Positions 1 to 64,000 of a stretch of 64,000 bases of DNA are shown here, piece after piece. The notes beneath the pieces were generated by a model. It did no database searches. It had not been told where the DNA came from and saw only the letters and a program-made list of their open reading frames with translations. How positions within the stretch are numbered: position 1 is the first letter of the stretch; each line of letters opens with the position of its first letter. A program made the translations under genes and the position numbers. Origin of the DNA: an uncultured Gammaproteobacteria bacterium (lineage in GTDB: Bacteria; Patescibacteriota; Microgenomatia; UBA8517); NCBI GenBank assembly GCA_964435575.1, contig CAYSZS010000001.1, positions 43,206-107,205 of the forward strand, read 5' to 3'.

Positions 1-695
1 TTAAAGTTAAGGATGATAAAGGGAATGAGCTTACATTAAGTGGGATTTTAGCTGGAGGTGGTTTTAAATCGTTTGACTGGAGTAATAGATTGAATAACGC
101 TGGCGATGTTGTGTGGTTGGTTAAAGTTTCAGATGATTCCGTAATCGAGGAATTAAAGTATGGAGAGAAGGGAGGAGTTTGTGTACCAAGTAACGAAAGT
201 GGTTCTATAGGAAAATTGACAGATGGGGCAAGTGGTTCAGAAAGGTTGGAAAGGTTTTCAAAAGACTCAAAAGGATCATCTAATAATAACGGTGTGATAG
301 ATCCATGTCCAACGCCTACGCCTGAGCCAACCGATTCTCCCACTCCAACCACAAAGCCTACAAATACGCCAATACCTAAGCCTACGAGTACGAGTGTGCC
401 TACGTCTAAACCTAAAGCCACAACTACTTTTACTGTTGTTCCCACGATAAAGCAGGAAGATGGTCAGGAAACGGGTGAAGGGCAGACACTTAAATTGGGG
501 GGTGACACTACCAACGAAGTTCTTGGCATAAAAGATGTCGGCGAAAAAGAGTCAGAAACTGCCAATGAAGAAGCGGATAAAAAATTTCCATTTTTAGCCT
601 TAATTCCTATCATATTAGGCGTCACATTAATGGGTAGTTCTTTTTACTATTTTCTAAGAAAGAGAAAAAAAGATTATAATTCTGATGGTGAATAG
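1..695 (+). CDS. Partial (5'-truncated) secreted or surface protein. It has a Pro/Thr-rich linker and a C-terminal hydrophobic anchor followed by a basic tail (RKRKKD).
   Basis: The reading frame is open from the window edge (frame 3) through the ORF called at 90. A PTPTPEPTDSPTPTTKPTNTPIPKPT linker precedes the C-terminal TM segment FLALIPIILGVTLMGSSFYYFL plus RKRKKD. Confidence 0.6.
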   Translation, partial: KVKDDKGNELTLSGILAGGGFKSFDWSNRLNNAGDVVWLVKVSDDSVIEELKYGEKGGVCVPSNESGSIGKLTDGASGSERLERFSKDSKGSSNNNGVIDPCPTPTPEPTDSPTPTTKPTNTPIPKPTSTSVPTSKPKATTTFTVVPTIKQEDGQETGEGQTLKLGGDTTNEVLGIKDVGEKESETANEEADKKFPFLALIPIILGVTLMGSSFYYFLRKRKKDYNSDGE

Positions 696-1122
696 TAATT
701 TGAAAAATAAAATTTTTCGGTTTATTAAATATTGGCTACCTGTATTTATATGGCTCATCATCATTTTTGCTTTTTCAAATAATCCGACGGTAAGGGCTTC
801 CGAAATTCATTGGCGGGATTTTAGTGTCAAGAAGTCGGCTCATGTTATTATCTACGCCATTCTTTCCACTCTGATCTATCGAGCTCTAAAGTCGAATAAT
901 GTTGAGATGAAAAAAACAGGTTATATTTCAGTATTTCTGGCGTCATTTTATGGTATTACAGACGAATTTCACCAATCCTTTACTCCAGGACGTGATCCGA
1001 CTTTTAGAGACATAATTTTTGATACGATTGGTGCCACTTTAGCAATTTATTTTATTTGGAAATTATTGCCTAAGATGCCGGAAAAAGTTAGGCTTTGGGC
1101 AAAAAAACTTGAAATTACATAA
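685..1122 (+). CDS. VanZ-like family membrane protein
   Basis: Small polytopic protein carrying the VanZ-type motif GITDEFHQSFTPGRDPTFRDIIFDTIGA. Confidence 0.7.
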   Translation: MVNSNLKNKIFRFIKYWLPVFIWLIIIFAFSNNPTVRASEIHWRDFSVKKSAHVIIYAILSTLIYRALKSNNVEMKKTGYISVFLASFYGITDEFHQSFTPGRDPTFRDIIFDTIGATLAIYFIWKLLPKMPEKVRLWAKKLEIT

Positions 1123-2128
1123 TATGAAAAAGATATTAGTAACAGGGGGTGGGGGTTACATTGGATCTGTTGCAACCCACCTGCTTCTTCAAGAGGGATA
1201 CGAAGTTGTGGTTATCGACAACTTTTCTACGGGATATAGGCAGCCACTGAAAATGCTTAAGTCCAAGTATAAGTCTAAGTTGAGTTACTACGAAGCTGAT
1301 TTAAGAGACGATTTAACTCGCGTTTTTTATAAGGAAAAGGGGATTGGAGCAGTACTTCATTACGCCGCGTCATGCAGTGTGAACGAATCTATGGAGAACC
1401 CCGAAAAATATTTCCTTAACAATGTTTGCGGATCACAAAATTTGCTTTCGACGATGCTTAAATACAGGGTAAAAAAAATAGTTTTTTCTTCAACATGCGC
1501 TGTTTATGGAGAGGCTAGATATGTGCCAATAGACGAGAACCATCCAACCAGTCCATCAAATCCGTATGGTGAAAGCAAATTGATGATTGAGAAAATGCTT
1601 CGGTGGTATGGGAAGCTCAAGGGTTTAAATTATGTAATCTTAAGATATTTTAATGTTTGTGGAGCAAGCGATGATGCTGAAGTTGGAGATTCTAAAAGTC
1701 CCTCCGTCCTTTTGGTACAAAACGCCGTAAAGGGGGCATTAGGAATAGAGTCGTTTTTTCTGACTTGTCCAAAAGTTGATACGCCTGATGGGACGCCAAT
1801 TAGAGACTATATAAATGTAGTTGATTTAAATGAGGCGCACATTTTAGCTTTGGAGCATCTCTTTAGAGGGGGAAAAAACGAAACTATCAACTTGGGGACG
1901 GGTAAAGGAAATTCTGTTTTGGAAATAGTCAATGTAGTTCAGAAAATAACGGGCGTGAGATTTGATTTACAAAAAGGCGTGGTGAGAAAAGGAGAGTATG
2001 CAAAAATGATCGCGGATATAAAAAAAGCAAAAAGGATTTTGGGTTGGAAACCGAAAAGAAGTCTGGAAGATTCTGTAAAATCTTTAATAAAATGGTATAA
2101 GAAATATCCTTATGGATGGAATAAATAG
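1109..2128 (+). CDS. galE: UDP-glucose 4-epimerase
   Basis: N-terminal Rossmann motif VTGGGGYIGS and the SDR YxxxK catalytic pair (YGESK). Length 339 aa. Classic GalE/NAD-dependent epimerase organisation. Confidence 0.85.
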   Translation: MKLHNMKKILVTGGGGYIGSVATHLLLQEGYEVVVIDNFSTGYRQPLKMLKSKYKSKLSYYEADLRDDLTRVFYKEKGIGAVLHYAASCSVNESMENPEKYFLNNVCGSQNLLSTMLKYRVKKIVFSSTCAVYGEARYVPIDENHPTSPSNPYGESKLMIEKMLRWYGKLKGLNYVILRYFNVCGASDDAEVGDSKSPSVLLVQNAVKGALGIESFFLTCPKVDTPDGTPIRDYINVVDLNEAHILALEHLFRGGKNETINLGTGKGNSVLEIVNVVQKITGVRFDLQKGVVRKGEYAKMIADIKKAKRILGWKPKRSLEDSVKSLIKWYKKYPYGWNK

Positions 2129-2192
2129 CTACACGGTTATATGGATATAAGGCTCTTTTGACAAATCGTCAAGAATTGTATATTTTTAGGCA

Positions 2193-3590
2193 ATGAAGAA
2201 AGTAATACTTTTGGTTTTATTAATCTTTTTTGCTTTAACCATTTTCAAAACAACTTCATTTAAAGAAACTATCTATGCTTCAAAGAGCGTTGATATAGAA
2301 TCTGAAAGGCTTATTGTTAAGTTCAGACGCTTTACCCCGAATATTTTTAGAGAGAAAGCTCTTGAAAGTGCGAAAGCGAACTATTCCGAAGACCTAAGGC
2401 TAAGTGACACGAAAGTGATCCAAGTTCCAAAGGGAGAGTTTTCAAACGCAGCAAAAACCCTTAAAAAGAATATTTTTGTTGAGTATGTTGAGCAAGACTT
2501 TATTGCTGAGACTCAAGAAATGCCCAATGACCCTTATTTCCCGAACCAATGGGGTTTGGAGAAGATAAATGCAAAGGGCGGTTGGGATAAAAGCCATGGA
2601 TTAAATTCAATTGATGTCGCAATTGTTGACACCGGTGTTAACAATTCACATCCTGACTTAGCCGGCAAAATTTCAGCTTCAGTAAATTGCATTTATTCTT
2701 CCTGTCCTGGTTTTACTACAAACGATCCCGACGGACACGGAACGCACGTTGCTGGAATTGCAGCCGGAATAACCAATAATAGTCAGGGAATAGCAGGACT
2801 TTTGTGGGAGGGGAGAATTATGTCTGTAAAAGCTCTGGATGATACAGGAAATGGTTACTACTCCTGGATTGCCAATGGAATAGTTTGGGCGGCCGATAAT
2901 GGAGCAGAAGTCATTAATCTTTCACTCGGAGGAAATTCCAATTCATCAACACTGGCAAATGCGGTTACCTATGCCTGGAATAAAGGGTCTGTCTTGGTTG
3001 CCGCAGCGGGAAACAGTTCTAGCACTTCGCCGAAATACCCTGCTTATTTCTCTAATGTGATTGCAGTTTCCGCAACTGATCAAAACGACGCAAAAGCGTA
3101 CTTTTCGAACTATGGCTCTTGGGTTGAACTAGCGGCACCGGGAGTTTCTATTCTTTCGACATACGAAAATGGTTATGAATATCTTTCGGGGACATCTATG
3201 GCGACGCCTTTTGTTTCAGGACTTGCTGCGCTTATCTTTGCCCAAAATCCTCTCTGGGATAACAAAGACGTAAGAACTCAAATTGAGTCAACAGCAGATA
3301 AAATCGATGGCACGGAGAGCTTTTGGCAATTTGGAAGAATTAATGTCTGCAAGGCACTTGGTTGCATTATTTCAGGATTGACTCCTACACCGACGCCGGG
3401 GGTTTTGCCAACTGCTACATTGACGCCTACATCTAACCCTACACCGATACCAAGTCTGACTCCTACGCTTACTTCAACGCCTACATTAACGCCAACGCCC
3501 TCCCCAACTCCGTCAGTTACTCCTACTCCTACACCGCAAAACCTTCCCTGGTGGTGTAAATATGTCCCCTGGCACTACACTTGTCAATAA
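2193..3590 (+). CDS. Secreted subtilisin-like serine protease (peptidase S8) with a C-terminal Pro/Thr linker and a Trp/Cys-rich tail
   Basis: Signal peptide present. The catalytic triad motifs are VAIVDTGV (Asp), [11 protein letters not shown] (His) and [15 protein letters not shown] (Ser). The C-terminus carries (PT)n repeats and then [13 protein letters not shown]. Confidence 0.9.
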
Positions 3591-3619
3591 TTTTCCCTGT
3601 CTTGCAAATGTAGTGTAGA

Positions 3620-4108
3620 ATGTTTTTTACGATGCACATTTTTGCAGTAATTTTGGCGGTTTGTATTTTGACCGTTGGTTTGATAGTAGCTAGAATTCAA
3701 AACCCATCGTTGAGTAATATTTATCGACAAAAAGAAGTTTTATCCGAGAAAGTATTACCAACACAAACTCCGACATATATACCTACCCCATTTCCAACCT
3801 CAGTTCCCAAAGACACACAAATAGATAGTTATAAATATCCAAACTCTTCTGTCATTTCCTCTTCTGGTAATAGTTTGTCTTTACAAAGTGATGATATGAC
3901 AGATGTAATAACCGGTTGGTATAAAGAAAAAATTGAAAATGAAGGAATGAGTGTTACGACTTTTGTAAAAACCCGCGCAAACGACAAAGTTTTGAATAAG
4001 TTGGTTGGAGTAAAAGAGGACGAGCAAATAAATGTCGAGATAAGTCAGGAGGGAGCTGGACAAACAGTTGACATATCAGTTAGTTTTTTGAATGAAAGTG
4101 ACAACTGA
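3620..4108 (+). CDS. N-terminally membrane-anchored hypothetical protein with a Pro/Thr-rich linker
   Basis: An N-terminal TM helix is followed by PTQTPTYIPTPFPTSVP. I recognise no conserved domain. Confidence 0.45.
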   Translation: MFFTMHIFAVILAVCILTVGLIVARIQNPSLSNIYRQKEVLSEKVLPTQTPTYIPTPFPTSVPKDTQIDSYKYPNSSVISSSGNSLSLQSDDMTDVITGWYKEKIENEGMSVTTFVKTRANDKVLNKLVGVKEDEQINVEISQEGAGQTVDISVSFLNESDN

Positions 4109-4116
4109 ATTCCCGC

Positions 4117-4145
4117 TTGACAAGATCTGTGGGCTTGGGTAACAT
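4117..4145 (+). promoter_or_regulatory. Sigma70-like promoter (TTGACA-17-TAACAT)
   Basis: Read directly from the sequence. It lies upstream of the 4202 gene. Confidence 0.45.
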
Positions 4146-4201
4146 ACGTGCAAAGTTCCTTTCTGCCTTCTAGACCACTTTCATTGAATAAACAATTTAA
4201 T

Positions 4202-4969
4202 ATGGCAACCAGAGAAATTACTTTTCAAATACCAACTATTGATAGACTAGAAATCATTAATAGGTTGGCAGATTTTACAAATAAAATTACTTCATTAAAA
4301 AATAGAGTAGGGCATTATCTTAGTGATTTTTTAACAAAACTGAAAGAAAGAAGAAAAGGTAGAGACGAATTTCAGAGTACTTCTTTAGGCAATAAAAGAT
4401 TTGATTTTTCTTCTTCCAAATTAAGAAAACCCTTAAAAAATATACTATTACTAATAATTGCTTTGGCTATAATCTTCGGTATAGGGAAGGTGGTAAGTAG
4501 CATTTCACTACAAAACTCGTCCTCGGGTAAGTTAGAAGTAGAAAAAGCAAAAAAAAGCCAAGTATTAAATAGAGAATTTTCTTTCCCGCTTAAAGACTCA
4601 CAAGGCGAGCAAATCGGAGAAGTGAAATATATGGTGGAAAAAGCGGAGTTAATGGACGAGATTATCGTAGAAGGTAAACGCGCAAAAGCAGTCAAAGGTA
4701 GAATATTTCTTATTTTTACTATTAAAATTTCGAACGGATACACTCAAGCCATAGAGATGAACACGAAAGACTATGCACGCTTATCTGTTAACGGTAATTT
4801 TGATGAATGGCTTGCTCCGGACATTCACAACGACCCAGTTGAAGTACAGGCGATTTCTACAAAGTACACCAGGCTTGGCTTCCCCATTAATGAAAACGAC
4901 AAAAACTTAGTACTTCGAATAGGCGAAATAGAAGGCGAGAAACAAGAAATTCCTCTTGAACTAAAGTAA
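4202..4969 (+). CDS. Hypothetical single-pass membrane protein
   Basis: The ORF track starts at a GTG at 4148. However, a good sigma70-like promoter (TTGACA-17-TAACAT at 4117-4145) ends 3 nt before that GTG. The ATG at 4202 (MATREITF...) is therefore the more plausible start. An internal TM segment is LLLIIALAIIFGI. Confidence 0.5.
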   Translation: MATREITFQIPTIDRLEIINRLADFTNKITSLKNRVGHYLSDFLTKLKERRKGRDEFQSTSLGNKRFDFSSSKLRKPLKNILLLIIALAIIFGIGKVVSSISLQNSSSGKLEVEKAKKSQVLNREFSFPLKDSQGEQIGEVKYMVEKAELMDEIIVEGKRAKAVKGRIFLIFTIKISNGYTQAIEMNTKDYARLSVNGNFDEWLAPDIHNDPVEVQAISTKYTRLGFPINENDKNLVLRIGEIEGEKQEIPLELK

Positions 4970-4975
4970 AGATTC

Positions 4976-5155
4976 ATGGCGCTTGATTTATCAAATCAAA
5001 AAATATCCGAAGCTTTGATACTAGAGATTAAGGACGCTTTGAAAAGCGTTAAATCTCATGGAAGCGTGGAAATCTATATCCAAGGAGGGCTGGTAACTCA
5101 GATTACTGTGCGTAACATCAAAAAAACTAACAGTAAATTCGGCCAAAAATCCTAA
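4976..5155 (+). CDS. Small DUF2292 (YezD)-like protein, 59 aa
   Basis: Not in the supplied ORF track because it is under 60 aa. The translation is MALDLSNQKISEALILEIKDALKSVKSHGSVEIYIQGGLVTQITVRNIKK..., which matches the YezD/DUF2292 signature (YGSVEIxIQxGKVVQI). Confidence 0.5.
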   Translation: MALDLSNQKISEALILEIKDALKSVKSHGSVEIYIQGGLVTQITVRNIKKTNSKFGQKS

Positions 5156-5261
5156 TCCTCATAACTCAAGCAAAAAGGACATAATCCCATCGACGCTTAC
5201 TATACATAACAGAAAATCTATAGAACAGTGGGAACGATTATATCTTTGCAATATTGGCCTA

Positions 5262-5290
5262 TTGACAAAACAAAATGAGCTTGTTATATA
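5262..5290 (+). promoter_or_regulatory. Sigma70-like promoter with an extended -10 (TTGACA-17-TGtTATATA). It drives a roughly 260-nt structured leader ahead of repeat-protein gene A.
   Basis: Read directly from the sequence. The -35 is at 5262-5267 and the -10 at 5285-5290. Confidence 0.5.
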
Positions 5291-5555
5291 TAAATATCCA
5301 GTCCATAGATATTAACCTATATCTATAATAAAACTGAGTAAAATGTATCTCTGCCCAAATGACATGTAATTTTTTGAGAGCTGGCCGCAAACGGAGGCTT
5401 TCCGGTTTGACTTCGTCCAACGGACGATTTTAGTCGAATCGGGGAGTCTCCGTTTTCGTTTGAAAGCGGGGTGTTTAGGGTGAAGTGCCTAGCCCCGTTA
5501 GATGCGTAAGCTATCTAACTGGGGTGACCAAAAAGAAAGGGGGTGAAAATAAATA

Positions 5556-6863
5556 ATGACTAAACTACAGAAGAAAATTGCAACAGCTATTGCAACAGGT
5601 GCACTATTGTTTCAGACTGTTATTCCAGTTTTGGCACAAAGCACAACTTTAGTTATTTCTGGAAACGGTGCAGAGACTGATAACGACATCAATCTTAGTC
5701 AGACAACTACAACAACCGTTGTTCAGAATAACGTGGCAAATATAAGTAACAATGTAGACGCCGACGCTGAAACCGGTGAAAATGATCAAAATTACAATAC
5801 AGGTGGACCTGTATCTCTTACTACGGGCGACGCAACAACAGGAGTTGCTATATCAAATACTGCAAACTCAAACGTTGCCGAGGTAAGTGGTTGTTGCGAT
5901 GTTGATGTTGATGTAGAGATTAGCGATAACGGTTACAAAAGTGATAACACCGCTAATTTGAAACTGGATAATTCGACTGCTTTATTCCAGAACAATTATG
6001 CCTACATCAAGAATGAGGTCGACGCCGAATCTGAAACCGGTGAAAATGATCAAAATTACAACACAGGTGGACCTGTTAGCATGGAAACCGGAGATGCGGA
6101 TACCACTGTTCTTATAGCAAATAAAGCCAATTCCAATTGGGCTAAAATCGGCGACGGAAGTGGTGGTGCATCAGTTAGCTTAAAGATTATTGGTAATGGT
6201 GCAGAAACCGATAACGACATTAATTTGTTGTTCGATCGTTCTTTGTTACTAACCCAGGATAATTACGCTAACATCAAAAATAAAGTAGATGCCGATGCTG
6301 AAACCGGTGAAAATGATCAAAATTACAACACAGGTGGACCTGTTAGCCTGGAAACAGGCGACGCAACTACCGTAGTTGGAATTGATAATTTGGCTAACTT
6401 CAACTTCGCAGATCTTAATTGCGGTTGTCTTTTGGATGTCGTTGCAAAAATAGCCGGTAACGGCTATAACGCAGATAGCGACATAAGCGCAGCTCTTTTA
6501 GATACTAAAGCTGCTTTCCAAACCAACAGCTACGTTTGCGGATATGGTTACCAATTCCCATGGGGTGGAGGAGGTGATTTATCCTTCCCATGGTACGGTT
6601 ATCAGAAGAAAGCCTGTAATGATGTCGACGCAGAAGCTGAAACCGGTGAAAATGATCAAAATAAAAATACCGGTCACAGTGCTGATCCGTCTATGGAAAC
6701 CGGTGACGCTACGACATGGGTCGATATTGAAAACACGGCCAACTCTAACGTTTTGATTGAAGGCGGTTTGGGTTTACCAGAACTTCCAGATTTCGATTTC
6801 GAATTTGATCTTGGATTCAACTGGCTCCTTTGGTGGGGTCTGTTGTCTGGAAATTCAAGCTAA
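5556..6863 (+). CDS. Secreted N/T/G-rich repeat protein, paralog A
   Basis: Signal peptide present. There are four copies of a roughly 90-aa module (GNGAETDNDINL ... NxxNxDA(E/D)TGENDQNYNTGGPVS(L/M)(T/E)TGDA(T/D)T ... N(S/F)N). The CC/CxC motifs are GCCDVDVDV and NCGCLLDV. A strong RBS (AAAGGGGGTGA) lies upstream. Confidence 0.85.
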   Translation: MTKLQKKIATAIATGALLFQTVIPVLAQSTTLVISGNGAETDNDINLSQTTTTTVVQNNVANISNNVDADAETGENDQNYNTGGPVSLTTGDATTGVAISNTANSNVAEVSGCCDVDVDVEISDNGYKSDNTANLKLDNSTALFQNNYAYIKNEVDAESETGENDQNYNTGGPVSMETGDADTTVLIANKANSNWAKIGDGSGGASVSLKIIGNGAETDNDINLLFDRSLLLTQDNYANIKNKVDADAETGENDQNYNTGGPVSLETGDATTVVGIDNLANFNFADLNCGCLLDVVAKIAGNGYNADSDISAALLDTKAAFQTNSYVCGYGYQFPWGGGGDLSFPWYGYQKKACNDVDAEAETGENDQNKNTGHSADPSMETGDATTWVDIENTANSNVLIEGGLGLPELPDFDFEFDLGFNWLLWWGLLSGNSS

Positions 6864-6925
6864 GTAGACTTTGGGAACTCGGGGTTGGTCTTCCCGCACT
6901 TCGGAGGACCACCCTGAAGCCCAGA

Positions 6926-6949
6926 GACAGGTACCGTACGGTACCTGTC
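6926..6949 (+). terminator. Perfect 24-nt GC-rich palindrome (GACAGGTACCGTACGGTACCTGTC). Hairpin and likely terminator after repeat-protein gene A.
   Basis: Read directly. It lies 63 nt after the stop at 6863, inside a GC-rich patch (6864-6960) of an AT-rich genome. It is not followed by a clean U-tract. Confidence 0.4.
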
Positions 6950-7151
6950 CAGAGTTACGGATTAAACGGATTTTATACGGGTTTCACAGATTACAAAATT
7001 AACTAATTAACAGATCACAATATATAAAAAATCTGCCCAAATGAAAATTATTTTTGAAAATATAGAAATTAGGCTGATAAACCAAACTAAAGGGAATGAA
7101 TTCGGACAAGATTTGAGATTTTTACGAAAAATAAAAGATAGGCTAGCAAAT

Positions 7152-9452
7152 ATGGTAAGAAGAAAAGTTAAAGTAAAGAAATTACTGGCTACATTTATGA
7201 TGGCTTTAGTATTGTTGGTGCAAAATCCGTTAGCTTTGGTAGCACAGGAAGCACCAACCCCTCCCCCATCACCAACCGCACCCGCTGAGCCGACGCCTCT
7301 ACCAGATGCTACGGAACTAACTCCGCCGGAAACACAAACTCCTCCAACTGAACCGACCCCGCCGCCTCAACCCACTGCACCGACTGCTCCAACCGCACCT
7401 ACTTCGCCGACTGCTCCTTCCTATGAGACGTATGTGACACCTACCCCCATTCCTTTACCGACGACATATTCAAGCTCATCGTCGAACCAGAGTGCGGGTT
7501 CTACGGCATCAACAAGTGGAGATTCAGGGAGCAGTACTACGCTATCCTCTCCGACCTCCGGAGCAGGGAGTCAGAATCAAAACGGACAAGCCGGGTCAAC
7601 TACGATAGCAACCGGGGACGCAACGAATGTCGGAAACATTTCAACTACAGCAAACAACAATCTTACGTCATCCCCGCAGGTTTCGGGGTCGGGAAGCGGA
7701 GCTCAGGTGGTCAATTCGGGTAATGGGACAAGCTCGACCAATTCAGGGTCAGTTGGAGTAACAAGCGATACAAATACCATTCAGAATAATTCTGCCATCG
7801 TAGGAAATGATTTGAATCAGGAAACGACAACTGGCGATAATTCAGCCTCTATGAATACTGGAGGAGATAACGTAATAACAACGGGGGATGCAAATACAAC
7901 TGGAACTATAGTTACCGGTGTGAATACGAATCTTGATGCCGTGACCGTTTATGAATTCAATATTTCTGACGATCATCTGGGTGACTATGTTTTGGACCTT
8001 GCTAATGCAACCTGTATATCTGGTTGCACTCCCGCTGACGTAACTGTAAAAAATGACGGGAATGGTGAAGGTTCAACTAATACCGGAGATGTCGATATTG
8101 ACCTAACTGATAATACTTTCCAGACAAACGATGCCTTGATAGAAAACAATATGAATTTAATATCAGATACTGGTGACAACAAGACGAGTATGAATACTGG
8201 TGGTGATAACACGATAACAACTGGTGATGCAAATGTGTCGGGAAGTGTAGTTAATATGGTTAATACCAATATAGTTGGTAATGTCGTCTATGCGGTTGTT
8301 AACATTTTTGGCGATTTGGTAGGAGACATAATTTTACCTGACGGATCCATACTTGCCTGCTGCGTCGGTTCGGTAACTGCCACAAATGTGGCTAATGGAT
8401 CGGATTCGACTAACACAGTTAATATAGATCAAAGTAGTAGCACAACTTCCTCACAGTTTAATAATGTGGATATTCAAAATAATTTGGTTCTAGATGCCAC
8501 AACAGGAGAAAACGACGTTAACAAAAATACAAACGGTGCATCATCTGTTACAACCGGGGATGCAAACTTGGTTGCACAAGTTCTGAATGTTGCCAATACC
8601 AATCTTGTCGGAGGCAATTGGTGGCTTGTTCTGGTAAACGAAGCAGGACGCTGGATCGGAAGGATAATCGGCGCAGACGGACAAAATTATGGAGGGTCCG
8701 GAGGGTTTGAATTTATAGTTAGTGAGTCCGGAGAAATAACTGCAGTAAATTCAGGAAACGGAGCGGATTCAACAAACACAGCCAATGTCAGCCAAAGTAC
8801 AAATACCACTACCTCGCAGACAAACAATGCCACAATTGTAAACAATGTTAACTTGAGTTCAAATACTGGAGGCAATAATGCTAATATGAATACAGGTGGT
8901 AATAATTCAATAGCAACCGGCGATGCAAACGTCATTGCAAGTATTGTTAACTTTGTAAACAATAATATTACCGGTGGTGGTAAACTCTTCGTGACAGTCA
9001 TTAATGTATTCGGTAGCTGGTTGGGAGATTTTGTTGGGCCAGGACAGACAAAAGAAAATAACGATTCAGGAAATTCTGGAGGTGGCTTGGGGGGAGTAGG
9101 AGGTAATGCTTCACAAGGAGATAGTCAGGAAAGTGGTAGTGCTCAACAAAGTGGGAATTCTGAGGTAAGTAGTTCTTCAATAGCCACCAGTGTTTTAGGG
9201 TTGTTTATAAATAGTACGGGTAATGGTTCGGGAAGTATAAGTTTTGGAAATGACCAAGAGTCAGTCCAGGCAGTAATGGGTGTAAGTGATGATGGTCAGG
9301 GTGGTAATCCAACCGCCGGAAATAAAGTGGTACGCATAAATCTGGCTTGGCTTACACCTCTTATTCCTCTCGGAATATTAGTCTTATTGAGAAAAAGAAG
9401 AAAAGTGACCAAAGTTGGTGCTTCTGCCGGGACAATTAAAGCATATCAGTAG
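7152..9452 (+). CDS. Secreted N/T/G-rich repeat protein, paralog B. It has a Pro/Thr-rich N-terminal linker and a C-terminal TM anchor plus RKRRK tail.
   Basis: The ORF is open from 7041, but the signal peptide starts at the ATG at 7152 (MVRRKVKVKKLLATFMMALVLLV). The repeated module is (TGDNxxSMNTGGDNxITTGDANxxGxxVxxVNTNxxG). The CC motif is ACCVGS. The C-terminus is LTPLIPLGILVLLRKRRK. Confidence 0.85.
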   Translation: MVRRKVKVKKLLATFMMALVLLVQNPLALVAQEAPTPPPSPTAPAEPTPLPDATELTPPETQTPPTEPTPPPQPTAPTAPTAPTSPTAPSYETYVTPTPIPLPTTYSSSSSNQSAGSTASTSGDSGSSTTLSSPTSGAGSQNQNGQAGSTTIATGDATNVGNISTTANNNLTSSPQVSGSGSGAQVVNSGNGTSSTNSGSVGVTSDTNTIQNNSAIVGNDLNQETTTGDNSASMNTGGDNVITTGDANTTGTIVTGVNTNLDAVTVYEFNISDDHLGDYVLDLANATCISGCTPADVTVKNDGNGEGSTNTGDVDIDLTDNTFQTNDALIENNMNLISDTGDNKTSMNTGGDNTITTGDANVSGSVVNMVNTNIVGNVVYAVVNIFGDLVGDIILPDGSILACCVGSVTATNVANGSDSTNTVNIDQSSSTTSSQFNNVDIQNNLVLDATTGENDVNKNTNGASSVTTGDANLVAQVLNVANTNLVGGNWWLVLVNEAGRWIGRIIGADGQNYGGSGGFEFIVSESGEITAVNSGNGADSTNTANVSQSTNTTTSQTNNATIVNNVNLSSNTGGNNANMNTGGNNSIATGDANVIASIVNFVNNNITGGGKLFVTVINVFGSWLGDFVGPGQTKENNDSGNSGGGLGGVGGNASQGDSQESGSAQQSGNSEVSSSSIATSVLGLFINSTGNGSGSISFGNDQESVQAVMGVSDDGQGGNPTAGNKVVRINLAWLTPLIPLGILVLLRKRRKVTKVGASAGTIKAYQ

Positions 9453-9473
9453 ACCTTACTGCCCGTTGAGCAA

Positions 9474-10673
9474 ATGCTTACAAAATTAAGACGGGTTATC
9501 GCGATAATATTAGTTTTAACTCTACTTTGGGGTAGGGGAATTTCGTTTGTCAAAGCAGAAGAGTTTGTGATAACCGATAACGGCTCCGGTTCTTCAAATG
9601 AAGTAAATATTACGCAAGAAAGTCAGACGACGATAACACAAACTAATGCCGGCGAGACTTCTAACAGTGTTGATACAAATACAAATACGGGCGGTAATTC
9701 AGTTTCTGAAAATACAAATGGGGATACCTCGATTACAACAGGAGAGGCAGCCAGTCAGGTAGAGATAGAAAATAGTGGAAACACTTCGACTGTAAATGTA
9801 GGTTGTTGTCCCTCTCCTACAGATGCAACAATTTCGGGAAACGGAAGCGATTCGGCAAATGCTATTAATGTTGCCTCTTCAAATAGTACAACTATTACCT
9901 CGAATCAGACTGCAGTAGTTATGAATAATATCAACGGAACAGCTTCGACAGGTTCAAATTCGGCTAATTGGAATACTAGCGGAAGCGTATCAATCACAAC
10001 GGGAAATATTTATGCCAGTGTAAACCTCATAAATGATCCGATAAATACGAGTTCCGTTAGTGTAAGGAGCGGCGATCCAACTTTAATAGCGAAAATTTCA
10101 GGAAACGGCAGTGAATCGATAAACGATATCAATGCTGATTTTACAAATGATCTAAATGTTTATACCAATTTCTCCGCAGATATTAAGAATTATCTATTGT
10201 GGGACCTGGAAACAGGAGGAAATCAAGCTAATGGAAATTCTGGTGGGAGCGTGACAATAAAAACAGGGGACATTGACTTAGAAGTTTTTATTAAAAACTT
10301 TGTAAATTTAGGTAATGTTGAAGTAGATTGTTGTTTTGATCCTGGAAAACCAAAGGACGAAGAGCCTAAAGAGGAACCGAAAGATGAAGATGGCGGTAAC
10401 GGCGGGAATGGCGGCGGCGGCGGTGGGGGCGGCGGCGGCGGAGGAGGAGGACAGATATTACCCGAAGCGGCCGCAACTCAGGCGGGGGGTCCTGGAATAA
10501 TTGGTTTATCCGATACTTCAAGTGAAGGTGCTCAAGCTCTATTTTTCTTCATTGCCCTTACCATGATTTCTTTGGGGGGTAAGATAGTTGTTGATGAATT
10601 ATTCCCTCAAAAAAACTTTGCTTCTTTAAAAAAAAGTTTCCGACTAGTAGAGTCTCCGACTCGGAGAGAGTAA
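9474..10673 (+). CDS. Secreted N/T/G-rich repeat protein, paralog C. It has a poly-Gly tract and a C-terminal hydrophobic anchor.
   Basis: Signal peptide present. It carries GNGS(D/E)S(A/I)N(A/D)IN modules and CC motifs (VGCCPSPT, VDCCFDPG). A GGNGGNGGGGGGGGGGGGGG run is followed by ILPEAAAT and then the TM segment ALFFFIALTMISLGG. Confidence 0.85.
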   Translation: MLTKLRRVIAIILVLTLLWGRGISFVKAEEFVITDNGSGSSNEVNITQESQTTITQTNAGETSNSVDTNTNTGGNSVSENTNGDTSITTGEAASQVEIENSGNTSTVNVGCCPSPTDATISGNGSDSANAINVASSNSTTITSNQTAVVMNNINGTASTGSNSANWNTSGSVSITTGNIYASVNLINDPINTSSVSVRSGDPTLIAKISGNGSESINDINADFTNDLNVYTNFSADIKNYLLWDLETGGNQANGNSGGSVTIKTGDIDLEVFIKNFVNLGNVEVDCCFDPGKPKDEEPKEEPKDEDGGNGGNGGGGGGGGGGGGGGQILPEAAATQAGGPGIIGLSDTSSEGAQALFFFIALTMISLGGKIVVDELFPQKNFASLKKSFRLVESPTRRE

Positions 10674-10685
10674 AATAAGCTTCTT

Positions 10686-11240
10686 ATGAAGAATGTAACT
10701 TCGGTACCTAAGATTACACTGGGTATTTCACTTTTATTTTTGGGCATGTTACTTTTTTTGGGAGGAAAAGTATCGCCAAGTTCTCAAAGCATAAGTTTTG
10801 AGAGCGAACCTGTAAAGGTAGAAAAACTTTCAAGCGATGAAGTTGATGATGCTAAAATTCCCAAAAGAATTATTATTCCACGATTGAGCTTAGACTTGGA
10901 AGTTAAAAAAGCAGATATTGTCAACGGATATTGGGAGGTGTTTCCCGATACCGCAGCCTGGGGATCGGGATCTGGAATTCCAGGAGAAAAAGGAAATCAA
11001 ATTATATTTGCTCATGCGAGAGAGGGACTCTTTTTACCACTTCAATCAATTAAAGTAGGTGTGAAATTATATATCTTAAGCGATTTGGGATGGTTCCAAT
11101 ATGAGGTTAGGGAGATAAAAGAAGTATATCCTAATCAGATTGAGGTGATTGCGCCGACCGAAGATGAAACACTCACTCTTTACACCTGTAGCGGGTTCTC
11201 TGACTCAAAAAGGCTAATAGTCATTGCAAAAAGAGTTTAG
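10686..11240 (+). CDS. Sortase family transpeptidase
   Basis: N-terminal TM anchor. The active-site motifs are the His (IIFAHAR), the Cys (TLTLYTCSG, matching the sortase TLxTC signature) and a downstream Arg (SKRLIVIAKRV). The overall arrangement parallels SrtA. Confidence 0.85.
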   Translation: MKNVTSVPKITLGISLLFLGMLLFLGGKVSPSSQSISFESEPVKVEKLSSDEVDDAKIPKRIIIPRLSLDLEVKKADIVNGYWEVFPDTAAWGSGSGIPGEKGNQIIFAHAREGLFLPLQSIKVGVKLYILSDLGWFQYEVREIKEVYPNQIEVIAPTEDETLTLYTCSGFSDSKRLIVIAKRV

Positions 11241-11284
11241 AATTCTCTTGAAAGAGTGCCTTCGAAAGTTTAAGATAAGAGGAA

Positions 11285-12244
11285 ATGAATACTGTTGCAG
11301 TTACGCTATCCCATTTTCTTTTTCCAAGGCATAGTAATAATCACAAGGCAAAACTACTACACTCGACCTCTTTAATGCTCTTGGCTCTTTTTTTGATCTT
11401 CTATCAGGTAATCTTGCATGCTCTTCCTTTGACTGGTATCAGAATTTTGGGATATGCCGCCAATATTCCTACAAGCGAGGTAATTAATCTGACAAATCAA
11501 AAAAGGGCCGAAAATGGTGTAGCCAGCCTATCTACGAGTGTGCTTTTAACCGAAGCGGCTAGACTCAAAGGTGAGCATATGCTTGTCAATGATTATTGGG
11601 CTCATACGGCTCCTGATGGAACTGAACCCTGGACATTTTTTACCGATGTTGGATATAAATATAGGTACGCCGGAGAGAATTTGGCTCGTGACTTCTCTAA
11701 TCCCAATTCGGCAATAGAGGCTTGGTTGGCCTCTCCTTCTCATCGGGAAAATATGCTATCAGGTAAATATAAAGAAATAGGCGTTGCTGTTGTTGAGGGA
11801 GATTTAGGAGGAGTGGATACTACAATAATTGTTTCGTTTTTCGGTACAAATATTTCCGATACCACCTCACAGGTTCCTGTAGTTGCTGCTAAACCCCAAA
11901 TCGAGGTAACTCCGACGCCGCAATCATTAGCGACATTTACTCCAACCCCGCCGTATCTTGCTGGGGTTGTCACTCCAACCCAAGGCATTGAGAAGATAAT
12001 AACATTGGAAGAACCAGTTCAGGAAAGGGCAGGTAGATATCAAATTCTATTTTCTCCTTTTGAATCCACAAAAGAAGTAGCCGTGGCTACCACGGTTTTA
12101 CTTCTTGTTGTGTTAATTATTGACGGAATAATAGTTACCAGGAGAAATATCACAAGAATTGGAGGAAGAACATTTGCTCATATTGCTTTTTTGGGAATGA
12201 TTTTGGCCATACTTTTAATTGCGAAAGTGGGAGAAATACTTTAA
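11285..12244 (+). CDS. Secreted CAP/SCP/PR-1-like domain protein with a Pro/Thr linker and C-terminal TM segments
   Basis: The CAP-domain motifs are GEHMLVNDYWAH, HRENMLSGKYKEIGVAVVEG and GENLA. A PT-rich linker (TPTPQSLATFTPTPP) and C-terminal hydrophobic helices follow. Confidence 0.8.
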   Translation: MNTVAVTLSHFLFPRHSNNHKAKLLHSTSLMLLALFLIFYQVILHALPLTGIRILGYAANIPTSEVINLTNQKRAENGVASLSTSVLLTEAARLKGEHMLVNDYWAHTAPDGTEPWTFFTDVGYKYRYAGENLARDFSNPNSAIEAWLASPSHRENMLSGKYKEIGVAVVEGDLGGVDTTIIVSFFGTNISDTTSQVPVVAAKPQIEVTPTPQSLATFTPTPPYLAGVVTPTQGIEKIITLEEPVQERAGRYQILFSPFESTKEVAVATTVLLLVVLIIDGIIVTRRNITRIGGRTFAHIAFLGMILAILLIAKVGEIL

Positions 12245-12515
12245 ATACAATATTATGAGGGAGATTACGCATCACTTACGACATTACCTTCCCCTTTTGG
12301 GCATACTTATTGCGGCAATTTCCGGTTTCATGATTTTCTCATGGGATCGGGTATTTCAATTTGTTGTTGTCGTTGCTGCTAGCCTGGGTTACTTTGTCTG
12401 GGGTTTGGTACATCACCATATTCACAAAGATTTACATCCCAGTGTGGTTGTGGAATACTTTGCAATTGCAATTTTAGGAATTGTAATTGTTTTTAGTTTA
12501 CTTTTCAGAGTTTGA
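12219..12515 (+). CDS. Small two-TM hypothetical membrane protein with a His-rich motif
   Basis: Contains LVHHHIHKDLH between two hydrophobic helices. No known family. Confidence 0.35.
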   Translation: MRKWEKYFKYNIMREITHHLRHYLPLLGILIAAISGFMIFSWDRVFQFVVVVAASLGYFVWGLVHHHIHKDLHPSVVVEYFAIAILGIVIVFSLLFRV

Positions 12516-13482
12516 GGGTTTTCAAAAAGTGAGCGAACTCGCGTCCGATGTCCTTACGCTTAAGCGCAAATTTCACTTGTGTTTGCATGTAGGTTAGGGG
12601 GTCTCCTGTTGTCATCCACTCACCGACTATTGGTTGAGCGATTACCCTTTCTCCTTTTGCTACAAGTCTATTGAGTATATCGATAATCCAAAGTTCATTT
12701 CCCTTTCCCAGAGGCGTTTTTTTTGCCTCACGGATAACATCGTAAGTGAATATAAATCTTCCGAATTGGGCCATATTTGACGGAGCCTCATTGGGAGGAA
12801 GTTTTTCGTGGCCCATCTTCATATCATATTTGTACTTAGCATGTTCTTTGTACTCGATACTTGCGTATTTTCCAATTTGATTCCAGTCTACCTCTTGTAC
12901 TGCCAAAACTGCAGAAGGCTTTTCTTTTTCGTAGACATCGATTAACTGCTTGACTACGGGTATTTTTGACAAAGTTAGATCGTCGCCAAACATATATACA
13001 AAAGCTTCGTCGTCGTCAATAAGGTGGGAAACTGTTAATAGCGGAGTTCCATTCCCATACGGCAGGTGTTTGTTTTGTCTGACGTAGGCAAAGTTAGCTA
13101 TTTCCGGAAGATGTTTTATCTGTTCCAATAAAGCTCTTTTGCCGTTTTTTTCCAAGATGTGCTCGAGCTCGACGTGTGTGTCAAAATGATCTTCCATTAT
13201 GCCGTGGCCTGCTTGGGTTACTATTATTATGTCCTCGATGCCAGAATTAACACACTCGTCGACGACATGATGAATTATAGGCTTATCAATTATAGGAAAC
13301 ATCTGTTTGGGAACGTTTTTGCTTGCTGGAAGAAAGCGTGTGCCATAACCGGCGACAGCAATCACGGCCTTTTTAATTTTGGGGAAGTTCTTTTTCACAA
13401 GTTGTAAAATTATACCAAATGCGACACGAATATATAAGATTAATTCGAAAGGGCGCATTCGGGCAGCAATTGCCAAAGGCAA
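12505..13482 (-). CDS. galU: UTP--glucose-1-phosphate uridylyltransferase
   Basis: GalU N-terminal signature AVIAVAGYGTRFLPASKNVPKQMFPIIDKP. The true start is probably the GTG near 13398 (VKKNFPKIKKAVIA...), not the far-upstream ATG. Confidence 0.85.
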   Translation of the reverse strand: MPLAIAARMRPFELILYIRVAFGIILQLVKKNFPKIKKAVIAVAGYGTRFLPASKNVPKQMFPIIDKPIIHHVVDECVNSGIEDIIIVTQAGHGIMEDHFDTHVELEHILEKNGKRALLEQIKHLPEIANFAYVRQNKHLPYGNGTPLLTVSHLIDDDEAFVYMFGDDLTLSKIPVVKQLIDVYEKEKPSAVLAVQEVDWNQIGKYASIEYKEHAKYKYDMKMGHEKLPPNEAPSNMAQFGRFIFTYDVIREAKKTPLGKGNELWIIDILNRLVAKGERVIAQPIVGEWMTTGDPLTYMQTQVKFALKRKDIGREFAHFLKTLKL

Positions 13483-13509
13483 CTTTTTTCGCTATTCGTA
13501 TGCTATAAT

Positions 13510-14019
13510 TTGAGCATGAATAAGCAAAATGGAGAGTTTCATAGCCCAACTAAGGGAGTAGTGACCAACTCGGACATGGTGTCACTGATATCTTCGTTTG
13601 TAGATGAAGAGCCTCACAGTTTCTATCGATTAGTTATAGGGACTGATAGCCAGACTAGGAAAAGTAACGGCGAAACCGAAATAGATTTTGTGACCGCTGT
13701 AATTGTCCATAGAATAGGAAGAGGAGCACGCTACTTTTGGAGAAAAGAAAAGCGAAATGGCCACCCCCCGGTTTTAAGAGATAAAATTTACACAGAGACT
13801 TTAATGAGCTTACAGACTGCTCAGGTAATTGTTCCTGAAATTAGAAAAGTTGTTTCTCCGGCAAAATACGACTTGGAAATCCACATTGATGTAGGACCAT
13901 TGGGGCCTACAAGAGACATGATTAGAGAGGTTGTCGGAATGGTTAATGGGAATGGTTATGTGGCAAAGACAAAACCGGATTCTTGGGGTGCTTCGAGTGT
14001 GGCAGACAAACACACTTAA
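13510..14019 (+). CDS. YkuK/DUF458 family RNase H-like protein
   Basis: FHSPTKGVV ... YRLVIGTDSQ matches the DUF458 IGTDSQ core. Confidence 0.6.
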   Translation: MSMNKQNGEFHSPTKGVVTNSDMVSLISSFVDEEPHSFYRLVIGTDSQTRKSNGETEIDFVTAVIVHRIGRGARYFWRKEKRNGHPPVLRDKIYTETLMSLQTAQVIVPEIRKVVSPAKYDLEIHIDVGPLGPTRDMIREVVGMVNGNGYVAKTKPDSWGASSVADKHT

Positions 14020-14115
14020 CCAATTTCTATAAAGTTGGAATAACTAAATTCCAAATGACAAGTTCCAAACAAATTTTAAAAATTTAGATTTAGAACTTCA
14101 TTTGATATTTGATTT

Positions 14116-14571
14116 TTGAAATTTGGACTTTATCTCATGAAATATAGATTTCTTCCAAATATCGCTACTGCTGATCTTGCTTTTGAAGCCTTCGGACGGG
14201 ACTACAACGAACTTTTTGAAAATGCCGGACTTGCTCTGGAGTCTGCGATGGTTGATTTGATATCCTTAAAGGCTCGGGAAGTCAAGGAAATAAAGCTAGA
14301 AGGCGAAAATTTAGAGGCCCTACTCTCCTCATTTCTAGAAGAGCTTGTATTTATAAAAGATTCGGAACAGCTTTTGTTTAATAATATATTATGCGATGTA
14401 AAACAGATGGGTGGTGGAAGGTGGAGAGTGGACGCTAAGTTGGGTGGAGAGAAGATTGATAGAAAGAAACACAAATTAGGAGTTGATGTCAAAGCGGTCA
14501 CAAAGCACCTTTTCAAAATCGAAGTACGTCCAGACAAGACCTATCATTGCCAAGTTATTTTAGACGTTTAG
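14116..14571 (+). CDS. Archease (RtcB activator / RNA-processing chaperone)
   Basis: MKYRFLPNIATADLAFEAFGRDYNELFENAGLALESAMVD matches the archease N-terminus (ExxxHTADxxxxAxGxxLEExFxxAA). It sits immediately upstream of rtcB. Confidence 0.8.
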   Translation: MKFGLYLMKYRFLPNIATADLAFEAFGRDYNELFENAGLALESAMVDLISLKAREVKEIKLEGENLEALLSSFLEELVFIKDSEQLLFNNILCDVKQMGGGRWRVDAKLGGEKIDRKKHKLGVDVKAVTKHLFKIEVRPDKTYHCQVILDV

Positions 14572-14651
14572 TTAATTCTATATTGCTATGTAGCGATGTA
14601 TCAAATTGAACCTAAAAACCTGACGATTTATTGATGGTAAAATAGATTATT

Positions 14652-16112
14652 GTGGATGCAAAATTTCTTTCCGAGTTTAAGGAAATAGAAAAGGGGATTT
14701 GGGATCTTCCGAAAAGTTATAAGTTAGGCATGCGGGTTCCTCTTCGAATCGTTGCCACCGAAAAACTTCTGAAAGAAATGGATGACGGAGCCGTCCAGCA
14801 GGGTATAAACGTATCCCAGCTCCCCGGGATAGTTGGTGCTTCTTTAATGATGCCTGATGCCCACTGGGGTTACGGCTTCCCAATCGGAGGCGTTGCCGCA
14901 TTTGACCTTAAAACCGGAATTTTGTCACCGGGTGGAATTGGTTTCGACATAAATTGTGGAATGAGATTACTGACGACGAATTTAACTGAAGAGGAAGTTC
15001 GGCCAAGGATTGTACAAATTGTAAATGAGCTTTTTGACGCAGTCCCGACCGGCGTGGGCGGTAGCGGAATTATAAGGTTGTCCAAAAAAGAGTTTAAAGA
15101 TGTGATGGTTAAGGGAGCGGCGTGGGCAGTTGAAAAAGGGCTTGGCTGGAAAGAAGACGTGCTACATATTGAGGAGGAAGGTAGTATCAAGGAAGCAGAT
15201 CCGGAAGCTGTATCCGACCGCGCAATAGCACGGGGTATAAATCAATTGGGAACTCTCGGAAGCGGTAATCATTATTTAGAAGTACAGAAAGTTGAAACAA
15301 TATTTGACCAGAATTTAGCTGATGAGCTGGGTATCTTACAAAGAGGCCAAGTCGTTGTCATGATTCATTGTGGGAGTCGTGGATTCGGACACCAGGTTGG
15401 GACAGATTATCTAAACACTTTTGAGCCTGCTATGAAAAAGTACGCAATCATAGTACCCGATAGACAACTTGCTTGTATGCCAATTAGTTCCCCCGAAGGC
15501 AAAGAGTATTTTGCTGCAATGGCAGCTGCTGCTAATAATGCTTTTTGCAATCGCCAAGTAATCGCCCATAAAGTCCGCGAAGTTTTTGCCCATGTTTTTG
15601 GAAAATCCGCCGAAGACTTGGAAATGGATTTGGTCTATGATGTAGCACATAATATAGCCAAAGTGGAAAAATTCCAAATCCCGAATTCCAAATCCCAAAT
15701 AAATTCAATATCTAAAAAATCAAAAACGAAAACGGTGGAGGTAATGGTGCACCGTAAAGGTGCTTCTAGAAGCTACCCAAACCAGCCTGTGATATTGGGT
15801 GGTTCGATGGAAACAGGGTCGTATCTTTTAATGGGCACAGAGGGCGCAATGCAGAAAACATTTGGTTCGACAGCGCACGGTTCGGGTCGTACAATGAGTA
15901 GAACACAAGCCAAGAGAGAGGTGCGAGGGGAGGATCTGCAAAAGAAGATGAAAAAACATGGGATTTATGTCAAATCAGCCTCATTTTCGGGACTTGCTGA
16001 AGAAGCGGGCTTTGCATATAAAGACATCAACGAAGTCGTAACCGCACTCTCTACAGCCGACACCTCCCAACCGGTTGCTTCTTTTAAACCCTTGGGGAAT
16101 ATAAAAGGTTGA
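14652..16112 (+). CDS. rtcB: RNA-splicing ligase RtcB (3'-phosphate/5'-hydroxyl RNA ligase)
   Basis: GTG start. The motifs are HWGYGFPIGGVAAFD, GGIGFDINCGMRLL, GSGNHYLEVQ, HCGSRGFGHQV and HRKGASR. It contains a low-complexity insertion (FQIPNSKSQINSISKKSKTKT) relative to canonical RtcB. Confidence 0.9.
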   Translation: MDAKFLSEFKEIEKGIWDLPKSYKLGMRVPLRIVATEKLLKEMDDGAVQQGINVSQLPGIVGASLMMPDAHWGYGFPIGGVAAFDLKTGILSPGGIGFDINCGMRLLTTNLTEEEVRPRIVQIVNELFDAVPTGVGGSGIIRLSKKEFKDVMVKGAAWAVEKGLGWKEDVLHIEEEGSIKEADPEAVSDRAIARGINQLGTLGSGNHYLEVQKVETIFDQNLADELGILQRGQVVVMIHCGSRGFGHQVGTDYLNTFEPAMKKYAIIVPDRQLACMPISSPEGKEYFAAMAAAANNAFCNRQVIAHKVREVFAHVFGKSAEDLEMDLVYDVAHNIAKVEKFQIPNSKSQINSISKKSKTKTVEVMVHRKGASRSYPNQPVILGGSMETGSYLLMGTEGAMQKTFGSTAHGSGRTMSRTQAKREVRGEDLQKKMKKHGIYVKSASFSGLAEEAGFAYKDINEVVTALSTADTSQPVASFKPLGNIKG

Positions 16113-16138
16113 TTAATTAGAATCGCGCATATTTAAGG

Positions 16139-16357
16139 TTAACTGTCGGCCTGATTGGTTATTTCTAAAGTCGAATCTGCCGGAGTACTCGCACGAGGAT
16201 ATATGTCTAGAGTTTCTTCGGTTGCTGGGTTGTTCGGATCGCCCGGTAATCCCATTTCCTTCCACATCCTTTCGCGGAGTGTTAACTCCGGTGGCTTATT
16301 GCTTAGTATTACCGGCCTGTAATCGTTTCCCGGATTATCGTGTTCAGACAATTTCAT
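16139..16357 (-). CDS. Hypothetical small protein (72 aa) in the rtcB-rmlA intergenic region
   Basis: Only ORF-level evidence. It lies on the minority strand and has no recognisable motifs. Confidence 0.25.
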   Translation of the reverse strand: MKLSEHDNPGNDYRPVILSNKPPELTLRERMWKEMGLPGDPNNPATEETLDIYPRASTPADSTLEITNQADS

Positions 16358-16388
16358 AGTAGATGTATAATATTACAAATGTAGGGTT

Positions 16389-16418
16389 TTGACTATAGTT
16401 TGGGGAATTTGCTATCAT
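16389..16418 (+). promoter_or_regulatory. Candidate promoter (TTGACT-18-TATCAT) for the rml operon
   Basis: Read directly from the sequence. It ends about 9 nt before the rmlA ATG, implying a very short leader. Confidence 0.35.
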
Positions 16419-16427
16419 GCAAACATA

Positions 16428-17204
16428 ATGAAAGGAGTTGTTCTTGCGGGGGGCTTGGGGACTCGGATGTATCCCCTGACTTATGCTACTAACAAACATC
16501 TTCTACCAGTCTTCGATAAGCCGATGATTTTTTTTCCAATTCTGACGCTTGTACAGGCTGGAGTTAAAGAGATTTTAGTTGTCACTTCTGGTCCTCACTC
16601 CGGACACTTCATAAGCGTTTTAAAAAATGGCAAAGAGCTTGGCGTAAAACATATAGAGTACGCATATCAGGAAAATCCTTCTGGCGGAATTGCAGATGCA
16701 CTTTCCTTGGCCGAGGACTTCGCAGACGGGGGGCCGGTAACTGTTATATTGGGCGATAATACGACTGATTCAGATATACGTTCTTCTGTTTCAAAATTTA
16801 AAAAGGGTGCACTTATTTTTTTGAAAAAAGTTCCTTACCCCGAAAGATTCGGGGTTCCCCGTTTTGACAAGAGCGATGTTAGAAAGATTGTAGAGATAAT
16901 TGAGAAGCCTCAAAAGCCTCCCTCACAGTATGCAGTCACGGGCCTCTATATTTATGACAACAAGGTTTTCGACTACATTAAAAAACTGAAACCTTCAGGA
17001 AGAGGAGAATTAGAGATAACTGATGTAAATAACCGCTATTTGAATGAAGGTGAGTTAGAATGGGCCGAACTTAAGGGATACTGGCTAGACGCGGGTACTT
17101 TCGAATCTTTATTATTGGCAAACCTTTTTTGGGCCAAGAAATCTGGTAATAGCAAGTTGGAAGAATTGTTGAAGTACATAAAGAAAAAAAGGATGGAATT
17201 ATGA
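16428..17204 (+). CDS. rmlA: Glucose-1-phosphate thymidylyltransferase (short-form sugar nucleotidyltransferase)
   Basis: MKGVVLAGGLGTRMYPLTYATNKHLLPV carries the nucleotidyltransferase G-loop. It is the first gene of an rmlABCD-type operon. The upstream part of the called ORF (from the TTG at 16389) overlaps a promoter-like TTGACT-18-TATCAT. Confidence 0.75.
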   Translation: MKGVVLAGGLGTRMYPLTYATNKHLLPVFDKPMIFFPILTLVQAGVKEILVVTSGPHSGHFISVLKNGKELGVKHIEYAYQENPSGGIADALSLAEDFADGGPVTVILGDNTTDSDIRSSVSKFKKGALIFLKKVPYPERFGVPRFDKSDVRKIVEIIEKPQKPPSQYAVTGLYIYDNKVFDYIKKLKPSGRGELEITDVNNRYLNEGELEWAELKGYWLDAGTFESLLLANLFWAKKSGNSKLEELLKYIKKKRMEL

Positions 17205-18208
17205 AGCTTCTTGTAACTGGGGGAGCAGGATTTATAGGTAGTAATTTTATAAGATATTGGTTAAAGAAATACCTTAAGGATAAAATTGTAAATCTGGATA
17301 AGTTAACATACGCAGGCCATCTTTCTTCGACCAAAGATTTTGCAGACAATCCTAACTATACATTTATTAAAGGTGATATTTGTGATGTAAAGGTGGTCGA
17401 GGGGGCCATGAAAGGCGTTGACTATGTAGTTCATTTTGCCGCAGAGAGCCATGTCGATCGTTCGATAATCGATCCTACAGTTTTTGTAAGAACAAATGTA
17501 TTAGGGACGAATGTATTACTCGAAGTTGCGCTGAAGAAAAACGTCAAAAGATTTCATTTAGTATCGACTGATGAAGTTTTCGGATCTCTTCTTCTGAATA
17601 GCAAGGAAAAGTTTAGCGAAAAGACGATTTATTCACCCAGAAGCGCTTACGCAGCCTCGAAAGCAGCGGCAGACCACCTAGTTAGAGCTTACTTTATAAC
17701 ATACGGTCTTCCAGGAACCATCACAAATACCTCTAATAATTTTGGTCCCTTTCAGGATCCTGAAAAATTCCTACCACGGATGATCACTAATCTAGTTGAC
17801 AACAAAAAGCTTCCGATTTATGGCGATGGAAAGAACGTCAGGGATTGGATTTATGTTGAGGATCATGTAAGGGCAATTGATATGGTTTTAAAAAAAGGCA
17901 AAATTGGCGAAACATATATAGTCGGTGGCATGACTAACGACATAAATAACTTGGAAGTAGCGAGAAAACTATTGAAAATATTTGGCAAGGATAAAACTTA
18001 TTTAAAATTTGTTAAGGATAGGTCCGGCCATGATAGAAGATATACTATAGATTGGAGTAAAATAAGGCGAGAATTAGACTGGAAGCCAAAGTACGATTTT
18101 GATATATGGCTTGCAAAAACTGTAGAATGGTATAGAGAGAACGATTGGTGGTGGAGACCGTTCAAGAAAAAGGCGGAAGAATTATATGAAAAAACTGGAC
18201 AAAAATAG
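17201..18208 (+). CDS. rmlB: dTDP-glucose 4,6-dehydratase
   Basis: MKLLVTGGAGFIGSNF, the SDR catalytic YAASKAA and 335 aa. This is the typical RmlB arrangement. Confidence 0.9.
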   Translation: MKLLVTGGAGFIGSNFIRYWLKKYLKDKIVNLDKLTYAGHLSSTKDFADNPNYTFIKGDICDVKVVEGAMKGVDYVVHFAAESHVDRSIIDPTVFVRTNVLGTNVLLEVALKKNVKRFHLVSTDEVFGSLLLNSKEKFSEKTIYSPRSAYAASKAAADHLVRAYFITYGLPGTITNTSNNFGPFQDPEKFLPRMITNLVDNKKLPIYGDGKNVRDWIYVEDHVRAIDMVLKKGKIGETYIVGGMTNDINNLEVARKLLKIFGKDKTYLKFVKDRSGHDRRYTIDWSKIRRELDWKPKYDFDIWLAKTVEWYRENDWWWRPFKKKAEELYEKTGQK

Positions 18209-18233
18209 ACGGTGATATAGTAATAATTTTATT

Positions 18234-18794
18234 ATGAAAACATTTAAAAAAGGGAAAGATGTGCAAGACGTTTCTTATGTTTCCGTTGAATGGCTTAAAA
18301 GACAAAAATTTCAAATTCAGAACATATATAAACCACCCACAATAAAGGGAGTTATTTTGAGGGAGTTAAATCCAATACCGGACGGAAGAGGAGACATAAT
18401 TGAACTTTGGAGTGAACCGTGGATTGAGAGTAATGATCTTGTTTATCCCACACATTGTTATCAGAGTGCAACGGATTATGGAGTTACTAAGTGTTGGCAT
18501 TTACACTCGATCCATACGGATCAAATGACTGTGACAAGGGGCAAAATACAAATAGTAATGGTTGATATACGAAAAAATTCGGAAACCTTTGGCCACGTAA
18601 ACTCGGTTTTTATCGGCTTCGAGAAGCCGCGCCTTCTTAAAATTCCACCTGGAATCATGCATGGATGGAAATGCTTATCAATACCAGAAGTATTAGTAGT
18701 AAATTTCCAGTCTCATATATTTGACGCAAGAGATGAGTACAAATTTCCGTGGAACTGTGTGTTAGAGGAAGTTTGGGAACCGAAAAATGGGTAG
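18234..18794 (+). CDS. rmlC: dTDP-4-dehydrorhamnose 3,5-epimerase-like cupin
   Basis: RmlC-like motifs: DGRGDIIELW, HCYQSxxxxGV, VDIRKNSETFG, IPPGIMHG and EYKFPWN. Confidence 0.75.
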   Translation: MKTFKKGKDVQDVSYVSVEWLKRQKFQIQNIYKPPTIKGVILRELNPIPDGRGDIIELWSEPWIESNDLVYPTHCYQSATDYGVTKCWHLHSIHTDQMTVTRGKIQIVMVDIRKNSETFGHVNSVFIGFEKPRLLKIPPGIMHGWKCLSIPEVLVVNFQSHIFDARDEYKFPWNCVLEEVWEPKNG

Positions 18795-18797
18795 GTT

Positions 18798-19715
18798 ATG
18801 AAAAATTTAATATTAGTTACGGGTTCGGAAGGGTTAGTTGGCTCGAGATTTGTGGAGATTTCACAGAGGAAAAACTTTTTACATCTGCCGAAAGAGGTTG
18901 AACTTGATATTACAGATAAATCCGAGATAAAGGCGGTAATAGAAAGTTATAATTTCAGTGCCGTTGTTAATTTTGCCGCCTTCACAAATGTGGGAAAAGC
19001 CGAGGAAGAGAAAGATGACAAAGAGGGAGATTGTTGGCAGGTTAACGTTGAAGGAGTAAGAAATTTCACTGAAGCTATAAAACCCCACAAAGAGCGTATA
19101 CATTTTATTCAGATTTCAACAGATATGGTTTTTCCGGGAAGCTTGGAGGATCCCGGAGCTTATGAAGAAACCCACCCTCCTGAATCCGATTCCTCAAAAC
19201 TGAATTGGTACGGTTTCACAAAGAGCGAGGCAGAAAGGGTTGTGGGTGATGTTTTGGGTAATTCAGGAACGATCCTACGAATAATTTATCCGGTCAGGGC
19301 TCGTTTTGAAGCTAAATTGGATTATTTGAGAAAGTTCCTTAAGCTATATGATGCGGGAAAACTTTATCCGGTGTTTTCCGATCAGCAAATTTCCATAACT
19401 TACATCGACGAGGCTTGCCATGCGATAGACAAAATTATTATTGAGGGACATAAGGGAATATTCCACGCCAGCTCATCGGATATAACTACTCCGTATGAGC
19501 TAGTTACTTATTTACTTGATAAAACTCGCGGGGTGAAAGATGCCCCGAAGGCTATTTCTTTAGAGGAACATTTGACTAAGACAGGTAGTTCTTTATATCG
19601 TTATCCTAAGTTTGGTGGATTAAAAGTTGATATAACAGAGGCTAAATTAGGAATTAAATTTAGCACCTGGAAAGAGATCGTTGATAAGCTCATTTCGCAG
19701 GGAATTGGGAAATGA
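18798..19715 (+). CDS. rmlD: dTDP-4-dehydrorhamnose reductase-like NAD(P)-dependent reductase
   Basis: N-terminal ILVTGSEGLVGSRF Rossmann motif. RmlD-like length and position after rmlABC. Confidence 0.75.
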   Translation: MKNLILVTGSEGLVGSRFVEISQRKNFLHLPKEVELDITDKSEIKAVIESYNFSAVVNFAAFTNVGKAEEEKDDKEGDCWQVNVEGVRNFTEAIKPHKERIHFIQISTDMVFPGSLEDPGAYEETHPPESDSSKLNWYGFTKSEAERVVGDVLGNSGTILRIIYPVRARFEAKLDYLRKFLKLYDAGKLYPVFSDQQISITYIDEACHAIDKIIIEGHKGIFHASSSDITTPYELVTYLLDKTRGVKDAPKAISLEEHLTKTGSSLYRYPKFGGLKVDITEAKLGIKFSTWKEIVDKLISQGIGK

Positions 19716-19788
19716 CACTTCAAAAAATAGTAGTTTTGAGCCTCGATTAGTCTTATAGTATAATACTTCAATCTAAAGAATTTTCTGT

Positions 19789-19861
19789 CCAGCCTGCCGG
19801 AGACCATACGGTACCCGACTTGCCAGATACCGTTTGGTATCTGGCTTGCCACCAAGGCTGG
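19789..19861 (+). terminator. GC-rich compound hairpin followed by a T-run. Probable intrinsic terminator of the rml operon.
   Basis: The outer 7-bp inverted repeat is CCAGCCT...AGGCTGG. It encloses the inner hairpin CCAGATACC-GTTT-GGTATCTGG (19823-19844) and is followed by ATTTTTGG. Confidence 0.5.
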
Positions 19862-19892
19862 ATTTTTGGTTGTAAAGAACTTACTGAAATTA

Positions 19893-22670
19893 ATGGAAGA
19901 AAAACAAGAAATCGTTTCTGATATCAGTATTAATTCGCCTATAGGCCTGGGCTTTGTTCGTAAAGGGAAAAAATACGTCACTCATACGCGCCTCCCTCTT
20001 TCCGAATCCGCTTTCCAGACTCTTGTCCTTTGGCAGAAAGTACTCCTTGTAGGAGTGTGTCTTTCGTTTCTGATGGGAATAATAATCAATATAAAACTTT
20101 CAATAATAAGCGTAATTGCGTTTTTAACGTTCCTATATTCGCAAGATCTGATTTTTAGTTTATACATTCTTCTCAGAAGTCTAAATAATCCACCCGAAAT
20201 TAAATTTAGCCAGAAAACTATCTCAAAAATAGATGAGCAGACTCTTCCCATCTATTCAATTCTCTGTCCCTTATATAAAGAAGCCAAGGTGCTGCCGCAA
20301 TTTGTAGGGGCAATTAAGGAATTGGATTGGCCTAAAGATAAACTTGACGTACTTTTGTTATTGGAGGAGGACGATCATGAAACCATTAATTGTGCTTATG
20401 AACTCAACCTTCCCCCCTTCTTTAAAATACTTGTCGTTCCTGATTCCTTGCCTAAGACGAAACCCAAAGCCTGTAATTATGGCTTGGCTAATGCAGTGGG
20501 AGAGTATGTCGTAGTTTATGACGCTGAAGATAAGCCAGATCCTCTTCAATTGAAAAAAGCACACCTAGCTTTCCAAAAACTTCCGAATAATGTTGTCTGT
20601 TTGCAATCCAAATTAAATTATTATAACGCAAACCAGAATTTATTAACTCGTCTTTTTACGTCGGAATATTCTTTATGGTTTGATGTAATTTTACCGGGAT
20701 TTCAATCAATAAACACAATTATTCCTCTCGGTGGAACAAGTAACCATTTCAAAAAGAATTTTTTAACTAAGTTAAATGGCTGGGATCCTTTTAACGTTAC
20801 AGAAGATTGTGATTTAGGTGTGAGGATTTTCAAAAAAGGATATAAAACAGCAATAATCGACTCAACAACATACGAGGAGGCAAATAGTAAAATTAAAAGT
20901 TGGATTCGGCAGCGCTCGCGTTGGTTAAAAGGTTATATTCAAACATATTTAGTTCATACAAGGGACCCGATTGGCTTTGTTCGAAGTCACGGAATTCACG
21001 CCTTGATTTTCCATTTAATAATAGGAATAAGGACAATTTTTATACTTATTAATCCTTTACTCTGGGTAACAACTTTATCTTACTTTTTATTTAACTCGTA
21101 CCTTGGTCCCACAATCGAGGCTTTGTACCCAGTCCCAATTTATTACGTAGCGGTTTCCTGTTTAGTTTTTGGAAACTTTATGTACTTTTACATTTATATG
21201 ATAGGTTGTGCAAAGCGAAAGAGGTGGGAGTTAGTCAAATACGTGTTCTTTGTTCCGGCCTACTGGGTTTTTGCAAGCATATCTGCGGTAATTGCTTTTC
21301 AGCAGTTGGTCGTTAAGCCACACTTTTGGGAAAAAACCGAACACGGTTTCCATTTAAGTAAAGCAAGGATTGGCTACCCACTTAAGATAGACTGGAGATT
21401 TATATTCCAATCCTTTCAACTCGTAAATAAAGTATATTTTGTATTCTCAAGGACGCTAAGTGATCTATTGGGACTTCTCGAGGAAATAAAAATAGACAAT
21501 AGTGTCGAAAATGGAAATTTAAGAATTTTAGTATTTAATTGGCGAGACACCAAACATGTTTGGAACGGTGGGGCTGAGGTATACATACACGAGTTAGCCA
21601 GAAGGTGGGTGGCGGTCGGGTATAAGGTAACTTTTTTTTGCGGGTGGGATAGATTGGCTAGAAGAAACGAAACAGTTGACGGGATCAGGGTTATAAGGCG
21701 CGGTGGATTTTATACAGTTTATCCATTGGCCATTTTGTATTACCTTTTTAAATTAAGAGGTAAGTTTGATATCGTAGTTGATTGCGAAAATGGTATTCCT
21801 TTCTTTACTCCGCTTTTTGTGGAAGTCCCAAAAATTCTTTTGATCCATCACGTTCACCAAGAGGTTTTCAGAAAACATTTGCCTTTTCCGCTATCCAAAA
21901 TAGCAATAGCCATGGAATCAAAACTCATGCCTAATGTATACAAAAACCAACCGGTAATTACTATTTCTAATTCTTCAAAGGCTGACTTGGTTGATAGGGG
22001 CTGGGTTAATCCCGAGAAAATAGAAGTAATATCTCCTGGAGTTGATTTAGCTCTATATAAAAAAATGCCAAAAACATTCTTTCCTTCCTTTATCTATTTA
22101 GGAAGACTTATGGCTTGGAAAAATTTGGATACGTTACTCTATGCTTTTTCAGATCTTATTGACAAGGTTCCCGTGGCAGAACTTACCATTGCTGGTTTTG
22201 GAGAAGATTTGGTTCGACTTCAAAAAATCGCTCAGAAATTGGGAATCGAGAAAAAAGTTCATTTTCCGGGTAGAGTTACGGAGGAAGAGAGGTCGCGTTT
22301 ATTTGGCGTAAGCTGGGCAGCTATACAACCCTCTTCATTTGAGGGCTGGGGTATTACTGTGATCGAAGCGAATGCTTGTGGGACTCCTGTTATTGCATCA
22401 GACATTAATGGTCTTAGAGACTCGGTTCTTGACGGACGAACCGGTTTACTTTTTCCGGCGAGAAACGCAAAAGTTCTTAGCCAGAAAATGCTTATACTGG
22501 CCACTAACCAGAGATTTAGAAGTTATTTATCTGACGAAGCGTTTTTTTGGGCAAGGTGTTTCAACTGGGATCACTCAGCAAAAACTTTCGAACGAGTAAT
22601 TGTCGGTTATTTGGGCGGAAGACAAGTTATACCGTCCTACCAATACGTCCGGAATTCCGTAGAAGAATGA
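19893..22670 (+). CDS. Bifunctional membrane glycosyltransferase. An N-terminal processive GT2 (cellulose/chitin-synthase-like) is fused to a C-terminal GT4.
   Basis: GT2 part: the DxD motif is VVYDAEDKPD and the Q(R/Q)xRW motif is QRSRWLKG, flanked by TM helices. GT4 part: EGWGITVIEANACGTPVIASDINGLRDSV (the E-x7-E motif). The ORF is open from 19866, but the first ATG (MEEKQE) is at 19893, after the terminator-like hairpin. Confidence 0.85.
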   Translation: MEEKQEIVSDISINSPIGLGFVRKGKKYVTHTRLPLSESAFQTLVLWQKVLLVGVCLSFLMGIIINIKLSIISVIAFLTFLYSQDLIFSLYILLRSLNNPPEIKFSQKTISKIDEQTLPIYSILCPLYKEAKVLPQFVGAIKELDWPKDKLDVLLLLEEDDHETINCAYELNLPPFFKILVVPDSLPKTKPKACNYGLANAVGEYVVVYDAEDKPDPLQLKKAHLAFQKLPNNVVCLQSKLNYYNANQNLLTRLFTSEYSLWFDVILPGFQSINTIIPLGGTSNHFKKNFLTKLNGWDPFNVTEDCDLGVRIFKKGYKTAIIDSTTYEEANSKIKSWIRQRSRWLKGYIQTYLVHTRDPIGFVRSHGIHALIFHLIIGIRTIFILINPLLWVTTLSYFLFNSYLGPTIEALYPVPIYYVAVSCLVFGNFMYFYIYMIGCAKRKRWELVKYVFFVPAYWVFASISAVIAFQQLVVKPHFWEKTEHGFHLSKARIGYPLKIDWRFIFQSFQLVNKVYFVFSRTLSDLLGLLEEIKIDNSVENGNLRILVFNWRDTKHVWNGGAEVYIHELARRWVAVGYKVTFFCGWDRLARRNETVDGIRVIRRGGFYTVYPLAILYYLFKLRGKFDIVVDCENGIPFFTPLFVEVPKILLIHHVHQEVFRKHLPFPLSKIAIAMESKLMPNVYKNQPVITISNSSKADLVDRGWVNPEKIEVISPGVDLALYKKMPKTFFPSFIYLGRLMAWKNLDTLLYAFSDLIDKVPVAELTIAGFGEDLVRLQKIAQKLGIEKKVHFPGRVTEEERSRLFGVSWAAIQPSSFEGWGITVIEANACGTPVIASDINGLRDSVLDGRTGLLFPARNAKVLSQKMLILATNQRFRSYLSDEAFFWARCFNWDHSAKTFERVIVGYLGGRQVIPSYQYVRNSVEE

Positions 22671-23752
22671 AAATAGTATTTTCAAATTATGACGATATTA
22701 AAAACCCTTTTTATGGAGGCGGCGGTGCATATGCCATACATGAAATAGCAAGGAGGTTTAGTAAAAAAGGACACAAAGTTGTCGTCATAACCGGAAAATA
22801 CAAGGGTTCAAAAGATGTATTTGTCGAAAAAGTTAAATATAAAAGGATTGGTTTTAGTTGGACGGGTCCAAAACTATCTCAGTTAATTTATCATCTTATT
22901 CTTCCCATTTTTGTAAAAATTACCAATTTTGATATTTGGATAGAAAGTTTTACCCCACCACACTCAACTAGTTTTTTACCCCTTTTTACTAAAAAAAATG
23001 TTGTTGGTTTAGTACACATGTTGGCAAGTGAAGATATGAGGAGAAAATATAAACTCCCCTTTCATTTGGTTGAGAAAATAGGCTTAAGATTTTACAAACA
23101 CTTTATTGTATTAAATGACATAACTGAAATAAATATAAGAAAGGTAAATGAGTCTGCCAATATAAAAATAATTCCTAACGGAATAGATATCCCACAATAC
23201 ATTTCTAAGAAAAGAAGAACAAACATACTTTTTCTAGGTAGAATTGAGATAAACCAAAAAGGGTTAGACCTACTTTTGAAAGCATATAAAAAGGTGGACA
23301 GTAAAAAACTTGTAAAACTGGTAATCGCCGGAGGCGGAACCGAAAGCGAAGTTGAGAGTCTAAAATCGCTAATCATAAAGTTTGGCTTAAAAAATAATGT
23401 TGAATATGTCGGAAAGGTTATTGGAAGAAAGAAAAATAATTTATTTAACAAGGCTTTATTTATGGTAATTCCCTCCAGGTATGAAACATTTTCTATTGTC
23501 TCTTTGGAAGCAGCAGCTTGGGGATTACCAATTATATGTTTTGATATCGAAGGTTTAAGATGGCTACCGAAAAATTGTGCTCTTAAGATTAAACCTTTCA
23601 GTGTTGATTTATTTGCCAAAGAAATGGAAAGGCTGGAATCGGACAGTCGCCTGAGAGAAAGTTTAGGAAACAGTGCCAGGGTTTACGTTAGAAGATATAG
23701 TTGGAATGATATTTTCCGAAAGTACGAGAAATTCATTACACAATTAGTATGA
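22667..23752 (+). CDS. Glycosyltransferase family 4 (GT-B, retaining)
   Basis: The ATG overlaps the upstream stop (ATGA). The N-terminus is MKIVFSNYDDIKNPFYGGGGAYAIHEIARRF, and the C-terminus carries a GT4-type ETFSIVSLEAAAWGLPII. Confidence 0.8.
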   Translation: MKIVFSNYDDIKNPFYGGGGAYAIHEIARRFSKKGHKVVVITGKYKGSKDVFVEKVKYKRIGFSWTGPKLSQLIYHLILPIFVKITNFDIWIESFTPPHSTSFLPLFTKKNVVGLVHMLASEDMRRKYKLPFHLVEKIGLRFYKHFIVLNDITEINIRKVNESANIKIIPNGIDIPQYISKKRRTNILFLGRIEINQKGLDLLLKAYKKVDSKKLVKLVIAGGGTESEVESLKSLIIKFGLKNNVEYVGKVIGRKKNNLFNKALFMVIPSRYETFSIVSLEAAAWGLPIICFDIEGLRWLPKNCALKIKPFSVDLFAKEMERLESDSRLRESLGNSARVYVRRYSWNDIFRKYEKFITQLV

Positions 23753-24555
23753 ACAAAAGTTTCGATTTAATCGCCAAAAAGATTATTGATAAAAAGATTC
23801 GTTGTTTATTTATTTCTCCTCATCTTGATGATGCGATACTGTCTTGCGGAGGTCTAATTTTTTATTTAAACGAGAGAAAAGTGCCTGTAACTATCATGAA
23901 CGTTTTTTCCGAGGGAGCGACGAAACCTTATACACTTTCCGCAAGGGTTCATCTGTATTTGACAAACCATAAAAGTGCAAAAGATTTATATAGAGAAAGA
24001 AGAAAAGAAGATAAATTTGTACTAGGAAAATTGGGACTCAAGTCTATTAATTTAGGATTTATAGAGGCTCTATATCGCAAGAGAAAGGTTGGGCGAGTAA
24101 GACTAATGCTTGGAAGAATTTTACCTGAGATTATTCACGTTTACAGAACTTACCACTTTGGCATTCTAAGTGGCGATATCTCTAAAGAAAAGCTTTTAGA
24201 AGAAAAGATATCAGGAAAACTTAAGACTCAAATAGGGGGTCATAAGAACACTTTAATTTTCTGTCCGCTTGGCCTGGGAGTACACGTAGATCATATTTTG
24301 GTAAGACAAGCATGCTCTAATAATTTTGAAAAACTAATTTATTGGTATGATTTTCCTTACAAAGATAAGAAAGCTGAAACTGAAAATTTTAAGAATGTTC
24401 ATAGATTAGAAAAATATTTGTTTGATAAAAATATTAAAGAGAAAAAGGGTTTAATTTCAGGTTACCAAAGTCAAATAAGAACTTTATTTAAAAAAGGTAT
24501 TAAATTGAATTCTGAAAAGTATTTTGTGAACAGCAAAGTAATTCTAAATGAATGA
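23749..24555 (+). CDS. PIG-L/LmbE family N-acetylglucosaminyl deacetylase
   Basis: LFISPHLDDAILSCGG matches the PIG-L SPHxDD metal-binding motif. A downstream HxxH is present. Confidence 0.8.
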   Translation: MNKSFDLIAKKIIDKKIRCLFISPHLDDAILSCGGLIFYLNERKVPVTIMNVFSEGATKPYTLSARVHLYLTNHKSAKDLYRERRKEDKFVLGKLGLKSINLGFIEALYRKRKVGRVRLMLGRILPEIIHVYRTYHFGILSGDISKEKLLEEKISGKLKTQIGGHKNTLIFCPLGLGVHVDHILVRQACSNNFEKLIYWYDFPYKDKKAETENFKNVHRLEKYLFDKNIKEKKGLISGYQSQIRTLFKKGIKLNSEKYFVNSKVILNE

Positions 24556-25646
24556 AAGCAAAAGAAAACATGACAAAAATAGAAGTTATTAGGGAAGTTA
24601 ATGATAAATTTATTCTAGCCTGGGATATCTTATGGCGAGATTCTTATAATCCGCATCTCTTTAATTCATCGAAGTGGTTTTTGTCGTATGTTAATTCTTT
24701 CAATCCGACGGATTATCACATAGTTGTTTTAAGTGAGGGTGAGAAGATAGTTGCAATATTACCCTTAATTAAGGATAAGCACTATGCGATAAACGTATTG
24801 AGAAATTCTGGAGGCAAGTATTTGGATAGATCAAGTTTGTTGACAGAAGAAAATGATACAGGCGTGATAACTGATATTTTTAAAGAAATTTCAAAATATC
24901 AAAATTTATATCTGGCAGAGGTGGATAGAGAAACCTCAGAAGTTTTTAGAAATAAAAAGAATATTCTTGTTCTCCCTTCCTCAGTAAATCCATATCTCAC
25001 GTTAGATGGCGAGAGTTGCTTCAGATTTTTGTCGAAAAAGAATGAAAGCAAGATCTTAAATAGCTTTAAAAAATATAAAAGGTTCATAAAAATAAGACAT
25101 ATTGTAAAACCTACTTTAAGAGATGCTAAAACCATTTTTGAAATTGACAAATATAGTTCAAAAGCCCAAAAGGGGAAGGAAAGTTTTTCTCGCCCAGAGG
25201 CAAAAATCTTAATTAAAACGCTGGTTAAAAGAGCCGCTAATTTTATCGTCATTGACATTCTGTATTTTAACAAAATACCCGTTGCTTATACTTTCGGCAC
25301 AGCCTTTAGAAAAATTTATCACGGCATGTATACGGCTTACAGAAAGGAATATAAAAATATAATTCCTGGAAAAATGCTGATTTATATGTTGATTCAAAAA
25401 TTAAAAGAGGATGGTTATAAAATCATTGATTTTGGAAGAGGTGGAGGCGGGTTGAAAAGCGATTTTACGCCAAATAAGAAAATTCAATACGATATCTATT
25501 ACTCGCCGAGTCCTGTGGTTAGGTTATGGTGGTATAGTTTGTATTTACTTAAAAATTTTGTCTTAAATAGAAACCGTTTTTACCAATTTCTTTGCAGTTC
25601 AAAAAGACTTTTAAATATTACGAGATACAGAATTTTAGAAATATGA
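24552..25646 (+). CDS. FemAB/CelD-like (Acetyltransf_6-type) acyl/aminoacyl-transferase domain protein
   Basis: A C-terminal GNAT-like region (KMLIYMLIQKLKEDGYKIIDFGRGGGG) and its context in a polysaccharide cluster. The assignment is by family resemblance only. Confidence 0.4.
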   Translation: MKAKENMTKIEVIREVNDKFILAWDILWRDSYNPHLFNSSKWFLSYVNSFNPTDYHIVVLSEGEKIVAILPLIKDKHYAINVLRNSGGKYLDRSSLLTEENDTGVITDIFKEISKYQNLYLAEVDRETSEVFRNKKNILVLPSSVNPYLTLDGESCFRFLSKKNESKILNSFKKYKRFIKIRHIVKPTLRDAKTIFEIDKYSSKAQKGKESFSRPEAKILIKTLVKRAANFIVIDILYFNKIPVAYTFGTAFRKIYHGMYTAYRKEYKNIIPGKMLIYMLIQKLKEDGYKIIDFGRGGGGLKSDFTPNKKIQYDIYYSPSPVVRLWWYSLYLLKNFVLNRNRFYQFLCSSKRLLNITRYRILEI

Positions 25647-27289
25647 AGTGGCTTAGTAAAAATATCGGTATAATAATTTTTTGTATAGCTATTCTAGTAT
25701 TATCTGTTAGGGGACTGTCTGGAAATCCAGATAGTACTCAACTTAATACGGATAAATGGACTAGCGAAGGTCCTTTTGAGTTATCGCCTGAGCGGGGAAG
25801 ATTTGCCTTAACCTACTCTTTGGTAGAGGATAAATCTATTTATTTTTCCAAAGAAATTGCTCGTTTCACTATACCTGACCTCGGCTATATCAACGGTAAA
25901 TATGTGTCGCTTTTTGCACCCGGTGTCTCTTTTATTGTTGTTCCCGGCTATTTGCTAGGAAAAGTGTATGGGGTGTCGCAAGTCGGCTCTTTCTTTGTGA
26001 TAATAATCTTTGCGGTTTTAAATGCTTTAATTATTCAAAAGCTGGCTAAGTTTTTTGGTGCTGGGAATCTTACGTCTACACTTTCTTCACTAGCTTTCCT
26101 TTTTGCAACTCCTTCTTTTTCCTATGCGGTTAACTTATATCAACATCATATTTCAACCTTTTTACTTCTTGTCAGTACTTTTTTACTACTTACCAGAAGA
26201 GGTTTTGTTAAATATTTATTAATTTGGTTTTTGTTTGGGTTAAGTTTACTGGTCGACTACCCGAATTTCTTTCTTTTTTTACCGATAATTATCTATTCCC
26301 TAGTTGAAGCCATTATTCTCAGAATGCGTAGTTCCGGACTAACAGTAAAAGTAGATCTTTGGAAATATTTCGGAATTTTAGGAATTATCTTACCCTTGGT
26401 AATATTTTTTTGGTATAACAAAAGTGCTTACGGCTCCCCCCTTCAACTCGCGGGCACCGTCCAGAACGTTCGCGAGATGGACAGTAAAGGGAATCCAGTT
26501 AGAAGTATTACTCCGGATGATAATGAGGGGGATTCAATTGAAGAAAGTGGTAATACACAAAATGCAGCAACCTTTTTTAAGACCAGAAATCTGGCCAACG
26601 GTTTATATGTACATTTATTAAGTCCGGATCGCGGAATAATATATTATGCCCCAGTAACTCTTTTCGGGATTCTGGGTATCGTAGAGTTAACAAAAAAGAA
26701 AAAACAGACTTCTCTTCTTATTTCTGTTATCGGAGTTAACTTAATTCTTTACTCGATGTGGGGAGATCCCTGGGGCGGATGGGGGTTCGGTTCGCGATAT
26801 CTAGTTCCTTCATACGCATTTACCGCACCTTTTGTCGGGTTAGCTATTTCAAAGTTCAGGAAAAATACAATGTTTATGATTATGATTACTCTCACGTTCT
26901 TTTATTCGCTTTCTGTGAATACTTTGGGAGCAATAACAACAAGTTCTAATCCTCCGGAAGTAGAGGTTGAGTATTTATCTTCCCAGTCCCATAAGGTGGA
27001 AAAATATACTTATGAAAGAAATATTGATTTTCTGAGTAGTCATGGCTCTAAATCCTATTTTTATAATGAATTTCTTAGCGATTGGCTTAGTCCTTGGCAA
27101 TTCTATTTGGTAATGGTCGCGATACTCATGTCTTTGGTAACCACTTTCATTTTACGCATGAATAGTTTCAGGTATGGTTCAGAGATAGAGTTTGTTCTCA
27201 AGGGGGGCAAAGAAGGAAAAAACCTGAAGGTTTACTTGGAAATCATGGATAAGTTAAAAACCCTTCCAAGAGGGATTAAGTTTTGGTGA
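25643..27289 (+). CDS. Polytopic membrane protein, GT-C-like glycosyltransferase candidate
   Basis: More than 10 predicted TM helices with periplasmic loops. It lies in the GT island. The start is taken at MKWLSKN to avoid overlap with the upstream gene. Confidence 0.55.
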   Translation: MKWLSKNIGIIIFCIAILVLSVRGLSGNPDSTQLNTDKWTSEGPFELSPERGRFALTYSLVEDKSIYFSKEIARFTIPDLGYINGKYVSLFAPGVSFIVVPGYLLGKVYGVSQVGSFFVIIIFAVLNALIIQKLAKFFGAGNLTSTLSSLAFLFATPSFSYAVNLYQHHISTFLLLVSTFLLLTRRGFVKYLLIWFLFGLSLLVDYPNFFLFLPIIIYSLVEAIILRMRSSGLTVKVDLWKYFGILGIILPLVIFFWYNKSAYGSPLQLAGTVQNVREMDSKGNPVRSITPDDNEGDSIEESGNTQNAATFFKTRNLANGLYVHLLSPDRGIIYYAPVTLFGILGIVELTKKKKQTSLLISVIGVNLILYSMWGDPWGGWGFGSRYLVPSYAFTAPFVGLAISKFRKNTMFMIMITLTFFYSLSVNTLGAITTSSNPPEVEVEYLSSQSHKVEKYTYERNIDFLSSHGSKSYFYNEFLSDWLSPWQFYLVMVAILMSLVTTFILRMNSFRYGSEIEFVLKGGKEGKNLKVYLEIMDKLKTLPRGIKFW

Positions 27290-28914
27290 CGAAAATGGAC
27301 AAGTTTACATTACAGTTTACATTATCAAAGTCTTTAATTATTAAGTTACAGAAATTTTTTGATAAAAATATTCTGTCGATTCTTATTTTAACTTTAAGTT
27401 TAATAAGTGTTTTTGCTTTTTTGTTTTATTACGAAAACAAGCTTGGTCTTTCTTATAACGATGCGAGATCTCATTTGGATATGGGTAGGCGTGTTGTCGA
27501 AAATTTAAAACCCGGCCTTGCTCAACTTGGTTCTGTTTGGCTTCCGCTTCCTCATATTTTAATGATTCCGACAATTTGGAGTGACTTTATGTGGCACTCA
27601 GGACTATCCGGTGCAATCCAATCAATGTTTTCATTTGTAGCAACAGGATGCCTTATTTATCTTTTCTTGAAAAATTTGAAAATAGGGCTTTTTGAGAGGA
27701 TTTTCGGTGTATTTATTTTTGTTGCCAATATAAACGTTTTATATCTTCAGTCAACCGCCATGACTGAGCTTTTACTTTTGGCAACAATGACCGCTGGGGT
27801 TTACTTTCTCGCCCGTTGGGTTAACGACGATAATATTTTCAACTTGATTAAAGGAGCACTATTCGTAATGTCGTCTACTCTTATAAGATACGATGGGTGG
27901 TTTCTTTTTATATTCGCTAGTCTACTTGTCGCATTTATTAGCATAAGGAAGAGGGGTTTACGCGAGGCCGAGGGGAATTTTATTTTTTATTCGACTTTGG
28001 CGGGTTTTGGTATAGTAATGTGGCTTGTCTGGAATTTATTAATTTTCAAAGATCCTTTATATTTTGCATATGGCCCTTATTCTGCACAGTCGCAACAAAA
28101 AATGCTTGAAGAAGCCGGAGAATTGTCAACAAAGGGGGATTTTCTGATGTCGGCGAAAGCATATTTTTATTCCATTTTTTATAATAGTTATACATTTTCG
28201 GCGATGTTAGGTTTTGCTGGAGCAGTTACCTTTTTTTTAGATAAAAAAATTAAATTTTTGGTTAGAGTTATCTCGTTTTCTCTTCTTGCTCCACTTTTTT
28301 TTAATATCATTGCACTTTATTTGGGGCATTCTGTTCTTTTTTTACCGGGTATCATCGGGAGGACTTGGTTTAATATTCGATATGGTGCTTTGATGCTTCC
28401 CTCAATTGCAATATTTTCAGCATATCTTATCAATAAGCTTGGAGTTCTAAAGTGGGTTTTTGTAGGAATCTTTTGTCTGGTAATTTTTTTCGCTTTTGTA
28501 AATAACGACGCGGCGACAATCGAAGACGCTGTTTACGGCGAAAGTGCAAGAAATGTGTCAGAGGTAAGCACTTGGCTTCAGAATAATGCTAAAGATAAAG
28601 AAGGACTTGTTTTAATGTCGGTAGCTTCCCACGATGCAATTATATTTTCATCTGGCTTGCCTATGAAAAAATTCATCCATGAGGGGACAGGTGCTTACTG
28701 GGATTATGCCATCGAAAATCCCGATAGATGGGCAACATGGATAGTGACAAGAACACATGACTTGAATGATGCGGTGTTCAGAGAAGTGAGAGATTCCGAT
28801 GGTTTTAAGAAGTATGAATTGGTGGATCATTATCCCTTTGCGGATATTTACCAACTTAAGCCTGAATACAGAAGTGAATTTTTAGCGAAACCTGTTCTTG
28901 GTAAGCAGAACTAA
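27283..28914 (+). CDS. Polytopic membrane protein with a C-terminal soluble domain, GT-C-like glycosyltransferase candidate
   Basis: Many TM helices. The first loop carries YNDARSHLDMGRRV (an Asp/Arg-containing loop of the kind found in ArnT/PMT-type enzymes). There is a roughly 150-aa C-terminal extracytoplasmic domain. Confidence 0.55.
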   Translation: MVTKMDKFTLQFTLSKSLIIKLQKFFDKNILSILILTLSLISVFAFLFYYENKLGLSYNDARSHLDMGRRVVENLKPGLAQLGSVWLPLPHILMIPTIWSDFMWHSGLSGAIQSMFSFVATGCLIYLFLKNLKIGLFERIFGVFIFVANINVLYLQSTAMTELLLLATMTAGVYFLARWVNDDNIFNLIKGALFVMSSTLIRYDGWFLFIFASLLVAFISIRKRGLREAEGNFIFYSTLAGFGIVMWLVWNLLIFKDPLYFAYGPYSAQSQQKMLEEAGELSTKGDFLMSAKAYFYSIFYNSYTFSAMLGFAGAVTFFLDKKIKFLVRVISFSLLAPLFFNIIALYLGHSVLFLPGIIGRTWFNIRYGALMLPSIAIFSAYLINKLGVLKWVFVGIFCLVIFFAFVNNDAATIEDAVYGESARNVSEVSTWLQNNAKDKEGLVLMSVASHDAIIFSSGLPMKKFIHEGTGAYWDYAIENPDRWATWIVTRTHDLNDAVFREVRDSDGFKKYELVDHYPFADIYQLKPEYRSEFLAKPVLGKQN

Positions 28915-28925
28915 CTTATGTTTTT

Positions 28926-30167
28926 ATGAGAGTAACTTTCTTAATTTTATTAACCTTATTTAACTTAATAAACCCAAAGACTATTTATGCAAGAAACGAA
29001 GATCCTTATTGGCAGATTCAGTCGGTCGATACAATGAAGCTATCGCGCGATCTTGCGAGAGAGAAGATGGATGATTCGGAATTTGAAAAAATTATCTCCC
29101 GAGAAGTTAAAAATATTTCCGGAGTTGGAGCAACCCATGTTGCAATCGCGACGCCTTACGATGATGAGTTTATCCCTTTTATGAAAAAGTGGATAAAAGA
29201 AGCTCGTAAAGACGGTTTAAATGTTTGGTTTAGAGGAAATTTTTCCGGTTGGGAAGGGTGGTTTGGCTACCATCGAATATCTCCGGAAGAACATACTAAT
29301 AAAATAGAGGACTTTATTCTATTGAATCGGGACTTATTTGAAGATGGTGACATTTTTACTCCCTGCACGGAATGCGAGAACGGAGGTTCTGGCGACCCCA
29401 GGGATACAGGAAATATCCAAGGATTCCGCGACTTTTTAATTTCGGAGTACGAAATTTCTAATAGGTCGTTTCAGATGATAGGTAAGGACGTAAAGGGAGG
29501 CTATTTTTCAATGAACGCCGATGTTGCAAAACTTATTATGGATAAAGATACAACAAAAGCACTTGGTGAAATAGTTGTAATAGATCACTATGTTGAAGAT
29601 CCTGAGCAATTGTCGAAGGATGTTGCGGAAATTGCAGAAAAAAGTGATGGTAAAGTCATTTTAGGCGAAATAGGTGTTCCTATACCCGATATTCACGGTT
29701 ATATGACCGCGTCTCAGCAGGCCGATTGGGTACAAAAAGCGCTTTCGCTTTTATCAAGTAAACAGGTACTATTGGGAATTAACTACTGGGTAGCAAGTGG
29801 CGGCACGACTTCGTTATGGTACGATGACGCTTCCGAAAAACCGTCCGTAGAAGTCATTCGGAACTACTTTATCCCGAACGAGTTAAGTGGGAAAGTCGTG
29901 GACGAATTAGGTAAATCTATAAAAGAAGCTGAAGTTATTGCTGGCGCGAAAAACGTAAACACCAACTCGGAAGGGGTATTTAGGATTGACGTAGTTCCTT
30001 CAATCGAAAAATTGCTAATAAAAAATGATGATTATGAGGAAAAGAGTGTTTGGTTAACGGACGCTTTGCCTGACAAAATAATATTAAAAAGGTCCGACGG
30101 AAATGTTTTCTTTAAAATTAAGCTATCAATATATCAGGCTATAAATAAAATAAAAGAGTTACTTTAG
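28926..30167 (+). CDS. Secreted glycoside-hydrolase-like protein (TIM-barrel/GH5-113-like, tentative)
   Basis: Signal peptide present. The segments HVAIATPYDDEFIPFMKKWIKEARKDGLNVWFRGNFSGWEGWFGY and CTECENGG resemble clan GH-A barrels. Weak. Confidence 0.4.
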   Translation: MRVTFLILLTLFNLINPKTIYARNEDPYWQIQSVDTMKLSRDLAREKMDDSEFEKIISREVKNISGVGATHVAIATPYDDEFIPFMKKWIKEARKDGLNVWFRGNFSGWEGWFGYHRISPEEHTNKIEDFILLNRDLFEDGDIFTPCTECENGGSGDPRDTGNIQGFRDFLISEYEISNRSFQMIGKDVKGGYFSMNADVAKLIMDKDTTKALGEIVVIDHYVEDPEQLSKDVAEIAEKSDGKVILGEIGVPIPDIHGYMTASQQADWVQKALSLLSSKQVLLGINYWVASGGTTSLWYDDASEKPSVEVIRNYFIPNELSGKVVDELGKSIKEAEVIAGAKNVNTNSEGVFRIDVVPSIEKLLIKNDDYEEKSVWLTDALPDKIILKRSDGNVFFKIKLSIYQAINKIKELL

Positions 30168-30932
30168 TAAATCCGGCCTTTTTTGTTTTGTTTTTTCGAA
30201 AGCTTTTTCCTTTCTCCATTTTTCGATTTCTTTGTGATTTCCGGAAAGTAATACTTCGGGGACTTTCCAATCATTATAATTTTCGGGTCTGGTGTATTGT
30301 GGAAAGCCTAAAAGCCTTGGTACTCCCGGGCTATCAAAGTCTGAAAAAGATTCTTTTTTAAGAGACTCTTCTTTTCCGATTACTCCGGGGACTAATCGGA
30401 CTATCGCATCAGTTATGACCATTGCTGGAAGTTCTCCGCCGGTTAGTACATAATCGCCAATTGAGATTTCTTCGTCAACCAAGTGTACCCTTACCCTCTC
30501 GTCAATGCCCTTATAATGTCCGGAAATTAAAATAAGATGTTCGTATTTTGCCAATCTTTCTGCTTCCTTCTGATTAAAAGTTTTCCCGGCAGCGTCGAGG
30601 AGGATGACTTTAGGTAATTGATAATTAGTAATCAGTAATTTGGTTTTTTTGCTTGACTCTCGAAGCTTTAGCGAAGTGGGGTTCTTTAGTTCTTTAGTTC
30701 TTTCGTTCTTCAGTTCGTGCAGAGCACGGTCAATCGGTTCTACCATCAAAACCATTCCGGGTCCTCCACCAAAGGGCCTGTCGTCAACCATTTTGTGTTT
30801 ATCTTGCGCCCAATCTCTAATATTATGGGTATTAACTTCGACTAAGCCTTTCTCACGAGCCCTTTTGATAATACTTTCATCAAACGGTCCCTTAAACATT
30901 TCAGGGAAAAGTGTCAAAATATCAATTTTCAT
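30159..30932 (-). CDS. trmD: tRNA (guanine37-N1)-methyltransferase
   Basis: MKIDILTLFPEMFKGPFDESIIKRAREKGL ... DDRPFGGGPGMVLMVEPIDRAL is the canonical TrmD sequence. It contains a low-complexity insertion encoded by an 8-bp tandem repeat. Confidence 0.9.
   Translation of the reverse strand: MKIDILTLFPEMFKGPFDESIIKRAREKGLVEVNTHNIRDWAQDKHKMVDDRPFGGGPGMVLMVEPIDRALHELKNERTKELKNPTSLKLRESSKKTKLLITNYQLPKVILLDAAGKTFNQKEAERLAKYEHLILISGHYKGIDERVRVHLVDEEISIGDYVLTGGELPAMVITDAIVRLVPGVIGKEESLKKESFSDFDSPGVPRLLGFPQYTRPENYNDWKVPEVLLSGNHKEIEKWRKEKAFEKTKQKRPDLLK
30681..30717 (+). repeat. 8-bp tandem repeat (GTTCTTTA-like x4.5) inside trmD, read on the + strand
   Basis: gttcttta gttcttta gttctttc gttcttca gttcg. 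It encodes the insertion ELKNERTKELKN on the minus strand. Confidence 0.75.
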
Positions 30933-31738
30933 TGCAATGGACTTTTTATATTTTTAAGTTTTGGATTAGTTACTTTAGTATACACTTGGGTGGTTCTGAT
31001 GTTTGCATGACCTAGAAGTTCTTGGACATAGCGAACATCAACACCATTTTCCAAAAGGTGGGTAGCAAAACTATGCCGCAGCGAATGAAAAGTTGCGGGT
31101 TTAGTGATGACCGCCTTTTTTAATGCATTAGAAAAAACTTTTTGTGCGGTACGGACATTTAATTTTCCTCCGCGTTCACTTTCAAATACCAAATCATTTT
31201 TTTTCTTACCCGCAAGCAGATTTTTCAAATCATTCACCAAGGTGGAGGGCATGACCGTGATCCTGTCCTTATTACCCTTTGCTGATTTGAGATGTATGAT
31301 TAACTCTTCCAGATCAACATCTTTCACCTTAAGATTTATAACCTCGCTCACTCTTAATCCCGCACCATAGGATAGTGAAATAAGGAGTTTGTGCTTATTA
31401 TTTTTTATCGAGTTAATGAGTTTGCGTATTTCTGTTCTTGGTAAAACAACGGGTAATCTTTTATGTCTTTTGGCATAAGGAAATGGGAAAGAAATCGGCT
31501 TTTTATATATTTTTGTTATGACAAACTTAAATGCGGCGTGATACTGATTTACGGTAAAAGCAGATTTTCTTTTTTTTATTAAATTATCCAAGAAATGACC
31601 GAATTCATCGGAGGATATTGTACTGAGGGGTCTTTTGAAATGATTGTAGATTTTTCTGACGCAGGAGGTGTATGCTTTGATTGTCTTTGGACTATATCCT
31701 GAAATACGCATGTATTCTTGAAGTCTTTGGATCAGCAT
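30929..31738 (-). CDS. Tyrosine recombinase (XerC/XerD-like, phage-integrase family)
   Basis: The C-terminal catalytic motifs are HSLRHSFATHLLENGVDVRYVQELLGHANIRTTQVYTKV (R...HxxR...Y). It overlaps trmD by 4 nt. Confidence 0.8.
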   Translation of the reverse strand: MLIQRLQEYMRISGYSPKTIKAYTSCVRKIYNHFKRPLSTISSDEFGHFLDNLIKKRKSAFTVNQYHAAFKFVITKIYKKPISFPFPYAKRHKRLPVVLPRTEIRKLINSIKNNKHKLLISLSYGAGLRVSEVINLKVKDVDLEELIIHLKSAKGNKDRITVMPSTLVNDLKNLLAGKKKNDLVFESERGGKLNVRTAQKVFSNALKKAVITKPATFHSLRHSFATHLLENGVDVRYVQELLGHANIRTTQVYTKVTNPKLKNIKSPLQ

Positions 31739-31864
31739 GATAGTATATTATCATAGTTAAGACGTTTATACGACCTCTAAATCGTATAAACACTAGTTAG
31801 CCAAAATTGAGAGCCCGCCTTAACAAGAGAAGCTTTTATCAATCACTGGATTGCTATAAATATT

Positions 31865-32413
31865 ATGAAGAAGCCTGTTTTAATTGTATTATTCCTAACG
31901 CTCATCTTTGTTGGTTTATACTTATTTTTGACAGAGAATAATGAAAGAGGCAAGGGTAACGACGAGAAATTGTTGAGGTCTCACTATGCTGGAGTAGATT
32001 GTAGTAAGTTATTTGGTAACACTATACGACCTAATAACGATGTTGTAGAAACCCGCAAATCAGTTTGTGCAGCCGAAAGGGCTTGGTTTGAAAATGATTC
32101 TGACTTTTGTAAGCTTCACGATGATCCTGACCACTGTTATGGATGGATGACAATTAAAACAGGCGATTTAAATTTGTGTCGTTCTAAGAATAAAAAGACA
32201 GGATACTTTTGGATAGAAGATAAATTGATAGACGGTGAAAAATCCAACTCTTGGTTATATGATTGCTACAGAGCAACTGCTAACTGGAGAAATGATCTTA
32301 GTATATGTGGACAGATTCCTTATAAAAGTAGTGATTTACTACAGGAGTGCAAGAGTACTTCTTCTGGTTGGAACAATCATTATTCTAAATATTCAGATTT
32401 TTCACCGATATGA
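31865..32413 (+). CDS. Secreted Cys-rich hypothetical protein
   Basis: Signal peptide or N-terminal TM segment, and at least 8 Cys residues. No recognised family. Confidence 0.4.
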   Translation: MKKPVLIVLFLTLIFVGLYLFLTENNERGKGNDEKLLRSHYAGVDCSKLFGNTIRPNNDVVETRKSVCAAERAWFENDSDFCKLHDDPDHCYGWMTIKTGDLNLCRSKNKKTGYFWIEDKLIDGEKSNSWLYDCYRATANWRNDLSICGQIPYKSSDLLQECKSTSSGWNNHYSKYSDFSPI

Positions 32414-32582
32414 TTAAGATGGGCTCTCAACTCAAGGGGGTGCTGCGCTTTGCTTCCGCTAAGCTCCAGCAACCCTCGCCTAACACAGTATATGCGGTTC
32501 GCTCATTGCACCCTGCCTACCGGCAGGCAGGTTCGCTCTCCCAAATTTGCCTTATTTTTTATTATTTAGTACAATAGTGCTT

Positions 32583-32846
32583 ATGAACTACAAAGATATA
32601 ATTAGTATCGAACCGGGTAAACGTGGTGGACAACCTACTATCCGCGGTATGCGTATTACGGTTTATGATGTTTTAAAGATGCTTGCCTCAGGCATGAGCG
32701 AAAAGGAAATTTTAAGTGATTTTCCTGAGTTAACCAAAGAGGATATTAGGGCGGTTTTGTCTTATGCCTCGGAAAGAGAGCATTCTCTAACTACCGCAAG
32801 CCATGAAGTTACTTTTGGATCAAAACATCTCGCACAAGCTGGTTAA
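32583..32846 (+). CDS. DUF433 domain protein (antitoxin-like)
   Basis: PGKRGGQPTIRGMRITVYDVLKMLASGMSEKEILSDFPELTKEDIRAVLSYA fits the DUF433 signature. The start is taken at the second ATG (MNYKD). The 3' end overlaps the next gene. Confidence 0.65.
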   Translation: MNYKDIISIEPGKRGGQPTIRGMRITVYDVLKMLASGMSEKEILSDFPELTKEDIRAVLSYASEREHSLTTASHEVTFGSKHLAQAG

Positions 32847-33135
32847 AGAGCTTGAAGATTTATTTCCAAGATCAAACCACGTTTACCTTCTTGATTTACC
32901 GAAGGCTTCTGATGAGGAAATATGGAATTACGCTCGTGATAATGGCTTTACCATTGTAACTCAAGACTCTGATTTCAACGAAAGAAGCCTTATTTACGGA
33001 TATCCGCCTAAAGTAATTTGGCTTCGGACCAGTAACGTTTCCACTCAAAATACCAAACGTTTATTGAAGGAACACAGTCAAGATATTTTATTGTTTGAAA
33101 AAGATAAAACCTTGGGCTGTCTGCAGATTTACTAG
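32803..33135 (+). CDS. DUF5615-like PIN-type protein (toxin-like partner of DUF433)
   Basis: MKLLLDQNISHKLVKELEDLFP...DEEIWNYARDNGFTIVTQDSDF. This is the typical DUF433/DUF5615 gene-pair arrangement. Confidence 0.6.
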   Translation: MKLLLDQNISHKLVKELEDLFPRSNHVYLLDLPKASDEEIWNYARDNGFTIVTQDSDFNERSLIYGYPPKVIWLRTSNVSTQNTKRLLKEHSQDILLFEKDKTLGCLQIY

Positions 33136-33350
33136 TTTCAAAGAGGGAAAAATAAGGCAAACTTCCCATATACCGATACATTAGCCAAAGTGGCTCGCTC
33201 AACTTACTATAGTTTATTGCATTCCTCTGCGAAAACCTCCGAGTCTGACTCGTGGAATGAAGCAAGAATCCTCTCTTGGCGATAAGAAACTACGGACTTT
33301 AGTCCGTGGAGTTTCCTTAGGTGAACGAAAGGGAGTAAAATCGTATATAA

Positions 33351-33767
33351 ATGAATAAAAATTTGGGATTAAGTAAAAAATATTTGGTATTGTCAGCTTT
33401 TTTTCTGACTGGCGTTGCTCTTTGTCTTCTTTCATCGGTCATAGTAATGAGCGTAGGCTGTGGGTTTATAAAAATTTTAGATTGTGGTTACTATGCAGGT
33501 TTTCCGGTTCCATATGCTAAGTTTGATGAAAAAGCAATTAAGTTAGAAAATAATCGTCTCCTGATAAGCCCGACCTTATACTATAAATACAAATTTTCCC
33601 CCATAAAAAACGACCAAATTTTTGCCAGAGAGTTTTTGTCGGACGGAATTCTAATACCAATTTTTCTATTAGATCTAACCCTCTATAAAGTTAATATTTT
33701 ACTTTTTGTTTTAAATATTTTGTTGTGGTTAGTACCTTCCGGGTTTTTGATTGGGGTTTTTTTCTGA
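33351..33767 (+). CDS. Hypothetical membrane protein
   Basis: Two hydrophobic segments (N-terminal and C-terminal). No motifs. Confidence 0.35.
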   Translation: MNKNLGLSKKYLVLSAFFLTGVALCLLSSVIVMSVGCGFIKILDCGYYAGFPVPYAKFDEKAIKLENNRLLISPTLYYKYKFSPIKNDQIFAREFLSDGILIPIFLLDLTLYKVNILLFVLNILLWLVPSGFLIGVFF

Positions 33768-33877
33768 AAAAAGGACTGGAAGTTGAAGGATGGTTTGCCT
33801 TTTTTTGGCTGCACCTAATATATTTTTACTATAAGATTATTAGTGATAGAACGTAAATACACCAATAAGGTGTTTTT

Positions 33878-34921
33878 TTGTGCCTGAATATGAAAGAGAA
33901 ACAGGGAAAAAGTTTGATTAAGAAATTATTAGTTTATAGGAAAAGATTGATAATACTTGCAATTGTTTTGTCGGCAGGATTTTTAATCTGGAAGTTTGCT
34001 TTAGGTAAGAAAGAAGAAATTGAAACAACGAAAATCGAAAGAGGAACTGTTTCCGAAGAGCTTGTACTTTCGGGAGAAATTTCCGCTGATGAATACGCAA
34101 AACTTACCTTTCCTACTTCAGGGAAAATTTCTTGGGTAGGAGTTTCTGAAGGAAACGAAGTGAAGCGCGGGCAAGCTTTGGCTAAACTTGATACGACTGT
34201 TCTAAACGCAGCTTTTCAACAAGCAAGAGCAGCTTTACGTGCAGCTGAGGCAACCGTCGAGAAAGTTCACGACCAAGTGAAAGATCACGCAGGTGATGAA
34301 ACATTTACTCAAAAGGATACTCGTACAGCCGCAGAAGCAGCCAAAGACGAAGCCTATGACGCTTATATTGCTGCAGAATACAACTTAAGAAATTCCACCC
34401 TAACATCACCCTTTGCAGGAATTGTGACTTTTTTGGCACACCCCTTTTCGGGTGTCAATGTTTTGGTAACCGAAACTCAAGTTGAAGTGATAAATCCTGA
34501 TACAATTTATTTTGACGTTTCTGCAGATCAAACAGAAGTGGGTGATTTATCCATTGATCAGAAAGTGAAAATTATTTTAGATTCCATGCCTGATGAAGAG
34601 CTTTCTGGCTACGTTGATTTTATAAGTTATACGCCTCGTTCTGGCGAAGTGGGAACGGTTTATAAAGTAAAAGTGAAATTTGACGGAAAACTAGATGTTA
34701 AAAAGTACAGGATAGGAATGAGTGGAGACGCAAGTTTTATTCTGTCAGAAAAAGAGAGTATTTTGTATCTTCCGCCAAAATTTGTCAAAAGCGATTCTCA
34801 AGGAAAGTATGTGAAACTTGGAAAGAAAAATAATAAAACGTATATTGAGGTGGGGATAGAAGGAGAGGATAAGATCGAGATAAAAGGAGATATTAAAGAG
34901 GGAGATATAGTTTTTGATTAA
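33878..34921 (+). CDS. Efflux transporter periplasmic adaptor subunit (MacA/HlyD family)
   Basis: N-terminal TM segment, a coiled-coil region (LAKLDTTVLNAAFQQARAALRAAEATVEK) and C-terminal beta-barrel motifs. It lies upstream of the MacB-type ABC genes. Confidence 0.8.
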   Translation: MCLNMKEKQGKSLIKKLLVYRKRLIILAIVLSAGFLIWKFALGKKEEIETTKIERGTVSEELVLSGEISADEYAKLTFPTSGKISWVGVSEGNEVKRGQALAKLDTTVLNAAFQQARAALRAAEATVEKVHDQVKDHAGDETFTQKDTRTAAEAAKDEAYDAYIAAEYNLRNSTLTSPFAGIVTFLAHPFSGVNVLVTETQVEVINPDTIYFDVSADQTEVGDLSIDQKVKIILDSMPDEELSGYVDFISYTPRSGEVGTVYKVKVKFDGKLDVKKYRIGMSGDASFILSEKESILYLPPKFVKSDSQGKYVKLGKKNNKTYIEVGIEGEDKIEIKGDIKEGDIVFD

Positions 34922-34995
34922 CTCGACCCGAATCCACTAATAAACGCCCGAATGACCCTAATAAAAATAATATTCGGATATTTGAGTCGCTTATT

Positions 34996-35673
34996 ATGAT
35001 TAAGCTTCAAAATGTCTGTAAATCGTATTTTTTGGGAGATACCGAAGTAAAGGCGGTCTGCGATATTAATTTAGAGATTAAAGATAAAGAATTTATCGGA
35101 ATTTTGGGATCTTCAGGAAGCGGTAAGTCTACTTTAATGTATCTTATCGGACTTTTGGAGCACCCCACTTCTGGAAAAATATTCTTGGATGGAAATGACG
35201 TGTCAAAGCTTACTGATAGCGAGCTTTCGAAGATTAGAAATAAGACAGTCGGCTTTGTTTTTCAATCTTTTAATTTGATAAATAAGTACACGGTTTTCGA
35301 GAATGTTCTGCTTCCGACGAAGTATGCGAGGGAAATTCTCGATTTTAATGTAAGGGAAAGGGTTGAGGAACTTTTGAAAAAATTCGGGATTTGGGACAGA
35401 CGAGACTTTTTTCCGAATAAAATTTCAGGCGGTCAACAGCAGAGGGTAGCGATAGTGAGAGCTCTTATGATGAAACCCAAAATTATCATGGCCGACGAGC
35501 CGACTGGAAATTTAGACAGTAAAACTGGAGATGAAATTTTGAATATTTTGGAAAGTTTGAATAAGGATTTCGGAGTTACGGTCATTTTGGTTACTCACGA
35601 GAAGGAAGTGGCGGCAAGAACCAAAAGAGAGATTTATATCAGGGACGGGAAAATTGTGAAGAAATATTTATAG
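34996..35673 (+). CDS. ABC transporter ATP-binding protein (MacB/LolD/FtsE type)
   Basis: Walker A GILGSSGSGKST, signature LSGGQQQRVAIVRAL and Walker B IIMADEPTGNLD. Confidence 0.9.
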   Translation: MIKLQNVCKSYFLGDTEVKAVCDINLEIKDKEFIGILGSSGSGKSTLMYLIGLLEHPTSGKIFLDGNDVSKLTDSELSKIRNKTVGFVFQSFNLINKYTVFENVLLPTKYAREILDFNVRERVEELLKKFGIWDRRDFFPNKISGGQQQRVAIVRALMMKPKIIMADEPTGNLDSKTGDEILNILESLNKDFGVTVILVTHEKEVAARTKREIYIRDGKIVKKYL

Positions 35674-35676
35674 GGT

Positions 35677-36894
35677 ATGAAAATACAAAACGGCTACCTC
35701 GATTTATTTAAAGCGGCTATGGCTGACTTTAAAAGGAGTAAAATCAGAACTTTTCTAACTTCACTTGGAATAATGATCGGGGTTTTGTCGGTCGTACTTT
35801 TAATTGCTTTGGGACTTGGACTTAAAAATTATTTGGCACAACAATTCGAGAGCTTGGGAGCCAACTTAATAATTATTTTCCCGGGAAATATCTCGTCAAG
35901 CGAAGAGGGTGGGGGTTTGGGTAATTTCGGAGCCGGTTTTGCCGGAGGAGCAAATTTTGATGAAAAAGACTACACCAACTTAACTCGCATTCAGGAGGCT
36001 GATTATGTAGTTCCTCTTTTTATGAAGAGTAGCGTTATAGAGAGCGAGGGTGAGCGAAAGTTGGGTTATTTGATGGGCAGTAGCGAGGATTCTTTTAAAA
36101 TTTTAAATTTGGAGATTTTGGAAGGTGAATTCTTTACAAAGGGCGATGTTTTGGGAAGGGCAAAAAAAGCGGTTTTGGGAGAATCATTGGCTACCAATCT
36201 TTACGAGGCACCTCAAGATGCAGTTGGAAAAACCATAAGAGTTTCAGACCAAAGGTTTAAAGTAATGGGAGTCTATAAGAAAAAGGGTGACAGAGAGCAG
36301 GATAATGCGGCAGTTGTTCCTTATCGAACTACGTTTGGTACATTAAACCCCGATGAAACTTTTTTTACGATATATTTGGGAACAAGGGATGAGGGAGATA
36401 TTGAAGTTGTAAAAGAGAAGGCTAAGGAGATTCTACTCAAGCGTTATGAGACAGACGATTTCACTGTTACGGAGCAGTCGGAACTTTTATCAACAATTAA
36501 CCAGATATTTAATATTGTAAACGGCGTTTTGATTGCCATTGGTTCAATATCTTTACTGGTTGGAGGAATTGGAATCATGAACATTATGTATGCAACGGTT
36601 ACGGAGCGGACGAAAGAAGTTGGAATAAGGCGCGCGGTTGGGGCAACAGAAAGGGATATATTAAGCCAATTTTTAGCCGAGGCGGTTTTACTTTCAGTTT
36701 TTGGAGGTCTTCTGGGACTTATTCTGGCATCTTTTATTGTTCTTGGAGTCAGGCAGTTTTTCCCGGCGTCCATTAATTTATTAGCAGTTCTTATATCTCT
36801 TTTTGTTTCTTCAGGAATAGGAATATTTTTCGGCGTTTTTCCCGCCCGCCGCGCCGCCAAACTCCCACCTATTGAGGCAATAAGATATGAATAA
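35677..36894 (+). CDS. ABC transporter permease (MacB/FtsX family with a periplasmic domain)
   Basis: N-terminal TM segment, a large periplasmic domain and three C-terminal TM helices (FtsX-like). Length 405 aa. Confidence 0.85.
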   Translation: MKIQNGYLDLFKAAMADFKRSKIRTFLTSLGIMIGVLSVVLLIALGLGLKNYLAQQFESLGANLIIIFPGNISSSEEGGGLGNFGAGFAGGANFDEKDYTNLTRIQEADYVVPLFMKSSVIESEGERKLGYLMGSSEDSFKILNLEILEGEFFTKGDVLGRAKKAVLGESLATNLYEAPQDAVGKTIRVSDQRFKVMGVYKKKGDREQDNAAVVPYRTTFGTLNPDETFFTIYLGTRDEGDIEVVKEKAKEILLKRYETDDFTVTEQSELLSTINQIFNIVNGVLIAIGSISLLVGGIGIMNIMYATVTERTKEVGIRRAVGATERDILSQFLAEAVLLSVFGGLLGLILASFIVLGVRQFFPASINLLAVLISLFVSSGIGIFFGVFPARRAAKLPPIEAIRYE

Positions 36895-36936
36895 CCCCCT
36901 TGTTTTTCGTTTTCACAATCTGTTACGATTGAGAAG

Positions 36937-38151
36937 ATGGAAAAAATAGTAGTTGTAATGCCGGCTTGGAATGAGGAGGATAACATCAGCAAAATGATTA
37001 GGGAGTTGGTTGATGGTGAATTTCCGAAAATTAATGCCGAGATGCATCTTCTGGTTGTAGATAACCATTCTAAGGACAGAACCGAAGAGATTGTAAAAGA
37101 AGCTTCGAAAACGCGTAATAATGTCCACGTAATCCAGCAGGGTGACAGATCGGGGTTGGGCTGGGCGTATATTAATGGATTTAAGTATGCGATGAAAGAG
37201 TTGGGTGCAGACGCTGTAATGGAAATGGATGCGGATTTTCAGCATCCGCCGAGATTTGTTAAACCGATGGTCGAAGCGTATCTTCAAGGAGCAGATTACG
37301 TTATAGGCTCCCGTTATATTCAGGGCGGTTCAATTCCTAAAGAGTGGGCTTTATTTCGAAAAGCAATAAGTTATTTTGGCAATTTATTTATAAGGATCGT
37401 ACTTCTTAAGCCGAAAATTCATGATTTGACTACGGGTTTCAGATTGACAAGAGTTAAAGGCGTTTTAGAAAATATGGATTTGGATAACTTGATGGAACCT
37501 GGTAGATTTGCACACAAAGTTGACTTACTTTATCAGGCTATTAAAAACTCCAAAAAGACGGTTGAAGTTCCATTGGAGTTTGCTTCAAGAACTCAAGAAA
37601 AATCTAAATTCAATACCAAAGAAATGATCGCGACGTTTAAAGTCGCGATCATTTTAGGAATAAAAGATAAACAAAGGTTTATAAAGTTTGGCACGGTTGG
37701 GTTTGTCGGGTACCTGGTTAATGCGATAGCACTGGAGTTATTTGCGGGCACTAGTGTCACGTTAAGTCTGGCGAATGTTTTTATAGGTTTGAGAAACACA
37801 CCCTTAGCGTTTATAGCCGAATCTTCAGCATGGGCAGCCGCTTTTGCGGCTGAGCTCGCGATTATTAATAATTTTATATTTAACAACATCTGGACATTCA
37901 AAGAAAAGAAAATTACAGGGTTCTTCGCAATAATCAAAAAATTTTTAGCGTTTAACTTATCAACTGTTGGTGCCATAGTCATACAATTTATTGTAATTGG
38001 TATAATGGTTTTAGTTCTTGGAGATACAAGACTAATAAGACAGCTGGGAATTTTGGTAGCAATGCCGTTGGTACTTTCGTACAATTACGTGATGTATAAT
38101 CTCTTCATTTGGAAAACATGGAATTTAGCGAAAATATTCAGGAAGAAGTAG
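36937..38151 (+). CDS. Fusion protein. A GT2 polyprenyl-phosphate sugar synthase (DPM1/GtrB-like) is joined to a C-terminal GtrA-like 4-TM flippase module.
   Basis: GT2 part: VVMPAWNEEDNI, VVDNHSKDRT and EMDADFQHPP. C-terminal part: FIKFGTVGFVGYLVNAIALELF ... NNIWTFKEK, which carries the GtrA-family NxxWTF hallmark. Confidence 0.8.
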   Translation: MEKIVVVMPAWNEEDNISKMIRELVDGEFPKINAEMHLLVVDNHSKDRTEEIVKEASKTRNNVHVIQQGDRSGLGWAYINGFKYAMKELGADAVMEMDADFQHPPRFVKPMVEAYLQGADYVIGSRYIQGGSIPKEWALFRKAISYFGNLFIRIVLLKPKIHDLTTGFRLTRVKGVLENMDLDNLMEPGRFAHKVDLLYQAIKNSKKTVEVPLEFASRTQEKSKFNTKEMIATFKVAIILGIKDKQRFIKFGTVGFVGYLVNAIALELFAGTSVTLSLANVFIGLRNTPLAFIAESSAWAAAFAAELAIINNFIFNNIWTFKEKKITGFFAIIKKFLAFNLSTVGAIVIQFIVIGIMVLVLGDTRLIRQLGILVAMPLVLSYNYVMYNLFIWKTWNLAKIFRKK

Positions 38152-38350
38152 TTTGACTATCAAACGCTGGCGAAGATGCTTCATATATAATTTCTGATTG
38201 ACCTAGCGCGTTTCTTGGCGGGCAGTTTGGTTCTGGACATTTTGGTCTTGGGGGAAGATGTAACGTGTTACAGTGTTGACAATTGGTCCCTTCCAAACGC
38301 AATAACGGTCCTTTTAACCTCCACCACCGGGCAGGCGAATATTCAGACAT
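38138..38350 (-). CDS. Small Zn-ribbon ORF (DUF35_N/rubredoxin-like C-x2-C ... PPR-x2-C-x4-C), 70 aa
   Basis: TNCQHCNTLHLPPRPKCPEPNC. It lies in a locally GC-rich spacer. It may be a spurious ORF over a structured intergenic region. Confidence 0.3.
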   Translation of the reverse strand: MSEYSPARWWRLKGPLLRLEGTNCQHCNTLHLPPRPKCPEPNCPPRNALGQSEIIYEASSPAFDSQTTSS

Positions 38351-38399
38351 TTAATTATTAGTCGTGAAGCGATTGGAAAACACTCGTTAACAGATTAAC

Positions 38400-39608
38400 T
38401 TATAAAAGCGGTGACCAGTCGGAGATTGGCATTACGTTTTGGGAAATATAAGCAAGAGAAAAAAGATAAATTGGGATTATTAAGATCAACATCACATATT
38501 TGAATTCTTTTTTGATGATTGTATCCGAAAAAGCCATCAATAAAAATGGGACTATCGGAAGGGAATATCGGATAAGATCCCGATGCGAAACGAAAAGAAT
38601 GGACGCAAAGAATAAACCCACAAACCATGCAAGTTCCCGCTCTTTCATTTCGATAAGTTTTATTAGTCCCAGTAGCCCGAAAAGATAGACAAAAATAATT
38701 TCTTCTAACCAGAATGTACCTACCCAAGGTTGACTATAGTCAAAAATTTGAAAAGGGGGAAAGAAAAGGTGGATGTTATCTCCCGAATGGAAATAGGCGA
38801 GAAAGTCATTTAATCTTACTTTATAAAGTATAAAAACACCCAAAAGTGCGAAAGGAATTAGTGTTATAGAGCTAATTTTTTTGAAATCAAAAGATGATGA
38901 AACTTTTGAAATTGTAGAGATTGCTGCAAGCTTGAATTTTGGTAAGAAGATAAATGCCGCATAGGCAAGAACAAGAATTATTGCCGGAGATTTTGTCAGC
39001 TGTGCAACTAGCCCCCAAATCCCAGCTAATAGATACTTTCTTTGTTTAAAGTAGTACATCGAAGCAATTATTCCTGCAAGAAATAAAGGTTCAGATGAGC
39101 CAACGGACCGAACTATTAAAAAACGCGCAGGGAAAACCGCAAAAACAGCAGTTAACCATAAGGTATTCTTTTTTTCGACATAGTCTTGGATGAATAGATA
39201 AAAAAAGTAGATTGCGAGAATGGAGATTGTTACGGTTAGAAATAGCATAGAATAAACATATCCAATAAGTGGTGAAAATAATTTTATTAAAGCTGGAAAT
39301 AGAGGAAAGTGAGCCGCGTAGTATTGGGCAGGAAGTCCAAATTCAAAGTTACCCATAAGCTCAGGATTATAAAAAGTTTTTGCGACGACCAAAAATAAAG
39401 GGCCGTCGTAGTTGGCAACGATTGTTGCCATACCCTCGCGCGGTAATGGAATCCCCAAAACCCTTGGTATTCTCAAAAAGAAAGGAAGCCAAATTAATAA
39501 AGTAGGGATAACCGAGATTAAAGCAATTGCGATAATAGTCTTAATTTTGGATGCCATTTGACAAAATGATATAACGTTTAAAGTTCTTAAACAAGATTGA
39601 TAACTCAA
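38400..39608 (-). CDS. Polytopic membrane protein, GT-C-like glycosyltransferase candidate (only large minus-strand gene in the island)
   Basis: About 11 TM helices. The loop motif is ANYDGPLFLVVAKTFYNP. The likely start is MASKIKT (39555). Confidence 0.55.
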   Translation of the reverse strand: MSYQSCLRTLNVISFCQMASKIKTIIAIALISVIPTLLIWLPFFLRIPRVLGIPLPREGMATIVANYDGPLFLVVAKTFYNPELMGNFEFGLPAQYYAAHFPLFPALIKLFSPLIGYVYSMLFLTVTISILAIYFFYLFIQDYVEKKNTLWLTAVFAVFPARFLIVRSVGSSEPLFLAGIIASMYYFKQRKYLLAGIWGLVAQLTKSPAIILVLAYAAFIFLPKFKLAAISTISKVSSSFDFKKISSITLIPFALLGVFILYKVRLNDFLAYFHSGDNIHLFFPPFQIFDYSQPWVGTFWLEEIIFVYLFGLLGLIKLIEMKERELAWFVGLFFASILFVSHRDLIRYSLPIVPFLLMAFSDTIIKKEFKYVMLILIIPIYLFSLAYISQNVMPISDWSPLL

Positions 39609-39638
39609 ATGGATAGTCTATGACCATTGGTGTAGAAT

Positions 39639-40355
39639 TTGATCATGAAATACTTGATTAAAGAAATTTCGGTGTTTTTTCCGACTTATAACTTGGAGTC
39701 TAAAATTGAAAAGACTGTAAGGGATGCTTTTAGAATAGTTCCCAAGCTTGCAGAAAAATACGAAATAATTGTTATTAATGACGGAAGTAGGGATAAAACG
39801 GGTGAAGTTTTAAAAAAGCTTAAGCCTAAGTATAAAAACTTAAGAATAATTACACATCAACTAAATAAAGGTTACGGAGGAGCCCTAAAATCAGGATTTT
39901 ACAGCTCTAAATATTCTTGGATTGCTTTTACCGATGCTGATGGACAGTTTGATATCTCTGAACTTCCAAAGCTAATAAAAAAGCAAAAATCTTCAAGCGC
40001 TGACATTGTCGCCGGTTTTTATTTAAAGAGAGCAGTTTCTTTGTTGCGCAAGCTAAACACATGGTTATGGCAGTTGGTTGTCCGAATACTATTTAGATTA
40101 AAAGTAAAAGACATTGACTGTGGATTTAAATTAATTAGGAAAAAGGTTATCGATACTGTTCCTAAACTTGAATCCGAAAGAGGAGCATTTATATCAAGTG
40201 AATTTTTAATTAAAGCCCAAAAGTACGGTTTTAAAATTGTTGAGATTGGTGTTCATCATTATCCTCATACGGGAGGAAAAGGAACGGGTGCAGATTTGAA
40301 TGTAATAATTAACAGCTTCGTTGATCTTTTTAAATTGTGGCGAAAACTTCGATGA
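39639..40355 (+). CDS. GT2 polyprenyl-phosphate sugar synthase (DPM1/GtrB-like)
   Basis: VFFPTYNLESKI, IIVINDGSRDKT, GYGGALKSG and FTDADGQFD. Confidence 0.85.
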   Translation: MIMKYLIKEISVFFPTYNLESKIEKTVRDAFRIVPKLAEKYEIIVINDGSRDKTGEVLKKLKPKYKNLRIITHQLNKGYGGALKSGFYSSKYSWIAFTDADGQFDISELPKLIKKQKSSSADIVAGFYLKRAVSLLRKLNTWLWQLVVRILFRLKVKDIDCGFKLIRKKVIDTVPKLESERGAFISSEFLIKAQKYGFKIVEIGVHHYPHTGGKGTGADLNVIINSFVDLFKLWRKLR

Positions 40356-42016
40356 TAGATCTAATTACAAATTACAAATCACAAATTACAAAATGGGTTA
40401 AAGAAAATCGTCTCGAAGCATTTTGGTTGGCAGTAATTCTTATAATTGGGGCATTTTTCAGGCTTTACAGAATTGATGAGTATATGACATTCTTGGGAGA
40501 CGAAGGAAGAGACGCGATTATTGTCCGACGACTTCTTGTCAATTTTGATCCTATTTTAATTGGCCCAGGAACTTCGATCGGAAATATGTATTTAGGGCCA
40601 ATTTATTACTACATGATGGCACCCGCGCTTCTTCTGGCGGGTTTCAATCCCGCTGGACCTAGCGTTATGATTGCGTTATTGGGAGTATTTACAATGTGGT
40701 TTGTTTGGTTTGTAGTTCGAGGTTGGTTTCCCACTTCGCCAAGGTTTCGCGGGACGAGTCCATTTTCGATTAACGTAGCAGCACTTGGTTCAGCTGCCTT
40801 ATATGCTGTTTCCCCCGTAGTAATTAATTTTTCCAAATCTTCCTGGAATCCCAACATCATGCCATTTTTCTCGCTTTTGACTATTTATTCAATTTGGAAA
40901 TGGTGGATGGAAGGCAAATTTAAATGGATAGTAGTCACAGCGGTATCGATTGCATTTGTTTTACAGTCTCACTATTTAGGACTACTATTAGTTCCGGTAG
41001 TTGGACTTTTCTGTTTATTAACTTTTTTAAAAATTAACAGATTACAAATCACTGATCACCGATCATTGAAACGGAATTTTCTCAAATATTCAACATTTGG
41101 AATAGGTGCACTTACTATCCTAATGTTACCTCTTTTAATATTCGACCTTCGTCACAATTTCATGAACTTTAATGCGGTTAAGCAGTTTTTTACCCAAAGA
41201 CAAACAACTGTTTCCGCACTTCCTTGGAAGTCTATTCCAAAATTATCCGAGGTTATGAATGATTCCACTTCCTCGCTTCTGGGAGCAAAAAATGTGGATT
41301 TGACTTGGCTATTCACCTACGGAATTCTATTTTTTACTTTATGGATTTTAATTCGCGAACTTTTCTCAAAAAGAAAAATAAATATTAAAGATAAAAAATA
41401 TTGGAATTATCTTTGGGAAAAAATTGAAAATGCCAATTTATCACCTTATTTTTTACTGATAATCTGGTTATTAACGGCGTATGTCGGCTTAGGTCTTTAT
41501 AAACAACACATATATGATCACTATTATGGATTTTTCTTTACAGCTCCTTTTATATTGGTCGGGGGAATAACGCAATATATTTTGGATAATTTTAAATCGT
41601 ACTGGAAAATTATCATAACAATCTTTTTCATTTATGCAATAACTACCAATTTGGTCGGAAACCCATTAAAATATCCGCCAAATAGGCAAATGCAAAGAGC
41701 AATAGAGGTTGCCGAAAAAATTAAAGGAGAAGCCCGTGGTCAAAAATTTAATTTGGCAGTAATAGCCGAGAGAAATTACGAAGACGGTTACCAATATTTC
41801 TTAGAGAAATGGGGAGAGCCGGTTTACGACATCGACGCTTTAAATTACGAAAAAACTCTTGCTGATAATCTTTTTGTAGTTTGTGAAATGCCAAAGGAAA
41901 AATGTGACCCTGTTCATAATCCGAAAACCGAAGTAGCCAATTTCGGCTGGAGTAAGGTAGAAGGGGAATGGGAAGTCGGCGGAATTACTTTATATAAACT
42001 AATTCACACACAATGA
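40337..42016 (+). CDS. ArnT/PMT-like GT-C membrane glycosyltransferase
   Basis: The first periplasmic loop carries FLGDEGRDAIIV (an ArnT/PMT-type DE motif). There are many TM helices and a C-terminal soluble domain. A 7-bp tandem repeat (AATTACA x4) sits at codons 9-18. Confidence 0.7.
   Translation: MAKTSMIDLITNYKSQITKWVKENRLEAFWLAVILIIGAFFRLYRIDEYMTFLGDEGRDAIIVRRLLVNFDPILIGPGTSIGNMYLGPIYYYMMAPALLLAGFNPAGPSVMIALLGVFTMWFVWFVVRGWFPTSPRFRGTSPFSINVAALGSAALYAVSPVVINFSKSSWNPNIMPFFSLLTIYSIWKWWMEGKFKWIVVTAVSIAFVLQSHYLGLLLVPVVGLFCLLTFLKINRLQITDHRSLKRNFLKYSTFGIGALTILMLPLLIFDLRHNFMNFNAVKQFFTQRQTTVSALPWKSIPKLSEVMNDSTSSLLGAKNVDLTWLFTYGILFFTLWILIRELFSKRKINIKDKKYWNYLWEKIENANLSPYFLLIIWLLTAYVGLGLYKQHIYDHYYGFFFTAPFILVGGITQYILDNFKSYWKIIITIFFIYAITTNLVGNPLKYPPNRQMQRAIEVAEKIKGEARGQKFNLAVIAERNYEDGYQYFLEKWGEPVYDIDALNYEKTLADNLFVVCEMPKEKCDPVHNPKTEVANFGWSKVEGEWEVGGITLYKLIHTQ
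40363..40390 (+). repeat. Heptanucleotide tandem repeat (AATTACA x4) in the 5' coding region of a GT-C gene
   Basis: Read directly: aattaca aattaca aatcaca aattaca. Confidence 0.8.
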
Positions 42017-43020
42017 AAAGATATCAAACACTCCATTGTCACACAAAAACATCTGATGGTTTTCTTACGCATAGACAAGTATTAGATATATGTGGAGAAA
42101 ATAATATAGGTGTTGTGGCGTTTACGGATCACGATAGTTTACCGAAAGATAAAGTAATTAAAGAGTTATTAGAAAATAAAAAACATCCAGCGAAGTGGAT
42201 TGTTGGAATAGAAATATCTGCAGATAAGCCAACCGACTTTAAGGATAAATTTAGTCCTCATATAGTGGGTTTATTTGTTGACCCCTTCAATAGAGATTTA
42301 ATTAAGCACTGTGAAATGGCGCAGGAAGCAAGGCGGGAGAGAATGAGTCATATGGTCAAAAAACTTAACGGGTTAGGATTTAATCTAATAGAAGAGGATT
42401 GTTTAAAAGCTTCAAAGGGGGAAGCAGTTGGAAGGCCACATATTGTTCAAGCAATTAAGTCAAAGGAGGAAAATCTTGAACTAATTGAAAAATTAAGAAA
42501 GAAGATGGAACAGGATGCTGATAAAAATGAGGAGTTAAGAATTAAATATGATCTGATGATGCAGAGAGGAGAGAGCCAATATCCTTATGTACTTTTCTTA
42601 AGCGACGACTCTTATATTAAGGGTGTATATGTTGACTATCTTTATCGGATAAATCTGGACGATTGTGTAAAGCTTATCAGAAAGGCGGGTGGTTTGGCTT
42701 TCTTTGCCCACTGGTTTACGGAAATCAGTAAGTGCGATGAAACTTCAATGGAGAAATTATTAAGAGAGGATAGAATTGATGGAGCTGAAACAGTCTATGG
42801 ATTTTATGACGATATAAAAGATGAATTTATGAGACAAAGAGCAATATTGCAAAAAATAATTAATAGATATCATAAACTAGAAAGCGGTGGAGCTGATGCC
42901 CACACGGAGGAACAATTGAAGGATTTTGCCAAAGATAGTTGGTATGCTGGTTTGACGATAGATATGGCGGAAAATATTTTATCAAGCGGGAAAGTTGATG
43001 GAAAGTGGAGCTCGTTGTAA
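42013..43020 (+). CDS. PHP-domain metal-dependent phosphoesterase
   Basis: LHCHTKTSDG ... FTDHDS matches the PHP motif I/II histidines. Confidence 0.75.
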   Translation: MKRYQTLHCHTKTSDGFLTHRQVLDICGENNIGVVAFTDHDSLPKDKVIKELLENKKHPAKWIVGIEISADKPTDFKDKFSPHIVGLFVDPFNRDLIKHCEMAQEARRERMSHMVKKLNGLGFNLIEEDCLKASKGEAVGRPHIVQAIKSKEENLELIEKLRKKMEQDADKNEELRIKYDLMMQRGESQYPYVLFLSDDSYIKGVYVDYLYRINLDDCVKLIRKAGGLAFFAHWFTEISKCDETSMEKLLREDRIDGAETVYGFYDDIKDEFMRQRAILQKIINRYHKLESGGADAHTEEQLKDFAKDSWYAGLTIDMAENILSSGKVDGKWSSL

Positions 43021-43023
43021 GTT

Positions 43024-43539
43024 TTGGTTAGTCTTTCGATATATCTATCAAGAAAGTTCTTCAAGTTGCGAGAAAGTTTGCTAAAGAAAATGCAAAATAA
43101 AAAACAAAAGGAAAAAGATATTCATACACACGTAATTCTAGTCGCAGGATTTGTACAAAAGGGAGATAAATATTTAATTGCGCGACGAAAAAGCGATGAT
43201 CCTCAAGCGGGTGGTAAATGGTCATTACCAGGTGGAAAAGTTGATTTTGATATTGGAGGACAGATAATAGAGAAAACTCTTCAAAGAGAAATTAACGAGG
43301 AAGTTGGGGTTAAAATTACAGGTGAAATTGAATTTCTAGGAAATAATGCTTTTATTCGGTCGAGTGGGCATCATGTGGTAGCCCTTGTTTTTTTATGTTA
43401 TTGGAAAAGTGGCATTGCAAAACCTCTTGAGGGGCATGATAAGATTCTATGGTTAACTTTGGAAGAACTAAGGAATTTCAAAGACGCCGACCCCTTTTTT
43501 ATAGAAACTATTGACTTGCTTGTCAGACATCTTTCCTAA
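43024..43539 (+). CDS. NUDIX hydrolase
   Basis: The Nudix box is GGKVDFDIGGQIIEKTLQREINEEVGV (Gx5Ex7REUxEExGU). Confidence 0.85.
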   Translation: MVSLSIYLSRKFFKLRESLLKKMQNKKQKEKDIHTHVILVAGFVQKGDKYLIARRKSDDPQAGGKWSLPGGKVDFDIGGQIIEKTLQREINEEVGVKITGEIEFLGNNAFIRSSGHHVVALVFLCYWKSGIAKPLEGHDKILWLTLEELRNFKDADPFFIETIDLLVRHLS

Positions 43540-43650
43540 TTCTTCAATTTAAATTATTTTTCCCAGATTTTGTGGTAACATCTCCAACATTGGCTCTGAA
43601 TTCATTTCAACCGACAATGGATTGTCGGAATCTTGAAATCATAGTAAAAT

Positions 43651-45207
43651 TTGAGTGTGAAGACGCTTAAAAAGTTATTTACCGGTTGGTTTACCCACAC
43701 TTTACTTTTTTGGATTCTTGCGTTAGCCTTTTTTGTTCGGGTTTATAGAACCGGAGATTTACTGCAATTTTATTACGATCAGGGGAGAGACGCACTCGTC
43801 ATTTGGGACCTTTGGCATAAGGGGAAATTTTTTTTAATAGGCCCGATTACCGGCCTCAAGGGAATATTTTTGGGACCTTTTTACTATTATTTAATAGCTC
43901 CTTTTTACCTTCTTGGGGGTGGAAATCCGGTTTATCCTGCTGTCTTTTTGGGTAGCTTGGGAACTTTGGCGGTTTTGATGCTTTACGTATTGGGATCCAA
44001 AATGCACTCAAGACTGGCAGGAATAATTGCCGCAACAATTGGAGGCTTTTCTTACTACATTGCAACTTTTAACCGTTGGCTATCAAATCCCAACCCTATT
44101 CTTTTAACAAGCATTATCTTTTTATGGAGTTTGTGGGAAATAGCCATTTCAAGTCACAAGTCACAAGTCACAAGTCACAAGTTTAACTGGTGGTGGATAG
44201 TGGCAGCGTTAATGGTTGGAGTATCTTTACAGTTCGAAAGCGCGAGTGCAATTTTTTATATTCCCCTTTTTATCATTTTTACATTCTGGATAGTATTAAG
44301 AAATGGAATTTATAAGTGGAGGGATAACATACCGAACACAAAAACTGTTCTTTTATGTGTTTTGGCGCTTTTAATTACTCTTTTACCTCAATTAGCATTC
44401 AATATTAAGCATGAAAATATACTTCTGAATAACTTCAGGGAATTATTTTTAGAGGAAAAGGCCTTTCGACCGTTTACGAAATTTATTTTAGAAGAAAGAG
44501 GTAAATATTTTTGGAATGTTTTTTCATCCAAATTTCTTTTTGAAGAAAATATTTTTGCAATTCTTTTTGTAACCATTGCGGGTGCAATTTTTGTCTCCGA
44601 ATATAAGAAATTTAAGAAGACCACCTTGCCGCTTTTTCTGATTTTTCTTGTTACTCCGATGGTTGGATATATTCTTTTTCAGGGTAACTACGGCAATATT
44701 TATGATTACTACATGAGCGGTTACTTTTTGCCTTTTATCCTTTTATTTTCAATTGCAATGGGGGAACTGTGGAATAAAAAACTTGGATTTATATTGGTAA
44801 TATTTTTTTTCATTAAATTTTTCCCTCCGAACTATAAAGCTTTGAGGAATTATCTAACTTCAAGCATTCTAACTCGCCCAATTTCTCTGGAAGAACAGAT
44901 TCCTGTCGTCAATTGGGTATATGATGATGCTGAAGGAAGGGGGCAGTTTAATGTAGACGTTTATGTTCCTCCGGTGATTCCGTATGCCTACGATTATCTT
45001 TTTTTATGGCAAGGCTATAAGCGCTGCGGGGAGAGTATGTGCGGAATGACGAAAGAAAGAGTTCCGCTTCTATACACTTTATACGAGCCTGACGACGACC
45101 ACCCTGAAAGAATTGAGGCCTGGTTTAAAAGACAGGAAGGAATAGGGATTGTTGAACAAGAATTTAAATACGGACGTCTAACGGTCCAAAGAAGGAAAAG
45201 GTTATGA
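43651..45207 (+). CDS. ArnT/PMT-like GT-C membrane glycosyltransferase (paralog of 40337)
   Basis: YYDQGRDALVIWDL loop motif. GPITGLKGIFLGPFYYYLIAPFYLLGGGNP parallels 40337. It contains the AAGTCAC x4-5 tandem repeat at 44151-44185. Confidence 0.7.
   Translation: MSVKTLKKLFTGWFTHTLLFWILALAFFVRVYRTGDLLQFYYDQGRDALVIWDLWHKGKFFLIGPITGLKGIFLGPFYYYLIAPFYLLGGGNPVYPAVFLGSLGTLAVLMLYVLGSKMHSRLAGIIAATIGGFSYYIATFNRWLSNPNPILLTSIIFLWSLWEIAISSHKSQVTSHKFNWWWIVAALMVGVSLQFESASAIFYIPLFIIFTFWIVLRNGIYKWRDNIPNTKTVLLCVLALLITLLPQLAFNIKHENILLNNFRELFLEEKAFRPFTKFILEERGKYFWNVFSSKFLFEENIFAILFVTIAGAIFVSEYKKFKKTTLPLFLIFLVTPMVGYILFQGNYGNIYDYYMSGYFLPFILLFSIAMGELWNKKLGFILVIFFFIKFFPPNYKALRNYLTSSILTRPISLEEQIPVVNWVYDDAEGRGQFNVDVYVPPVIPYAYDYLFLWQGYKRCGESMCGMTKERVPLLYTLYEPDDDHPERIEAWFKRQEGIGIVEQEFKYGRLTVQRRKRL
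44151..44185 (+). repeat. Heptanucleotide tandem repeat (AAGTCAC x4 plus a degenerate 5th copy) inside a GT-C gene
   Basis: Read directly: aagtcac aagtcac aagtcac aagtcac aagttta. Confidence 0.8.
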
Positions 45208-46697
45208 GATTAAAAATTAAAAATTTACTTTACCAAAATTACTTAATTTTGCTAGCTATCATCTTGGTTGGCCTTTTCTTGAGAACATATCAACTTAGAG
45301 AAAGATTTTTGTACAGCCATGATCAGGATTTGGCCGGTTGGTTTATAAAAGATGTGGTAATTGATAAGCACCTGCGTTTAGTTGGTCAAGAAACTTCTAC
45401 TCAGGGGATATTCATTGGCCCGTTTTTTTATTATTTGCAGATACCTTTTTACCTTTTTTCACATATGGATCCCATCGGAGGAACATATTTAGTAACTTTC
45501 CTTGGTATTTTAACGATGGTAAGTATCTATTTTGTATTCTCACAAATTTTCGATAAAAAGGTTGGTTTGATTGGAGCTTTTATTTATGCCGTTTCTTTCT
45601 ACACGGTAAATAACGATCGTGAAGTTGTGCCCACCATGCCTGTAATTTTATGGAGCGTATGGTTTTTATACGGACTTAGCCTTCTTTTAAAAAACGAGCA
45701 AAAAAAAGCATCTTTAGTTTTTGGAATTCTTATGGGGCTTATTTGGCATATCAACTTTGCACTTATTTTACCGGTTATTTTAATTCCGATAGCATATTAT
45801 TTTTCAAGAAAAAGATTTGAATATAAAAACTTGGCTCCTGGGTTGATTGCATTATTCGTTACTTCGCTACCACTTTTATTATTTGAAGTGCGTCATGGGT
45901 TTCAGCAAACAAAAGCAATGTTTTATTCATTAACTACACCACAATCCGACACGGTTTTTACTGGTTATGAGAAATTCCAAAGGGTATGGTATTTAATGAG
46001 CAAAAATATTCACGGACTTTTTATGGGAACTTTTCCCTGGCTTAGTTTTGAAAGTGTTTCTTTTATCTTTGTAGTCATTTTAATATTTTTAATAGTTAAA
46101 AAAATAATCGATAGGAGGTTGTTATTTTTAGTAGTTATTTGGATTTTGATATATATTTTCTTTTTTTCGTCTTATTCAAAAATCGTATCGGAGTATTACT
46201 TAAACGGAATTACCATTATTTGGATTTTAACTTTTTCGGTGTGTATTTGGCAACTTTTGAAAAGGAGCGATATAAAACATTTTGGCGTTATGATTCTATC
46301 TTTCTTTTTTGTCTTTAACTTAAACAAATTTTTTTCGTATGATATAAATGCAAGTGGTTATGTTCAAAGAAAAGATATTGTTTCAGAAATAAAAAGAAAC
46401 TCGAACGATCGAGGATACCCTTGTGTTTCGGTATCTTACATAACAGATCCGGGTTATAATTTGGGCTACAGATACTTTTTCTGGTTATTAAACGTCAAGA
46501 CTGCCCCAATAGGAAACGATGTACCAGTTTATACAATTGTTTTTCCATTAAAACCTATTTTTGTAACAGACGTTAATAAGGGAGCCATCGGATTAATATA
46601 TCCGAACCATGAAAGTTATGCTAAAGAGAGAATTGAAAAAGGTTGTTCGGGAGAAAATTCAAATTTAACAGATCCCTTGTTCGGATTTACGAGATAA
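45204..46697 (+). CDS. ArnT/PMT-like GT-C membrane glycosyltransferase (paralog)
   Basis: SHDQDLAGWFIKDV and GQETSTQGIFIGPFFYYLQIPFYLF match the same loop architecture. It overlaps the upstream gene by 4 nt. Confidence 0.65.
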   Translation: MRLKIKNLLYQNYLILLAIILVGLFLRTYQLRERFLYSHDQDLAGWFIKDVVIDKHLRLVGQETSTQGIFIGPFFYYLQIPFYLFSHMDPIGGTYLVTFLGILTMVSIYFVFSQIFDKKVGLIGAFIYAVSFYTVNNDREVVPTMPVILWSVWFLYGLSLLLKNEQKKASLVFGILMGLIWHINFALILPVILIPIAYYFSRKRFEYKNLAPGLIALFVTSLPLLLFEVRHGFQQTKAMFYSLTTPQSDTVFTGYEKFQRVWYLMSKNIHGLFMGTFPWLSFESVSFIFVVILIFLIVKKIIDRRLLFLVVIWILIYIFFFSSYSKIVSEYYLNGITIIWILTFSVCIWQLLKRSDIKHFGVMILSFFFVFNLNKFFSYDINASGYVQRKDIVSEIKRNSNDRGYPCVSVSYITDPGYNLGYRYFFWLLNVKTAPIGNDVPVYTIVFPLKPIFVTDVNKGAIGLIYPNHESYAKERIEKGCSGENSNLTDPLFGFTR

Positions 46698-46777
46698 TAA
46701 GATAAGAACAGCTAAATGGTAATATCGCTGAATAGTTGGTAGTAAAGTAAACGATAAACAAATTCAACTATTTAGCT

Positions 46778-47551
46778 ATGCAACCATCTATCTATTTATC
46801 AATAATCATTCCTTGTTACAACGAGGAGGAAAATTTGAAAAGAGGCGTTCTTGATGAGGTTTATAAATTCATGAAGGCCAAAGATTTTCAATGGGAGGTA
46901 ATAGTTTCTGATGATGGAAGCACTGACGGGAGTAAAAAGCTGGTAAGGGGGCAGATTGAAGATTGGGACGGATTCAGGCTTTTGGAGAATCCGCATGGAG
47001 GAAAACCCTCTGCTTTGTGGCATGGAATAAAAGAGTCTAAAGGTGAATACGTTCTTTTTACAGACATGGATCAGTCAACTCCAATTGACCAACTTGATAA
47101 ATTGCTTCCTTTTATCGAAAAAAAAGTGGGTGCGGTAATAGGTTCTCGTGGGTTACTTAGGAAAAACTTTCCACTTTATCGTAGATTGGGGTCAATAGTA
47201 TTTATGGCAGTGAGAAAACTGTTTATACTTCCTGAGATAGGTGATACTCAATGCGGTTTTAAATTATTTCAAAGGAAAGTTATTGAAAAGGCATTTCCGA
47301 AGCTACAGTTTTTCAGGAAAGAGGTTATTACTAAGGGATGGAAAGTGACCTCCTACGACGTTGAGTTACTGCATATTATCAAAAAGATGGGATACGAAAT
47401 TGAAGAGGTGCCTGTGGAATGGCAAGATATAGATATTAGTAAAAGCAAAGGGGGTGTGTTGAAAAGGTATATAAATGAGTCGAAAGAAATGTTTACACAA
47501 ATCCTACGGGTCAAATTAAATGATTTGAGAGGTTTATATAAAGATTTTTAG
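46778..47551 (+). CDS. GT2 polyprenyl-phosphate sugar synthase (DPM1-like)
   Basis: SIIIPCYNEEENL, VIVSDDGSTDGS and FTDMDQSTP. Confidence 0.8.
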   Translation: MQPSIYLSIIIPCYNEEENLKRGVLDEVYKFMKAKDFQWEVIVSDDGSTDGSKKLVRGQIEDWDGFRLLENPHGGKPSALWHGIKESKGEYVLFTDMDQSTPIDQLDKLLPFIEKKVGAVIGSRGLLRKNFPLYRRLGSIVFMAVRKLFILPEIGDTQCGFKLFQRKVIEKAFPKLQFFRKEVITKGWKVTSYDVELLHIIKKMGYEIEEVPVEWQDIDISKSKGGVLKRYINESKEMFTQILRVKLNDLRGLYKDF

Positions 47552-47579
47552 TCGGTTTAAGTTTAAGAATAAGTCTAAG

Positions 47580-49187
47580 ATGTCAGAACTTAAAGATGTG
47601 CTCAAAAAAAATAGAGGAACTTTTTTCCTATTTATTGGTATTATTTTATTAGGTCTAATACTTAGACTTTATAACTTAGATTTAATTCCTATTTTTGGTG
47701 ACGAAGCCATTTATATTCGCTGGGCACAAGTAATGAGGGTAGAGCCCGGTCTCCGTTTTGTTCCCTTAAGCGACGGGAAACAGCCTCTTTTTATGTGGCT
47801 AACTATTCCCTTTTTAAAAATCCTTTCAGATCCTTTAGTTGCCGGACGAATGGTGTCAGTATTATCGGGTCTAGGATCCTTAATAGGAGTATATGTACTG
47901 AGTCGAGTATTGTTTAAATCACATAAAGCCTCACTTATCGCAAGTTTATTTTATGCTATTTCTCCTTTTTCGGTTTTTTTTGACAGGATGGCATTAGCTG
48001 ATTCACTTCTCACCATGTTTGGCATATGGACACTAGTTTTCTCTATTATTACCGTACAAAAGATACGATTGGATACCGCTATGCTTGCCGGTTTTTCTTT
48101 GGGTGGTGGGCTCTTAACCAAATCTCCGGCTACTTTTTTTGCGGCCCTCATTCCTTTTACGCTTATCTTATCAGACTGGCCGAAAACATTTAAAAAATGC
48201 TTCAATCGCCTAAGCGTATACGTATTTTTATTTAGCTTTACTTATGCAATAGGTTTTCTTATGTATAACATTTTACGGCTTGGAACTAATTTCCACATGA
48301 TTGCAATTAGAAATAAGGATTACGTTTTTCCTCTTTCGCATATTTTCCAAAACACTCTCGATCCTTCTGTAGGTCATCTAAAGGACACTGTCGACTACTT
48401 TTGGCTTATGGGCCCTTCGGTTCTTGTCTTGTTTATTTTGACGGGAATATATATTGGTTGGAAACTGTTTAGAAGAGAAACAATAATTCTTCTTGCCTGG
48501 GGAATTTTGCCGATATTGGCAGTTGCGGAACTTTCGAAAACAATGACCGCCCGCTATGTATATTTTGCCGTACCGTATCTTTTGATTATTTCTTCTTTGT
48601 CGCTTAGCTTCGCAGTTAAGAAAAAAGTGATGGGTGCCAAGCTAATTCACCCGTCGGGTGGATTCCTATTGTCTCCACTTGTACGGATATTATTTGTAGC
48701 CTTTGTTGTTCATGCTTTTGTATTGGATTATCAACTTTTGACTAACCCACAATCCGCAAACTTGCCCAGAAGCGAGAGGTCTGGTTATTTGGAGGAATGG
48801 ACTTCCGGATATGGAATAAAGGAGGTATCGGAATACTTAAGAGAGCAACCAAAAAACCTGCCTGCCGGCCGGCAGGTTATTGTGGGAACCGAAGGATACT
48901 TTGGAACCTTACCCGATGGCCTTCAGATTTATTTAAACGACGTACAAGGATTAACGGTAGTCGGAGTGGGAATAGATATAAAAGAACTGCCGAAAAGTCT
49001 TATCGAGTCTCGTGATGCAGGAAACAAGACCTACCTAGTTATAAACAATTCACGTCTACTTGCTGATCCCGAGGACTTGAATTTAGAGCTTGTTGCAGTT
49101 TATCCTAAAGCCTTTCGTAAGCCGGGTACCCGGGAGTATAATACTCTCGGCCCCCGCGAATCTCTTTATTTATTTGAAGTTAAATAA
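47580..49187 (+). CDS. ArnT/PMT_2-like GT-C membrane glycosyltransferase
   Basis: The first-loop motif is IFGDEAIYIRWAQVM (the ArnT DExxY motif). There are about 12 TM helices and a C-terminal soluble domain. Confidence 0.75.
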   Translation: MSELKDVLKKNRGTFFLFIGIILLGLILRLYNLDLIPIFGDEAIYIRWAQVMRVEPGLRFVPLSDGKQPLFMWLTIPFLKILSDPLVAGRMVSVLSGLGSLIGVYVLSRVLFKSHKASLIASLFYAISPFSVFFDRMALADSLLTMFGIWTLVFSIITVQKIRLDTAMLAGFSLGGGLLTKSPATFFAALIPFTLILSDWPKTFKKCFNRLSVYVFLFSFTYAIGFLMYNILRLGTNFHMIAIRNKDYVFPLSHIFQNTLDPSVGHLKDTVDYFWLMGPSVLVLFILTGIYIGWKLFRRETIILLAWGILPILAVAELSKTMTARYVYFAVPYLLIISSLSLSFAVKKKVMGAKLIHPSGGFLLSPLVRILFVAFVVHAFVLDYQLLTNPQSANLPRSERSGYLEEWTSGYGIKEVSEYLREQPKNLPAGRQVIVGTEGYFGTLPDGLQIYLNDVQGLTVVGVGIDIKELPKSLIESRDAGNKTYLVINNSRLLADPEDLNLELVAVYPKAFRKPGTREYNTLGPRESLYLFEVK

Positions 49188-49219
49188 ATTTTAAGATTTT
49201 AATATTCTTTAGAAATAAG

Positions 49220-50236
49220 TTGAAAATGGATAAAGATTTACCCTATTACGAAATAGAAGGTAACTATGAGAAAGTAGGAGGATTTTTAGGTAAAACTTTT
49301 AGAAAAAATATCAAGGAAGCAATTGATAAAAGGAAAAAAGAAATTGTCAATTATGGAACTTATCTTCCGAAGTCCCAGGAATGCTTCGAAATTACAAAAA
49401 AATATTTTCCTAAATTGATTATCGAAACGGAAGCAATTGCAAGAGGAGCAGGAGTGTCGGTAATTGATTATTTCTTTATTAACAACCGTGAAGTGTATGA
49501 TCCCGCTGAAGAACGGGATAAAAAGAATGCAGTAAAGGCAGATCATTGTACTGTGGTTGTAGGTTTTGACGAGAACAAACTAGTTATTGGTCACAATGAA
49601 GATTGGTCATTAGAAGCAATAGATGAGCTTTATATTCTTAAAGCGACGATTAATAAAACCACATTTATTGGTCTTAATTACAATATTACAGTAGCTGGTA
49701 ATTCGGCGTCTATGAATAACTATGGTCTTACACAGTGTATAAATGATATTTATCAAACGAACAAAATAGGAGTACCGAAAAATTATGTTGCAAGAGCGGT
49801 ACTTGAAGCAAGGAATTTAGATGAAGCAGAAAATATGATTCGTTACGTTCAACGAGGGTCGGGATTTAATCATGTACTTGCTCAAGGAACGGAGATAAGA
49901 AATATTGAGATTGCTGGAGATAGAGTCAGTGTTCAGAAAGTTAAGAACAAACCGTACGTTCACACGAATCATTACCTTACAGAAGAACTGAAAGCTTTTG
50001 AGAAATTTCACACTAAAAGTTCTGAAGAGCGTTATAAGCGTGCTAATGAATTATTGAAAAAGAAAATGACGAAGGATACCGTAATAAGTGTTCTTTCCGA
50101 TACGGAAAACAGGGATTATCCTATTTGTAGGGTGGATGAAACTATTGGTTCGGTCGTGTTTATTCCAGATCAATTAGAAGCATATTTTTGTTATGGCCAC
50201 CCTTGTGAAGGAAAATTTAGAAAGTTTAGTCTGTAA
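49220..50236 (+). CDS. Peptidase C45 / acyl-CoA:6-APA acyltransferase-like Ntn-hydrolase (tentative)
   Basis: DHCTVVVGF (a candidate N-terminal nucleophile Cys after self-processing) and GHNEDWS. Family-level resemblance only. Confidence 0.4.
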   Translation: MKMDKDLPYYEIEGNYEKVGGFLGKTFRKNIKEAIDKRKKEIVNYGTYLPKSQECFEITKKYFPKLIIETEAIARGAGVSVIDYFFINNREVYDPAEERDKKNAVKADHCTVVVGFDENKLVIGHNEDWSLEAIDELYILKATINKTTFIGLNYNITVAGNSASMNNYGLTQCINDIYQTNKIGVPKNYVARAVLEARNLDEAENMIRYVQRGSGFNHVLAQGTEIRNIEIAGDRVSVQKVKNKPYVHTNHYLTEELKAFEKFHTKSSEERYKRANELLKKKMTKDTVISVLSDTENRDYPICRVDETIGSVVFIPDQLEAYFCYGHPCEGKFRKFSL

Positions 50237-50288
50237 GATTGCTAGCGCAGGAAATTACTTCCCTTTAGCTTTGTGATATCATCAATTA

Positions 50289-51551
50289 GTGTTAACAAGT
50301 TTAACTAACAAGTGGTGGTTTTGGTGGCTGGTTGTTGGGATTGTTCTTCGGTTAATCTTGATACCGATTACATTTCATCCCGATTTATGGGGACATTCGT
50401 CAGTTGCCTACTTTTTCGCTTACGAAGGAAGACTGAATATTTATGACCACCTTGCAAGTTTATCGACAACTCATCCACTCGTCCGCTCAATGGGAGTAGG
50501 GGATATCTTTATTTATCCTCCTTTAACCTATTTTACTCTGGGAATATTTAGATTCTTGGTTAGGCCATTCGCTGATCCTAATTTTATGCCTATGATTTGG
50601 TCAGAAGTTCCAAAGGCATTGTCCTTTCCTACTCTTCATTGGCATCTTTTTTTATTTAAATTTCCATATCTTTTTATAGATATCGCTATAGCATTTATTT
50701 TCGCCAAATTTTTTGGTCAAGAAAAACGAAAACTTGCTTTTGCCTTGTGGATTATAAACCCATTAACTCTTTACGCAACCTTCATGCTAGGGCAGATTGA
50801 TATATTGCCGACTTTTTTTGTAATTCTTTCTTTATATTTTCTTAAACAAAAAAAATATCGGGCTTCGTTAATAAGTCTTGGAATTGGCGGAGCATATAAA
50901 AGTTTTCCTCTTCTTTTTATTCTTCCGGCAGCCTTTATCTTGGGAAGAACTTTTAAAGAAAAAATTAAATATATTCTTTGGGGTCTTATCCCATATTTCC
51001 TTACGGTTGCTCCTTATTTGGCGTCAAGTACATTTAGACAGATGGTTTTATTCAGCCCGAAATCGACAAAAATGCTTTTTATGGGCTGGAATGTCTCGGG
51101 CGCGGAAGTAATCTTTCCCTTTATAATTCTATTAAGTTTTTTATACCTTCATTCATATTATGCCCAAAATAAGCTCTCAGTTTTCTCGTACGAATTTTTA
51201 ATAATGCTCCTTACCCTTTCCATTACTCATTATCACCCCCAGTGGTTTCTCTGGCTAACGCCCTTTTTGCTAATTTATTTAATTAAATCGAATTTCAAAT
51301 ATTCGTTACTAATAATTTCAATGTTTTTAACGTGGTTAATTATAACTTTATTTTTCGAAGCCTCTCTTTCATACGGACTATTTAGTCCAATATTTCCATC
51401 TCTTTCTCAAGCCACTTCTTTGTCTGATGTGGTCAATAACTACACAAACGTATTTCAGATAAAAAGTGTTGTTAGGAGCTTCTTTGCTGGTGGGAGTATA
51501 TATTTATCCTACCTTTTTTTTAGAAACAACTCAATTGATAAAGATATATGA
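50289..51551 (+). CDS. Polytopic membrane protein, GT-C-like (GT87/DUF2029-like, tentative)
   Basis: More than 10 TM helices. The loop motifs NIYDHL and IYPPLTYF parallel those of 57271. Confidence 0.5.
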   Translation: MLTSLTNKWWFWWLVVGIVLRLILIPITFHPDLWGHSSVAYFFAYEGRLNIYDHLASLSTTHPLVRSMGVGDIFIYPPLTYFTLGIFRFLVRPFADPNFMPMIWSEVPKALSFPTLHWHLFLFKFPYLFIDIAIAFIFAKFFGQEKRKLAFALWIINPLTLYATFMLGQIDILPTFFVILSLYFLKQKKYRASLISLGIGGAYKSFPLLFILPAAFILGRTFKEKIKYILWGLIPYFLTVAPYLASSTFRQMVLFSPKSTKMLFMGWNVSGAEVIFPFIILLSFLYLHSYYAQNKLSVFSYEFLIMLLTLSITHYHPQWFLWLTPFLLIYLIKSNFKYSLLIISMFLTWLIITLFFEASLSYGLFSPIFPSLSQATSLSDVVNNYTNVFQIKSVVRSFFAGGSIYLSYLFFRNNSIDKDI

Positions 51552-52276
51552 AAAAGTTAACTTTAAGCATAGTTATTCCCGCATATAACGAGGAAAAAAT
51601 TATTAAAATGAGCCTTGGGAAAATAATAGATTACCTTAAAGTTAAAAGGTATGATTGGGAGATAGTTGTTGCCGATGACGGCTCCGTGGATAAAACGAAA
51701 GACTTAATCAAAAATTTAACTCATAAAAACAAGAGAATTAAGCTCGTTAGACTTCCTCAAAATAAAGGTAAAGGTGGAGCACTTAAAAAAGGAATCCTGG
51801 CCGCTAAAGGGAAATACATAATTTTTATGGATGCTGATCTCTCAGTGGACTTAGGGAACATTGACATTTTTTTGAAACAACTTAAAAAGGAATCTCCTGT
51901 TGTGATCGCTTCAAGGAGGGTGAAAGGTGCGGAAATTGAGGTTCATCAGCCTTGGCACAGGGAGGTAATGGGGAGAGTTTTTACTTTTTTGACACGTATT
52001 TTGATGCAGGTAAATGTAGCTGATTTCACCTGTGGGTTTAAAGGTTTTACAAACGAAGCCGCAAAAAAAATATTTTCCAAGTCCTTGATTAACCGTTGGG
52101 CCTACGACGCGGAGATAATGTTTCTGTCAAACAAGTTCGGTTATAAGATAAGACAAATGCCGATTGTTTGGAAAAATAGAGGAGATACGAGGGTTAGGCT
52201 AAAAAATGTTATCTTTGAATCTTTTATGGATTTACTAAAGATTAGATTAAACGACTTAAGAGGAGTGTATGACTAA
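51548..52276 (+). CDS. GT2 polyprenyl-phosphate sugar synthase (DPM1-like)
   Basis: SIVIPAYNEEKII, VVADDGSVDKT, NKGKGGALKKG and FMDADLSVD. Confidence 0.85.
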   Translation: MKKLTLSIVIPAYNEEKIIKMSLGKIIDYLKVKRYDWEIVVADDGSVDKTKDLIKNLTHKNKRIKLVRLPQNKGKGGALKKGILAAKGKYIIFMDADLSVDLGNIDIFLKQLKKESPVVIASRRVKGAEIEVHQPWHREVMGRVFTFLTRILMQVNVADFTCGFKGFTNEAAKKIFSKSLINRWAYDAEIMFLSNKFGYKIRQMPIVWKNRGDTRVRLKNVIFESFMDLLKIRLNDLRGVYD

Positions 52277-53957
52277 AATTAAAATTTTTTTTAAAAAGAA
52301 TTTTTTATTTGTTTTACTTCTTATTTTAATTATTCCCACATTCCAGGCCCTAATTCGACCGGGATACTTTCCAATGCACGATGATATGCAGGCAATGCGG
52401 CTCTTGCAGATGGATAAGTGTGTAAAAGACCGGCAGATTCCCTGCAGGTGGGTTCCTGACATGGGGTTTGGATACGGCTATCCTCAATTTAACTACTATG
52501 CACCACTGCCTTATTACATTATGGAAATTATCCATCTTTTAGGATTTGGTTTTTTGGATAGCGTAAAAGCGGGGTTTATTTTGAGCATGATTACGGGTGC
52601 GATGGGAATGTACCTTCTTGGGAGCTCTTTATGGGGAAAAGCGGGAGGATTTATAAGTGCGCTAATTTATACTTATGCACCGTATAGAGCAGTTGACGTT
52701 TTCGTTAGGGGAGCGATGGGGGAGGTTTGGGCTTTTGCCCTTTTGCCTTTTGTATTTTGGTCGGTGGGAAAGGTTTTTAAAGGAAAAAAAATAAGCGTTT
52801 TGTATCTTGCTCTTTCCTTCTCTGCCCTACTTACGTCGCACAATATTAGTGCAATTTTAATAATACCCTTTCTCTTGGCTTGGATTTTACTAATCTCCTT
52901 TCGAAATTTTAAAGAATCCCCGACTCAATTTATGCAAAGAATTTATCGAATTTCGATCGGATTTGTTTGGGGAATAGGTATCGCTTCCTTTTTTATATTA
53001 CCTGCTTGGTTTGAAAAAAACTTGGTTCATGTAGAAACCCTTCTTTCCGGGTATTTTAATTATATAAATCACTTCGTAAGCCTGAATCAGCTCCTTTTCC
53101 AAACTCAATGGGGATATGGAACTTCAGAAGTTGGACCTTATGATGACTTGTTGTTATCGGTAGGGCTAATTCTTTGGGTATTGCCACTTATATCCCTAGT
53201 TCTAAATCTATATTTAAAGAAAAAACCTTCTAGTCTATTTGTTTTTCTATTGATACTTTTTGGATGGTTTAGCCTTTTTATGGCTCATTCAAAGTCCTCT
53301 TTCTTTTGGAATAATATAAAAATTCTTTCATTTGTGCAGTTTCCTTGGAGATTTTTACTTTTTTCGACCTTTTTCTTTTCATTGGCAGCAGGATCTATTG
53401 CTTTGGCCTTCAAAAAGGGTAATAAGTTAGGGGGCGTTTGGATGAGCTTCTTAATTATTTTATTATTTTTTCTGTACAGAAATTATTTCATACCGCGAAT
53501 TTGGATAAATACTACGGATCAGGAAAAATTTTCCGGTGAATCCTGGCAAAGACAACAGACAATAAGCATTTTTGACTACTTGCCAGTTTATGCAAAAATG
53601 CCGCCTGCCGCCAAAGCTTCTGACGAACCTGTTTTTATAAGTGGTGAGGGCGATATAAAAAGTGGCCAGGGAGGTTCAAATTGGCAGAATTGGGAGGTGG
53701 AAGTTTTGACAGAAAAGGCAACTTTACAATTTGGAATATTTTATTTTCCTCTGTGGACTGTGCGGGTGGGCGATAAATTAATTCCGATTAACTACGACGA
53801 CGATCTTGGGGCAATAAAAGTAGATTTAAATAGGGGTGGACAGAAAGTTATGCTAAGACTTACTAACACCCCCGTTAGGAGTTTTTCAAACATTGTAACA
53901 TTGGTATCTATATTTTTTATTCCAATCTTTTTAAGAAAGAAGGAACTGATTAAATGA
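52269..53957 (+). CDS. GT-C-like membrane glycosyltransferase, tandem paralog 1 of 3
   Basis: Shares MHDDMQAMRLLQMDKCVKDRQIPCRWVPDMGFGYGYPQFNYY with the next two genes. It has about 12 TM helices and a C-terminal domain containing FPLWTVRV ... LTNTPVR. Confidence 0.65.
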   Translation: MTKIKIFFKKNFLFVLLLILIIPTFQALIRPGYFPMHDDMQAMRLLQMDKCVKDRQIPCRWVPDMGFGYGYPQFNYYAPLPYYIMEIIHLLGFGFLDSVKAGFILSMITGAMGMYLLGSSLWGKAGGFISALIYTYAPYRAVDVFVRGAMGEVWAFALLPFVFWSVGKVFKGKKISVLYLALSFSALLTSHNISAILIIPFLLAWILLISFRNFKESPTQFMQRIYRISIGFVWGIGIASFFILPAWFEKNLVHVETLLSGYFNYINHFVSLNQLLFQTQWGYGTSEVGPYDDLLLSVGLILWVLPLISLVLNLYLKKKPSSLFVFLLILFGWFSLFMAHSKSSFFWNNIKILSFVQFPWRFLLFSTFFFSLAAGSIALAFKKGNKLGGVWMSFLIILLFFLYRNYFIPRIWINTTDQEKFSGESWQRQQTISIFDYLPVYAKMPPAAKASDEPVFISGEGDIKSGQGGSNWQNWEVEVLTEKATLQFGIFYFPLWTVRVGDKLIPINYDDDLGAIKVDLNRGGQKVMLRLTNTPVRSFSNIVTLVSIFFIPIFLRKKELIK

Positions 53958-55627
53958 TAAGAAAAATTTATCCCTTTATTATTATTTTTATTATATGTAT
54001 TCCTGCTAGTTGGTATCTTTTTGGAAGGGGATATTTCAATATGCATGATGATCTTCAGGTAATGAGAGTTTACGAGATGGAGAGGTGTTTTAGTGACGGC
54101 CAAATCCCCTGTCGGTGGTCGCCCGATATGGCATATGGATATGGTCAGGCCATGTTTAATTATTATTCCGCATTCCCCTATTACCTTGGTCAATTTGTGA
54201 GAATGGTTACTGGTTTAAGTATTCTGGCGACCGTAAAGACCCTTTTTTTTATTTCTTTAGTTGGATCCGCATTTGGGATGTACATATTGGCAAAAGAGTT
54301 TTGGGGAAAAATGGGTGGAATTTTAGCATCTGCCCTATACATTTATACTCCCTACCACGCTCTTGATATTTTTGTCAGAGGCGCGCTTTCCGAGAGCTTC
54401 TCTCTTGCAATATTACCCTTTCTTTGGTTTTACCTTTACACCCTAGTTAAAAATCCATCGGTTAAAAGTGCGTTGTTGACGTCTATCTCCCTATTCTTTC
54501 TTCTGACCACCCACAATATTTCAAGCATGATTTACGCGCCGTTTACGCTCATCTGGACGACATTTTGGATAATCTATCTCAAAAATTGGAAAAGCATAAA
54601 GTATGTTTTTATTTCAGGAATATTGGGAGTGGGTTTATCAAGTTTTTTCCTTATTCCCGCCATTTTTGAACAATCGCTAATCAATGTACAATATCTGACT
54701 TCTGAATATTCGGACTTCCATGCGCACTTCGTTTCATTAAAGCAGTTATTCGTTGAAAGAAAGTGGGGATACGGACCCTCAATTTTTGGACCATACGATG
54801 ATCTGTCTTTTCAGGTCGGCTGGCCGCATTGGTTTTTAGGATTTTTAGTAATAGGACTTTCTATTTATTGGTGGGTTAAAAAAAGAAACAAAGAAGCAAT
54901 TCTAAGTATTTCACTAATTTCACTATTTTTGTTGACGACCTTTTTGGCACATCAGAGATCTTTATTTCTTTGGGAATCACTCCCACTTATCAAATTTGTC
55001 CAATTTCCGTGGAGGTTTTTAGGTCTTTCTATGTTTTTCTTGTCATTTGCATTAGGAGCGATGGGAAATGTGCGGTTTACCTTAAAGACTTTATTCGTAT
55101 ATCTGATTCTTGGTATTACAATAGTTCTTAATATTAGCTACTTCAAGCCCTTTAATTTTTCAAGAAAAGTTAAAGACGAAGATAAATTGATGGGAGAAGC
55201 CTGGGAATTACAACAGAAAGCGGCAATTCTCGACTACCTGCCAAAAACTGCCGATATTGCACCCCCAGCATCTGCGTTCGATACACCTAAAGTTATTTCA
55301 GGCGAAGGGGTAATAGAAAACTTTACAAACGATTCCAATAGATTTAGTTTTGACGCCGATATTTTCTCGCTCTCAGAAGTGGTAGTTCCCGTCATGTATT
55401 TTCCGAACTGGATAGTGATTGTTGATAATCAAAAGGTAACAAGCGGGATTAATGGTGCCCATGGAGTCATAAGCCTAGAACTCCCCGTAGGTAAACATAT
55501 CGTTCGAGGTAGGTTTACGAATACTTTAGTAAGGACAGTCGCTAATTCAGTCTCGGTTCTATCTTTAATAATACTTTTTTCTGTTTCAGCAGTCTCTGAG
55601 AACAAAAAGTATGATGAAAAGAAATAA
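53954..55627 (+). CDS. GT-C-like membrane glycosyltransferase, tandem paralog 2 of 3
   Basis: The motifs are MHDDLQVMRVYEMERCFSDGQIPCRWSPDMAYGYGQAMFNYY, FPNWIVIV and FTNTLVR. Confidence 0.65.
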   Translation: MIRKIYPFIIIFIICIPASWYLFGRGYFNMHDDLQVMRVYEMERCFSDGQIPCRWSPDMAYGYGQAMFNYYSAFPYYLGQFVRMVTGLSILATVKTLFFISLVGSAFGMYILAKEFWGKMGGILASALYIYTPYHALDIFVRGALSESFSLAILPFLWFYLYTLVKNPSVKSALLTSISLFFLLTTHNISSMIYAPFTLIWTTFWIIYLKNWKSIKYVFISGILGVGLSSFFLIPAIFEQSLINVQYLTSEYSDFHAHFVSLKQLFVERKWGYGPSIFGPYDDLSFQVGWPHWFLGFLVIGLSIYWWVKKRNKEAILSISLISLFLLTTFLAHQRSLFLWESLPLIKFVQFPWRFLGLSMFFLSFALGAMGNVRFTLKTLFVYLILGITIVLNISYFKPFNFSRKVKDEDKLMGEAWELQQKAAILDYLPKTADIAPPASAFDTPKVISGEGVIENFTNDSNRFSFDADIFSLSEVVVPVMYFPNWIVIVDNQKVTSGINGAHGVISLELPVGKHIVRGRFTNTLVRTVANSVSVLSLIILFSVSAVSENKKYDEKK

Positions 55628-57299
55628 ATTTGTTTATCTATTACTGACACTTTTGCTAATACCAGCAGCTTTTTTCCTTTTAATTCCAGGGTTTTACGAA
55701 CCTCATGACCTCCACCATTTTGCAGATATTTACGAAATGTATCGGGCAATTTCTTCAGGTCAAATTCCACCTCGGTTAGGACCTGATTTTATTTTCGGCT
55801 ATGGATATCCCCTTTTTAATTTTTATTATGTTTTGCCTTTTTATATAGGAAGTTTTTTTTATGCTGTTTTGGGAAGTTTGCAAATTAGTTTCAAATTAGT
55901 TTTTGTTGCAAGCATAATTTTATCAGTTTTTGGAATGTTTTTTTTCCTGAGAGAGTTTTTCGGGAAGTGGGCCGCATTTACCGGATCCGTTTTATTTTTA
56001 TATACTCCCTATCGCGCAGTCCAAATATATGTACGAGGAGCGATGGGGGAGGCACTTGCATTATCTCTTTTACCTTTTGTTTTGTGGTCGGCGGTTCGAT
56101 TGATCAAACAACCCGGAAAGCGAGTTTTGGTTGCGATCTTGTCATTTATCTCGGCCCTTTTTATACTTTCACACAATTATTTTTGGGTAATCAGCCTTCC
56201 TTTCATTCTTGTTTTGCTTACTTTATTGATTGATAAAGAGAATTTGGCCCTTACTATTCGTTCTCTATTAACAACTTTTCTTCTTTCTATAGGTTTAACC
56301 TCCTATTGGTGGTTACCAGCTTTAATAGAACAAGGTACGGTTTCTTCGACCACCCCTTTTCCACTAATTGATCATTTCCCTTTCATCAAACAGTTAATAA
56401 TCCCTTCTTGGGGATATGGAAGTTCAGTTTGGGGATCGGGAGATGGAATGTCGTTCCAGGTAGGCGTCATTAACTGGTTTGTGTTTTTAATTCTTATTGG
56501 GATGATTTTGTTTAAAAGACTTGTAAGTAATAAACAAATTTCAAAACTTGCTATCTGGTCGATTACGGGTTTTTTAGTAAGTCTTTTTATGATGAATATT
56601 CGCTCCTACCCCTTATGGAAAATTCTGCCGTTTCATGACTTTATTCAGTTTCCTTGGAGACTTTTATTTTTGACAACGCTTTTTACAAGTGTAATGGCAG
56701 CGGTTAGCGTTGAAGTGTTAAATAAGCGTGGAAAATATTTAGCATCGACTATAATACTAGGAAGCTTACTTTTGACTTTTCATTATTTTCAACCGAGTAA
56801 AATATTTTATCATACAGATGATGATTATTTATCAAGGTTCTTTGCAAACCGTACAACTCAAGGGGAAAAACGTGAGGTTTCTAAAGAATATTTGAATTAC
56901 AGCGAAGACTACCTCCTTTTACCCAAATGGGTTGACCAACGACCGAGAAGCTTACCTCATCAAAAAATAGAATCCGACGTAATTAGTGTTTTCGATATCG
57001 AGGAAATTACTCCAGTGAAGTGGGTTGTCTTTGTTGAGACAAAGGAAAATTCGAAAGTTACTTTTAATTCTTTATATTTTCCCGGATGGTTTGCAAAAAT
57101 TGACGGTAATCCTACTCTGATAACATTAGAGAAACCGCTCGGACTGATAGAAACACAGGTTCCATTAGGTAAGCATGAAATTTCTTTCTATTGGGCGGAA
57201 ACCCCATTGCGGAAAATGGCAGATCTCATAAGTTTATTTTCGTTAGGAATAAACGGGTTTTTATTTTGGAATGAAAAAAAAGAGCACAACCGAAAATAG
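55611..57299 (+). CDS. GT-C-like membrane glycosyltransferase, tandem paralog 3 of 3 (more diverged)
   Basis: A degenerate N-terminal motif (HDLHHFADIYEMYRAISSGQIPPRLGPDFIFGYGYPLFNFYY) without the Cys pair. It has the same TM architecture and C-terminal segment (FPGWFAKIDG). Confidence 0.6.
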   Translation: MMKRNKFVYLLLTLLLIPAAFFLLIPGFYEPHDLHHFADIYEMYRAISSGQIPPRLGPDFIFGYGYPLFNFYYVLPFYIGSFFYAVLGSLQISFKLVFVASIILSVFGMFFFLREFFGKWAAFTGSVLFLYTPYRAVQIYVRGAMGEALALSLLPFVLWSAVRLIKQPGKRVLVAILSFISALFILSHNYFWVISLPFILVLLTLLIDKENLALTIRSLLTTFLLSIGLTSYWWLPALIEQGTVSSTTPFPLIDHFPFIKQLIIPSWGYGSSVWGSGDGMSFQVGVINWFVFLILIGMILFKRLVSNKQISKLAIWSITGFLVSLFMMNIRSYPLWKILPFHDFIQFPWRLLFLTTLFTSVMAAVSVEVLNKRGKYLASTIILGSLLLTFHYFQPSKIFYHTDDDYLSRFFANRTTQGEKREVSKEYLNYSEDYLLLPKWVDQRPRSLPHQKIESDVISVFDIEEITPVKWVVFVETKENSKVTFNSLYFPGWFAKIDGNPTLITLEKPLGLIETQVPLGKHEISFYWAETPLRKMADLISLFSLGINGFLFWNEKKEHNRK

Positions 57300-58608
57300 T
57301 TTAGTTGATATAGTACTAAGAAATCGAAGGAGAATTTTTCTGGTGGCCCTCCTTCTTATCGGATTTTTTATAAGATTTTACTATGCAGATAAATTCGTTA
57401 AGGAAAGTGGCGACCTACGACTTTATGCGGATTGGGGAGAGAAATTCTGGGAATATGGATCAAAAAATTTTTATTTCGTAAAAGAATGGTATTACGCACC
57501 CCCGAATTATCCGCCGATACTTTCGCTTATCTATGCAGGATCCTATTGGTTATTTGACCATAAATACGTTTTGGCACAAATTCATAATGCGACACGCTTA
57601 GTTCCGGCTGTTTTCATTATCTACTTTTACGATCACGGTTATTATCTCCTTCTTAAATTACCCGGGATTATGGCTGATTTGGGATTGGCATATTTAATAT
57701 ATAAAGTTGTTTTTGAGTTAACAAAGAATACAAAACGTTCGCTTATCGCTTTTTCTTTTTATCTATTTAATCCTATCTCTATTTTTTTGAGCGGAGCATG
57801 GGGGCAAACAGACAGTTTGGTATCGCTTTTTGGAATACTTTCATTTTTAGTTCTTTTTTCGAGGTATATCTGGCTTTCAATCCCTCTTTTATTTATCAGT
57901 TTTTATATAAAACCAAATTGGGGGTTATTTATTCCACTGTATTTATTTATTCTGTTTGGTAAAAAACCCAAATTTAAATATGTAGGATTCGGAATTATAA
58001 TGTCGGTTATAATTTTTATAGTTACTACACTTCCTTTTAGTCAAGGAAGTGTTTTATCTTTTTCTAAATATTTACTGGAATCCAGGATTTTGCCAACCGC
58101 CAGCATTACACACAAAGCATCGGTTTCCGCTTTCAATTTCCATACAATTTTTTTTGAAATAGATAGGACTTCGGATGAAGAACCTGTTTTGGGAATTCCT
58201 GCGAATATTTTCGGGATAATAATTTTTATCTTAGTTAATGTTGTTTCCTTTTGGTACTCGAGGAAACAAAAATACAACATTAAATCGCTAATGGTTGCAC
58301 TTTTTTTAATCGGATTTTCAGGGTACCTTTTTTTGACAAATATGTTAGAGAGGTATTTTTTCGCAGGCTTCGTTCCTCTGATTATTATTGGTTTTACCAA
58401 TACCAGGTTATTAGTTTATCTATTACTTATCAACCTGGCAACTTTTTTAAACCTGGTTTATGCGTTTTTTCGTCGATCGGTCGGTGAAATTGCAGACCTT
58501 TTCACTGAAAATGATTTCTTGGCTATAAGGGTGCTATCAACCCTTAATTTGTTTGGCTTTGTTATTTTGTTGAAAAAATTCAATCCGATTTCTTTCAAGA
58601 AAAGTTAA
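57271..58608 (+). CDS. Polytopic membrane protein, GT-C-like (GT87/DUF2029-like, tentative)
   Basis: About 11 TM helices. The first loop carries LRLYADWGEKFWEY ... YYAPPNYPP. Confidence 0.5.
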   Translation: MKKKSTTENSLVDIVLRNRRRIFLVALLLIGFFIRFYYADKFVKESGDLRLYADWGEKFWEYGSKNFYFVKEWYYAPPNYPPILSLIYAGSYWLFDHKYVLAQIHNATRLVPAVFIIYFYDHGYYLLLKLPGIMADLGLAYLIYKVVFELTKNTKRSLIAFSFYLFNPISIFLSGAWGQTDSLVSLFGILSFLVLFSRYIWLSIPLLFISFYIKPNWGLFIPLYLFILFGKKPKFKYVGFGIIMSVIIFIVTTLPFSQGSVLSFSKYLLESRILPTASITHKASVSAFNFHTIFFEIDRTSDEEPVLGIPANIFGIIIFILVNVVSFWYSRKQKYNIKSLMVALFLIGFSGYLFLTNMLERYFFAGFVPLIIIGFTNTRLLVYLLLINLATFLNLVYAFFRRSVGEIADLFTENDFLAIRVLSTLNLFGFVILLKKFNPISFKKS

Positions 58609-58624
58609 GTGATAAAATTTTAAA

Positions 58625-60121
58625 ATGTCTGATATAACAAAAACACAGGACCATTTGGATCCCACCGGCGAAATTAGTTTGGAAGCGGTAAAATCGAGGG
58701 CGGTTAAAGGTGTTGTTGTTTTAACGGGTCGGACCTTTATCCTTCAAATAGTATCATTTTCCGCCTGGTTTTTTCTTTCGGTCTTTTTAGATGCCCGGGA
58801 AATCGGGGTTTTCTTTATAGTATCTGCAGTAGTAAATTTCCTGCGCTATTTTTCCGACATCGGTTTGGCCGCTGCCTTAATTCAAAAAAAGGAGAAAGTT
58901 GACGAAGCCGATCTTAAAACAACCTTCACTATCCAGCAGGGGCTGGTAATACTGCTTTTGCTGTTTTTATATATTTCGGCTCCTTTTTTCCAGCGATATT
59001 ATTCATTGAGCTATGAGGGATTACTGCTTTTTTATGCGCTGGGCGTATCTTTTCTTTTTTCATCTTTAAAAACCATTCCCTCGGTTTTATTGGAACGCGA
59101 GCTGAAGTTCGGGAAATTGGTTATTCCCGATGTTTTGGAGAACCTTGTTTACAATTTAACCGCGGTATATTTCGCCTGGCAGGGAATGGGGATAACAAGC
59201 TTTACTTATGCAGTATTGCTGCGCGGTATAGTCGGGTTAATCGCGATTTATATAATTCGTCCCTGGCTTCCCGGACTGGCCTTCGCCGGAAAATCTTTGA
59301 GAAAACTTTTGACTTTCGGAGTTCCGTACCAACTGAATACTTTTTTGGCGACAGTAAAAGACGACGGAATGACGGCATTTTTGGGAGGAATTCTCGGAGC
59401 AACCGGTATTGGCTATCTCGGCTGGGCGCAAAAATGGGCGCAGACGCCTCTCCGGCTATTTTTGGATAATGTTACAAAAGTCACCTTTCCGGCATTTTCA
59501 CGCATGCAGGACGATAAAAAACATCTCGAAAGCAGTGTCACAAGATCAATATATTTTGTTGCCTTTTTAGTTTTTCCGTCGATTGTCAGCCTTTTGGTTT
59601 TGGCACCCGTTTTGGTAGAAATAATTCCAAGGTATGATAAATGGCAGCCGGCGCTTCTACCTTTGGCACTGGTCAGCGTCAATGTGATTATGGCTGTTTC
59701 AACGACCCAGATTACCAATCTATTCAACGCGATAGGTAAAATTAAAATAACTTTTAAACTGATGTTAATGTGGACGATTCTCACCTGGTTATTTGTTCCC
59801 TTTTTCGGATTAAGATTCGGTGTCAATGGCGCGGCATTCGGCTATGCTCTCGTAGGCGCGAGTTCGGTGATTGCGATTTATATCGGGAAAAGACATGTCA
59901 ACTTTTCTCTTAAATACAGCTTGCTGAATCCGGCAATCGCTTCGGTTATTATGGCCATTGTAATGCTTTTGGTAAGAAATATATTGCCTGTTAATATTTT
60001 CGGACTTTCGTTAATCGCTTTGGTCGGTCTTGCAGCCTATTTTGCGGCATCTTTTGCAATTGTCGGCAGGTCTCTTCTGGAAGATGGTAAAAAATCTCTT
60101 TCAACTCTTTTCAGTCGCTAA
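58625..60121 (+). CDS. Wzx-like oligosaccharide/polysaccharide flippase (MOP superfamily)
   Basis: About 12-14 TM helices. The N-terminal architecture is typical of polysaccharide biosynthesis proteins (charged residues in TM1/TM2). It sits in a GT island. Confidence 0.7.
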   Translation: MSDITKTQDHLDPTGEISLEAVKSRAVKGVVVLTGRTFILQIVSFSAWFFLSVFLDAREIGVFFIVSAVVNFLRYFSDIGLAAALIQKKEKVDEADLKTTFTIQQGLVILLLLFLYISAPFFQRYYSLSYEGLLLFYALGVSFLFSSLKTIPSVLLERELKFGKLVIPDVLENLVYNLTAVYFAWQGMGITSFTYAVLLRGIVGLIAIYIIRPWLPGLAFAGKSLRKLLTFGVPYQLNTFLATVKDDGMTAFLGGILGATGIGYLGWAQKWAQTPLRLFLDNVTKVTFPAFSRMQDDKKHLESSVTRSIYFVAFLVFPSIVSLLVLAPVLVEIIPRYDKWQPALLPLALVSVNVIMAVSTTQITNLFNAIGKIKITFKLMLMWTILTWLFVPFFGLRFGVNGAAFGYALVGASSVIAIYIGKRHVNFSLKYSLLNPAIASVIMAIVMLLVRNILPVNIFGLSLIALVGLAAYFAASFAIVGRSLLEDGKKSLSTLFSR

Positions 60122-60179
60122 GATAAATAGAGCAGGCCGGTTTTTGATTTTAGCCGGTTCGCTGGTCTGGTCTTTGACT

Positions 60180-61832
60180 ATGGTAAAAAGTGGATTGGTT
60201 TACAATTATGGAATGGGATTTTGGGGTCCGAACGGACATGACGGAATTTGGCACATAAGTTTGGCAAATTCATTAGCAAGAGGATTGTGGCAGATGCCGA
60301 TTTTCGCGGGAGAAACTATTAAGAACTATCACATAGGATTTGATTTGGTACTTGCCATACTTCATAAACTGACTTTTATTCCAATTCATACTTTGTATTT
60401 TCAAATACTTCCCCCAATCTTTGCATTCTTAATTGGCTTATTTGCTTATTTGTTTACTCTGTCTTGGAAAAATTCCACGAAATCGGCTTTTTGGGCGACT
60501 TTTTTTGTGTATTTCGGTGGAAACTGGGGTTGGCTAGTAACTTTAATAAGAGGGAAAGAGTTGGGTGGAGAGAGTCTGTTTTGGTCACAACAGGCAATAT
60601 CGACGCTTATCAACCCACCCTTCGCCCTGTCACTTATCTTGATATTTTCCGGATTGTGGGTACTTGTAAAAGGACTACAGACTAAAGATAAAAGACTTTT
60701 TATTATTGCTACATTTTTATTCGGAGTTTTGGTGCAGGTCAAGGTTTATGCTGGAATTTTGGTTTTAGCAGGACTTTTTATGGCGGGATTTTGGAGAATG
60801 GTTAAAAAGCAGGGAATTGACTTAATCAAAGTTTTTACAGGTTCCTTGCTAATTTCTTTTTTGATTTTTTCTCCGTTAATAGGAAGCGTTGGGCAAACGG
60901 TAATTTTTCAGCCCTTTTGGTTTTTGGAAAGCATAGTTTCTTCACCTGACCGCTTTTATTGGCCAAAAATGGCAAGCGCAATTGCAAACTATAAATTGGC
61001 GGGAAATTGGCCAAGATTAATTCTTGCCTATGGAGTGACATTTGCTATTTTTTGGTTTGGAAACTTGGGTACAAGAATTTTAAAAGAGCCGCTGTTTTTT
61101 GTACACCTTAAAAATCTCAAGAAACTTTCATTCATTGAAGTATTTTTGTATAGCATTATAGGGCTAGGGGTTTTACTTCCGACTCTATTTATCCAAAAAG
61201 GAAATTCCTGGAACACAATTCAATTTATGTATTATTCTTTGGTGTTTTCTGGAATTCTAGCTGGGGTTTGTTTGGGAAAGTATTTAGATAAAAATGCGGA
61301 CGAGAAGCACAGCACTATGATACATCATAGTAAGCGAGTGGGTCTAATTTTATTAATAATAGCGATGACGGTACCAACTAGCGTTGGGACTTTGAAACAC
61401 TACTTACCCCAAAGACCTCCAGCGATGATTTCAAATCAAGAACTTGAAGCACTTGATTTTCTTGCAAATCAGCCAGATGGAACTGTCCTAACTCAGCCTT
61501 TTGGCAGAGAAAAAGCCCTTGCAGCTCAATCAAATCCGCCAAGACCTCTTTACCTTTACGAGTCAACTGCCTATGTTTCGGCTTTTTCCGGGAAACAGAC
61601 GTATTTGGAAGATGAAGTTAACTTAGAAATAACGGGATATGACTGGAGAAAAAGGAGAAAAGAAGTTGAACCATTTTTTGGCGAGAACTGTAAAATAGAC
61701 GTAAATTTCTTTACTGACAAAGAGGTCTCATATATTTATTTAGTAAAGCAAAATTTATGTAAAAGGGAATTTGAGACAATTGCAGATAAAATATTTGAAA
61801 ATCTGGAGGTTGTGGTATTTAAGGTTAATTAG
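60180..61832 (+). CDS. Large polytopic membrane protein with a C-terminal soluble domain (GT-C-like or polymerase/ligase-like)
   Basis: The ORF is open from 60030 but overlaps wzx up to 60121. The start is probably the TTG near 60148 or the ATG at 60180. There is a GPNGHDGIWHISLANS periplasmic motif, more than 10 TM helices and a roughly 180-aa C-terminal domain. Confidence 0.5.
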   Translation: MVKSGLVYNYGMGFWGPNGHDGIWHISLANSLARGLWQMPIFAGETIKNYHIGFDLVLAILHKLTFIPIHTLYFQILPPIFAFLIGLFAYLFTLSWKNSTKSAFWATFFVYFGGNWGWLVTLIRGKELGGESLFWSQQAISTLINPPFALSLILIFSGLWVLVKGLQTKDKRLFIIATFLFGVLVQVKVYAGILVLAGLFMAGFWRMVKKQGIDLIKVFTGSLLISFLIFSPLIGSVGQTVIFQPFWFLESIVSSPDRFYWPKMASAIANYKLAGNWPRLILAYGVTFAIFWFGNLGTRILKEPLFFVHLKNLKKLSFIEVFLYSIIGLGVLLPTLFIQKGNSWNTIQFMYYSLVFSGILAGVCLGKYLDKNADEKHSTMIHHSKRVGLILLIIAMTVPTSVGTLKHYLPQRPPAMISNQELEALDFLANQPDGTVLTQPFGREKALAAQSNPPRPLYLYESTAYVSAFSGKQTYLEDEVNLEITGYDWRKRRKEVEPFFGENCKIDVNFFTDKEVSYIYLVKQNLCKREFETIADKIFENLEVVVFKVN

Positions 61833-61868
61833 ATGTGTTTCTTCTTTGCTTCATGCTAAAATTAGCTT

Positions 61869-62768
61869 GTGGGAAAGATTTCGGTTGTTGTTAATACTCT
61901 GAACGAGGAAAAGAACTTGCCTCGAGCTTTATCTTCTGTTAAAGATTTTGCCGACGAGACTGTGGTTGTTGATATGCACTCCGATGATAAAACCCAGGAT
62001 ATTGCCAAAAAGTTTGGTGCAAAAGTTTTTGAACATGACCGAACCGGGTATGTAGAGCCTGCCAGAAATTATGCAATTTCAAAAACAACCGGTGATTGGA
62101 TTTTGGTTTTGGACGCGGATGAAGAAATTGCAAAGTTTCTCGCGGATAAATTGAGACAGATTTCCACGGATTCCGATTCGGCAGATTATTATAGATTGCC
62201 TCGTAAAAATATCATCTTCGGCAAGTGGATTAAGCACTCTCGCTGGTGGCCTGACCTAAATATCCGATTTTTCAAAAAGGGAAAGGTTAGCTGGAATGAA
62301 ATCATTCATTCTGTCCCTACAACTAGGGGCAAAGGACTTGATCTGGAACCAAAAGTGGAAAATTCAATAATTCATTATCATTATGAGACTGTCGAACAAT
62401 ATATTGAGAGATTAAATAGGTATACGGGAGAGCACGCAAAAAATTTAATTAAAGATGGATATAAGTTTGACTGGAGTGATTTACTGAGAAAGCCTGTAAA
62501 TGAGTTTTTAAGTCGTTATTTTCAGGGCGAAGGTTATAAAGACGGGCTACATGGTTTCGCGTTGGCTGAATTGCAAGCATTTTCAGAGTTTGTTATGTAT
62601 CTTAAAACTTGGCAGTTGGAGAAGTTCATAGGCAATCACATCGAGATAGAAGAGGTTGTAAATGAAATGAAGGAGGCAGAAAACGATCTTCATTATTGGG
62701 AGAGCGACGCACTCCTTAAAGAGGTTGGAGGCTTAAAACACAGAATAAAAAGAAAACTTAAATTATAA
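61869..62768 (+). CDS. GT2 family glycosyltransferase (soluble, GT-A fold)
   Basis: GTG start. The motifs are ISVVVNTLNEEKNL, VVVDMHSDDKT and ILVLDADEE (DxD). Confidence 0.7.
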   Translation: MGKISVVVNTLNEEKNLPRALSSVKDFADETVVVDMHSDDKTQDIAKKFGAKVFEHDRTGYVEPARNYAISKTTGDWILVLDADEEIAKFLADKLRQISTDSDSADYYRLPRKNIIFGKWIKHSRWWPDLNIRFFKKGKVSWNEIIHSVPTTRGKGLDLEPKVENSIIHYHYETVEQYIERLNRYTGEHAKNLIKDGYKFDWSDLLRKPVNEFLSRYFQGEGYKDGLHGFALAELQAFSEFVMYLKTWQLEKFIGNHIEIEEVVNEMKEAENDLHYWESDALLKEVGGLKHRIKRKLKL

Positions 62769-62865
62769 TGCCAATCTACGAATTTATGCGAATGTTACGA
62801 ATAGATACGGATTATGTAGATTAAGACTCTATTATCTAAATCCCAAATCATTTGTATTTATTAGT

Positions 62866-63834
62866 ATGCATTGGCATTATTCGAACTTATTCGCATCATT
62901 ATCTATGAAAATCTTCATCATAATTCTAAACTGGAATCGTGCTGATGATACTCTTGATTGTCTAAAATCCGTCGAGAAATTACAAATTACAAATTACAAA
63001 TTGCAAATTATTATAGTAGATAATGCTTCTACAGACGATTCGATTAAAAAAATTAAAAAAGGTATCAAAAGTACCACAAGTACCAAAGGTATCATAAGTA
63101 AAATAATCGGGAACCGAACTAACTTGGGATTTGCAGCAGGGAATAATGTTGGGGTTAAATATGCATTAGATCAGGGTGCTGATTATATAATGGTTTTAAA
63201 TAACGATACCGTTGTTGATAAAAATTTGTTAATAGAGTTTTTGAAAGCATTGAAGAAATATCCAAAAGCCGGTATTCTTTCTCCGAAAATATATTTTGCT
63301 TCTGGTTTTGAGTTTCATAAAGACAGATATAAAAAGTCAGAATTAGGAAAAGTAATTTGGTACTCGGGGGGAAAAATAGATTGGAATAATGTTTACGGTT
63401 TTGGTAGGGGTGTTGATGAGGTAGATAATGGTCAATACGACGAAGTTACAGAAACCGATTTTGCAACAGGAACCTGCATGTTTTTAAGTCGTAATGCTTT
63501 GGAAAAAGTTGGTTTATTTGATGAAAAGTATTTTATGTATTTCGAAGATACGGACCTTTCCATGAGATTAAAACGCGTCGGTTTTAGAGTATTTTATGTT
63601 CCACGGGCAGTTTTATGGCACAAAGTTGCCCAAAGCTCAGGAATTGGAAGTGATTTGAATGACTACTTTATTACAAGAAATAGACTGTTGTTTGGTATGA
63701 GATATGCAAAATTAAGAACAAGGTTTGCATTGTATCGTGAGAGTTTGCGTTTTTTACTATCAGGAAGAGTTTGGCAAAGAAAAGGCGTATTGGATTTTTA
63801 CCTGGGAAGATTAGGAAAGGGGTCATGGCATTGA
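62866..63834 (+). CDS. GT2 family glycosyltransferase (WbbL/rhamnosyltransferase-like)
   Basis: IFIIILNWNRADDTLDCLKSV, IIVDNASTDDS and MVLNNDTVV. It contains an AAATTAC x4-5 heptanucleotide tandem repeat at 62978-63012. The likely start is MKIFII at 62908. Confidence 0.7.
   Translation: MHWHYSNLFASLSMKIFIIILNWNRADDTLDCLKSVEKLQITNYKLQIIIVDNASTDDSIKKIKKGIKSTTSTKGIISKIIGNRTNLGFAAGNNVGVKYALDQGADYIMVLNNDTVVDKNLLIEFLKALKKYPKAGILSPKIYFASGFEFHKDRYKKSELGKVIWYSGGKIDWNNVYGFGRGVDEVDNGQYDEVTETDFATGTCMFLSRNALEKVGLFDEKYFMYFEDTDLSMRLKRVGFRVFYVPRAVLWHKVAQSSGIGSDLNDYFITRNRLLFGMRYAKLRTRFALYRESLRFLLSGRVWQRKGVLDFYLGRLGKGSWH
62978..63012 (+). repeat. Heptanucleotide tandem repeat (AAATTAC x3, then AAATTGC and AAATTAT) in the 5' coding region of a GT2 gene
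   Basis: Read directly. The unit is the same as in the 40363 repeat (a rotation of TTACAAA). Confidence 0.8.
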
Positions 63835-64000
63835 AAATTTCTGCAATTATTATCGCCAAAAATGAGGAGAAGAAAATCGGTGACTCTTTGAAATCCGTTA
63901 AATGGGTAGATGAGATTATAGTTATCGATAATGATTCGATAGATAAAACCGCGCAAATAGCAAGAAGATACGGAGCCAGAGTAATACCGTTTAAAGATGG
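63825..64000 (+). CDS. GT2 family glycosyltransferase, partial (3'-truncated by the window edge)
   Basis: MALKISAIIIAKNEEKKIGDSLKSVKWVDEIIVIDNDSIDKT. The ATG overlaps the upstream stop. Confidence 0.65.
   Translation, partial: MALKISAIIIAKNEEKKIGDSLKSVKWVDEIIVIDNDSIDKTAQIARRYGARVIPFKD

Follow-up and report, generated by a model that had tools for sequence, protein, structure and literature searches.

The DNA upstream of gene A in the stretch analysed here (the window, 64,000 nucleotides) is best read as specifying the leader of a conserved RNA family that is absent from Rfam and acts after transcription. Within this leader the motif GAAGUGC appears, from compensatory sequence changes, to base-pair with the loop of a 3'-UTR hairpin at the far end of the same mRNA. 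Three features, a long terminator-shaped hairpin (P1) with its associated segments, the GAAGUGC/loop pair and a near-perfect Shine-Dalgarno (SD) sequence, are shared by about 185 related loci. The leader elements run in the order promoter, GCUGACCGC, P1, U-tract, a copy of the P1 base motif, GAAGUGC, a variable hairpin and the near-perfect ribosome site (Table 1).

Table 1 Features of the gene A locus, in coordinates of the window
Feature	Position	Strand	Basis
DUF2292 small-protein gene, 59 aa	4976-5155	+	Pfam PF10055, E = 3.6e-6
Promoter: -35 TTGACA 5262-5267, 17-nt spacer, TG 5282-5283, -10 TATATA 5285-5290	5262-5290	+	Invariant in close relatives
AU-rich 8-bp hairpin, loop UAACCU	5305-5326	+	Predicted fold
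CUGCCC box, core of the shared 13-mer	5351-5356	+	Motif count in leaders
9-mer flank, near-invariant; here GCUGGCCGC, consensus GCUGACCGC	5380-5388	+	Alignment of loci
P1, long terminator-shaped hairpin	5389-5455	+	Predicted fold, RNAalifold, covariance model
U-tract UUUUCGUUU (5453-5461), then GAAAGCGG (5462-5469)	5450-5469	+	Sequences compared across loci
Small hairpin UAGG-GUGAAGUG-CCUA with 5' motif GAAGUGC (5482-5488)	5476-5491	+	Motif conserved in most loci
P3, variable hairpin between GAAGUGC motif and ribosome site	5493-5524	+	Predicted fold
Shine-Dalgarno AAAGGGGGUGA, strong; ATG 5556 lies 9 nt downstream	5536-5546	+	Kept in relatives
Gene A, 435-aa secreted protein, four beta-rich repeats	5556-6863	+	Open reading frame and translation
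3'-UTR hairpin, apical loop CGCACUUC (6895-6902)	6869-6926	+	Fold z = -5.6
Second 3' hairpin GACAGGUACCGUACGGUACCUGUC, lacking a U-tract	6927-6948	+	Predicted fold
Second CUGCCC box, non-coding DNA upstream of paralog B	7033-7038	+	Within 13-mer 7032-7044

Gene A encodes a secreted all-beta repeat protein that is conserved across Microgenomates (Candidate Phyla Radiation). A total of 287 homologs were found at E <= 0.001, and all of those with named hosts belonged to Microgenomates lineages. The AlphaFold model of the protein was all-beta with a mean pLDDT of 74. No family of Pfam or NCBIfam matched the protein, and comparison with solved structures by Foldseek gave no match (best E-value 0.067, with TM-scores near 0.05). 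These searches of Pfam, NCBIfam and Foldseek returned no known S-layer family or fold, but the gene A protein may nonetheless represent a novel type of surface-layer protein. The DUF2292 gene was found on the same strand and adjoining the 5' side of the leader in 166 of the 174 loci having sufficient upstream sequence. Nearly all loci carry two signs of high expression, a consensus promoter and a near-perfect SD; the gene A product would be made in large amounts, and gene A and its DUF2292 partner are probably among the most heavily expressed Microgenomates loci.

The preliminary description of this DNA had proposed a promoter followed by a GC-rich structured leader of about 260 nt and a strong ribosome-binding site, and these proposals stood. 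Consensus promoter elements are present where they were claimed and are invariant in close relatives, and 125 of 138 distinct loci have an exact TTGACA no more than 150 nt before the element. The predicted transcription start is near 5296-5298, and the leader length of about 260 nt follows from the position of the consensus promoter. A start site close to the ATG would have made the region untranscribed promoter DNA, and no promoter-like site was seen close to the ATG in the 138 loci; likewise none of them (0/138) had a full promoter-like site between P1 and the ribosome site. The ribosome-binding site is GGGGGTGA at 5539-5546, 9 nt ahead of the ATG, and (A)GGGGGTGA or GGAGGTGA was found a few nucleotides ahead of the start codon in nearly all loci. 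The GC content is about 0.5 at 5350-5550 versus 0.25-0.36 on both sides. The proposed palindrome, TAGATATTAACCTATATCTA, was located at 5306-5325 within a predicted AU-rich hairpin that is clade-specific, its TAACCTATA being invariant across the five closest loci. The proposed GC-rich stems, GCGGGGTG (5466-5473) and GCCCCG (5492-5497), are both present and are paired in the predicted fold. The leader is predicted to fold more stably than shuffled sequence (z = -5.0 to -5.5), with energies of -74.6 kcal/mol for the plus strand versus -54.5 for the minus strand. That positions 5296-5555 form the 5' untranslated leader of the gene A mRNA is a claim we hold jointly with the stability model given below, and for the two together we would put the chances at about even.

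The dominant feature of this leader, overlooked in the preliminary description, is P1, a hairpin of 67 nt and about 30 bp. Across the approximately 185 loci its 10-bp base AAACGGAGGC/GCCUCCGUUU is almost invariant (the near-invariant family form being AAACGGAGGC/G(C/U)CUCCGUUU) and its upper stem covaries. RNAalifold predicted 21 pairs, 12 of which showed compensatory changes. In direct counts 95.5% of the cells were paired versus 36-57% in slid controls, and there were 212 double-change cells versus 49 +/- 10 after shuffling, with none of 500 shuffles reaching 212. A covariance model of the element gave a single match in the 64 kb, that preceding gene A, which scored 67.8 bits on the plus strand versus 22 bits on the minus strand, a specificity owing to the many U-G pairs. 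Hence, the suggestion of a conserved riboregulatory element held as to conservation, structure and covariation in relatives, and failed as to its being shared with paralog B. The P1 stem is 19-34 bp long (median 23 in 151 distinct sequences) and has a sharp lower limit, never falling below 19 bp. P1 spans 48-82 nt in the genome set, in which a hairpin as short as about 31 nt would still have been picked up. P1 is thus long enough for an RNase III hairpin, whose double helix runs to about two turns, 20 bp or more. In one syntenic relative (L013) P1 has been lost with retention of the remaining leader, and thus P1 is dispensable in that relative. A possible leader peptide within P1 (UUG plus 8 codons following GGAGG) was rejected since neither start nor frame is kept elsewhere and the stem covaries as RNA.

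The 9-mer that flanks P1 contains GCTGACCGC in 133 of 186 loci, the others being one or two bases off. Its predicted pairing with the SD or with the CGG copy described below is just 3-4 bp, all invariant. No exact complement of the 9-mer was found in the window, and the one-mismatch complements (7 versus 3.1 +/- 1.5 expected, the opposite strand of the 9-mer itself included) only mildly exceed chance; candidate trans targets within the window were therefore dismissed.

The element was recovered by two routes. Among genome loci found by means of the gene A protein, 66 of 80 carry it. Scanning metagenomes independently with a DNA pattern gave 120 contigs, of which 107 had a gene A homolog shortly after P1 and three more were added upon inspection to give 110. 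Metagenomes of the Rifle and Hainich groundwater sites are among those containing the locus. Nine of the remaining contigs were too short for judging and in one a distant relative follows. Rfam 15 gave no match to the whole 64-kb window at gathering thresholds, a lenient scan of 5100-7300 gave only sub-threshold unrelated hairpins (such as SSRC8_2, 24.9 bits versus a threshold of 72), and an ARAGORN tRNA scan found nothing relevant. The hosts of the roughly 185 loci are uncultured, small-genome bacteria. An uncatalogued RNA family is added to a lineage poor in known regulatory RNAs. The leader element could also serve as a simple DNA marker of gene A.

P1 has the form of an intrinsic terminator, with a GGAGGC/GCCUCC base directly followed by GUUUUCGUUU. 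The 9 nt that follow CUCCG contain on average 7.4 U residues (153 distinct sequences), and positions 1-4 are at least 97% U. P1 is the sole canonical hairpin plus U-tract of the locus, the 3' hairpins of gene A having no U-tract; in the first 20 kb terminator-like sites numbered 25 versus 16.5 +/- 4.3, no clear excess. Just past the U-tract GAAAGCGG is a second copy of the 5'-base motif of P1, which can pair with CCGUUUUC to give an alternative hairpin, P2. Most loci have this A-rich plus CGG copy, and the P2 helix anchored on CCG:CGG averages 5.2 bp versus 2.7 bp in shuffled sequences. At equilibrium in the intact leader the full P1 is predicted at 0.84 and P2 at 0.02, and thus the copy is conserved yet unused, which fits a role after cleavage. 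The place of P3 is occupied in other loci by hairpins of other sequence. Short Logan/JGI contigs (L201-L208) begin within or after P1 and end 1-41 nt past the stop codon, two of them with terminal adapters, and in L201 a sequencing adapter is joined inside the 3' arm of P1. Reading these ends, that of L201 included, as transcript ends was set aside as ambiguous, as the pattern is explained equally well if assembly broke off where conserved flanks adjoin a variable gene.

Pairing between the two ends of the message is suggested by GCACUUC (6896-6902), in the loop of the 3'-UTR hairpin, which is the reverse complement of GAAGUGC in the leader. The 3'-UTR hairpin is kept in the large majority of 131 loci examined and its loop is exposed (mean unpaired probability 0.91); the corresponding value for GAAGUGC is 0.59, and in many lineages the 5' motif is located in a linker rather than in a hairpin loop. 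With the two motifs anchored independently in 119 loci (91 distinct rows), 95.6% of the helix was paired versus 32-48% in slid controls. The seven core positions were paired in 83-100% of the distinct rows and the flanking positions in 14-48%. Double-change cells numbered 19 versus 3.9 +/- 1.7 after shuffling (0 of 500 shuffles reached 19), although since the sequences are related the independent compensatory events are perhaps 5-8 rather than 19. Three pairs have changes on both sides. Compensatory variants include AAGGUGC with GCACCUU (L080, with the same type in L020 and L054), GAAGUGU with ACACUUC (L011, L121 and L163), CAAGUG with CACUUG (L176) and UAAGUGU with ACACUUA (L124). As the three central pairs are invariant and served as the anchors, the covariation rests on the edge positions. 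Matches of 7 bp or more between the 3' loop and the leader were present in 99 of 131 loci, versus 17 of 131 for the reversed loop, and eight loci lacked both motifs under strict motif detection. GCACUUC occurs 6 times in the window versus 4.4 expected, and only the gene A pair lies within UTR hairpins.

The contact is short, seven base pairs. RNAduplex gave -48 kcal/mol for the two UTRs of the window, but in 97 loci matched and swapped UTR pairs had equal energies (-25.8 versus -25.8 kcal/mol) and no co-evolving complementarity was found past the 7-bp core; hence the extended duplex is attributed to generic complementarity of GC-rich hairpins rather than to co-evolution. A global best-complementarity score of leader against 3' UTR was discarded as uninformative (19.6 for real versus 17.3 for shuffled sequences, with AU-rich chance matches) and the position-anchored analysis took its place. 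In no locus did the 3' UTR segment pair with the SD itself, the 5' partner being 26-106 nt upstream of it throughout.

The preliminary description had also drawn attention to an exact 14-mer shared by the leaders of gene A and paralog B, of which somewhat less remains. Its coordinates were shifted by one. CTCTGCCCAAATGA (5349-5362) and ATCTGCCCAAATGA (7031-7044) disagree at a single base, and what the two places have exactly in common is the 13-mer TCTGCCCAAATGA (5350-5362 and 7032-7044). Neither is such a repeat improbable by chance, as had been argued, for 234 distinct 13-mers recur more than 200 nt apart in the window, and base-shuffled copies of the window contain 56-89 repeated 13-mer pairs. 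Nor was control of the surface-protein array by one shared element supported, since the covariance model of the main element finds nothing before paralogs B or C. What survived is the core of the word: CUGCCC was found in 42 of 180 leaders versus 0.46 expected, and its reverse complement in 2, so that the box is real and strand-specific, if minor and limited to some clades. It lies 25-50 nt upstream of the 9-mer, sometimes in two or three copies about 15-20 nt apart. It recurs in the non-coding DNA before paralog B (the true start of which is likely the ATG at 7152) in the window and in L001/L102, L058, L010/L169 and L128, the site being equivalent in L001/L102 and L058, and the leader of a distant paralog, L197, contains CUGCCAAAUGAUCUGCCA. 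The enrichment, the multiple copies and the recurrence before paralogs could all be taken to mean that CUGCCC is the key functional element of the leader, a regulator site that co-controls surface-protein genes. We consider this doubtful: only about one leader in four has the box, which is missing from the short-leader lineages, the strongly conserved P1 and GAAGUGC are not shared with paralog B, and the exact repeat is statistically ordinary.

Given these elements we propose a model in which the leader RNA and the 3'-UTR hairpin of the same mRNA jointly protect a heavily used message, with processing of P1 included, a proposal that we judge as apt to be right as wrong. The 5'-3' contact would act with the stable hairpins and with a ribosome seated on the strong SD to shield the message from both 5'-end-dependent and endonucleolytic decay, giving a gene A mRNA that is long-lived and heavily translated. 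P1 cannot protect the 5' end by itself as it starts 25-90 nt from the predicted 5' end, which is too far. P1 would be a double-stranded module of at least about 20 bp that is cut by RNase III-type processing. The 3' strand of the stem, CUCCGUUUU, would then pair anew with AAAACGGA(G), the copy further downstream, giving P2 as a 5'-proximal protective hairpin. This re-pairing is the least certain step of the model. The conserved U-tract after P1 is a requirement of intrinsic terminators and is less naturally explained by the stability model, which also offers no explanation of the invariant 9-mer flank.

The U-tract also fits a different reading, that P1 is a working intrinsic terminator just after the promoter. 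Most transcripts would stop near 5461 unless a factor that binds the invariant 19 nt GCUGACCGC-AAACGGAGGC blocked hairpin formation and allowed read-through into gene A; an RNA-binding protein, possibly the DUF2292 protein encoded by the near-universal neighbouring gene, or a 30S subunit on the 5'-arm GGAGG could be that factor. The GC-rich base followed by the conserved U-tract, the only such arrangement of the locus, is what this transcription attenuator requires, and the absence of a promoter downstream of P1 means that gene A depends on transcription through it. Moreover, sequence varies less in the 5' arm and its flank than in the 3' arm, where C-to-U changes give G-U pairs, suggesting that the 5' strand is itself recognised. 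However, neither an antiterminator pairing upstream of P1 nor any alternative pairing with the 5' arm was found; many lineages have only about 15-25 AU-rich non-conserved nucleotides before the 9-mer, in which no riboswitch or T-box domain was found, and Rfam was negative. Terminator stems are usually much shorter than 19-34 bp, and the sharp lower limit near two helical turns, the pairing of a strong terminator with a consensus promoter and a perfect SD, and the conserved base-motif copy past the U-tract, which is left without a role, all fit attenuation poorly. We therefore regard it as possible but on the unlikely side. Promoter, short unstructured 5' end with a conserved word, hairpin and U-tail are also the layout of a trans-acting small RNA. 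Such an RNA would measure about 95 nt in most lineages, as against about 165 nt in the window, use GCUGACCGC as a seed for other mRNAs and leave gene A to be transcribed by read-through only. The constant fusion of the element to gene A, no promoter intervening, the lack of an exact 9-mer complement in the window noted above, a terminator base of an invariance unusual among small RNAs and the unexplained motifs downstream of P1 make a small-RNA gene a long shot.

The sequences of GAAGUGC and GCACUUC fit pairing between molecules as well as within one, and a stable 3'-UTR fragment or a second mRNA copy might pair with new leaders to give feedback control or clustering of messages. The 3' hairpin is long and stable and displays the complementary word in an exposed loop, resembling antisense kissing loops, and 3'-UTR-derived small RNAs are well known (PMC7821165). 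As both partners are on one transcript, pairing within the mRNA is kinetically favoured, and the 3' hairpin showed neither a promoter of its own nor a processing signal; pairing between molecules seems improbable to us. At the DNA level the inverted repeat AAACGGAGGC...GCCTCCGTTT, with near-invariant arms just downstream of the promoter in many lineages, could be the operator of a dimeric transcription factor, but the arms are anywhere from 28 to 62 nt apart, the helix between them covaries with many U-G pairs that are mismatches on the other strand, and the minus strand scores 22 bits versus 68 for the plus strand, so that an operator is very hard to credit. A more speculative view starts from the likeness of the P1 base, AAACGGAGGC with GCCUCCGUUU, to the SD-16S rRNA pairing, AAAGGAGGUG with CACCUCCUUU. 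If the base copies the mRNA-16S rRNA helix, the leader might sense ribosomes: a free 30S subunit would capture the decoy GGAGG as it leaves polymerase, no terminator would form and transcription would be licensed, and once the mRNA was complete its loop-loop contact with the 3' UTR would make it a ring upon which terminating ribosomes re-initiate. Such an arrangement would be the bacterial equivalent, made of RNA only, of the closed loop of eukaryotes, although we think this view quite unlikely to be correct.

Among known systems the leader resembles in outline the attenuators built on an intrinsic terminator, which include riboswitch expression platforms, T-box leaders and antitermination of the RAT/LicT and HutP types. 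A hairpin plus U-tract between promoter and start codon and an invariant sequence overlapping the 5' arm of the terminator are common to both. In contrast, the gene A leader yielded no aptamer, antiterminator alternative or Rfam match, its P1 stem has two or more helical turns, and its competing stem copy lies downstream rather than upstream of the U-tract.

Leader processing offers a second comparison. The Staphylococcus aureus cspA leader is matured by RNase III. The Bacillus thuringiensis cry3A leader, as cited in PMC8309801, carries a STAB-SD (Agaisse & Lereclus 1996). These leaders, like that of gene A, have an SD-like GGAGG far upstream of the true start and belong to genes expressed at very high levels, putatively so for gene A. 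In the two known cases processing leaves a more stable mRNA, whereas cleavage of P1 is hypothetical. The GGAGG of the gene A leader, at 5393-5397, is paired within P1 (the AGGC:GCCU segment has a pairing probability of 0.99), and since it is locked in the stem it is not free to bind 30S subunits, unlike a STAB-SD. The Lactobacillus slpA 5' UTR has a stem-loop that stabilises the transcript and exposes the ribosome-binding site (PMC10221546). In slpA, as in gene A with its putatively abundant product, a surface protein made in large amounts is expressed from a strong promoter by way of a long structured leader, which in slpA is thought to stabilise the mRNA with the ribosome site left exposed. 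The differences are that gene A matched no S-layer family or fold, P1 is not at the extreme 5' end, and the invariant blocks and 3'-UTR partner of the gene A leader are undescribed for slpA.

Pairing of 5' and 3' UTRs within one mRNA is rare in bacteria. In S. aureus RNAIII the 5'-3' pairing includes a 7-bp contact (PMC7821165), close in size to the gene A pairing. In the S. aureus icaR mRNA the anti-SD word UCCCC of the 3' UTR is repressive, since it occludes the ribosome site and gives rise to a substrate for RNase III (PMC7821165), whereas the 5' partner of gene A, 26-106 nt upstream of the SD, does not overlap it. A further parallel is Bacillus subtilis hbs, where a 5'/3'-UTR interaction protects the mRNA from RNase Y (Braun, Durand & Condon 2017, PMC5737220). 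Both genes have a structured 5' UTR, a strong SD and long-range pairing of the two UTRs within one mRNA, and gene A would share the high expression of hbs. The two marks of an hbs-type interaction, complementary UTR segments and compensatory change, were both found at gene A, and the protective logic by which pairing limits RNase Y cleavage in the hbs leader is the same as that proposed here. The sequences are unrelated, the hbs pairing is a 14-bp linear duplex over a mapped cleavage site versus 7-8 bp with an apical loop in gene A, and the gene A pairing is predicted from sequence. The review PMC7821165 counts the hbs 3' UTR with those functional 3' UTRs that close relatives do not share, whereas the gene A pairing is kept by the great majority of some 130 loci, which span several candidate phyla. 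Structured leaders and rare bacterial 5'-3' UTR pairings were thus known, the latter as single-species cases of which at least some, including hbs, are unconserved in close relatives; what is new is a covariation-supported pairing together with a terminator-shaped hairpin of invariant base in about 185 loci of several candidate phyla, which make up a natural data set on the role of end-to-end pairing in bacterial mRNAs.

The leader of gene A, which encodes a secreted repeat protein, is placed between a DUF2292 gene and gene A itself (Table). The promoter of the preliminary description was recovered unchanged, and both the palindrome and the GC-rich stems reported there are present in the leader. 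The leader folds far more stably than shuffled sequence (z about -5), with fold energies of -74.6 kcal/mol for the + strand versus -54.5 for the - strand. Its largest feature, a hairpin we call P1, is absent from that description. The suggested Rfam check, made on the whole window with Rfam 15 at gathering thresholds, gave no match, and lenient thresholds returned only unrelated families far below threshold. A search for tRNA and tmRNA genes found none.

Table. Features of the gene A region (window positions).
Feature	Position	Strand	Description
DUF2292 gene	4976-5155	+	59 aa; highly conserved core ALKSVxSYGSVEIYIQxGxVTQITVRNIKKT
Promoter	5262-5267, 5285-5290		TTGACA, 17-nt spacer with TG, TATATA
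Palindrome	5306-5325		
Word shared with paralog B region	5350-5362, 7032-7044		13-mer TCTGCCCAAATGA
P1 covariance-model match	5375-5465	+	67.8 bits
9-mer	5380-5388		near-invariant 5' flank of P1
P1	5389-5455	+	67 nt, about 30 bp, several G-U pairs
P1 invariant base	5389-5398 with 5446-5455		AAACGGAGGC paired with GCCUCCGUUU
GAAGUGC 5' motif	5482-5488	+	loop of small hairpin 5476-5491
P3	5493-5524		variable hairpin
SD	5536-5546		AAAGGAGGUG-type
Gene A	5556-6863	+	435 aa, signal peptide, four repeats of ETGENDQNYNTGG...TGDA type
3'-UTR hairpin	6869-6926	+	loop 6895-6902, fold z -5.6
Palindromic hairpin	6927-6948		perfect, 9 bp, GACAGGTACCGTACGGTACCTGTC
Sortase gene	10686-11240		about 4 kb downstream of gene A, beyond paralogs B and C

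Among 80 loci fetched via protein A from species-representative genomes, 66 had, 100-240 nt 5' of the start codon, a P1-type hairpin of the pattern aGCUGACCGC-AAACGGAGGCuu...(variable)...GCCUCCGUUU-UUUU. RNAalifold gave 21 pairs, of which 12 show compensatory changes; pair counting found 95.5% paired (slid controls 36-57%) and 212 double-change cells versus 49 +/- 10 in shuffles, with none of 500 shuffles reaching the observed value. Variation is nearly absent from the basal 10 bp and from the 9-nt flank on the 5' side. Of the two arms the 5' one varies less, the 3' arm tolerating C-to-U changes that produce G-U pairs, and since the upper stem has many U-G pairs, the structure exists only in + strand RNA. 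The stem has at least 19 bp (median 23), and in the genome set P1 spans 48-82 nt, though hairpins down to about 31 nt were detectable. A covariance model of the element found exactly one copy in the window, and none upstream of paralogs B or C, the related larger genes downstream. Two side observations concern the P1 base. The leader contains the motif AAA(C)GGAGG in three places, namely the P1 5' arm, the stretch past the U-tract and the SD, and the invariant base closely resembles the helix expected between gene A's own SD and the 16S rRNA 3' end.

When metagenome contigs were scanned without bias, by the DNA pattern alone, 107 of the 120 contigs recovered had a gene A homolog starting shortly after the hairpin (two of these, L089 and L091, being weak, distant matches starting about 350 nt past it), three more homologs were found by inspection, nine contigs were too short for judgement and one had a distant signal-peptide protein relative downstream. 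Hence, P1 is a gene-specific leader element. A few metagenome contigs (L197 1545-1900; L089, L091) have P1 ahead of a longer leader with multiple CUGCC(A/C) boxes, followed by a signal-peptide protein of more distant kinship; more than one branch of the protein A superfamily may therefore be served by the leader. An exact TTGACA was present in the 150 nt preceding the 9-mer in 125 of 138 distinct loci, 91 of these having a full promoter-like site, and the same scan of 138 found no full promoter-like site between P1 and the ribosome site. In many lineages just 15-25 nt separate the end of the -10 element from GCUGACCGC, which puts P1 near the promoter there; the window's clade has an extra 5' leader extension of about 90 nt. 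An SD of the form (A)GGGGGUGA or GGAGGUGA stands a few nt 5' of the start codon in nearly all loci. P1 is dispensable in at least one genome, since the syntenic Woesebacteria locus L013 (2296-2500) has lost GCUGACCGC and P1 through a deletion; it retains the promoter, the 5' AU-rich hairpin, CUGCCC, GAAGUGC, P3, the SD and P2, an alternative hairpin described below.

The second conserved feature would join the two ends of the mRNA. Most loci carry GAAGUGC between P2 and the ribosome site and, 10-30 nt past the stop codon, a long hairpin whose apical loop, (A)GCACUUC(G), is its exact reverse complement. With the motifs located independently (5' as the RRGUG nearest the SD, 3' as CAC in the apical loop of the folded 3' UTR), the seven core positions paired in 83-100% and the flanks in 14-48% of 92 distinct combinations, and no co-evolving extension was found outside the core. 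The formal count over 91 rows gave 95.6% paired (slid controls 32-48%) and 19 double-change cells versus 3.9 +/- 1.7 in shuffles (0/500 reach the observed value), the three central pairs being invariant and also used as anchors. Because the sequences are related, we estimate 5-8 independent compensatory events; the variants include AAGGUGC/GCACCUU, GAAGUGU/ACACUUC, CAAGUG/CACUUG and UAAGUGU/ACACUUA. A match of 7 bp or more between the 3' loop and the leader was seen in 99 of 131 loci (reversed loop, 17/131), and strict motif detection found both motifs absent in eight loci. Predicted unpaired fractions are 91% for the 3' loop and 59% for the 5' motif. The palindromic hairpin directly follows the conserved 3'-UTR hairpin, and both 3' hairpins of gene A lack a U-tract.

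The preliminary description had instead stressed an exact 14-mer shared with the region upstream of paralog B and judged a chance repeat very unlikely. The 14-mer was one base off (5349-5362 is CTCTGCCCAAATGA); a 13-mer is shared, the 14th base not being common. Nor are such repeats rare: 234 distinct 13-mers recur in the window at distances above 200 nt, and versions of it with shuffled bases yield 56-89 repeated pairs. The core of the shared 13-mer, CUGCCC, occurs in 42 of 180 leaders versus 0.46 expected (the reverse complement in only 2), usually 25-50 nt 5' of the 9-mer and in two or three copies in some leaders, and it recurs in non-coding DNA 5' of paralog B in the window and several relatives. 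This enrichment and recurrence make CUGCCC a real motif of some clades; the proposed element shared by A and B thus survives as a clade-limited motif, not as the main conserved element. The A/B likeness extends past the 13-mer (CTGCCCAAATGA-N4-TAATTTTTTGAGA versus CTGCCCAAATGA-AAAT-TATTTTTGAAAA, window 7006-7151), and the region 5' of paralog B is conserved in the related locus L001 (about 3886-4107). The ORF listed from 7041 probably starts at ATG 7152, just before the signal peptide.

We read the leader as one that would act post-transcriptionally because of the consensus promoter and near-perfect SD, which by their sequence suggest very high gene A expression, and because stable hairpins stand at the two mRNA ends, with a conserved contact between these ends. 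The main rival reading makes P1 a conditional terminator. P1 looks terminator-like, yet it is unusually long. The U-tract following it is conserved, as that reading would have it: among 153 distinct sequences positions 1-4 after CUCCG are at least 97% U and the nine nt average 7.4 U, though for some of the sequences the search pattern had preset positions 1-3 and left 4-9 free. Also in its favour are the lower variability of the 5' strand and the conserved DUF2292 neighbour, which in 166 of 174 loci among L001-L200 stands immediately 5' of promoter and leader in the same orientation. However, no antiterminator structure is visible in the leader, and the DUF2292 model (a helix plus beta hairpin) gave no informative fold match and no hint of RNA binding.

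We lean, weakly, toward P1 as a processing module, because at least two helical turns are kept, a copy of its base motif would otherwise be idle and a sequencing adapter lies inside its 3' arm in one contig. In most loci an A-rich stretch ending CGG(A) downstream of the U-tract forms that second copy of the 5' base motif AAACGGA, which can pair with (U)CCGUUUU to give P2. At equilibrium the intact leader favours full P1 over P2 (0.84 vs 0.02), so P2 would form via CCG only with the P1 5' arm removed or held open. Such pairing duty toward two partners would explain the frozen base versus the drifting upper stem. Many public contigs carry gene A alone (L201-L208, Logan and JGI, 1.35-1.55 kb), starting inside or just past P1 and stopping 1-41 nt after the stop codon; an Illumina adapter is fused at GTCGGGGTGCCTCCG in the P1 3' arm of L201 and 20 nt past the stop codon in L205. 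Such contig ends may mark either RNA ends or points where assembly broke at conserved flanks.

Protein A has 287 homologs (E <= 0.001), the nearest named relatives being Candidatus Woesebacteria; named homologs are from Woese-, Ames- and Gottesmanbacteria, and the genome loci extend the range to Levy-, Davies- and Chisholmbacteria and others. No Pfam or NCBIfam family matched. An AlphaFold model built on 34 sequences (mean pLDDT 74) shows only beta structure, its strands being very long, and comparison with solved structures gave no significant match. Two larger paralogs and a sortase gene lie downstream. The C-terminus (6780-6860, LPELPDFDFEFDLGFNWLLWWGLLSGNSS) has a hydrophobic tail after an LPxxP-like motif, and this tail and the sortase gene suggest that protein A may be anchored to the cell wall. 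Gene A diverges much faster than flanking sequence (window versus L013 and L001; proteins P0001, P0121): relative to L013, promoter and leader 3' half are almost identical and protein A only 49% identical, and identical copies are recorded on 47 contigs for the DUF2292 protein and on 2 for protein A. This suggests diversifying selection or surface-protein cassette exchange.

The leader belongs to no Rfam family, and we rate it a new leader RNA family with unusually broad conservation of its 5'-3' UTR contact. Anti-SD pairing of the icaR type was ruled out, the 5' partner lying 26-106 nt from the SD, as was a STAB-SD, the leader GGAGG being paired. A stem-loop in the 5' UTR of Lactobacillus slpA is reported to be stabilising while keeping the ribosome site exposed (PMC10221546). 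The nearest precedent is Bacillus subtilis hbs, whose mRNA is shielded against RNase Y and RNase J1 by a duplex of its 5' and 3' UTRs and by ribosomes that initiate at a strong SD (PMC5737220). The gene A leader most resembles this arrangement, with a terminator-shaped leader hairpin in addition.

Follow-up and report, generated by a model that had tools for sequence, protein, structure and literature searches.

What do the three secreted repeat proteins encoded beside a sortase in this genome build, and how would they be held at the cell surface? The window analysed here, a 64-kb stretch of DNA, comes from a Woesebacteria genome of the Microgenomates, a large uncultivated branch of the CPR (Patescibacteria) whose cell envelope is, to our knowledge, essentially uncharacterised in molecular terms. 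A preliminary description of the locus had listed five open reading frames: three paralogous genes for secreted repeat proteins (here A, B and C), then a sortase and a CAP-domain protein. All five are present at the coordinates it gave, and ORF, HMM and autocorrelation analyses confirm the arrangement (Table 1). The best explanation, to which we give a slightly better than even chance, is that the operon encodes the core of a wall- and membrane-anchored cell-surface assembly, conserved throughout the Microgenomates, in which an unanchored A would associate with anchored B and C. The core of the earlier reading, a sortase-dependent surface module built on an undescribed beta-solenoid repeat, is supported by the lack of database relatives of the module, by synteny, by the signals of C and by their co-variation with the sortase.

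Table 1 Features of the operon and its surroundings, in window coordinates
Feature	Position	Strand	Details
Gene N, 3′ part	90..695	+	product ends VLGIKD..(~15 aa)..KKFP + TM + RKRKK
Promoter-like TTGACA-17 nt-TATATA	5262..5290	+	upstream of A; by eye
Small hairpin, A 5′ leader	5476..5491	+	from folding; leader z -4.7
GAAGUGC in 5′ hairpin loop	5482-5488	+	exact complement of 3′ hairpin loop
Shine-Dalgarno-like AAAGGGGGTGA	5536..5546	+	precedes A ATG; read from sequence
Gene A	5556..6863	+	435 aa; four ~88-aa modules
A signal peptide			cleavage near VLA/QS, residues 27/28
A Cys pairs	5892-5897; 6420-6428		C113-C114; C289/C291
RNA hairpin directly 3′ of A stop	6878..6919	+	conserved, covarying
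3′ hairpin loop (N)GCACUUC	6896-6902	+
Second hairpin	6926-6949	+	perfect; follows the 6878..6919 hairpin
Gene B	7041/7152..9452	+	803 aa from 7041; 766 aa from 7152
B layout			N-terminal extension, signal peptide, Pro/Thr-rich linker, modules, Ser/Gly linker, C-terminal anchor
B Cys pairs	8013-8027; 8358-8363		CxxxC; CC
B C-terminal anchor	9336..9404	+	INLAW motif + hydrophobic helix + RKRRK
Gene C	9474..10673	+	399 aa; signal peptide, three modules, acidic/poly-Gly linker, sorting signal
C CC pairs			residues 111-112 and 286-287
C sorting signal	10497..10670	+	IIGLSDTSS, hydrophobic segment, basic tail
C-tail stretch with candidate sortase signal			..GGPGIIGLSDTSSEGAQ..
IIGLSDTSS	10497-10523	+	LSDTS 10506-10520; where orthologs carry LPxTG
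C hydrophobic segment ALFFFIALTMISLGGKIVV	10536-10592	+
C basic tail KKSFRLVESPTRRE	10629-10670	+
Sortase	10686..11240	+	184 aa; TM residues 10-27; His110, Cys168, Arg176
CAP/YkwD-domain membrane protein	11285..12244	+	PF00188, TIGR02909

A, B and C are paralogs made of a module of ~88 residues rich in Asn, Thr and Gly. BLOSUM autocorrelation peaks at shifts of 88-89 residues in A (z 8.5-9.3 against shuffles), 87-88 in C (z 5.9-7.1) and 111-121 in B (z 5.4-6.4), and searches with a module HMM count 4-5 copies for A, three for C and about five for B (up to seven partial matches), with no match in any other ORF of the window. The B modules are longer (~113 aa) and carry hydrophobic hairpin inserts. 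The module is matched by 3,164 cluster representatives among 1.84 billion proteins and has no relative in Pfam, NCBIfam or the PDB sequences, in agreement with the suggestion that the repeat belongs to an undescribed family; nor do A, B or C contain an SLH, CWB2 or known S-layer family domain in Pfam or NCBIfam, though they may nonetheless act in an S-layer-like way. The predicted fold is an all-beta solenoid rather than an Ig-like CnaA/CnaB domain, and the AlphaFold model of C (pLDDT 72.5) shows the three modules and a disordered linker, with residues 351-376 forming a TM helix. Flat, Thr/Asn-rich solenoids might bind ice, mineral or polysaccharide, or might be enzymes of the pectate/alginate-lyase type, with the sortase merely displaying them. 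We regard such functions as very improbable: Foldseek returns no match at E<=1e-3 (TM-scores ~0.04), Pfam and NCBIfam contain no catalytic domain or motif that matches A, B or C, and the invariant residues are Asn, Gln and Gly that recur at the same place of each module and look structural rather than active-site-like.

In our synteny survey the order A-B-C-sortase is kept across the Microgenomates, distant lineages included. Downstream sequence suffices at 59 loci: 56 of these have the A-B pair, and 49, once a sortase HMM is applied, have a sortase in the operon; no sortase adjoins A-B in the other ten, so C and the sortase are either elsewhere or missed there. The intergenic gap is a median 102 nt for A-B, 31 nt for B-C and 10 nt for C-sortase. 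Other lineages have a further member, D, and the set comprises three or four paralogs. Across candidate phyla A and B remain ~45% identical, figures inflated by their Asn/Thr/Gly-rich composition, versus ~31% for the sortase. Because of this level of identity, a core structural role appears likelier than the adhesin function first proposed. The gene products could, alternatively, be independent proteins that happen to have a domain in common, C being wall-anchored, B membrane-anchored and A released into the medium, for instance as a binding protein or toxin-like effector, with no higher-order assembly. We consider this somewhat unlikely, since gene order and gene set are strictly conserved across candidate phyla and the identity of A and B is unlike that of fast-evolving adhesins. 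Moreover, close Cys pairs sit at equivalent module boundaries, two modules apart in A and likewise in C, and in both A and C the first module opens the mature protein, so that nothing is left to form an N-terminal cap.

How each protein might be retained can be read from its C-terminus. C looks like the sole likely sortase substrate of the three. In 35 of 54 C orthologs the tail consists of LP[AVITER](T/S)G, a TM segment and basic residues; the remaining orthologs, those of the window lineage included, carry (V/I)LGL[SA]xT[SA]G, which in the window lineage takes the form (I/V)(I/L)GLSxTS(S/G) in place of LPxTG. Window C has no LPxTG pentapeptide and ends, at its extreme C-terminus, in the hydrophobic segment and positively charged tail of the TIGR01167 architecture, a model that one C ortholog passes (18.8 against a cutoff of 15.9). 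When the tails are aligned on their shared VLG pre-motif, LSxTS does not fall exactly over LPxTG. The preliminary description was right that there is an anchor architecture with no canonical LPxTG as far as window C goes, and the B tail is of a different, INLAW type. None of the motifs it offered (NPTAG, LPEAA, KKFPFLA) is at the LPxTG position, which IIGLSDTSS occupies; an ILPxAAA stretch is conserved within the window sublineage only. The tail of B, [KR]xxx-(I/V/L/F)N(L/F)A(W/Y) followed by a TM segment and basic residues, is present in 71/71 orthologs, and all 70 ORFs with a tail of this type in 1.4 Mb encode module proteins. Because this tail does not vary with sortase type, B is probably held by a plain membrane anchor or by one that is handled separately. 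A has neither a membrane nor a wall anchor and ends in a conserved acidic/aromatic tail (ELPxFDFxFDF..NW..LW). Sortase-dependent anchoring, proposed for the module as a whole, thus appears likely for C and unlikely for B, whose tail is independent of sortase type, and A has no anchor. The other end of B probably also differs from the original annotation, which started it at 7152: the start at 7041 is favoured because the resulting 37-aa extension before the signal peptide, M(K/R)II(I/F)ENIEIR(L/I)(I/V)N, is shared by L001 and L007, both closely related, and in looser form by L019.

The sortase itself is unambiguous, matching PF04203 at 74 bits (cutoff 26.6, E 1e-20) and TIGR01076 at 46.2 bits (cutoff 39.35), with B. 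anthracis SrtA (2kw8, E 3.5e-9) as its closest solved structure. His110 (FAHAR), Cys168 (TLTLYTC, LYTCSG) and Arg176 (SKRLIV) occupy the catalytic positions of sortases, and at 49 loci the operon sortase has kept these residues and the N-terminal membrane anchor. Against the NCBIfam models for classes A-F and GN, the window enzyme, a member of an ‘HAR/TL(Y/F)TCSG’ clade, scores best with class D (41.3 and 40.3 bits; cutoffs 140 and 165), and the highest scores among its operon relatives are 72 bits (class C) and 55 bits (class E), where the cutoff is 160. The operon sortases are unclassified clades that reach no class cutoff. Signal type tracks sortase clade in all 43 loci compared, 28 pairing LPxTG with HSS-QTC enzymes and 15 pairing LGLS with HAR-TCSG enzymes; a crude NJ tree places 1 to 5 switches, so the co-variation could stem from few evolutionary events. 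At one locus (L009) a giant LPATG protein adjoins a different sortase paralog and C, with its LGLS signal, adjoins an HAR-type sortase. This co-variation indirectly supports cleavage of C by the sortase and linkage to peptidoglycan.

We propose that the membrane-bound sortase cleaves C within or beside (I/V)(I/L)GLSxTS(S/G), a stand-in for LPxTG, and would link it to peptidoglycan through its ~50-aa Gly/acidic linker, with B remaining tethered in the membrane. A would be the most abundant subunit, its mature N-terminus free of capping residues, and would stay on the cell by associating, end-to-end or side-by-side, with the homologous solenoids that B and C provide. Its co-assembly with them is suggested by paralogy, synteny and matching Cys spacing. 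That A is the putative major subunit is suggested by its clear Shine-Dalgarno sequence, with nothing comparable in the upstream sequences of B, C or the sortase, and by the long, structured A-B gap. The product could be a fibre, sheath or layer spanning the wall, a housekeeping envelope component rather than a variable adhesin. By contrast, a covalent, sortase-polymerised pilus would have the cleaved C-terminus of C joined to a Lys or the N-terminus of a further subunit, such as A or C, rather than to peptidoglycan. As in pilus islands, the sortase gene lies inside a structural operon, the LPxTG-associated operon sortases are nearest the class C (pilin polymerase) model (63-72 bits), and Lys298 of A, at the start of module 4, is nearly invariant. 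We nevertheless find a pilus quite improbable: those scores fall far under the class C cutoff of 160, the window sortase scores best with class D and general sortase models and its HAR-type relatives with class E/D, only one of three or four paralogs carries a sorting signal, no Lys of C is invariant or nearly so, the predicted fold is a beta-solenoid, not an Ig-like pilin, and the long flexible linker of C is typical of wall-spanning anchors. In sortase-assembled pilins each polymerised subunit combines a sorting signal with a conserved pilin-motif Lys on an Ig-like CnaA/B fold, a set of traits that A, B and C do not share.

Within the anchored assembly that we favour, the Cys pairs may staple A to the solenoids of B and C. 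Every Cys string quoted in the earlier account (GCCDVDVDV, NCGCLLDV, ACCVGS, VGCCPSPT, VDCCFDPG) is there, and the pairs, kept in >90% of orthologs, hold up; strict vicinality does not, because the spacing varies (CC, CxC, CxxC, CxxxC), and ‘close pairs’ is the better term. A model for such a role is offered by analogy with the Bacillus Ena appendages, whose subunits are likewise paralogs and have conserved pairs of nearby Cys residues that reportedly crosslink neighbouring subunits. Ena has a jellyroll fold (DUF3992) and no sortase, whereas A, B and C have no Pfam match. These endospore appendages are described as disulfide-linked pili (bioRxiv 10.1101/2020.08.21.260141).

Expression of A may have a regulatory layer of its own. 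The hairpin directly 3′ of its stop codon has a stem paired at 79% versus 59.5% in shuffled alignments (0/500) and a covariation score of 0.64 versus 0.29, and the A-B gap is structured in 98% of loci. A search of 4900-7200 with 4,227 Rfam covariance models gave sub-threshold chance matches only, none over 6878-6949. Of 80 loci, 51 have the GAAGTG core of the 5′ motif between -20 and -94, compared with 7.8% of random 300-nt windows, and in four loci compensatory changes keep the GCACUUC loop and the GAAGUGC leader matched across lineages. The promoter-like element would imply a 5′ leader of roughly 250 nt; it is weak evidence, because it was read by eye and the consensus scan does not list it. 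With conserved, mutually complementary loops at both its ends, the A mRNA is in our view a candidate case of bacterial 5′-3′ mRNA-end communication. If the two motifs were instead inverted repeats at the DNA level, serving as recombinase sites or as paired operators for a protein on either side of gene A, the same compensatory changes would be expected. This reading appears fairly unlikely to us, given that the 3′ copy lies in the loop of a hairpin with a covarying stem, a single-strand property, that the common core spans just 6-9 nt and that both motifs fall within the likely transcript; in addition, every locus has A in one and the same orientation relative to B, which gives no hint of inversion. 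For pairing between the mRNA ends, a comparison is provided by Staphylococcus aureus icaR, whose 3′ motif reportedly pairs with the Shine-Dalgarno region and represses translation; in A the 5′ motif stands apart from the Shine-Dalgarno sequence, ~57 nt before the start codon, and the 3′ motif is displayed in a hairpin loop. The likeness is in a short 3′ motif complementary to the 5′ UTR of its own mRNA, as described for icaR (PMC3868564).

More broadly, the anchored assembly resembles the chaplins of Streptomyces, in which wall-anchored long paralogs tether secreted short ones (PMC5618241); ChpA-C are described as anchored through LAXTG by a class E sortase and ChpD-H as secreted (PMC5618241; PMC5148588). 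Common to both are secreted paralogs built on one domain, some sortase-anchored and others unanchored and co-assembling (here presumably), conserved Cys residues and, in the window lineage, a non-LPXTG sorting motif. The likeness is of system logic only: Pfam gives no PF03777 match, the modules are ~88 aa and predicted all-beta versus ~55-aa chaplin domains, there is an extra membrane-anchored paralog (B), the sortase is inside the operon, and the setting is ultra-small cells of the CPR rather than aerial hyphae. Curli, with a major subunit CsgA and an anchored nucleator CsgB, and the Fap functional amyloids differ in having a repeat four times shorter, and in the present system there is no outer membrane or CsgG-type secretion, anchoring being by sortase and TM helix. 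A, B and C have no PF07012 match, nor any Pfam match at E<=1, and hhalign of the A family with a manually entered E. coli CsgA sequence gives a probability of 0.3%. The LPXTG beta-solenoid adhesins, such as the L. reuteri SRRP binding region and S. pneumoniae PfbA, are single, strain-variable proteins handled by housekeeping sortase A, whereas the present set comprises several paralogs, has a dedicated sortase and is kept throughout a superphylum. A bolder version, which we advance only tentatively and hold well short of an even chance, is an undescribed Microgenomates-wide envelope polymer in which open-ended, uncapped A (joined by D in other lineages) would stack on two homologous nucleators, sortase-anchored C and membrane-bound B, would be locked by inter-subunit disulfides of the Cys pairs and would have its output set by kissing mRNA ends. 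Curli and chaplins would then have a Gram-positive-type, sortase-nucleated analogue, the sortase acting on C through a new, LSxTS-type motif instead of LPxTG; the polymer is possibly what has been observed as filaments or a surface layer on ultra-small cells of the CPR.

A sortase family whose substrate is not known is reported to occur in nearly all Microgenomates (PMC6744442); the operon described here offers a likely one, encoded together with the enzyme and belonging to a new beta-solenoid surface family. The paired switch of sortase clade and motif, from LPxTG to (I/V)LGLSxTS, amounts to a natural specificity experiment and may yield a sortase with a new ligation motif. A, B and C rank as strong candidates for the principal surface structure on Microgenomates cells and could serve cryo-ET, metaproteomics, antibodies and FISH-like labelling in host-symbiont studies.

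Two neighbouring genes lie outside the conserved core. The CAP protein was correctly identified (PF00188, E 7e-16; TIGR02909, YkwD), and its inclusion in the module does not hold, the gene being a neighbour in only ~11 of 85 loci, in the window’s Woesebacteria sublineage. Upstream, the partial product of gene N, which lacks the repeat module, had been assigned the same type of anchor: its hydrophobic segment and basic tail are there and an LPXTG is not, the TIGR01167 match (17.4 bits, cutoff 15.9) being confined to the hydrophobic and basic stretch. It is possibly a second anchored surface protein.

The gene cluster in the window forms a conserved operon that includes its own sortase, and its three secreted paralogs follow three targeting modes: A is unanchored, B is membrane-anchored and C carries a sorting signal. 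The preliminary description had proposed a sortase-dependent surface module, which we support here with refinements, and its five open reading frames (A, B, C, the sortase and a CAP-domain protein) lie where it placed them. A, B and C each consist largely of Asn, Thr, Gly and Ser, and the repeat they were said to share is borne out by autocorrelation far above shuffled sequences, with periods of 88–89 residues in A (z ~9), 87–88 in C (z ~7) and 111–121 in B (z ~5–6). The ~88-residue module has the consensus xISGNGxxSxNxxN...Q.N.A.I.NNV....TGxNxxNxNTGGxVSITTGDA...V.I.N..N.N, which includes invariant positions for N, G and T. Its HMM matches all three proteins and nothing else across the 64-kb window, where a search for further sortase substrates or module proteins found none. 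The reading frame of B stands as first described, but probably not its start: the 37 codons before position 7152 (7041–7151) encode M-K-I-I-F-E-N-I-E-I-R-L-I-N, an extension conserved in close relatives, with the motif kept at the protein level in loci L001 and L007, looser in L019 and absent from other lineages. B thus probably starts at 7041, with an unusual conserved extension ahead of its signal peptide.

Features of the operon in the window and at related loci
Feature	Coordinates	Length or strand	Description
Gene A	5556–6863	435 aa	Sec-type signal peptide at start
Gene B	7152–9452, more likely 7041–9452		Sec-type signal peptide
Gene C	9474–10673	399 aa	Sec-type signal peptide at start
Sortase	10686–11240		HAR type
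CAP/YkwD gene	11285–12244		downstream of sortase
5′ leader motif	5482–5488, within hairpin 5476–5491		GAAGUGC, ~57 nt upstream of A start codon
3′ hairpin	6878–6949, loop 6896–6902		loop GCACUUC, just after A stop codon
Cys pairs (predicted models)	A residues 113–114 and 289/291; C residues 111–112 and 286–287
Peptides for the two signal types			GGPGIIGLSDTSSEGAQ versus SILPATGNYL
(V/I)(L/A/M)G motif	519–536 (partial upstream gene N), 9189–9206 (B), 10497–10523 (C)		e.g. SVLGAMLPATG, VLGIKD, SVLGLF
Fourth paralog D	L009–L085, ~0.1–1.5 kb downstream of sortase	minus strand	signal peptide, two modules, one CxC pair, no anchor
Giant non-module protein	L009:1266–8296	1840 aa	ends EVLGASTELPATG + TM + basic tail
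Giant non-module protein	L059:955–5463	1502 aa	ends EVLGASTELPATG + TM + basic tail

Conservation was assessed at 85 loci from genomes and metagenomes, 80 recovered by genome scan and 5 by direct contig look-up. Usually A (~420 aa) comes first, followed by B (~730 aa), then C (~380 aa, in some cases a short form of ~190 aa) and the sortase (~190 aa). Where at least 5.5 kb is available downstream of A, B is present at 56 of 59 loci and a sortase HMM places the enzyme in the operon at 49 of 59; other loci have a sortase a few kilobases upstream. A fourth paralog of ~200 aa, D, often stands convergent to the operon (34 loci) and is absent from the window. The CAP gene does directly follow the sortase and encodes a CAP/YkwD membrane protein, as first described, but we rejected it as a component of the module: it occupies this position at only ~11 of 85 loci, all in the window's Woesebacteria sublineage, and is replaced elsewhere by glycosyltransferases or D. 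Identity between the window and distant lineages is ~45% for A and B, 38% for C and 31% for the sortase, values inflated by biased composition. The role of the system would be a structural, housekeeping one, rather than that of a variable adhesin.

Searches of Pfam and PDB with the repeat matched no described family, and A, B and C gave nothing relevant in Pfam, NCBIfam or PDB sequences; the only matches of C to PDB entries, which we dismissed, fall on the poly-Gly linkers of engineered scFv/MHC constructs. A has a 100% identical database entry and hundreds of full-length orthologs of 410–440 aa, named ‘hypothetical’ save for two clearly spurious source names, and without a Pfam domain among them. 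They derive from Woese-, Ames-, Gottesman-, Levy-, Davies- and Chisholmbacteria, all groups of the Microgenomates. A single-module profile searched against 1.84 billion sequences hits 3164 cluster representatives, 2081 of them at E ≤ 1e-10; their lengths peak at ~410–440, ~500 and ~720–800 aa, corresponding to A-like and B-like architectures. The earlier guess of a β-solenoid is supported as regards fold class, although no closely related structure has been solved; lyase-like top Foldseek matches in the PDB were discarded (none at E ≤ 1e-3, TM-scores ~0.04). Mature A and C open directly with module 1, leaving no residues for an N-terminal cap. In module 4 of A (residues 328–354, window 6537–6617), a Gly/aromatic-rich insertion, CGYGYQFPWGGGGDLSFPWYGYQKKAC, carries two extra Cys at its borders and is modeled with low confidence.

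The gene after C encodes a sortase, as the preliminary description held (PF04203, E 1e-20), with His110, Cys168, Arg176 and an N-terminal TM helix. Comparison of ortholog C-termini points to C as its probable substrate. At 35 of 54 loci, C ends in LP[AVITER](T/S)G, a hydrophobic segment and a YLRLRSGRSP-like tail; at the rest, (V/I)(L/I)GL[SA]x[TA][SA][GS] precedes the hydrophobic segment. The window's lineage belongs to this non-LPxTG group and has the highly conserved consensus GGPGI(I/V)GLSDTSS. The operon sortases likewise fall into two sequence types, FAHSS...LILQTC(T/W)P and FAHAR...TL(Y/F)TCSG, the latter being that of the window. The sorting motif co-varies with the sortase clade: signal and enzyme types pair at 28 plus 15 loci with no exceptions, and along a crude neighbor-joining tree of A the type switches one to five times. 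Neither type reaches the NCBIfam class cutoffs. The nearest classes are C for the FAHSS type and E/D for the HAR-type relatives tested, and the window enzyme scores best against class D models. We found no literature assigning a substrate or surface structure to a Microgenomates sortase.

Three C-terminal strings had been offered as candidate recognition motifs, and comparison of homologs supports none: NPTAG is reduced to T(A/L)G(K/N)K in close relatives, and other lineages lack it; LPEAA belongs to an ILPxAAA element conserved only in the window's sublineage, upstream of the orthologs' LPxTG position; and KKFPFLA is part of N, an unrelated upstream protein. EF0750_LPXTG matches from NCBIfam in some C orthologs cover the tail only and fall below cutoff. 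A (V/I)(L/A/M)G motif does recur in B, C, N and the giant LPATG proteins, where it precedes the membrane anchor by 2–45 residues. Because its distance to the anchor varies too much, we rejected this ‘VLG/VAG’ pre-motif as the signal; it may represent an element that precedes sorting signals throughout the lineage, or else a protease site. Extra sortase paralogs occur in some genomes. At L009, a giant protein ending in EVLGASTELPATG and a TM segment is followed by its own, different sortase (VTLMTCWPPG type). The two immediately precede the A-B-C-sortase operon, in which C (VLGLSAAAG) adjoins a HAR-type enzyme; a single genome can thus carry two or more sortase/substrate pairs that differ in motif.

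The C-terminus of B is uniform: in each of the 71 complete orthologs, [KR]-x-x-x-(I/V/L/F)N(L/F)A(W/Y) is followed by ~18 hydrophobic residues and a basic tail, and in 1.4 Mb of loci this type of tail occurs in module proteins only (70/70). It is identical in both sortase lineages, which argues that the operon sortase does not act on B and that B is instead a membrane-anchored member. In A orthologs the C-terminus is a conserved acidic/aromatic stretch, ELPxFDFxFDF..NW..LW, with no TM segment, and D likewise lacks an anchor.

RNA elements flank gene A, the only gene of the operon with a strong Shine-Dalgarno sequence compared with B, C and the sortase. Median spacers are 102 nt (A-B), 31 nt (B-C) and 10 nt (C-sortase), and the A-B spacer folds far better than shuffles at 98% of loci (median z −6.2; coding controls −0.57). 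Its 3′ hairpin has a GUAGGG/CCCUAC-like outer stem and an 8-nt loop holding CACUUC at 63 of 70 loci. In a gapless alignment anchored on the loop, the inner 7-bp stem covaries (79% paired versus 59.5% shuffled, 0/500; slid controls 37–47%; score 0.64 versus 0.29 shuffled); RNAalifold on a MAFFT alignment of the spacer gave none, as indels put the stems out of register. The hairpin has no Rfam match and is no generic element, occurring once in the window, and 43 times after A versus 21 elsewhere in 1.4 Mb. As an intrinsic terminator we rejected it: a consensus scan of 6863–7040 found none, and the run after the hairpin is A-rich, not U-rich.

The 3′ loop GCACUUC is perfectly complementary to GAAGUGC in the 5′ leader, a motif that the window and close relatives present in a small hairpin loop. 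GAAGTG lies 20–94 nt upstream of A at 51 of 80 loci, versus 7.8% of random windows. At 70% of loci the loop is perfectly complementary, over 6 nt or more, to the leader of the same locus (shuffled 16%, coding 13.5%), and at 47% over 7 nt or more (4.4% and 1.6%). Moreover, variants compensate: UCACUUC/GAAGUGA in L011, AACACUUC/(GA)AGUGUU in L017 and L078, and CGUACUUU/AAAGUA in L054. These complementary, co-changing motifs suggest that the 5′ and 3′ ends of the A mRNA pair with each other, a candidate kissing interaction; the complementarity could also be read at the DNA level, as a GAAGTGC/GCACTTC inverted repeat, which is the weaker alternative. Pairing of the mRNA ends could plausibly control how stable the message for A, the putative major subunit, is or how well it is translated, and separate its expression from that of B, C and the sortase. 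A precedent is the 5′/3′-UTR interaction of icaR (PMC3868564).

The Cys strings of the preliminary description are all present, but strict vicinality did not hold: the pairs, kept in >90% of orthologs, are CC, CxC, CxxC or CxxxC by lineage. In predicted models they sit at inter-module turns after modules 1 and 3 in both A and C, giving the same two-module spacing. Variable spacing within pairs, together with two-module separation in an elongated fold, argues against simple intramolecular pairing of both sites, and intermolecular disulfides stapling the subunits are an attractive idea. Such staples would resemble those of Ena fibres (bioRxiv 10.1101/2020.08.21.260141) and the Cys-dependent function of chaplins (PMC5618241). 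MdbA-like oxidoreductases are enriched in CPR (PMC6744442). In a distant lineage, a DsbA/thioredoxin-like gene (L004:8148–8801) lies ~1.2 kb upstream of A, with one unannotated gene between. Mature A has six rather than four Cys in 30 of 83 orthologs.

In the assembly we envisage, the sortase would attach C to peptidoglycan, and A would be the abundant subunit, retained by associating with its paralogs B and C. Among known systems, that of chaplins and their sortase (PMC5618241) comes closest in logic, and the curli scheme of a major subunit with an anchored nucleator is comparable. The family belongs to neither: tests for chaplin membership were negative, and the A family shows no homology to curlin by Pfam or hhalign (probability 0.3% against E. 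coli CsgA). Sortase-dependent surface assembly is of an already-known kind; new here are the protein family, the variant sorting motif with its unclassified sortase clade, and an unusual, conserved apparent pairing of mRNA ends at the gene for the putative major subunit.

The region upstream of A is an envelope-related gene neighborhood. In the Woesebacteria sublineage it is syntenic (window 685–4969, L001) and encodes VanZ-like, NAD-dependent epimerase and S8 subtilase proteins, the last with a Thr/Pro-rich tail, as well as two secreted/membrane proteins of unknown type and a small DUF2292 ORF at ~4976–5155; an FtsE/FtsX/M23 cluster lies further upstream in L001. An entry named Candidatus Woesebacteria bacterium RIFCSPHIGHO2_01_FULL_39_17 matches the window sortase at 100% identity. 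Many MAG records with this Microgenomates operon (L007, L011, L020 and others, from binchicken/SRP co-assemblies) are titled ‘uncultured Gammaproteobacteria bacterium’ and one (L023) Nealsonbacteria; these titles are likely taxonomic mislabels.

What the first reader, a model, noticed from the sequence alone, without database searches (positions are those of the whole stretch)
36937..61832. Exceptionally dense three-component glycosylation island. It holds four DPM1-like GT2 polyprenyl-P-sugar synthases, about 13 polytopic GT-C-like transferases and a Wzx flippase in 25 kb.
The sequence shows GT2 enzymes of the DPM1/GtrB/CsbB type at 36937, 39639, 46778 and 51548. Each is followed by one or more large polytopic GT-C-like proteins (ArnT/PMT-like DE-loop proteins at 40337, 43651, 45204 and 47580; others at 38400, 50289, 52269, 53954, 55611, 57271 and 60180), plus a Wzx-type flippase at 58625.

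From established knowledge, a GtrB-type synthase, a GtrA flippase and a GT-C transferase together form extracytoplasmic glycosylation systems that modify lipoteichoic acid, O-antigen, S-layer proteins or glycoproteins. I infer that this organism decorates its envelope or secreted proteins with several different sugars through parallel lipid-linked pathways. The heavy Pro/Thr-rich linkers on its secreted proteins are plausible O-glycosylation substrates.

The acceptor(s) are unknown. The number of GT-C paralogs far exceeds what known polymer pathways need, and the family-level identity of several members is unclear to me.
Basis: partly seen in the sequence, partly recalled or inferred. Interest (0 to 1): 0.62.

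Follow-up and report, generated by a model that had tools for sequence, protein, structure and literature searches.

The report
Dense envelope glycosylation island in Woesebacteria
A tiny-genome groundwater bacterium (Candidatus Woesebacteria) packs four lipid-sugar donor synthases, eleven membrane sugar-transferases and a flippase into 25 kb. One transferase belongs to an undescribed family shaped like the enzymes that attach whole sugar chains to proteins in archaea and eukaryotes, so the locus probably builds and varies the cell's sugar coat.

Summary
All ORFs exist at the stated coordinates. Four GT2 enzymes match polyprenyl-phosphate sugar synthases (PfDPMS, GtrB, ArnC) over the whole catalytic domain. 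There are eleven polytopic GT-C-like proteins in the interval, not 13; 13 is the count for the whole window. Ten of the eleven are supported by Pfam scores, paralogy or predicted structure; o38400 is only probable. ORF 58625 is a Wzx/MOP flippase.

The source is a Candidatus Woesebacteria (CPR) genome of about 0.9 Mb.

The "three-component" reading is only partly right. There is no free-standing GtrA, and three of the synthases have no membrane anchor. The Wzx belongs to a separate module: Wzx, then an STT3-like GT-C (60144-61832), then soluble GT2s. This order is kept in 75 of 80 species-level Microgenomatia genomes.

The STT3-like family has no Pfam or NCBIfam model and lacks the WWDYG motif. 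Its closest structures are oligosaccharyltransferases. In a sister strain that is 100% identical from 48.6 kb up to the gene and about 98% identical after it, this gene alone is 62-68% identical.

Best model: a conserved branch that transfers a whole glycan at once, plus a variable set of single-sugar branches acting outside the membrane. The acceptor (protein or wall polymer) is unresolved. I rate it a new variant of a known kind.

The parts
36937..38151 (+). DPMS-type polyprenyl-phosphate sugar synthase: a GT2 catalytic domain fused to a C-terminal GtrA/DPMS-type TM domain.
   Evidence: PF00535 at 98 bits plus PF04138 at 43 bits. PfDPMS 5mlz at E 1.9e-38 over residues 3-277. Contains the motif MDADFQHPP.
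38400..39557 (-). Probable GT-C-like membrane protein (385 aa), highly conserved in Woesebacteria and transcribed divergently from the main array.
   Evidence: About 9 hydrophobic segments. NCBIfam AZOBR_p60025 at E 8e-11, below its threshold. 2480 homologs at 63-76% identity; about 10 of the 120 listed carry PMT_2, and JGI names some 'Gpi18-like mannosyltransferase'. Invariant NYDGP after TM1. No structural test was run.
39645..40355 (+). Small DPM1/ArnC-like GT2 (236 aa, no TM). Its stop overlaps the start of the next GT-C gene.
   Evidence: PF00535 at 98.6 bits. NCBIfam ArnC model positions 5-222 of 316, E 6e-21. Profile of the three small GT2s against PDB. Amphipathic C-terminal helix with hydrophobic moment 0.58.
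40352..42016 (+). PMT_2/ArnT-like GT-C (554 aa).
   Evidence: PMT_2 at 20 bits, below threshold. Paralog of 43657 and 45204, BLAST 2e-22 and 8e-16. GDEGRD after TM1.
42013..43020 (+). PHP-family phosphoesterase. Its role in the island is unknown.
   Evidence: PHP at 25.7 bits. NCBIfam matches to 3',5'-nucleoside bisphosphate phosphatase and RNase RNM, both below threshold.
43024..43539 (+). NUDIX hydrolase. It may trim a nucleotide-sugar pool; this is inference.
   Evidence: PF00293 at 57.9 bits.
43657..45207 (+). PMT_2/ArnT-like GT-C (516 aa). It is split into two ORFs in sister strain UT19.
   Evidence: PMT_2 at 20 bits. Paralogy. YYDQGRD after TM1. Split into 273 + 193 aa in L004.
45204..46697 (+). 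PMT_2/ArnT-like GT-C (497 aa).
   Evidence: PMT_2 at 32.5 bits, above the threshold of 26.1. HDQD after TM1.
46778..47551 (+). Small DPM1-like GT2 (257 aa, no TM), directly upstream of a PMT-type GT-C.
   Evidence: PF00535 at 97.6 bits. 32.5% identical to 51548 over the full length. NCBIfam PpgS model positions 4-224 of 226. The GT2-then-PMT gene order recurs in 14 of 19 related loci that have this GT2 type.
47580..49187 (+). PMT/PMT_2 GT-C (535 aa). This is the clearest protein-O-mannosyltransferase/ArnT-like member.
   Evidence: PMT_2 at 62.8 bits and PMT at 32.4 bits. GDEAIY after TM1.
49226..50236 (+). C45-family autoproteolytic acyltransferase/hydrolase. Its role is unknown.
   Evidence: PF03417 at 120 bits. 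NCBIfam C45_proenzyme at 178 bits, above its threshold of 85.
50289..51551 (+). GT87 (PimE-like) GT-C (420 aa).
   Evidence: GT87 at 25.8 bits against a threshold of 25. Linked to the 57271 family by hhalign at E 3.7e-5 and by a local HMM at 3.6e-6.
51548..52276 (+). Small DPM1-like GT2 (242 aa, no TM). It overlaps both neighbouring genes.
   Evidence: PF00535 at 127 bits. PfDPMS residues 23-240 aligned to residues 4-226, E 1.2e-16; GtrB at 2e-16.
52269..57299 (+). Three tandem PTPS_related (PF10131) GT-C paralogs: 52269-53957, 53954-55627 and 55611-57299.
   Evidence: PF10131 at 30-41 bits against a threshold of 26.4. 30-38% identical to one another. The trio's HMM hits the PMT-type 47580 at 7.8e-6. 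MHDD after TM1.
57271..58608 (+). ALG6/ALG3/PimE-class GT-C (445 aa, or 421 aa if it starts at 57343).
58625..60121 (+). Wzx-type MOP flippase.
   Evidence: Polysacc_synt_3 at 169 bits. NCBIfam MOP flippase at E 5e-36 and O-glycosylation flippase at 6e-28, both below threshold. About 12 hydrophobic segments. Lies directly upstream of the STT3-like gene in 75 of 80 genomes.
60144..61832 (+). STT3-like GT-C (562 aa) from a Microgenomatia-wide family that has no Pfam or NCBIfam model. Candidate transferase for a whole glycan.
61869..63834 (+). Two soluble GT2 enzymes (61869-62768 and 62866-63834). The second is rhamnosyltransferase-like. They are part of the conserved cassette and are the presumed cytoplasmic glycan builders.
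   Evidence: PF00535. TIGR01556 rhamnosyltransferase at E 1e-21, below threshold. No TM segments. Soluble GT2 genes directly follow the STT3-like gene in 70 of 80 loci.
16389..28914 (+). Upstream glycan block that probably belongs to the same system: rmlABCD, a GT2-GT4 fusion, a GT4, a PIG-L deacetylase, a GNAT-like protein, and two further polytopic putative GTs (25592 and 27283).
   Evidence: Pfam matches. NCBIfam LA_3751/3752 putative GT family at E 4.6e-15 and 1.7e-3, below threshold. 8-10 hydrophobic segments each.

Best explanation
This is the main envelope-glycan locus of a Candidatus Woesebacteria (CPR) cell. It combines two mechanisms.

(1) A conserved core that transfers a whole glycan at once. 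Soluble GT2 and GT4 enzymes (61869, 62866 and genes beyond the window) build an oligosaccharide on a polyprenyl carrier at the inner face of the membrane. They probably draw on dTDP-rhamnose from the rmlABCD genes at 16.4-19.7 kb. The Wzx flippase (58625) moves the lipid-linked glycan across the membrane. The STT3-like GT-C (60144) then transfers it to an acceptor outside the membrane.

(2) A variable periphery of four single-sugar branches. Each DPM1-type GT2 (36937, 39645, 46778, 51548) loads one sugar from a nucleotide sugar onto polyprenyl phosphate. After flipping, the adjacent GT-C enzymes use that lipid-sugar on the outer face to start, extend or decorate glycans. There are one to four such GT-Cs per synthase, from the PMT_2, PMT, GT87, PTPS_related and ALG6-like families. 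The targets would be the same polymer and/or exported proteins with Pro/Thr-rich linkers.

What is shown: the enzyme classes, the fold assignments, the gene order and its conservation, and the strain-level variability.

What is inferred: the donor sugars, which synthase feeds which GT-C, how the lipid-sugars are flipped, whether a whole glycan is transferred at once, and the identity of the acceptor.
For: GT2 class.
- 36937 matches PfDPMS at 1.9e-38 and carries a GtrA_DPMS_TM domain.
- A profile of the three small GT2s has PfDPMS (2e-28), GtrB (1e-24) and ArnC (6e-22) as its best PDB matches that cover most or all of the catalytic domain. The teichoic-acid GlcNAc transferase TarP also aligns nearly end to end but much more weakly (4e-13). 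Other GT2s, including the high-scoring chondroitin synthase, align only over the N-terminal part (at most about 150 residues).
- All four share the DxD and D..GF(K/R) motifs, and none has QxxRW.

GT-C class.
- Pfam and paralogy support eight proteins.
- Foldseek independently ranks STT3 first for 60144.
- All eleven have an acidic residue just after TM1.

Coupling of genes.
- 4-29 nt overlaps link GT2 and GT-C genes.
- The small GT2 directly precedes a PMT-type GT-C in 14 of 19 related loci.

The cassette.
- Wzx directly precedes the STT3-like gene in 75 of 80 species-level genomes. The other five loci are cut by contig ends.
- Soluble GT2s directly follow in 70 of 80.
- Fusion proteins exist: Wzx with the STT3-like domain (P0022), and Wzx with a paralog and the STT3-like domain (P0439).
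- rml genes and a rhamnosyltransferase-like GT2 are present.

Pro/Thr-rich exported proteins are encoded in the same window.
Against: - No initiating phosphoglycosyl transferase (WecA or WbaP type) was seen in the window or in 10 kb flanks of relatives. The start of the carrier-linked glycan is therefore unexplained.
- The STT3-like protein lacks the WWDYG motif and gives no sequence-level hit to STT3, PglB or AglB. Fold similarity alone cannot tell whether it transfers a whole glycan or one sugar at a time.
- Three synthases have no TM anchor, and no free GtrA flippase exists.
- 38400, 25592 and 27283 are GT-C only by weak evidence.
- Profile-profile comparisons between the families were mostly uninformative.
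- Nothing here identifies an acceptor.
Confidence: 0.6

Rival explanations
1. Archaeal-type (Agl-like) protein glycosylation. A DPM1-like GT2 starts a glycan on polyprenyl monophosphate, soluble GT2s extend it, and the Wzx (in the role of AglR) flips it. The STT3-like GT-C then acts as a true oligosaccharyltransferase on S-layer, pilus or Pro/Thr-rich proteins. Further GT-Cs add final sugars from lipid-sugar donors, as AglS and AglD do in Haloferax.
For: - The closest structures to 60144 are STT3, AglB and PglB, and its C-terminal domain matches that of AglB.
- The set of components mirrors the Haloferax pathway. NCBIfam gives sub-threshold hits to AglJ, Dol-P hexose transferase, Agl23 and Agl16.
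- Starting the glycan on a monophosphate carrier would explain the missing phosphoglycosyl transferase.
- The cassette is conserved, and fusions with Wzx occur.
Against: - No WWDYG motif in 40 of 40 family members, and no STT3 Pfam hit.
- All the Agl hits are far below their thresholds.
- No glycoprotein data exist for CPR bacteria.
Confidence: 0.25
2. Mycobacterium-like assembly of a lipoglycan or wall polysaccharide outside the membrane. Most of the GT-Cs act in sequence to polymerise and branch a glycan, in the manner of LM/LAM or arabinogalactan, from polyprenyl-P-sugars. The STT3-like enzyme would be a polymerase or ligase for that polymer, and proteins would not be the main acceptor.
For: - GT87/PimE-like and ALG6/PimE-class members are present.
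- From established knowledge, only the actinobacterial polymer pathways are known to use this many GT-C enzymes.
- The small anchorless synthases resemble Ppm1 and PpgS.
- rml genes and GT4 genes lie upstream.
Against: - No recognisable phosphatidylinositol-mannoside starting enzymes or Emb/Aft-specific family hits. The GT4 matches to MshA are generic.
- PMT-type members with the DE motif are classically protein O-mannosyltransferases or ArnT.
- No chemistry is available.
Confidence: 0.3
3. Firmicute-style decoration only (the CsbB/GtcA/YfhO, GacI/GacL or PgfS/PgfM type). Each GT2 and GT-C pair adds single side-chain sugars to a teichoic-acid-like or rhamnose polymer that is made elsewhere. 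The many paralogs would reflect decoration that varies by phase or strain.
For: - PgfS is the best NCBIfam hit for 36937 and 51548.
- YfhO and PgfM2-like genes lie just beyond the window in the sister strain.
- rml genes are present.
- Strain-level mosaic variation falls inside GT-C genes.
Against: - No GtcA/GtrA partner.
- Eleven to fifteen GT-Cs far exceed any known decoration system.
- The universally conserved Wzx and STT3-like core argues for a backbone pathway rather than optional decoration.
Confidence: 0.15
4. Some of the polytopic proteins are not glycosyltransferases. They could be Wzy polymerases, O-antigen ligases, transporters or scaffolds such as PIG-U, and the small GT2s could be ordinary cytoplasmic enzymes that extend glycans.
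For: - 38400 has no family hit above threshold.
- The small GT2s lack membrane anchors.
- TarP, which is not a lipid-phosphate synthase, also aligns nearly end to end.
Against: - The acidic residue after TM1 is invariant across homologs.
- PfDPMS, GtrB and ArnC are the best PDB matches that cover most or all of the catalytic domain of the small GT2s.
Confidence: 0.08

Closest known systems
Haloferax volcanii Agl N-glycosylation pathway (AglJ and AglD DPM1-like GT2s, AglG/I/E soluble GTs, AglR Wzx-like flippase, AglB oligosaccharyltransferase, AglS GT-C). This comparison rests on established knowledge.
   Same: The parts list matches: DPM1-type GT2 synthases, soluble GT2s, a MOP/Wzx flippase, an STT3-fold transferase with an AglB-like C-terminal domain, and further GT-Cs that use lipid-sugar donors.
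   Different: The organism is a bacterium. The STT3-like enzyme has no WWDYG motif and no sequence-level similarity to AglB. There are far more GT-C paralogs here. Every Agl-family HMM hit is well below its threshold.
Actinobacterial Ppm1/PpgS synthases with the GT-C enzymes Pmt, PimE (GT87), MptA-C, Aft and Emb, which carry out protein O-mannosylation and LM/LAM/arabinogalactan assembly.
   Same: Small polyprenyl-P-sugar synthases without their own TM anchor. Many GT-Cs act outside the membrane. GT87 and PMT families are present, as are Pro/Thr-rich exported proteins.
   Different: The genes are clustered in one island rather than scattered. The locus also contains a Wzx and STT3-like cassette and PTPS_related paralogs. 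No PimA/PimB-specific or Emb/Aft family matches were found.
Three-component Gtr-type systems: GtrA/GtrB/Gtr(type), CsbB/GtcA/YfhO, and PgfS/PgfM1/PgfM2 (PMC5836110, PMC12041528).
   Same: A GtrB/CsbB/PgfS-like GT2 is encoded next to a GT-C. PgfS is the best NCBIfam hit for two of the GT2s. In streptococci, Ser/Thr-rich disordered regions are the substrates (PMC12041528).
   Different: No free-standing GtrA or GtcA. Three of the GT2s lack the two C-terminal TM helices of GtrB. Each synthase is followed by one to four GT-Cs rather than one.
STT3/AglB/PglB oligosaccharyltransferases (GT66).
   Different: No WWDYG, DK or MI motifs were recognised, and there is no Pfam STT3 hit. At 562 aa it is shorter. 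It is often duplicated in tandem or fused to a distant paralog.
ArnC/ArnT lipid A modification.
   Same: An ArnC-like GT2 (full-length match at E 6e-22) followed by an ArnT/PMT_2-like GT-C with an acidic loop-1 motif.
   Different: From established knowledge, CPR bacteria are not expected to have a lipid A acceptor. No arnA, arnB, arnD, arnE or arnF genes were seen.

Membership tests
DPM1/GtrB/ArnC-type polyprenyl-phosphate sugar synthase (GT2) | GT-A GT2 domain with a single DxD motif and no QxxRW processivity motif. | tested here: met
   PF00535 at 98-127 bits. DAD or DMD at about residue 95-99. No [QR]xxRW.
DPM1/GtrB/ArnC-type polyprenyl-phosphate sugar synthase (GT2) | Similarity to solved Pren-P synthases across the whole catalytic domain, including the acceptor-side half. 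| tested here: met
   Profile of the three small GT2s: PfDPMS 2e-28 (positions 4-226), GtrB 1e-24 (positions 4-188), ArnC 6e-22 (positions 7-239). TarP also aligns nearly end to end but much more weakly (4e-13). The remaining GT2s align only over the N-terminal part, at most about 150 positions. 36937 against PfDPMS: 1.9e-38.
DPM1/GtrB/ArnC-type polyprenyl-phosphate sugar synthase (GT2) | Membrane attachment through C-terminal TM helices, as in GtrB, ArnC and PfDPMS. | tested here: not met
   Met only by 36937 (PF04138). 39645, 46778 and 51548 have no hydrophobic segments and only amphipathic C-terminal helices. Anchorless members are known (human DPM1, mycobacterial Ppm1 and PpgS; established knowledge), so this lowers the claim without excluding it.
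DPM1/GtrB/ArnC-type polyprenyl-phosphate sugar synthase (GT2) | Transfer of a sugar from a nucleotide sugar to polyprenyl phosphate. | not testable with these tools
   Needs an enzyme assay.
GT-C superfamily | Polytopic membrane protein with 8-13 TM helices. | tested here: met
   About 7-11 hydrophobic segments in all 11 proteins. The models of 57271 and 60144 are all-helical membrane bundles.
GT-C superfamily | Conserved acidic residue in the first loop outside the membrane. | tested here: met
   D or DE shortly after TM1 in all 11. It is invariant across homologs for 60144 (D33), 57271 (D48) and 38400 (D68). Loop topology was inferred from sequence, not measured.
GT-C superfamily | GT-C fold. 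| tested here: met
STT3/AglB/PglB oligosaccharyltransferase (GT66), considered for 60144-61832 | STT3-type TM core plus the C-terminal globular domain. | tested here: met
STT3/AglB/PglB oligosaccharyltransferase (GT66), considered for 60144-61832 | WWDYG motif in the C-terminal domain. | tested here: not met
   No WW[DE] or W.D[YFW]G in any of 40 family members. I therefore do not file it as a GT66 member.
STT3/AglB/PglB oligosaccharyltransferase (GT66), considered for 60144-61832 | Sequence-level membership (Pfam STT3 model or a PDB sequence hit). | tested here: not met
   No Pfam or NCBIfam family and no PDB sequence or profile hit.
Three-component Gtr-type system | A small GtrA/GtcA-family membrane protein encoded alongside the GT2 and the GT-C. 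| tested here: not met
   phmmer with the GtrA-like domain of 36937 against every window ORF of 60 aa or more finds only 36937 itself. No other small ORF matched this GtrA-like domain. The domain exists only fused to 36937.
Wzx / MOP flippase (58625) | Polysacc_synt/Polysacc_synt_3 family membership with about 12 TM segments, and not MurJ. | tested here: met
   PF13440 at 169 bits and PF01943 at 66 bits. NCBIfam MOP flippase, O-glycosylation flippase and TuaB models, all below threshold. About 12 hydrophobic segments. No MurJ/MVIN hit was listed.
Wzy polymerase / O-antigen ligase, considered for 57271 and 60144 | Wzy_C/O-antigen ligase fold or family. | tested here: not met

The most novel reading that the evidence does not exclude
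The family represented by 60144-61832 is a previously unrecognised class of bacterial oligosaccharyltransferase. It has an STT3-like fold, lacks WWDYG, is found across Microgenomatia, and is always encoded directly after a Wzx.

On this reading it transfers Wzx-flipped lipid-linked glycans whole onto surface proteins (S-layer, pili or Pro/Thr-linker proteins), following archaeal Agl-like logic. The allele-level replacement between otherwise almost identical strains would reflect selection from hosts or phages on the surface glycome of these episymbionts.
Probability: 0.25. Interest if true: 0.8.

Novelty: new variant of a known kind. Interest (0 to 1): 0.6.

Why it matters
CPR/Patescibacteria cells live attached to or dependent on other microbes. 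Their surface is the interface for that lifestyle, yet its chemistry is essentially unknown.

This locus and its upstream block occupy roughly 50-60 kb of a genome that is about 0.9 Mb in complete relatives. Glycan display is therefore a major investment for the cell.

The conserved cassette of Wzx, STT3-like GT-C and GT2s gives a concrete, testable handle on CPR envelope biogenesis. If the enzyme is an oligosaccharyltransferase, it would widen the known sequence space of STT3-fold enzymes and could be useful for glycoengineering.

The gene-sized allele swap and the mosaic patches inside GT-C genes point to surface-glycan diversification between otherwise almost identical strains. That is the pattern expected for phage or host recognition determinants.

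Tried and rejected
- PDB sequence searches with single sequences and with profiles for 57271, 60030, 53954 and the 38400 family gave nothing meaningful.
- Pfam scans of 40 and 39 family members gave only stray weak hits: PMT_2 in 1 of 40 and GT87 in 2 of 39.
- hhalign between families (38400 against 57271; PTPS trio against the 60144 family) was uninformative, with probability below 1%.
- I considered Wzy polymerase or O-antigen ligase for 57271 and 60144 and rejected it on fold.
- I considered that the large (about 1000-1160 aa) relatives of 60144 were all Wzx fusions and rejected it. Most carry a distant tandem paralog at the N-terminus. Only P0022 and P0439 contain a Wzx.
- I considered MurJ for 58625 and rejected it on family assignment.
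- tRNA and Rfam scans of the window found nothing.
- Literature searches for GT-C enzymes, oligosaccharyltransferases or mannosyltransferases in CPR, Patescibacteria or Woesebacteria found nothing relevant. The one exception is a note of GT87 and three Dol-P-Man synthases in a Saccharibacterium (PMC6031116).
- The AlphaFold-database fold library was unavailable.

Full report
OBSERVATION.

Pfam places GT2 domains at 36937, 39639, 46778 and 51548, with E-values from 1e-27 to 1e-36. 36937 also carries a C-terminal GtrA/DPMS TM domain.

Eleven polytopic proteins lie in 36.9-61.8 kb, each with about 7-11 hydrophobic segments.
- 47580 (PMT_2 62.8 bits, PMT 32.4 bits) and 45204 (32.5 bits) pass Pfam's thresholds.
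- 40337 and 43651 score 20 bits but are paralogs of 45204 (BLAST 1e-16 to 1e-22).
- 50289 is GT87 (25.8 bits against a threshold of 25).
- 52269, 53954 and 55611 are PTPS_related paralogs (30-41 bits; 30-38% identical to one another).
- 38400(-), 57271 and 60030 had no Pfam family.

58625 is a Wzx/MOP flippase (Polysacc_synt_3, 169 bits).

The count in the interval is therefore 11, not "about 13". Thirteen is reached only by adding two polytopic putative GTs upstream, at 25592 and 27283. The interval also contains a PHP phosphoesterase, a NUDIX hydrolase and a C45 acyltransferase.

SOURCE. Identical proteins and the same gene order occur in Rifle groundwater assemblies of Candidatus Woesebacteria / Microgenomates: GW2011_GWC1_38_12, the UT19 assembly GCA_000993305.1, and A2865. 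Complete relatives are about 0.90-0.92 Mb. The window has no tRNA or Rfam hits.

Upstream lie rmlABCD, a GT2-GT4 fusion, a GT4, a PIG-L deacetylase and a GNAT-like protein. About 7 kb of unrelated genes separates that block from the island: trmD, a XerC-like integrase, a DUF5615 protein and a MacAB-like ABC system.

THE GT2 ENZYMES. 36937 matches the Pyrococcus Dol-P-Man synthase structure 5mlz at 1.9e-38 through the catalytic domain and into the TM region.

A profile of the three small GT2s (236-257 aa) has PfDPMS as its best PDB hit (2e-28, positions 4-226). GtrB (1e-24) and ArnC (6e-22, positions 7-239) follow. The teichoic-acid GlcNAc transferase TarP also aligns nearly end to end but much more weakly (4e-13). 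Other GT2s align only over the N-terminal nucleotide-binding part; this includes chondroitin synthase, which scores almost as high as PfDPMS (4e-25) because it has two such domains.

All four share the DAD/DMD and D..GF(K/R) motifs, and none has QxxRW.

One caveat remains. The three small enzymes have no TM segment and only amphipathic C-terminal helices. From established knowledge this resembles human DPM1 and mycobacterial Ppm1 and PpgS, not GtrB.

Local HMMs link this family to 50289 and 47580, and link the PTPS trio to 47580.

All eleven proteins carry an Asp or DE just after TM1. This residue is invariant across homologs where I tested it.

38400 is only probable. Its NCBIfam hit is below threshold, about 10 of its 120 homologs carry PMT_2, and its PDB profile search was empty.

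THE STT3-LIKE GENE. The ORF at 60030 most likely starts at 60144. That gives the 562-aa protein P0043, 22 nt after the Wzx stop.

Its family has more than 1400 close homologs and 1550 representatives at 50% clustering. It occurs in 361 species-level genomes, all Microgenomatia. It has no Pfam or NCBIfam model and no PDB hit by sequence or profile.

Foldseek independently ranks nine STT3 structures first, at 1e-9 to 6e-8. AglB and PglB come at about 2e-7, and ArnT and AftA only at 4e-4.

None of 40 family members has a WWDYG-like motif. I therefore describe it as STT3-like in fold and do not file it as a GT66 member.

COMPARATIVE GENOMICS. Across 80 species-level loci, Wzx lies directly upstream of the STT3-like gene in 75. 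The other five loci are cut by contig ends. Soluble GT2s follow directly in 70, in agreement with annotated contigs.

The surrounding PTPS, PMT, PMT_2, ALG6-like and GT87 genes and the DPM1-like GT2s vary in number and order. The small GT2 is directly followed by a PMT-type GT-C in 14 of 19 loci that have it.

Fusions of Wzx with the STT3-like domain exist (P0022 in strain UT19; the triple fusion P0439). Most long relatives, however, are fusions with a distant tandem paralog.

In UT19 the island continues beyond the window with three GT2s, a GT4, a YfhO, two more GT2s and a PMT_2.

WHAT IS MISSING. There is no free GtrA. No WecA-, WbaP- or PglC-type initiating enzyme appears among the window ORFs I scanned or in the sister-strain flanks. 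Nothing points to an acceptor.

MODEL. I propose a conserved core that transfers a whole glycan, plus a variable periphery of four single-sugar branches. In the core, cytoplasmic GTs build the glycan, Wzx flips it, and the STT3-like GT-C transfers it. In each peripheral branch a DPM1-type GT2 is followed by one to four GT-Cs.

The enzyme classes, folds, synteny and gene overlaps are shown. The donors, the pairing of synthases with GT-Cs, the flipping step, transfer of a whole glycan and the acceptor are inferred. My confidence in the composite model is about 0.6.

The rivals differ mainly in the acceptor:
- Agl-like protein glycosylation (0.25). This would also explain the missing initiating enzyme.
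- A mycobacterium-like lipoglycan or wall polymer (0.3).
- Firmicute-style decoration only (0.15).
- Non-catalytic or non-GT roles for some members (0.08).

Pro/Thr-rich linkers on exported proteins in the same window are real. Comparable regions are glycosylated by GtrB/GT-C systems in streptococci (PMC12041528). No link to this locus has been demonstrated.

STRAIN VARIATION. The UT19 contig is 100% identical to the window from 48,625 to 60,024 and 98% identical overall from 61,716 to the window end (the differences there cluster at 62.6-63.2 kb). Across the STT3-like gene it is only 62-68% identical in nucleotides and 70% in amino acids. This is a clean replacement of one gene-sized allele.

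Other contigs that are otherwise 99.6-99.9% identical overall show 300-bp patches of 75-85% identity inside the GT-C genes 43657 and 45204. Patches of 96-98% occur at the 3' end of 40352.

NOVELTY. The building blocks are known kinds. The unreported features are the Microgenomatia-wide cassette of Wzx, STT3-like GT-C and GT2s; the sequence family itself, which has no model and no WWDYG; and the scale of GT-C expansion in a 0.9-Mb genome. I found nothing on these in the searchable literature. I rate the finding a new variant of a known kind, with interest 0.6.

Noticed in passing
window 60025-61700 compared with L009 (UT19, LBVW01000004.1): The STT3-like GT-C gene is only 62-68% nt identical between two strains, while the compared upstream flank (48,625-60,024) is 100% identical and the downstream flank 98%. 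This is a gene-sized allelic replacement. In UT19 the allele is fused in frame to Wzx (P0022, 1008 aa).
   Followed up: partly
window 44780-45079, 45680-45979 and 41480-42079, compared with L002, L003 and L001: Short mosaic patches of 75%, 85% and 96-98% identity lie inside or at the 3' ends of GT-C genes, on contigs that are otherwise 99.6-99.9% identical overall. This suggests local recombination or diversification of the regions that face outward.
   Followed up: partly
window 43657-45207 compared with L004: In strain UT19 this GT-C gene is called as two ORFs (273 + 193 aa). It is either a pseudogene or a frameshift variant of one paralog.
   Followed up: no
window 25592-27289 and 27283-28914: Two further polytopic proteins (8-10 hydrophobic segments) have only sub-threshold hits to the NCBIfam LA_3751/LA_3752 putative glycosyltransferase family. 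They are probably more GT-C-like enzymes outside the finding's interval.
   Followed up: partly
window 16389-25646: rmlABCD (the dTDP-rhamnose pathway) is followed by a 934-aa GT2-GT4 fusion, a GT4, a PIG-L-family deacetylase and an Acetyltransf_6 (GNAT-like) protein. This is a second glycan block that may supply the island.
   Followed up: partly
window 90-695, 2193-3590, 3620-4108, 7041-9452 and 11285-12244: Five proteins carry Pro/Thr(Ser)-rich linkers such as [16 protein letters not shown] and PTAPTAPTAPTSPTAP; at least three have an N-terminal signal peptide or membrane anchor. They include an S8 subtilase and a CAP-domain protein and are candidate O-glycosylation substrates.
   Followed up: partly
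window 49226-50236: A C45-family autoproteolytic acyltransferase/hydrolase (NCBIfam 178 bits) sits between a PMT-type GT-C and a GT87-type GT-C. The same gene is at this position in all six near-identical contigs of this population. Its role is unexplained.
   Followed up: no
window 42013-43539: PHP-family phosphoesterase and NUDIX hydrolase genes are inserted, with gene overlaps, between GT-C genes. They may act on nucleotide-sugar or carrier-lipid phosphates.
   Followed up: no
P0401, P0405, P0411, P0420, P0422, P0058 (one search hits); L007, L008: Many relatives of the STT3-like family are 1000-1160 aa proteins. In P0058 the N-terminal half is a distant paralog of the same family, and five others checked carry no Pfam domain there. 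In other genomes a 591-628 aa protein with no Pfam match lies just upstream of the STT3-like gene, or of the Wzx that precedes it. This hints at an obligate hetero-pair like Pmt1-Pmt2 or EmbA-EmbB.
   Followed up: partly
window 30159-33135: trmD, a XerC/D-like tyrosine recombinase and a DUF5615/PIN-like protein lie between the two glycan blocks. The recombinase could be relevant to rearrangement of the island.
   Followed up: no
loci L014, L018, L021, L022 and others: Many TPA metagenome-assembled genomes titled 'uncultured Gammaproteobacteria bacterium' carry this Microgenomatia-specific cassette. The record titles look like placeholder mislabels.
   Followed up: no
window 5556-6863, 7041-9452 and 9474-10673: Three large proteins, two with clear N-terminal signal peptides, have no Pfam family. 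They are candidate surface, S-layer or adhesin proteins next to the glycan loci.
   Followed up: no
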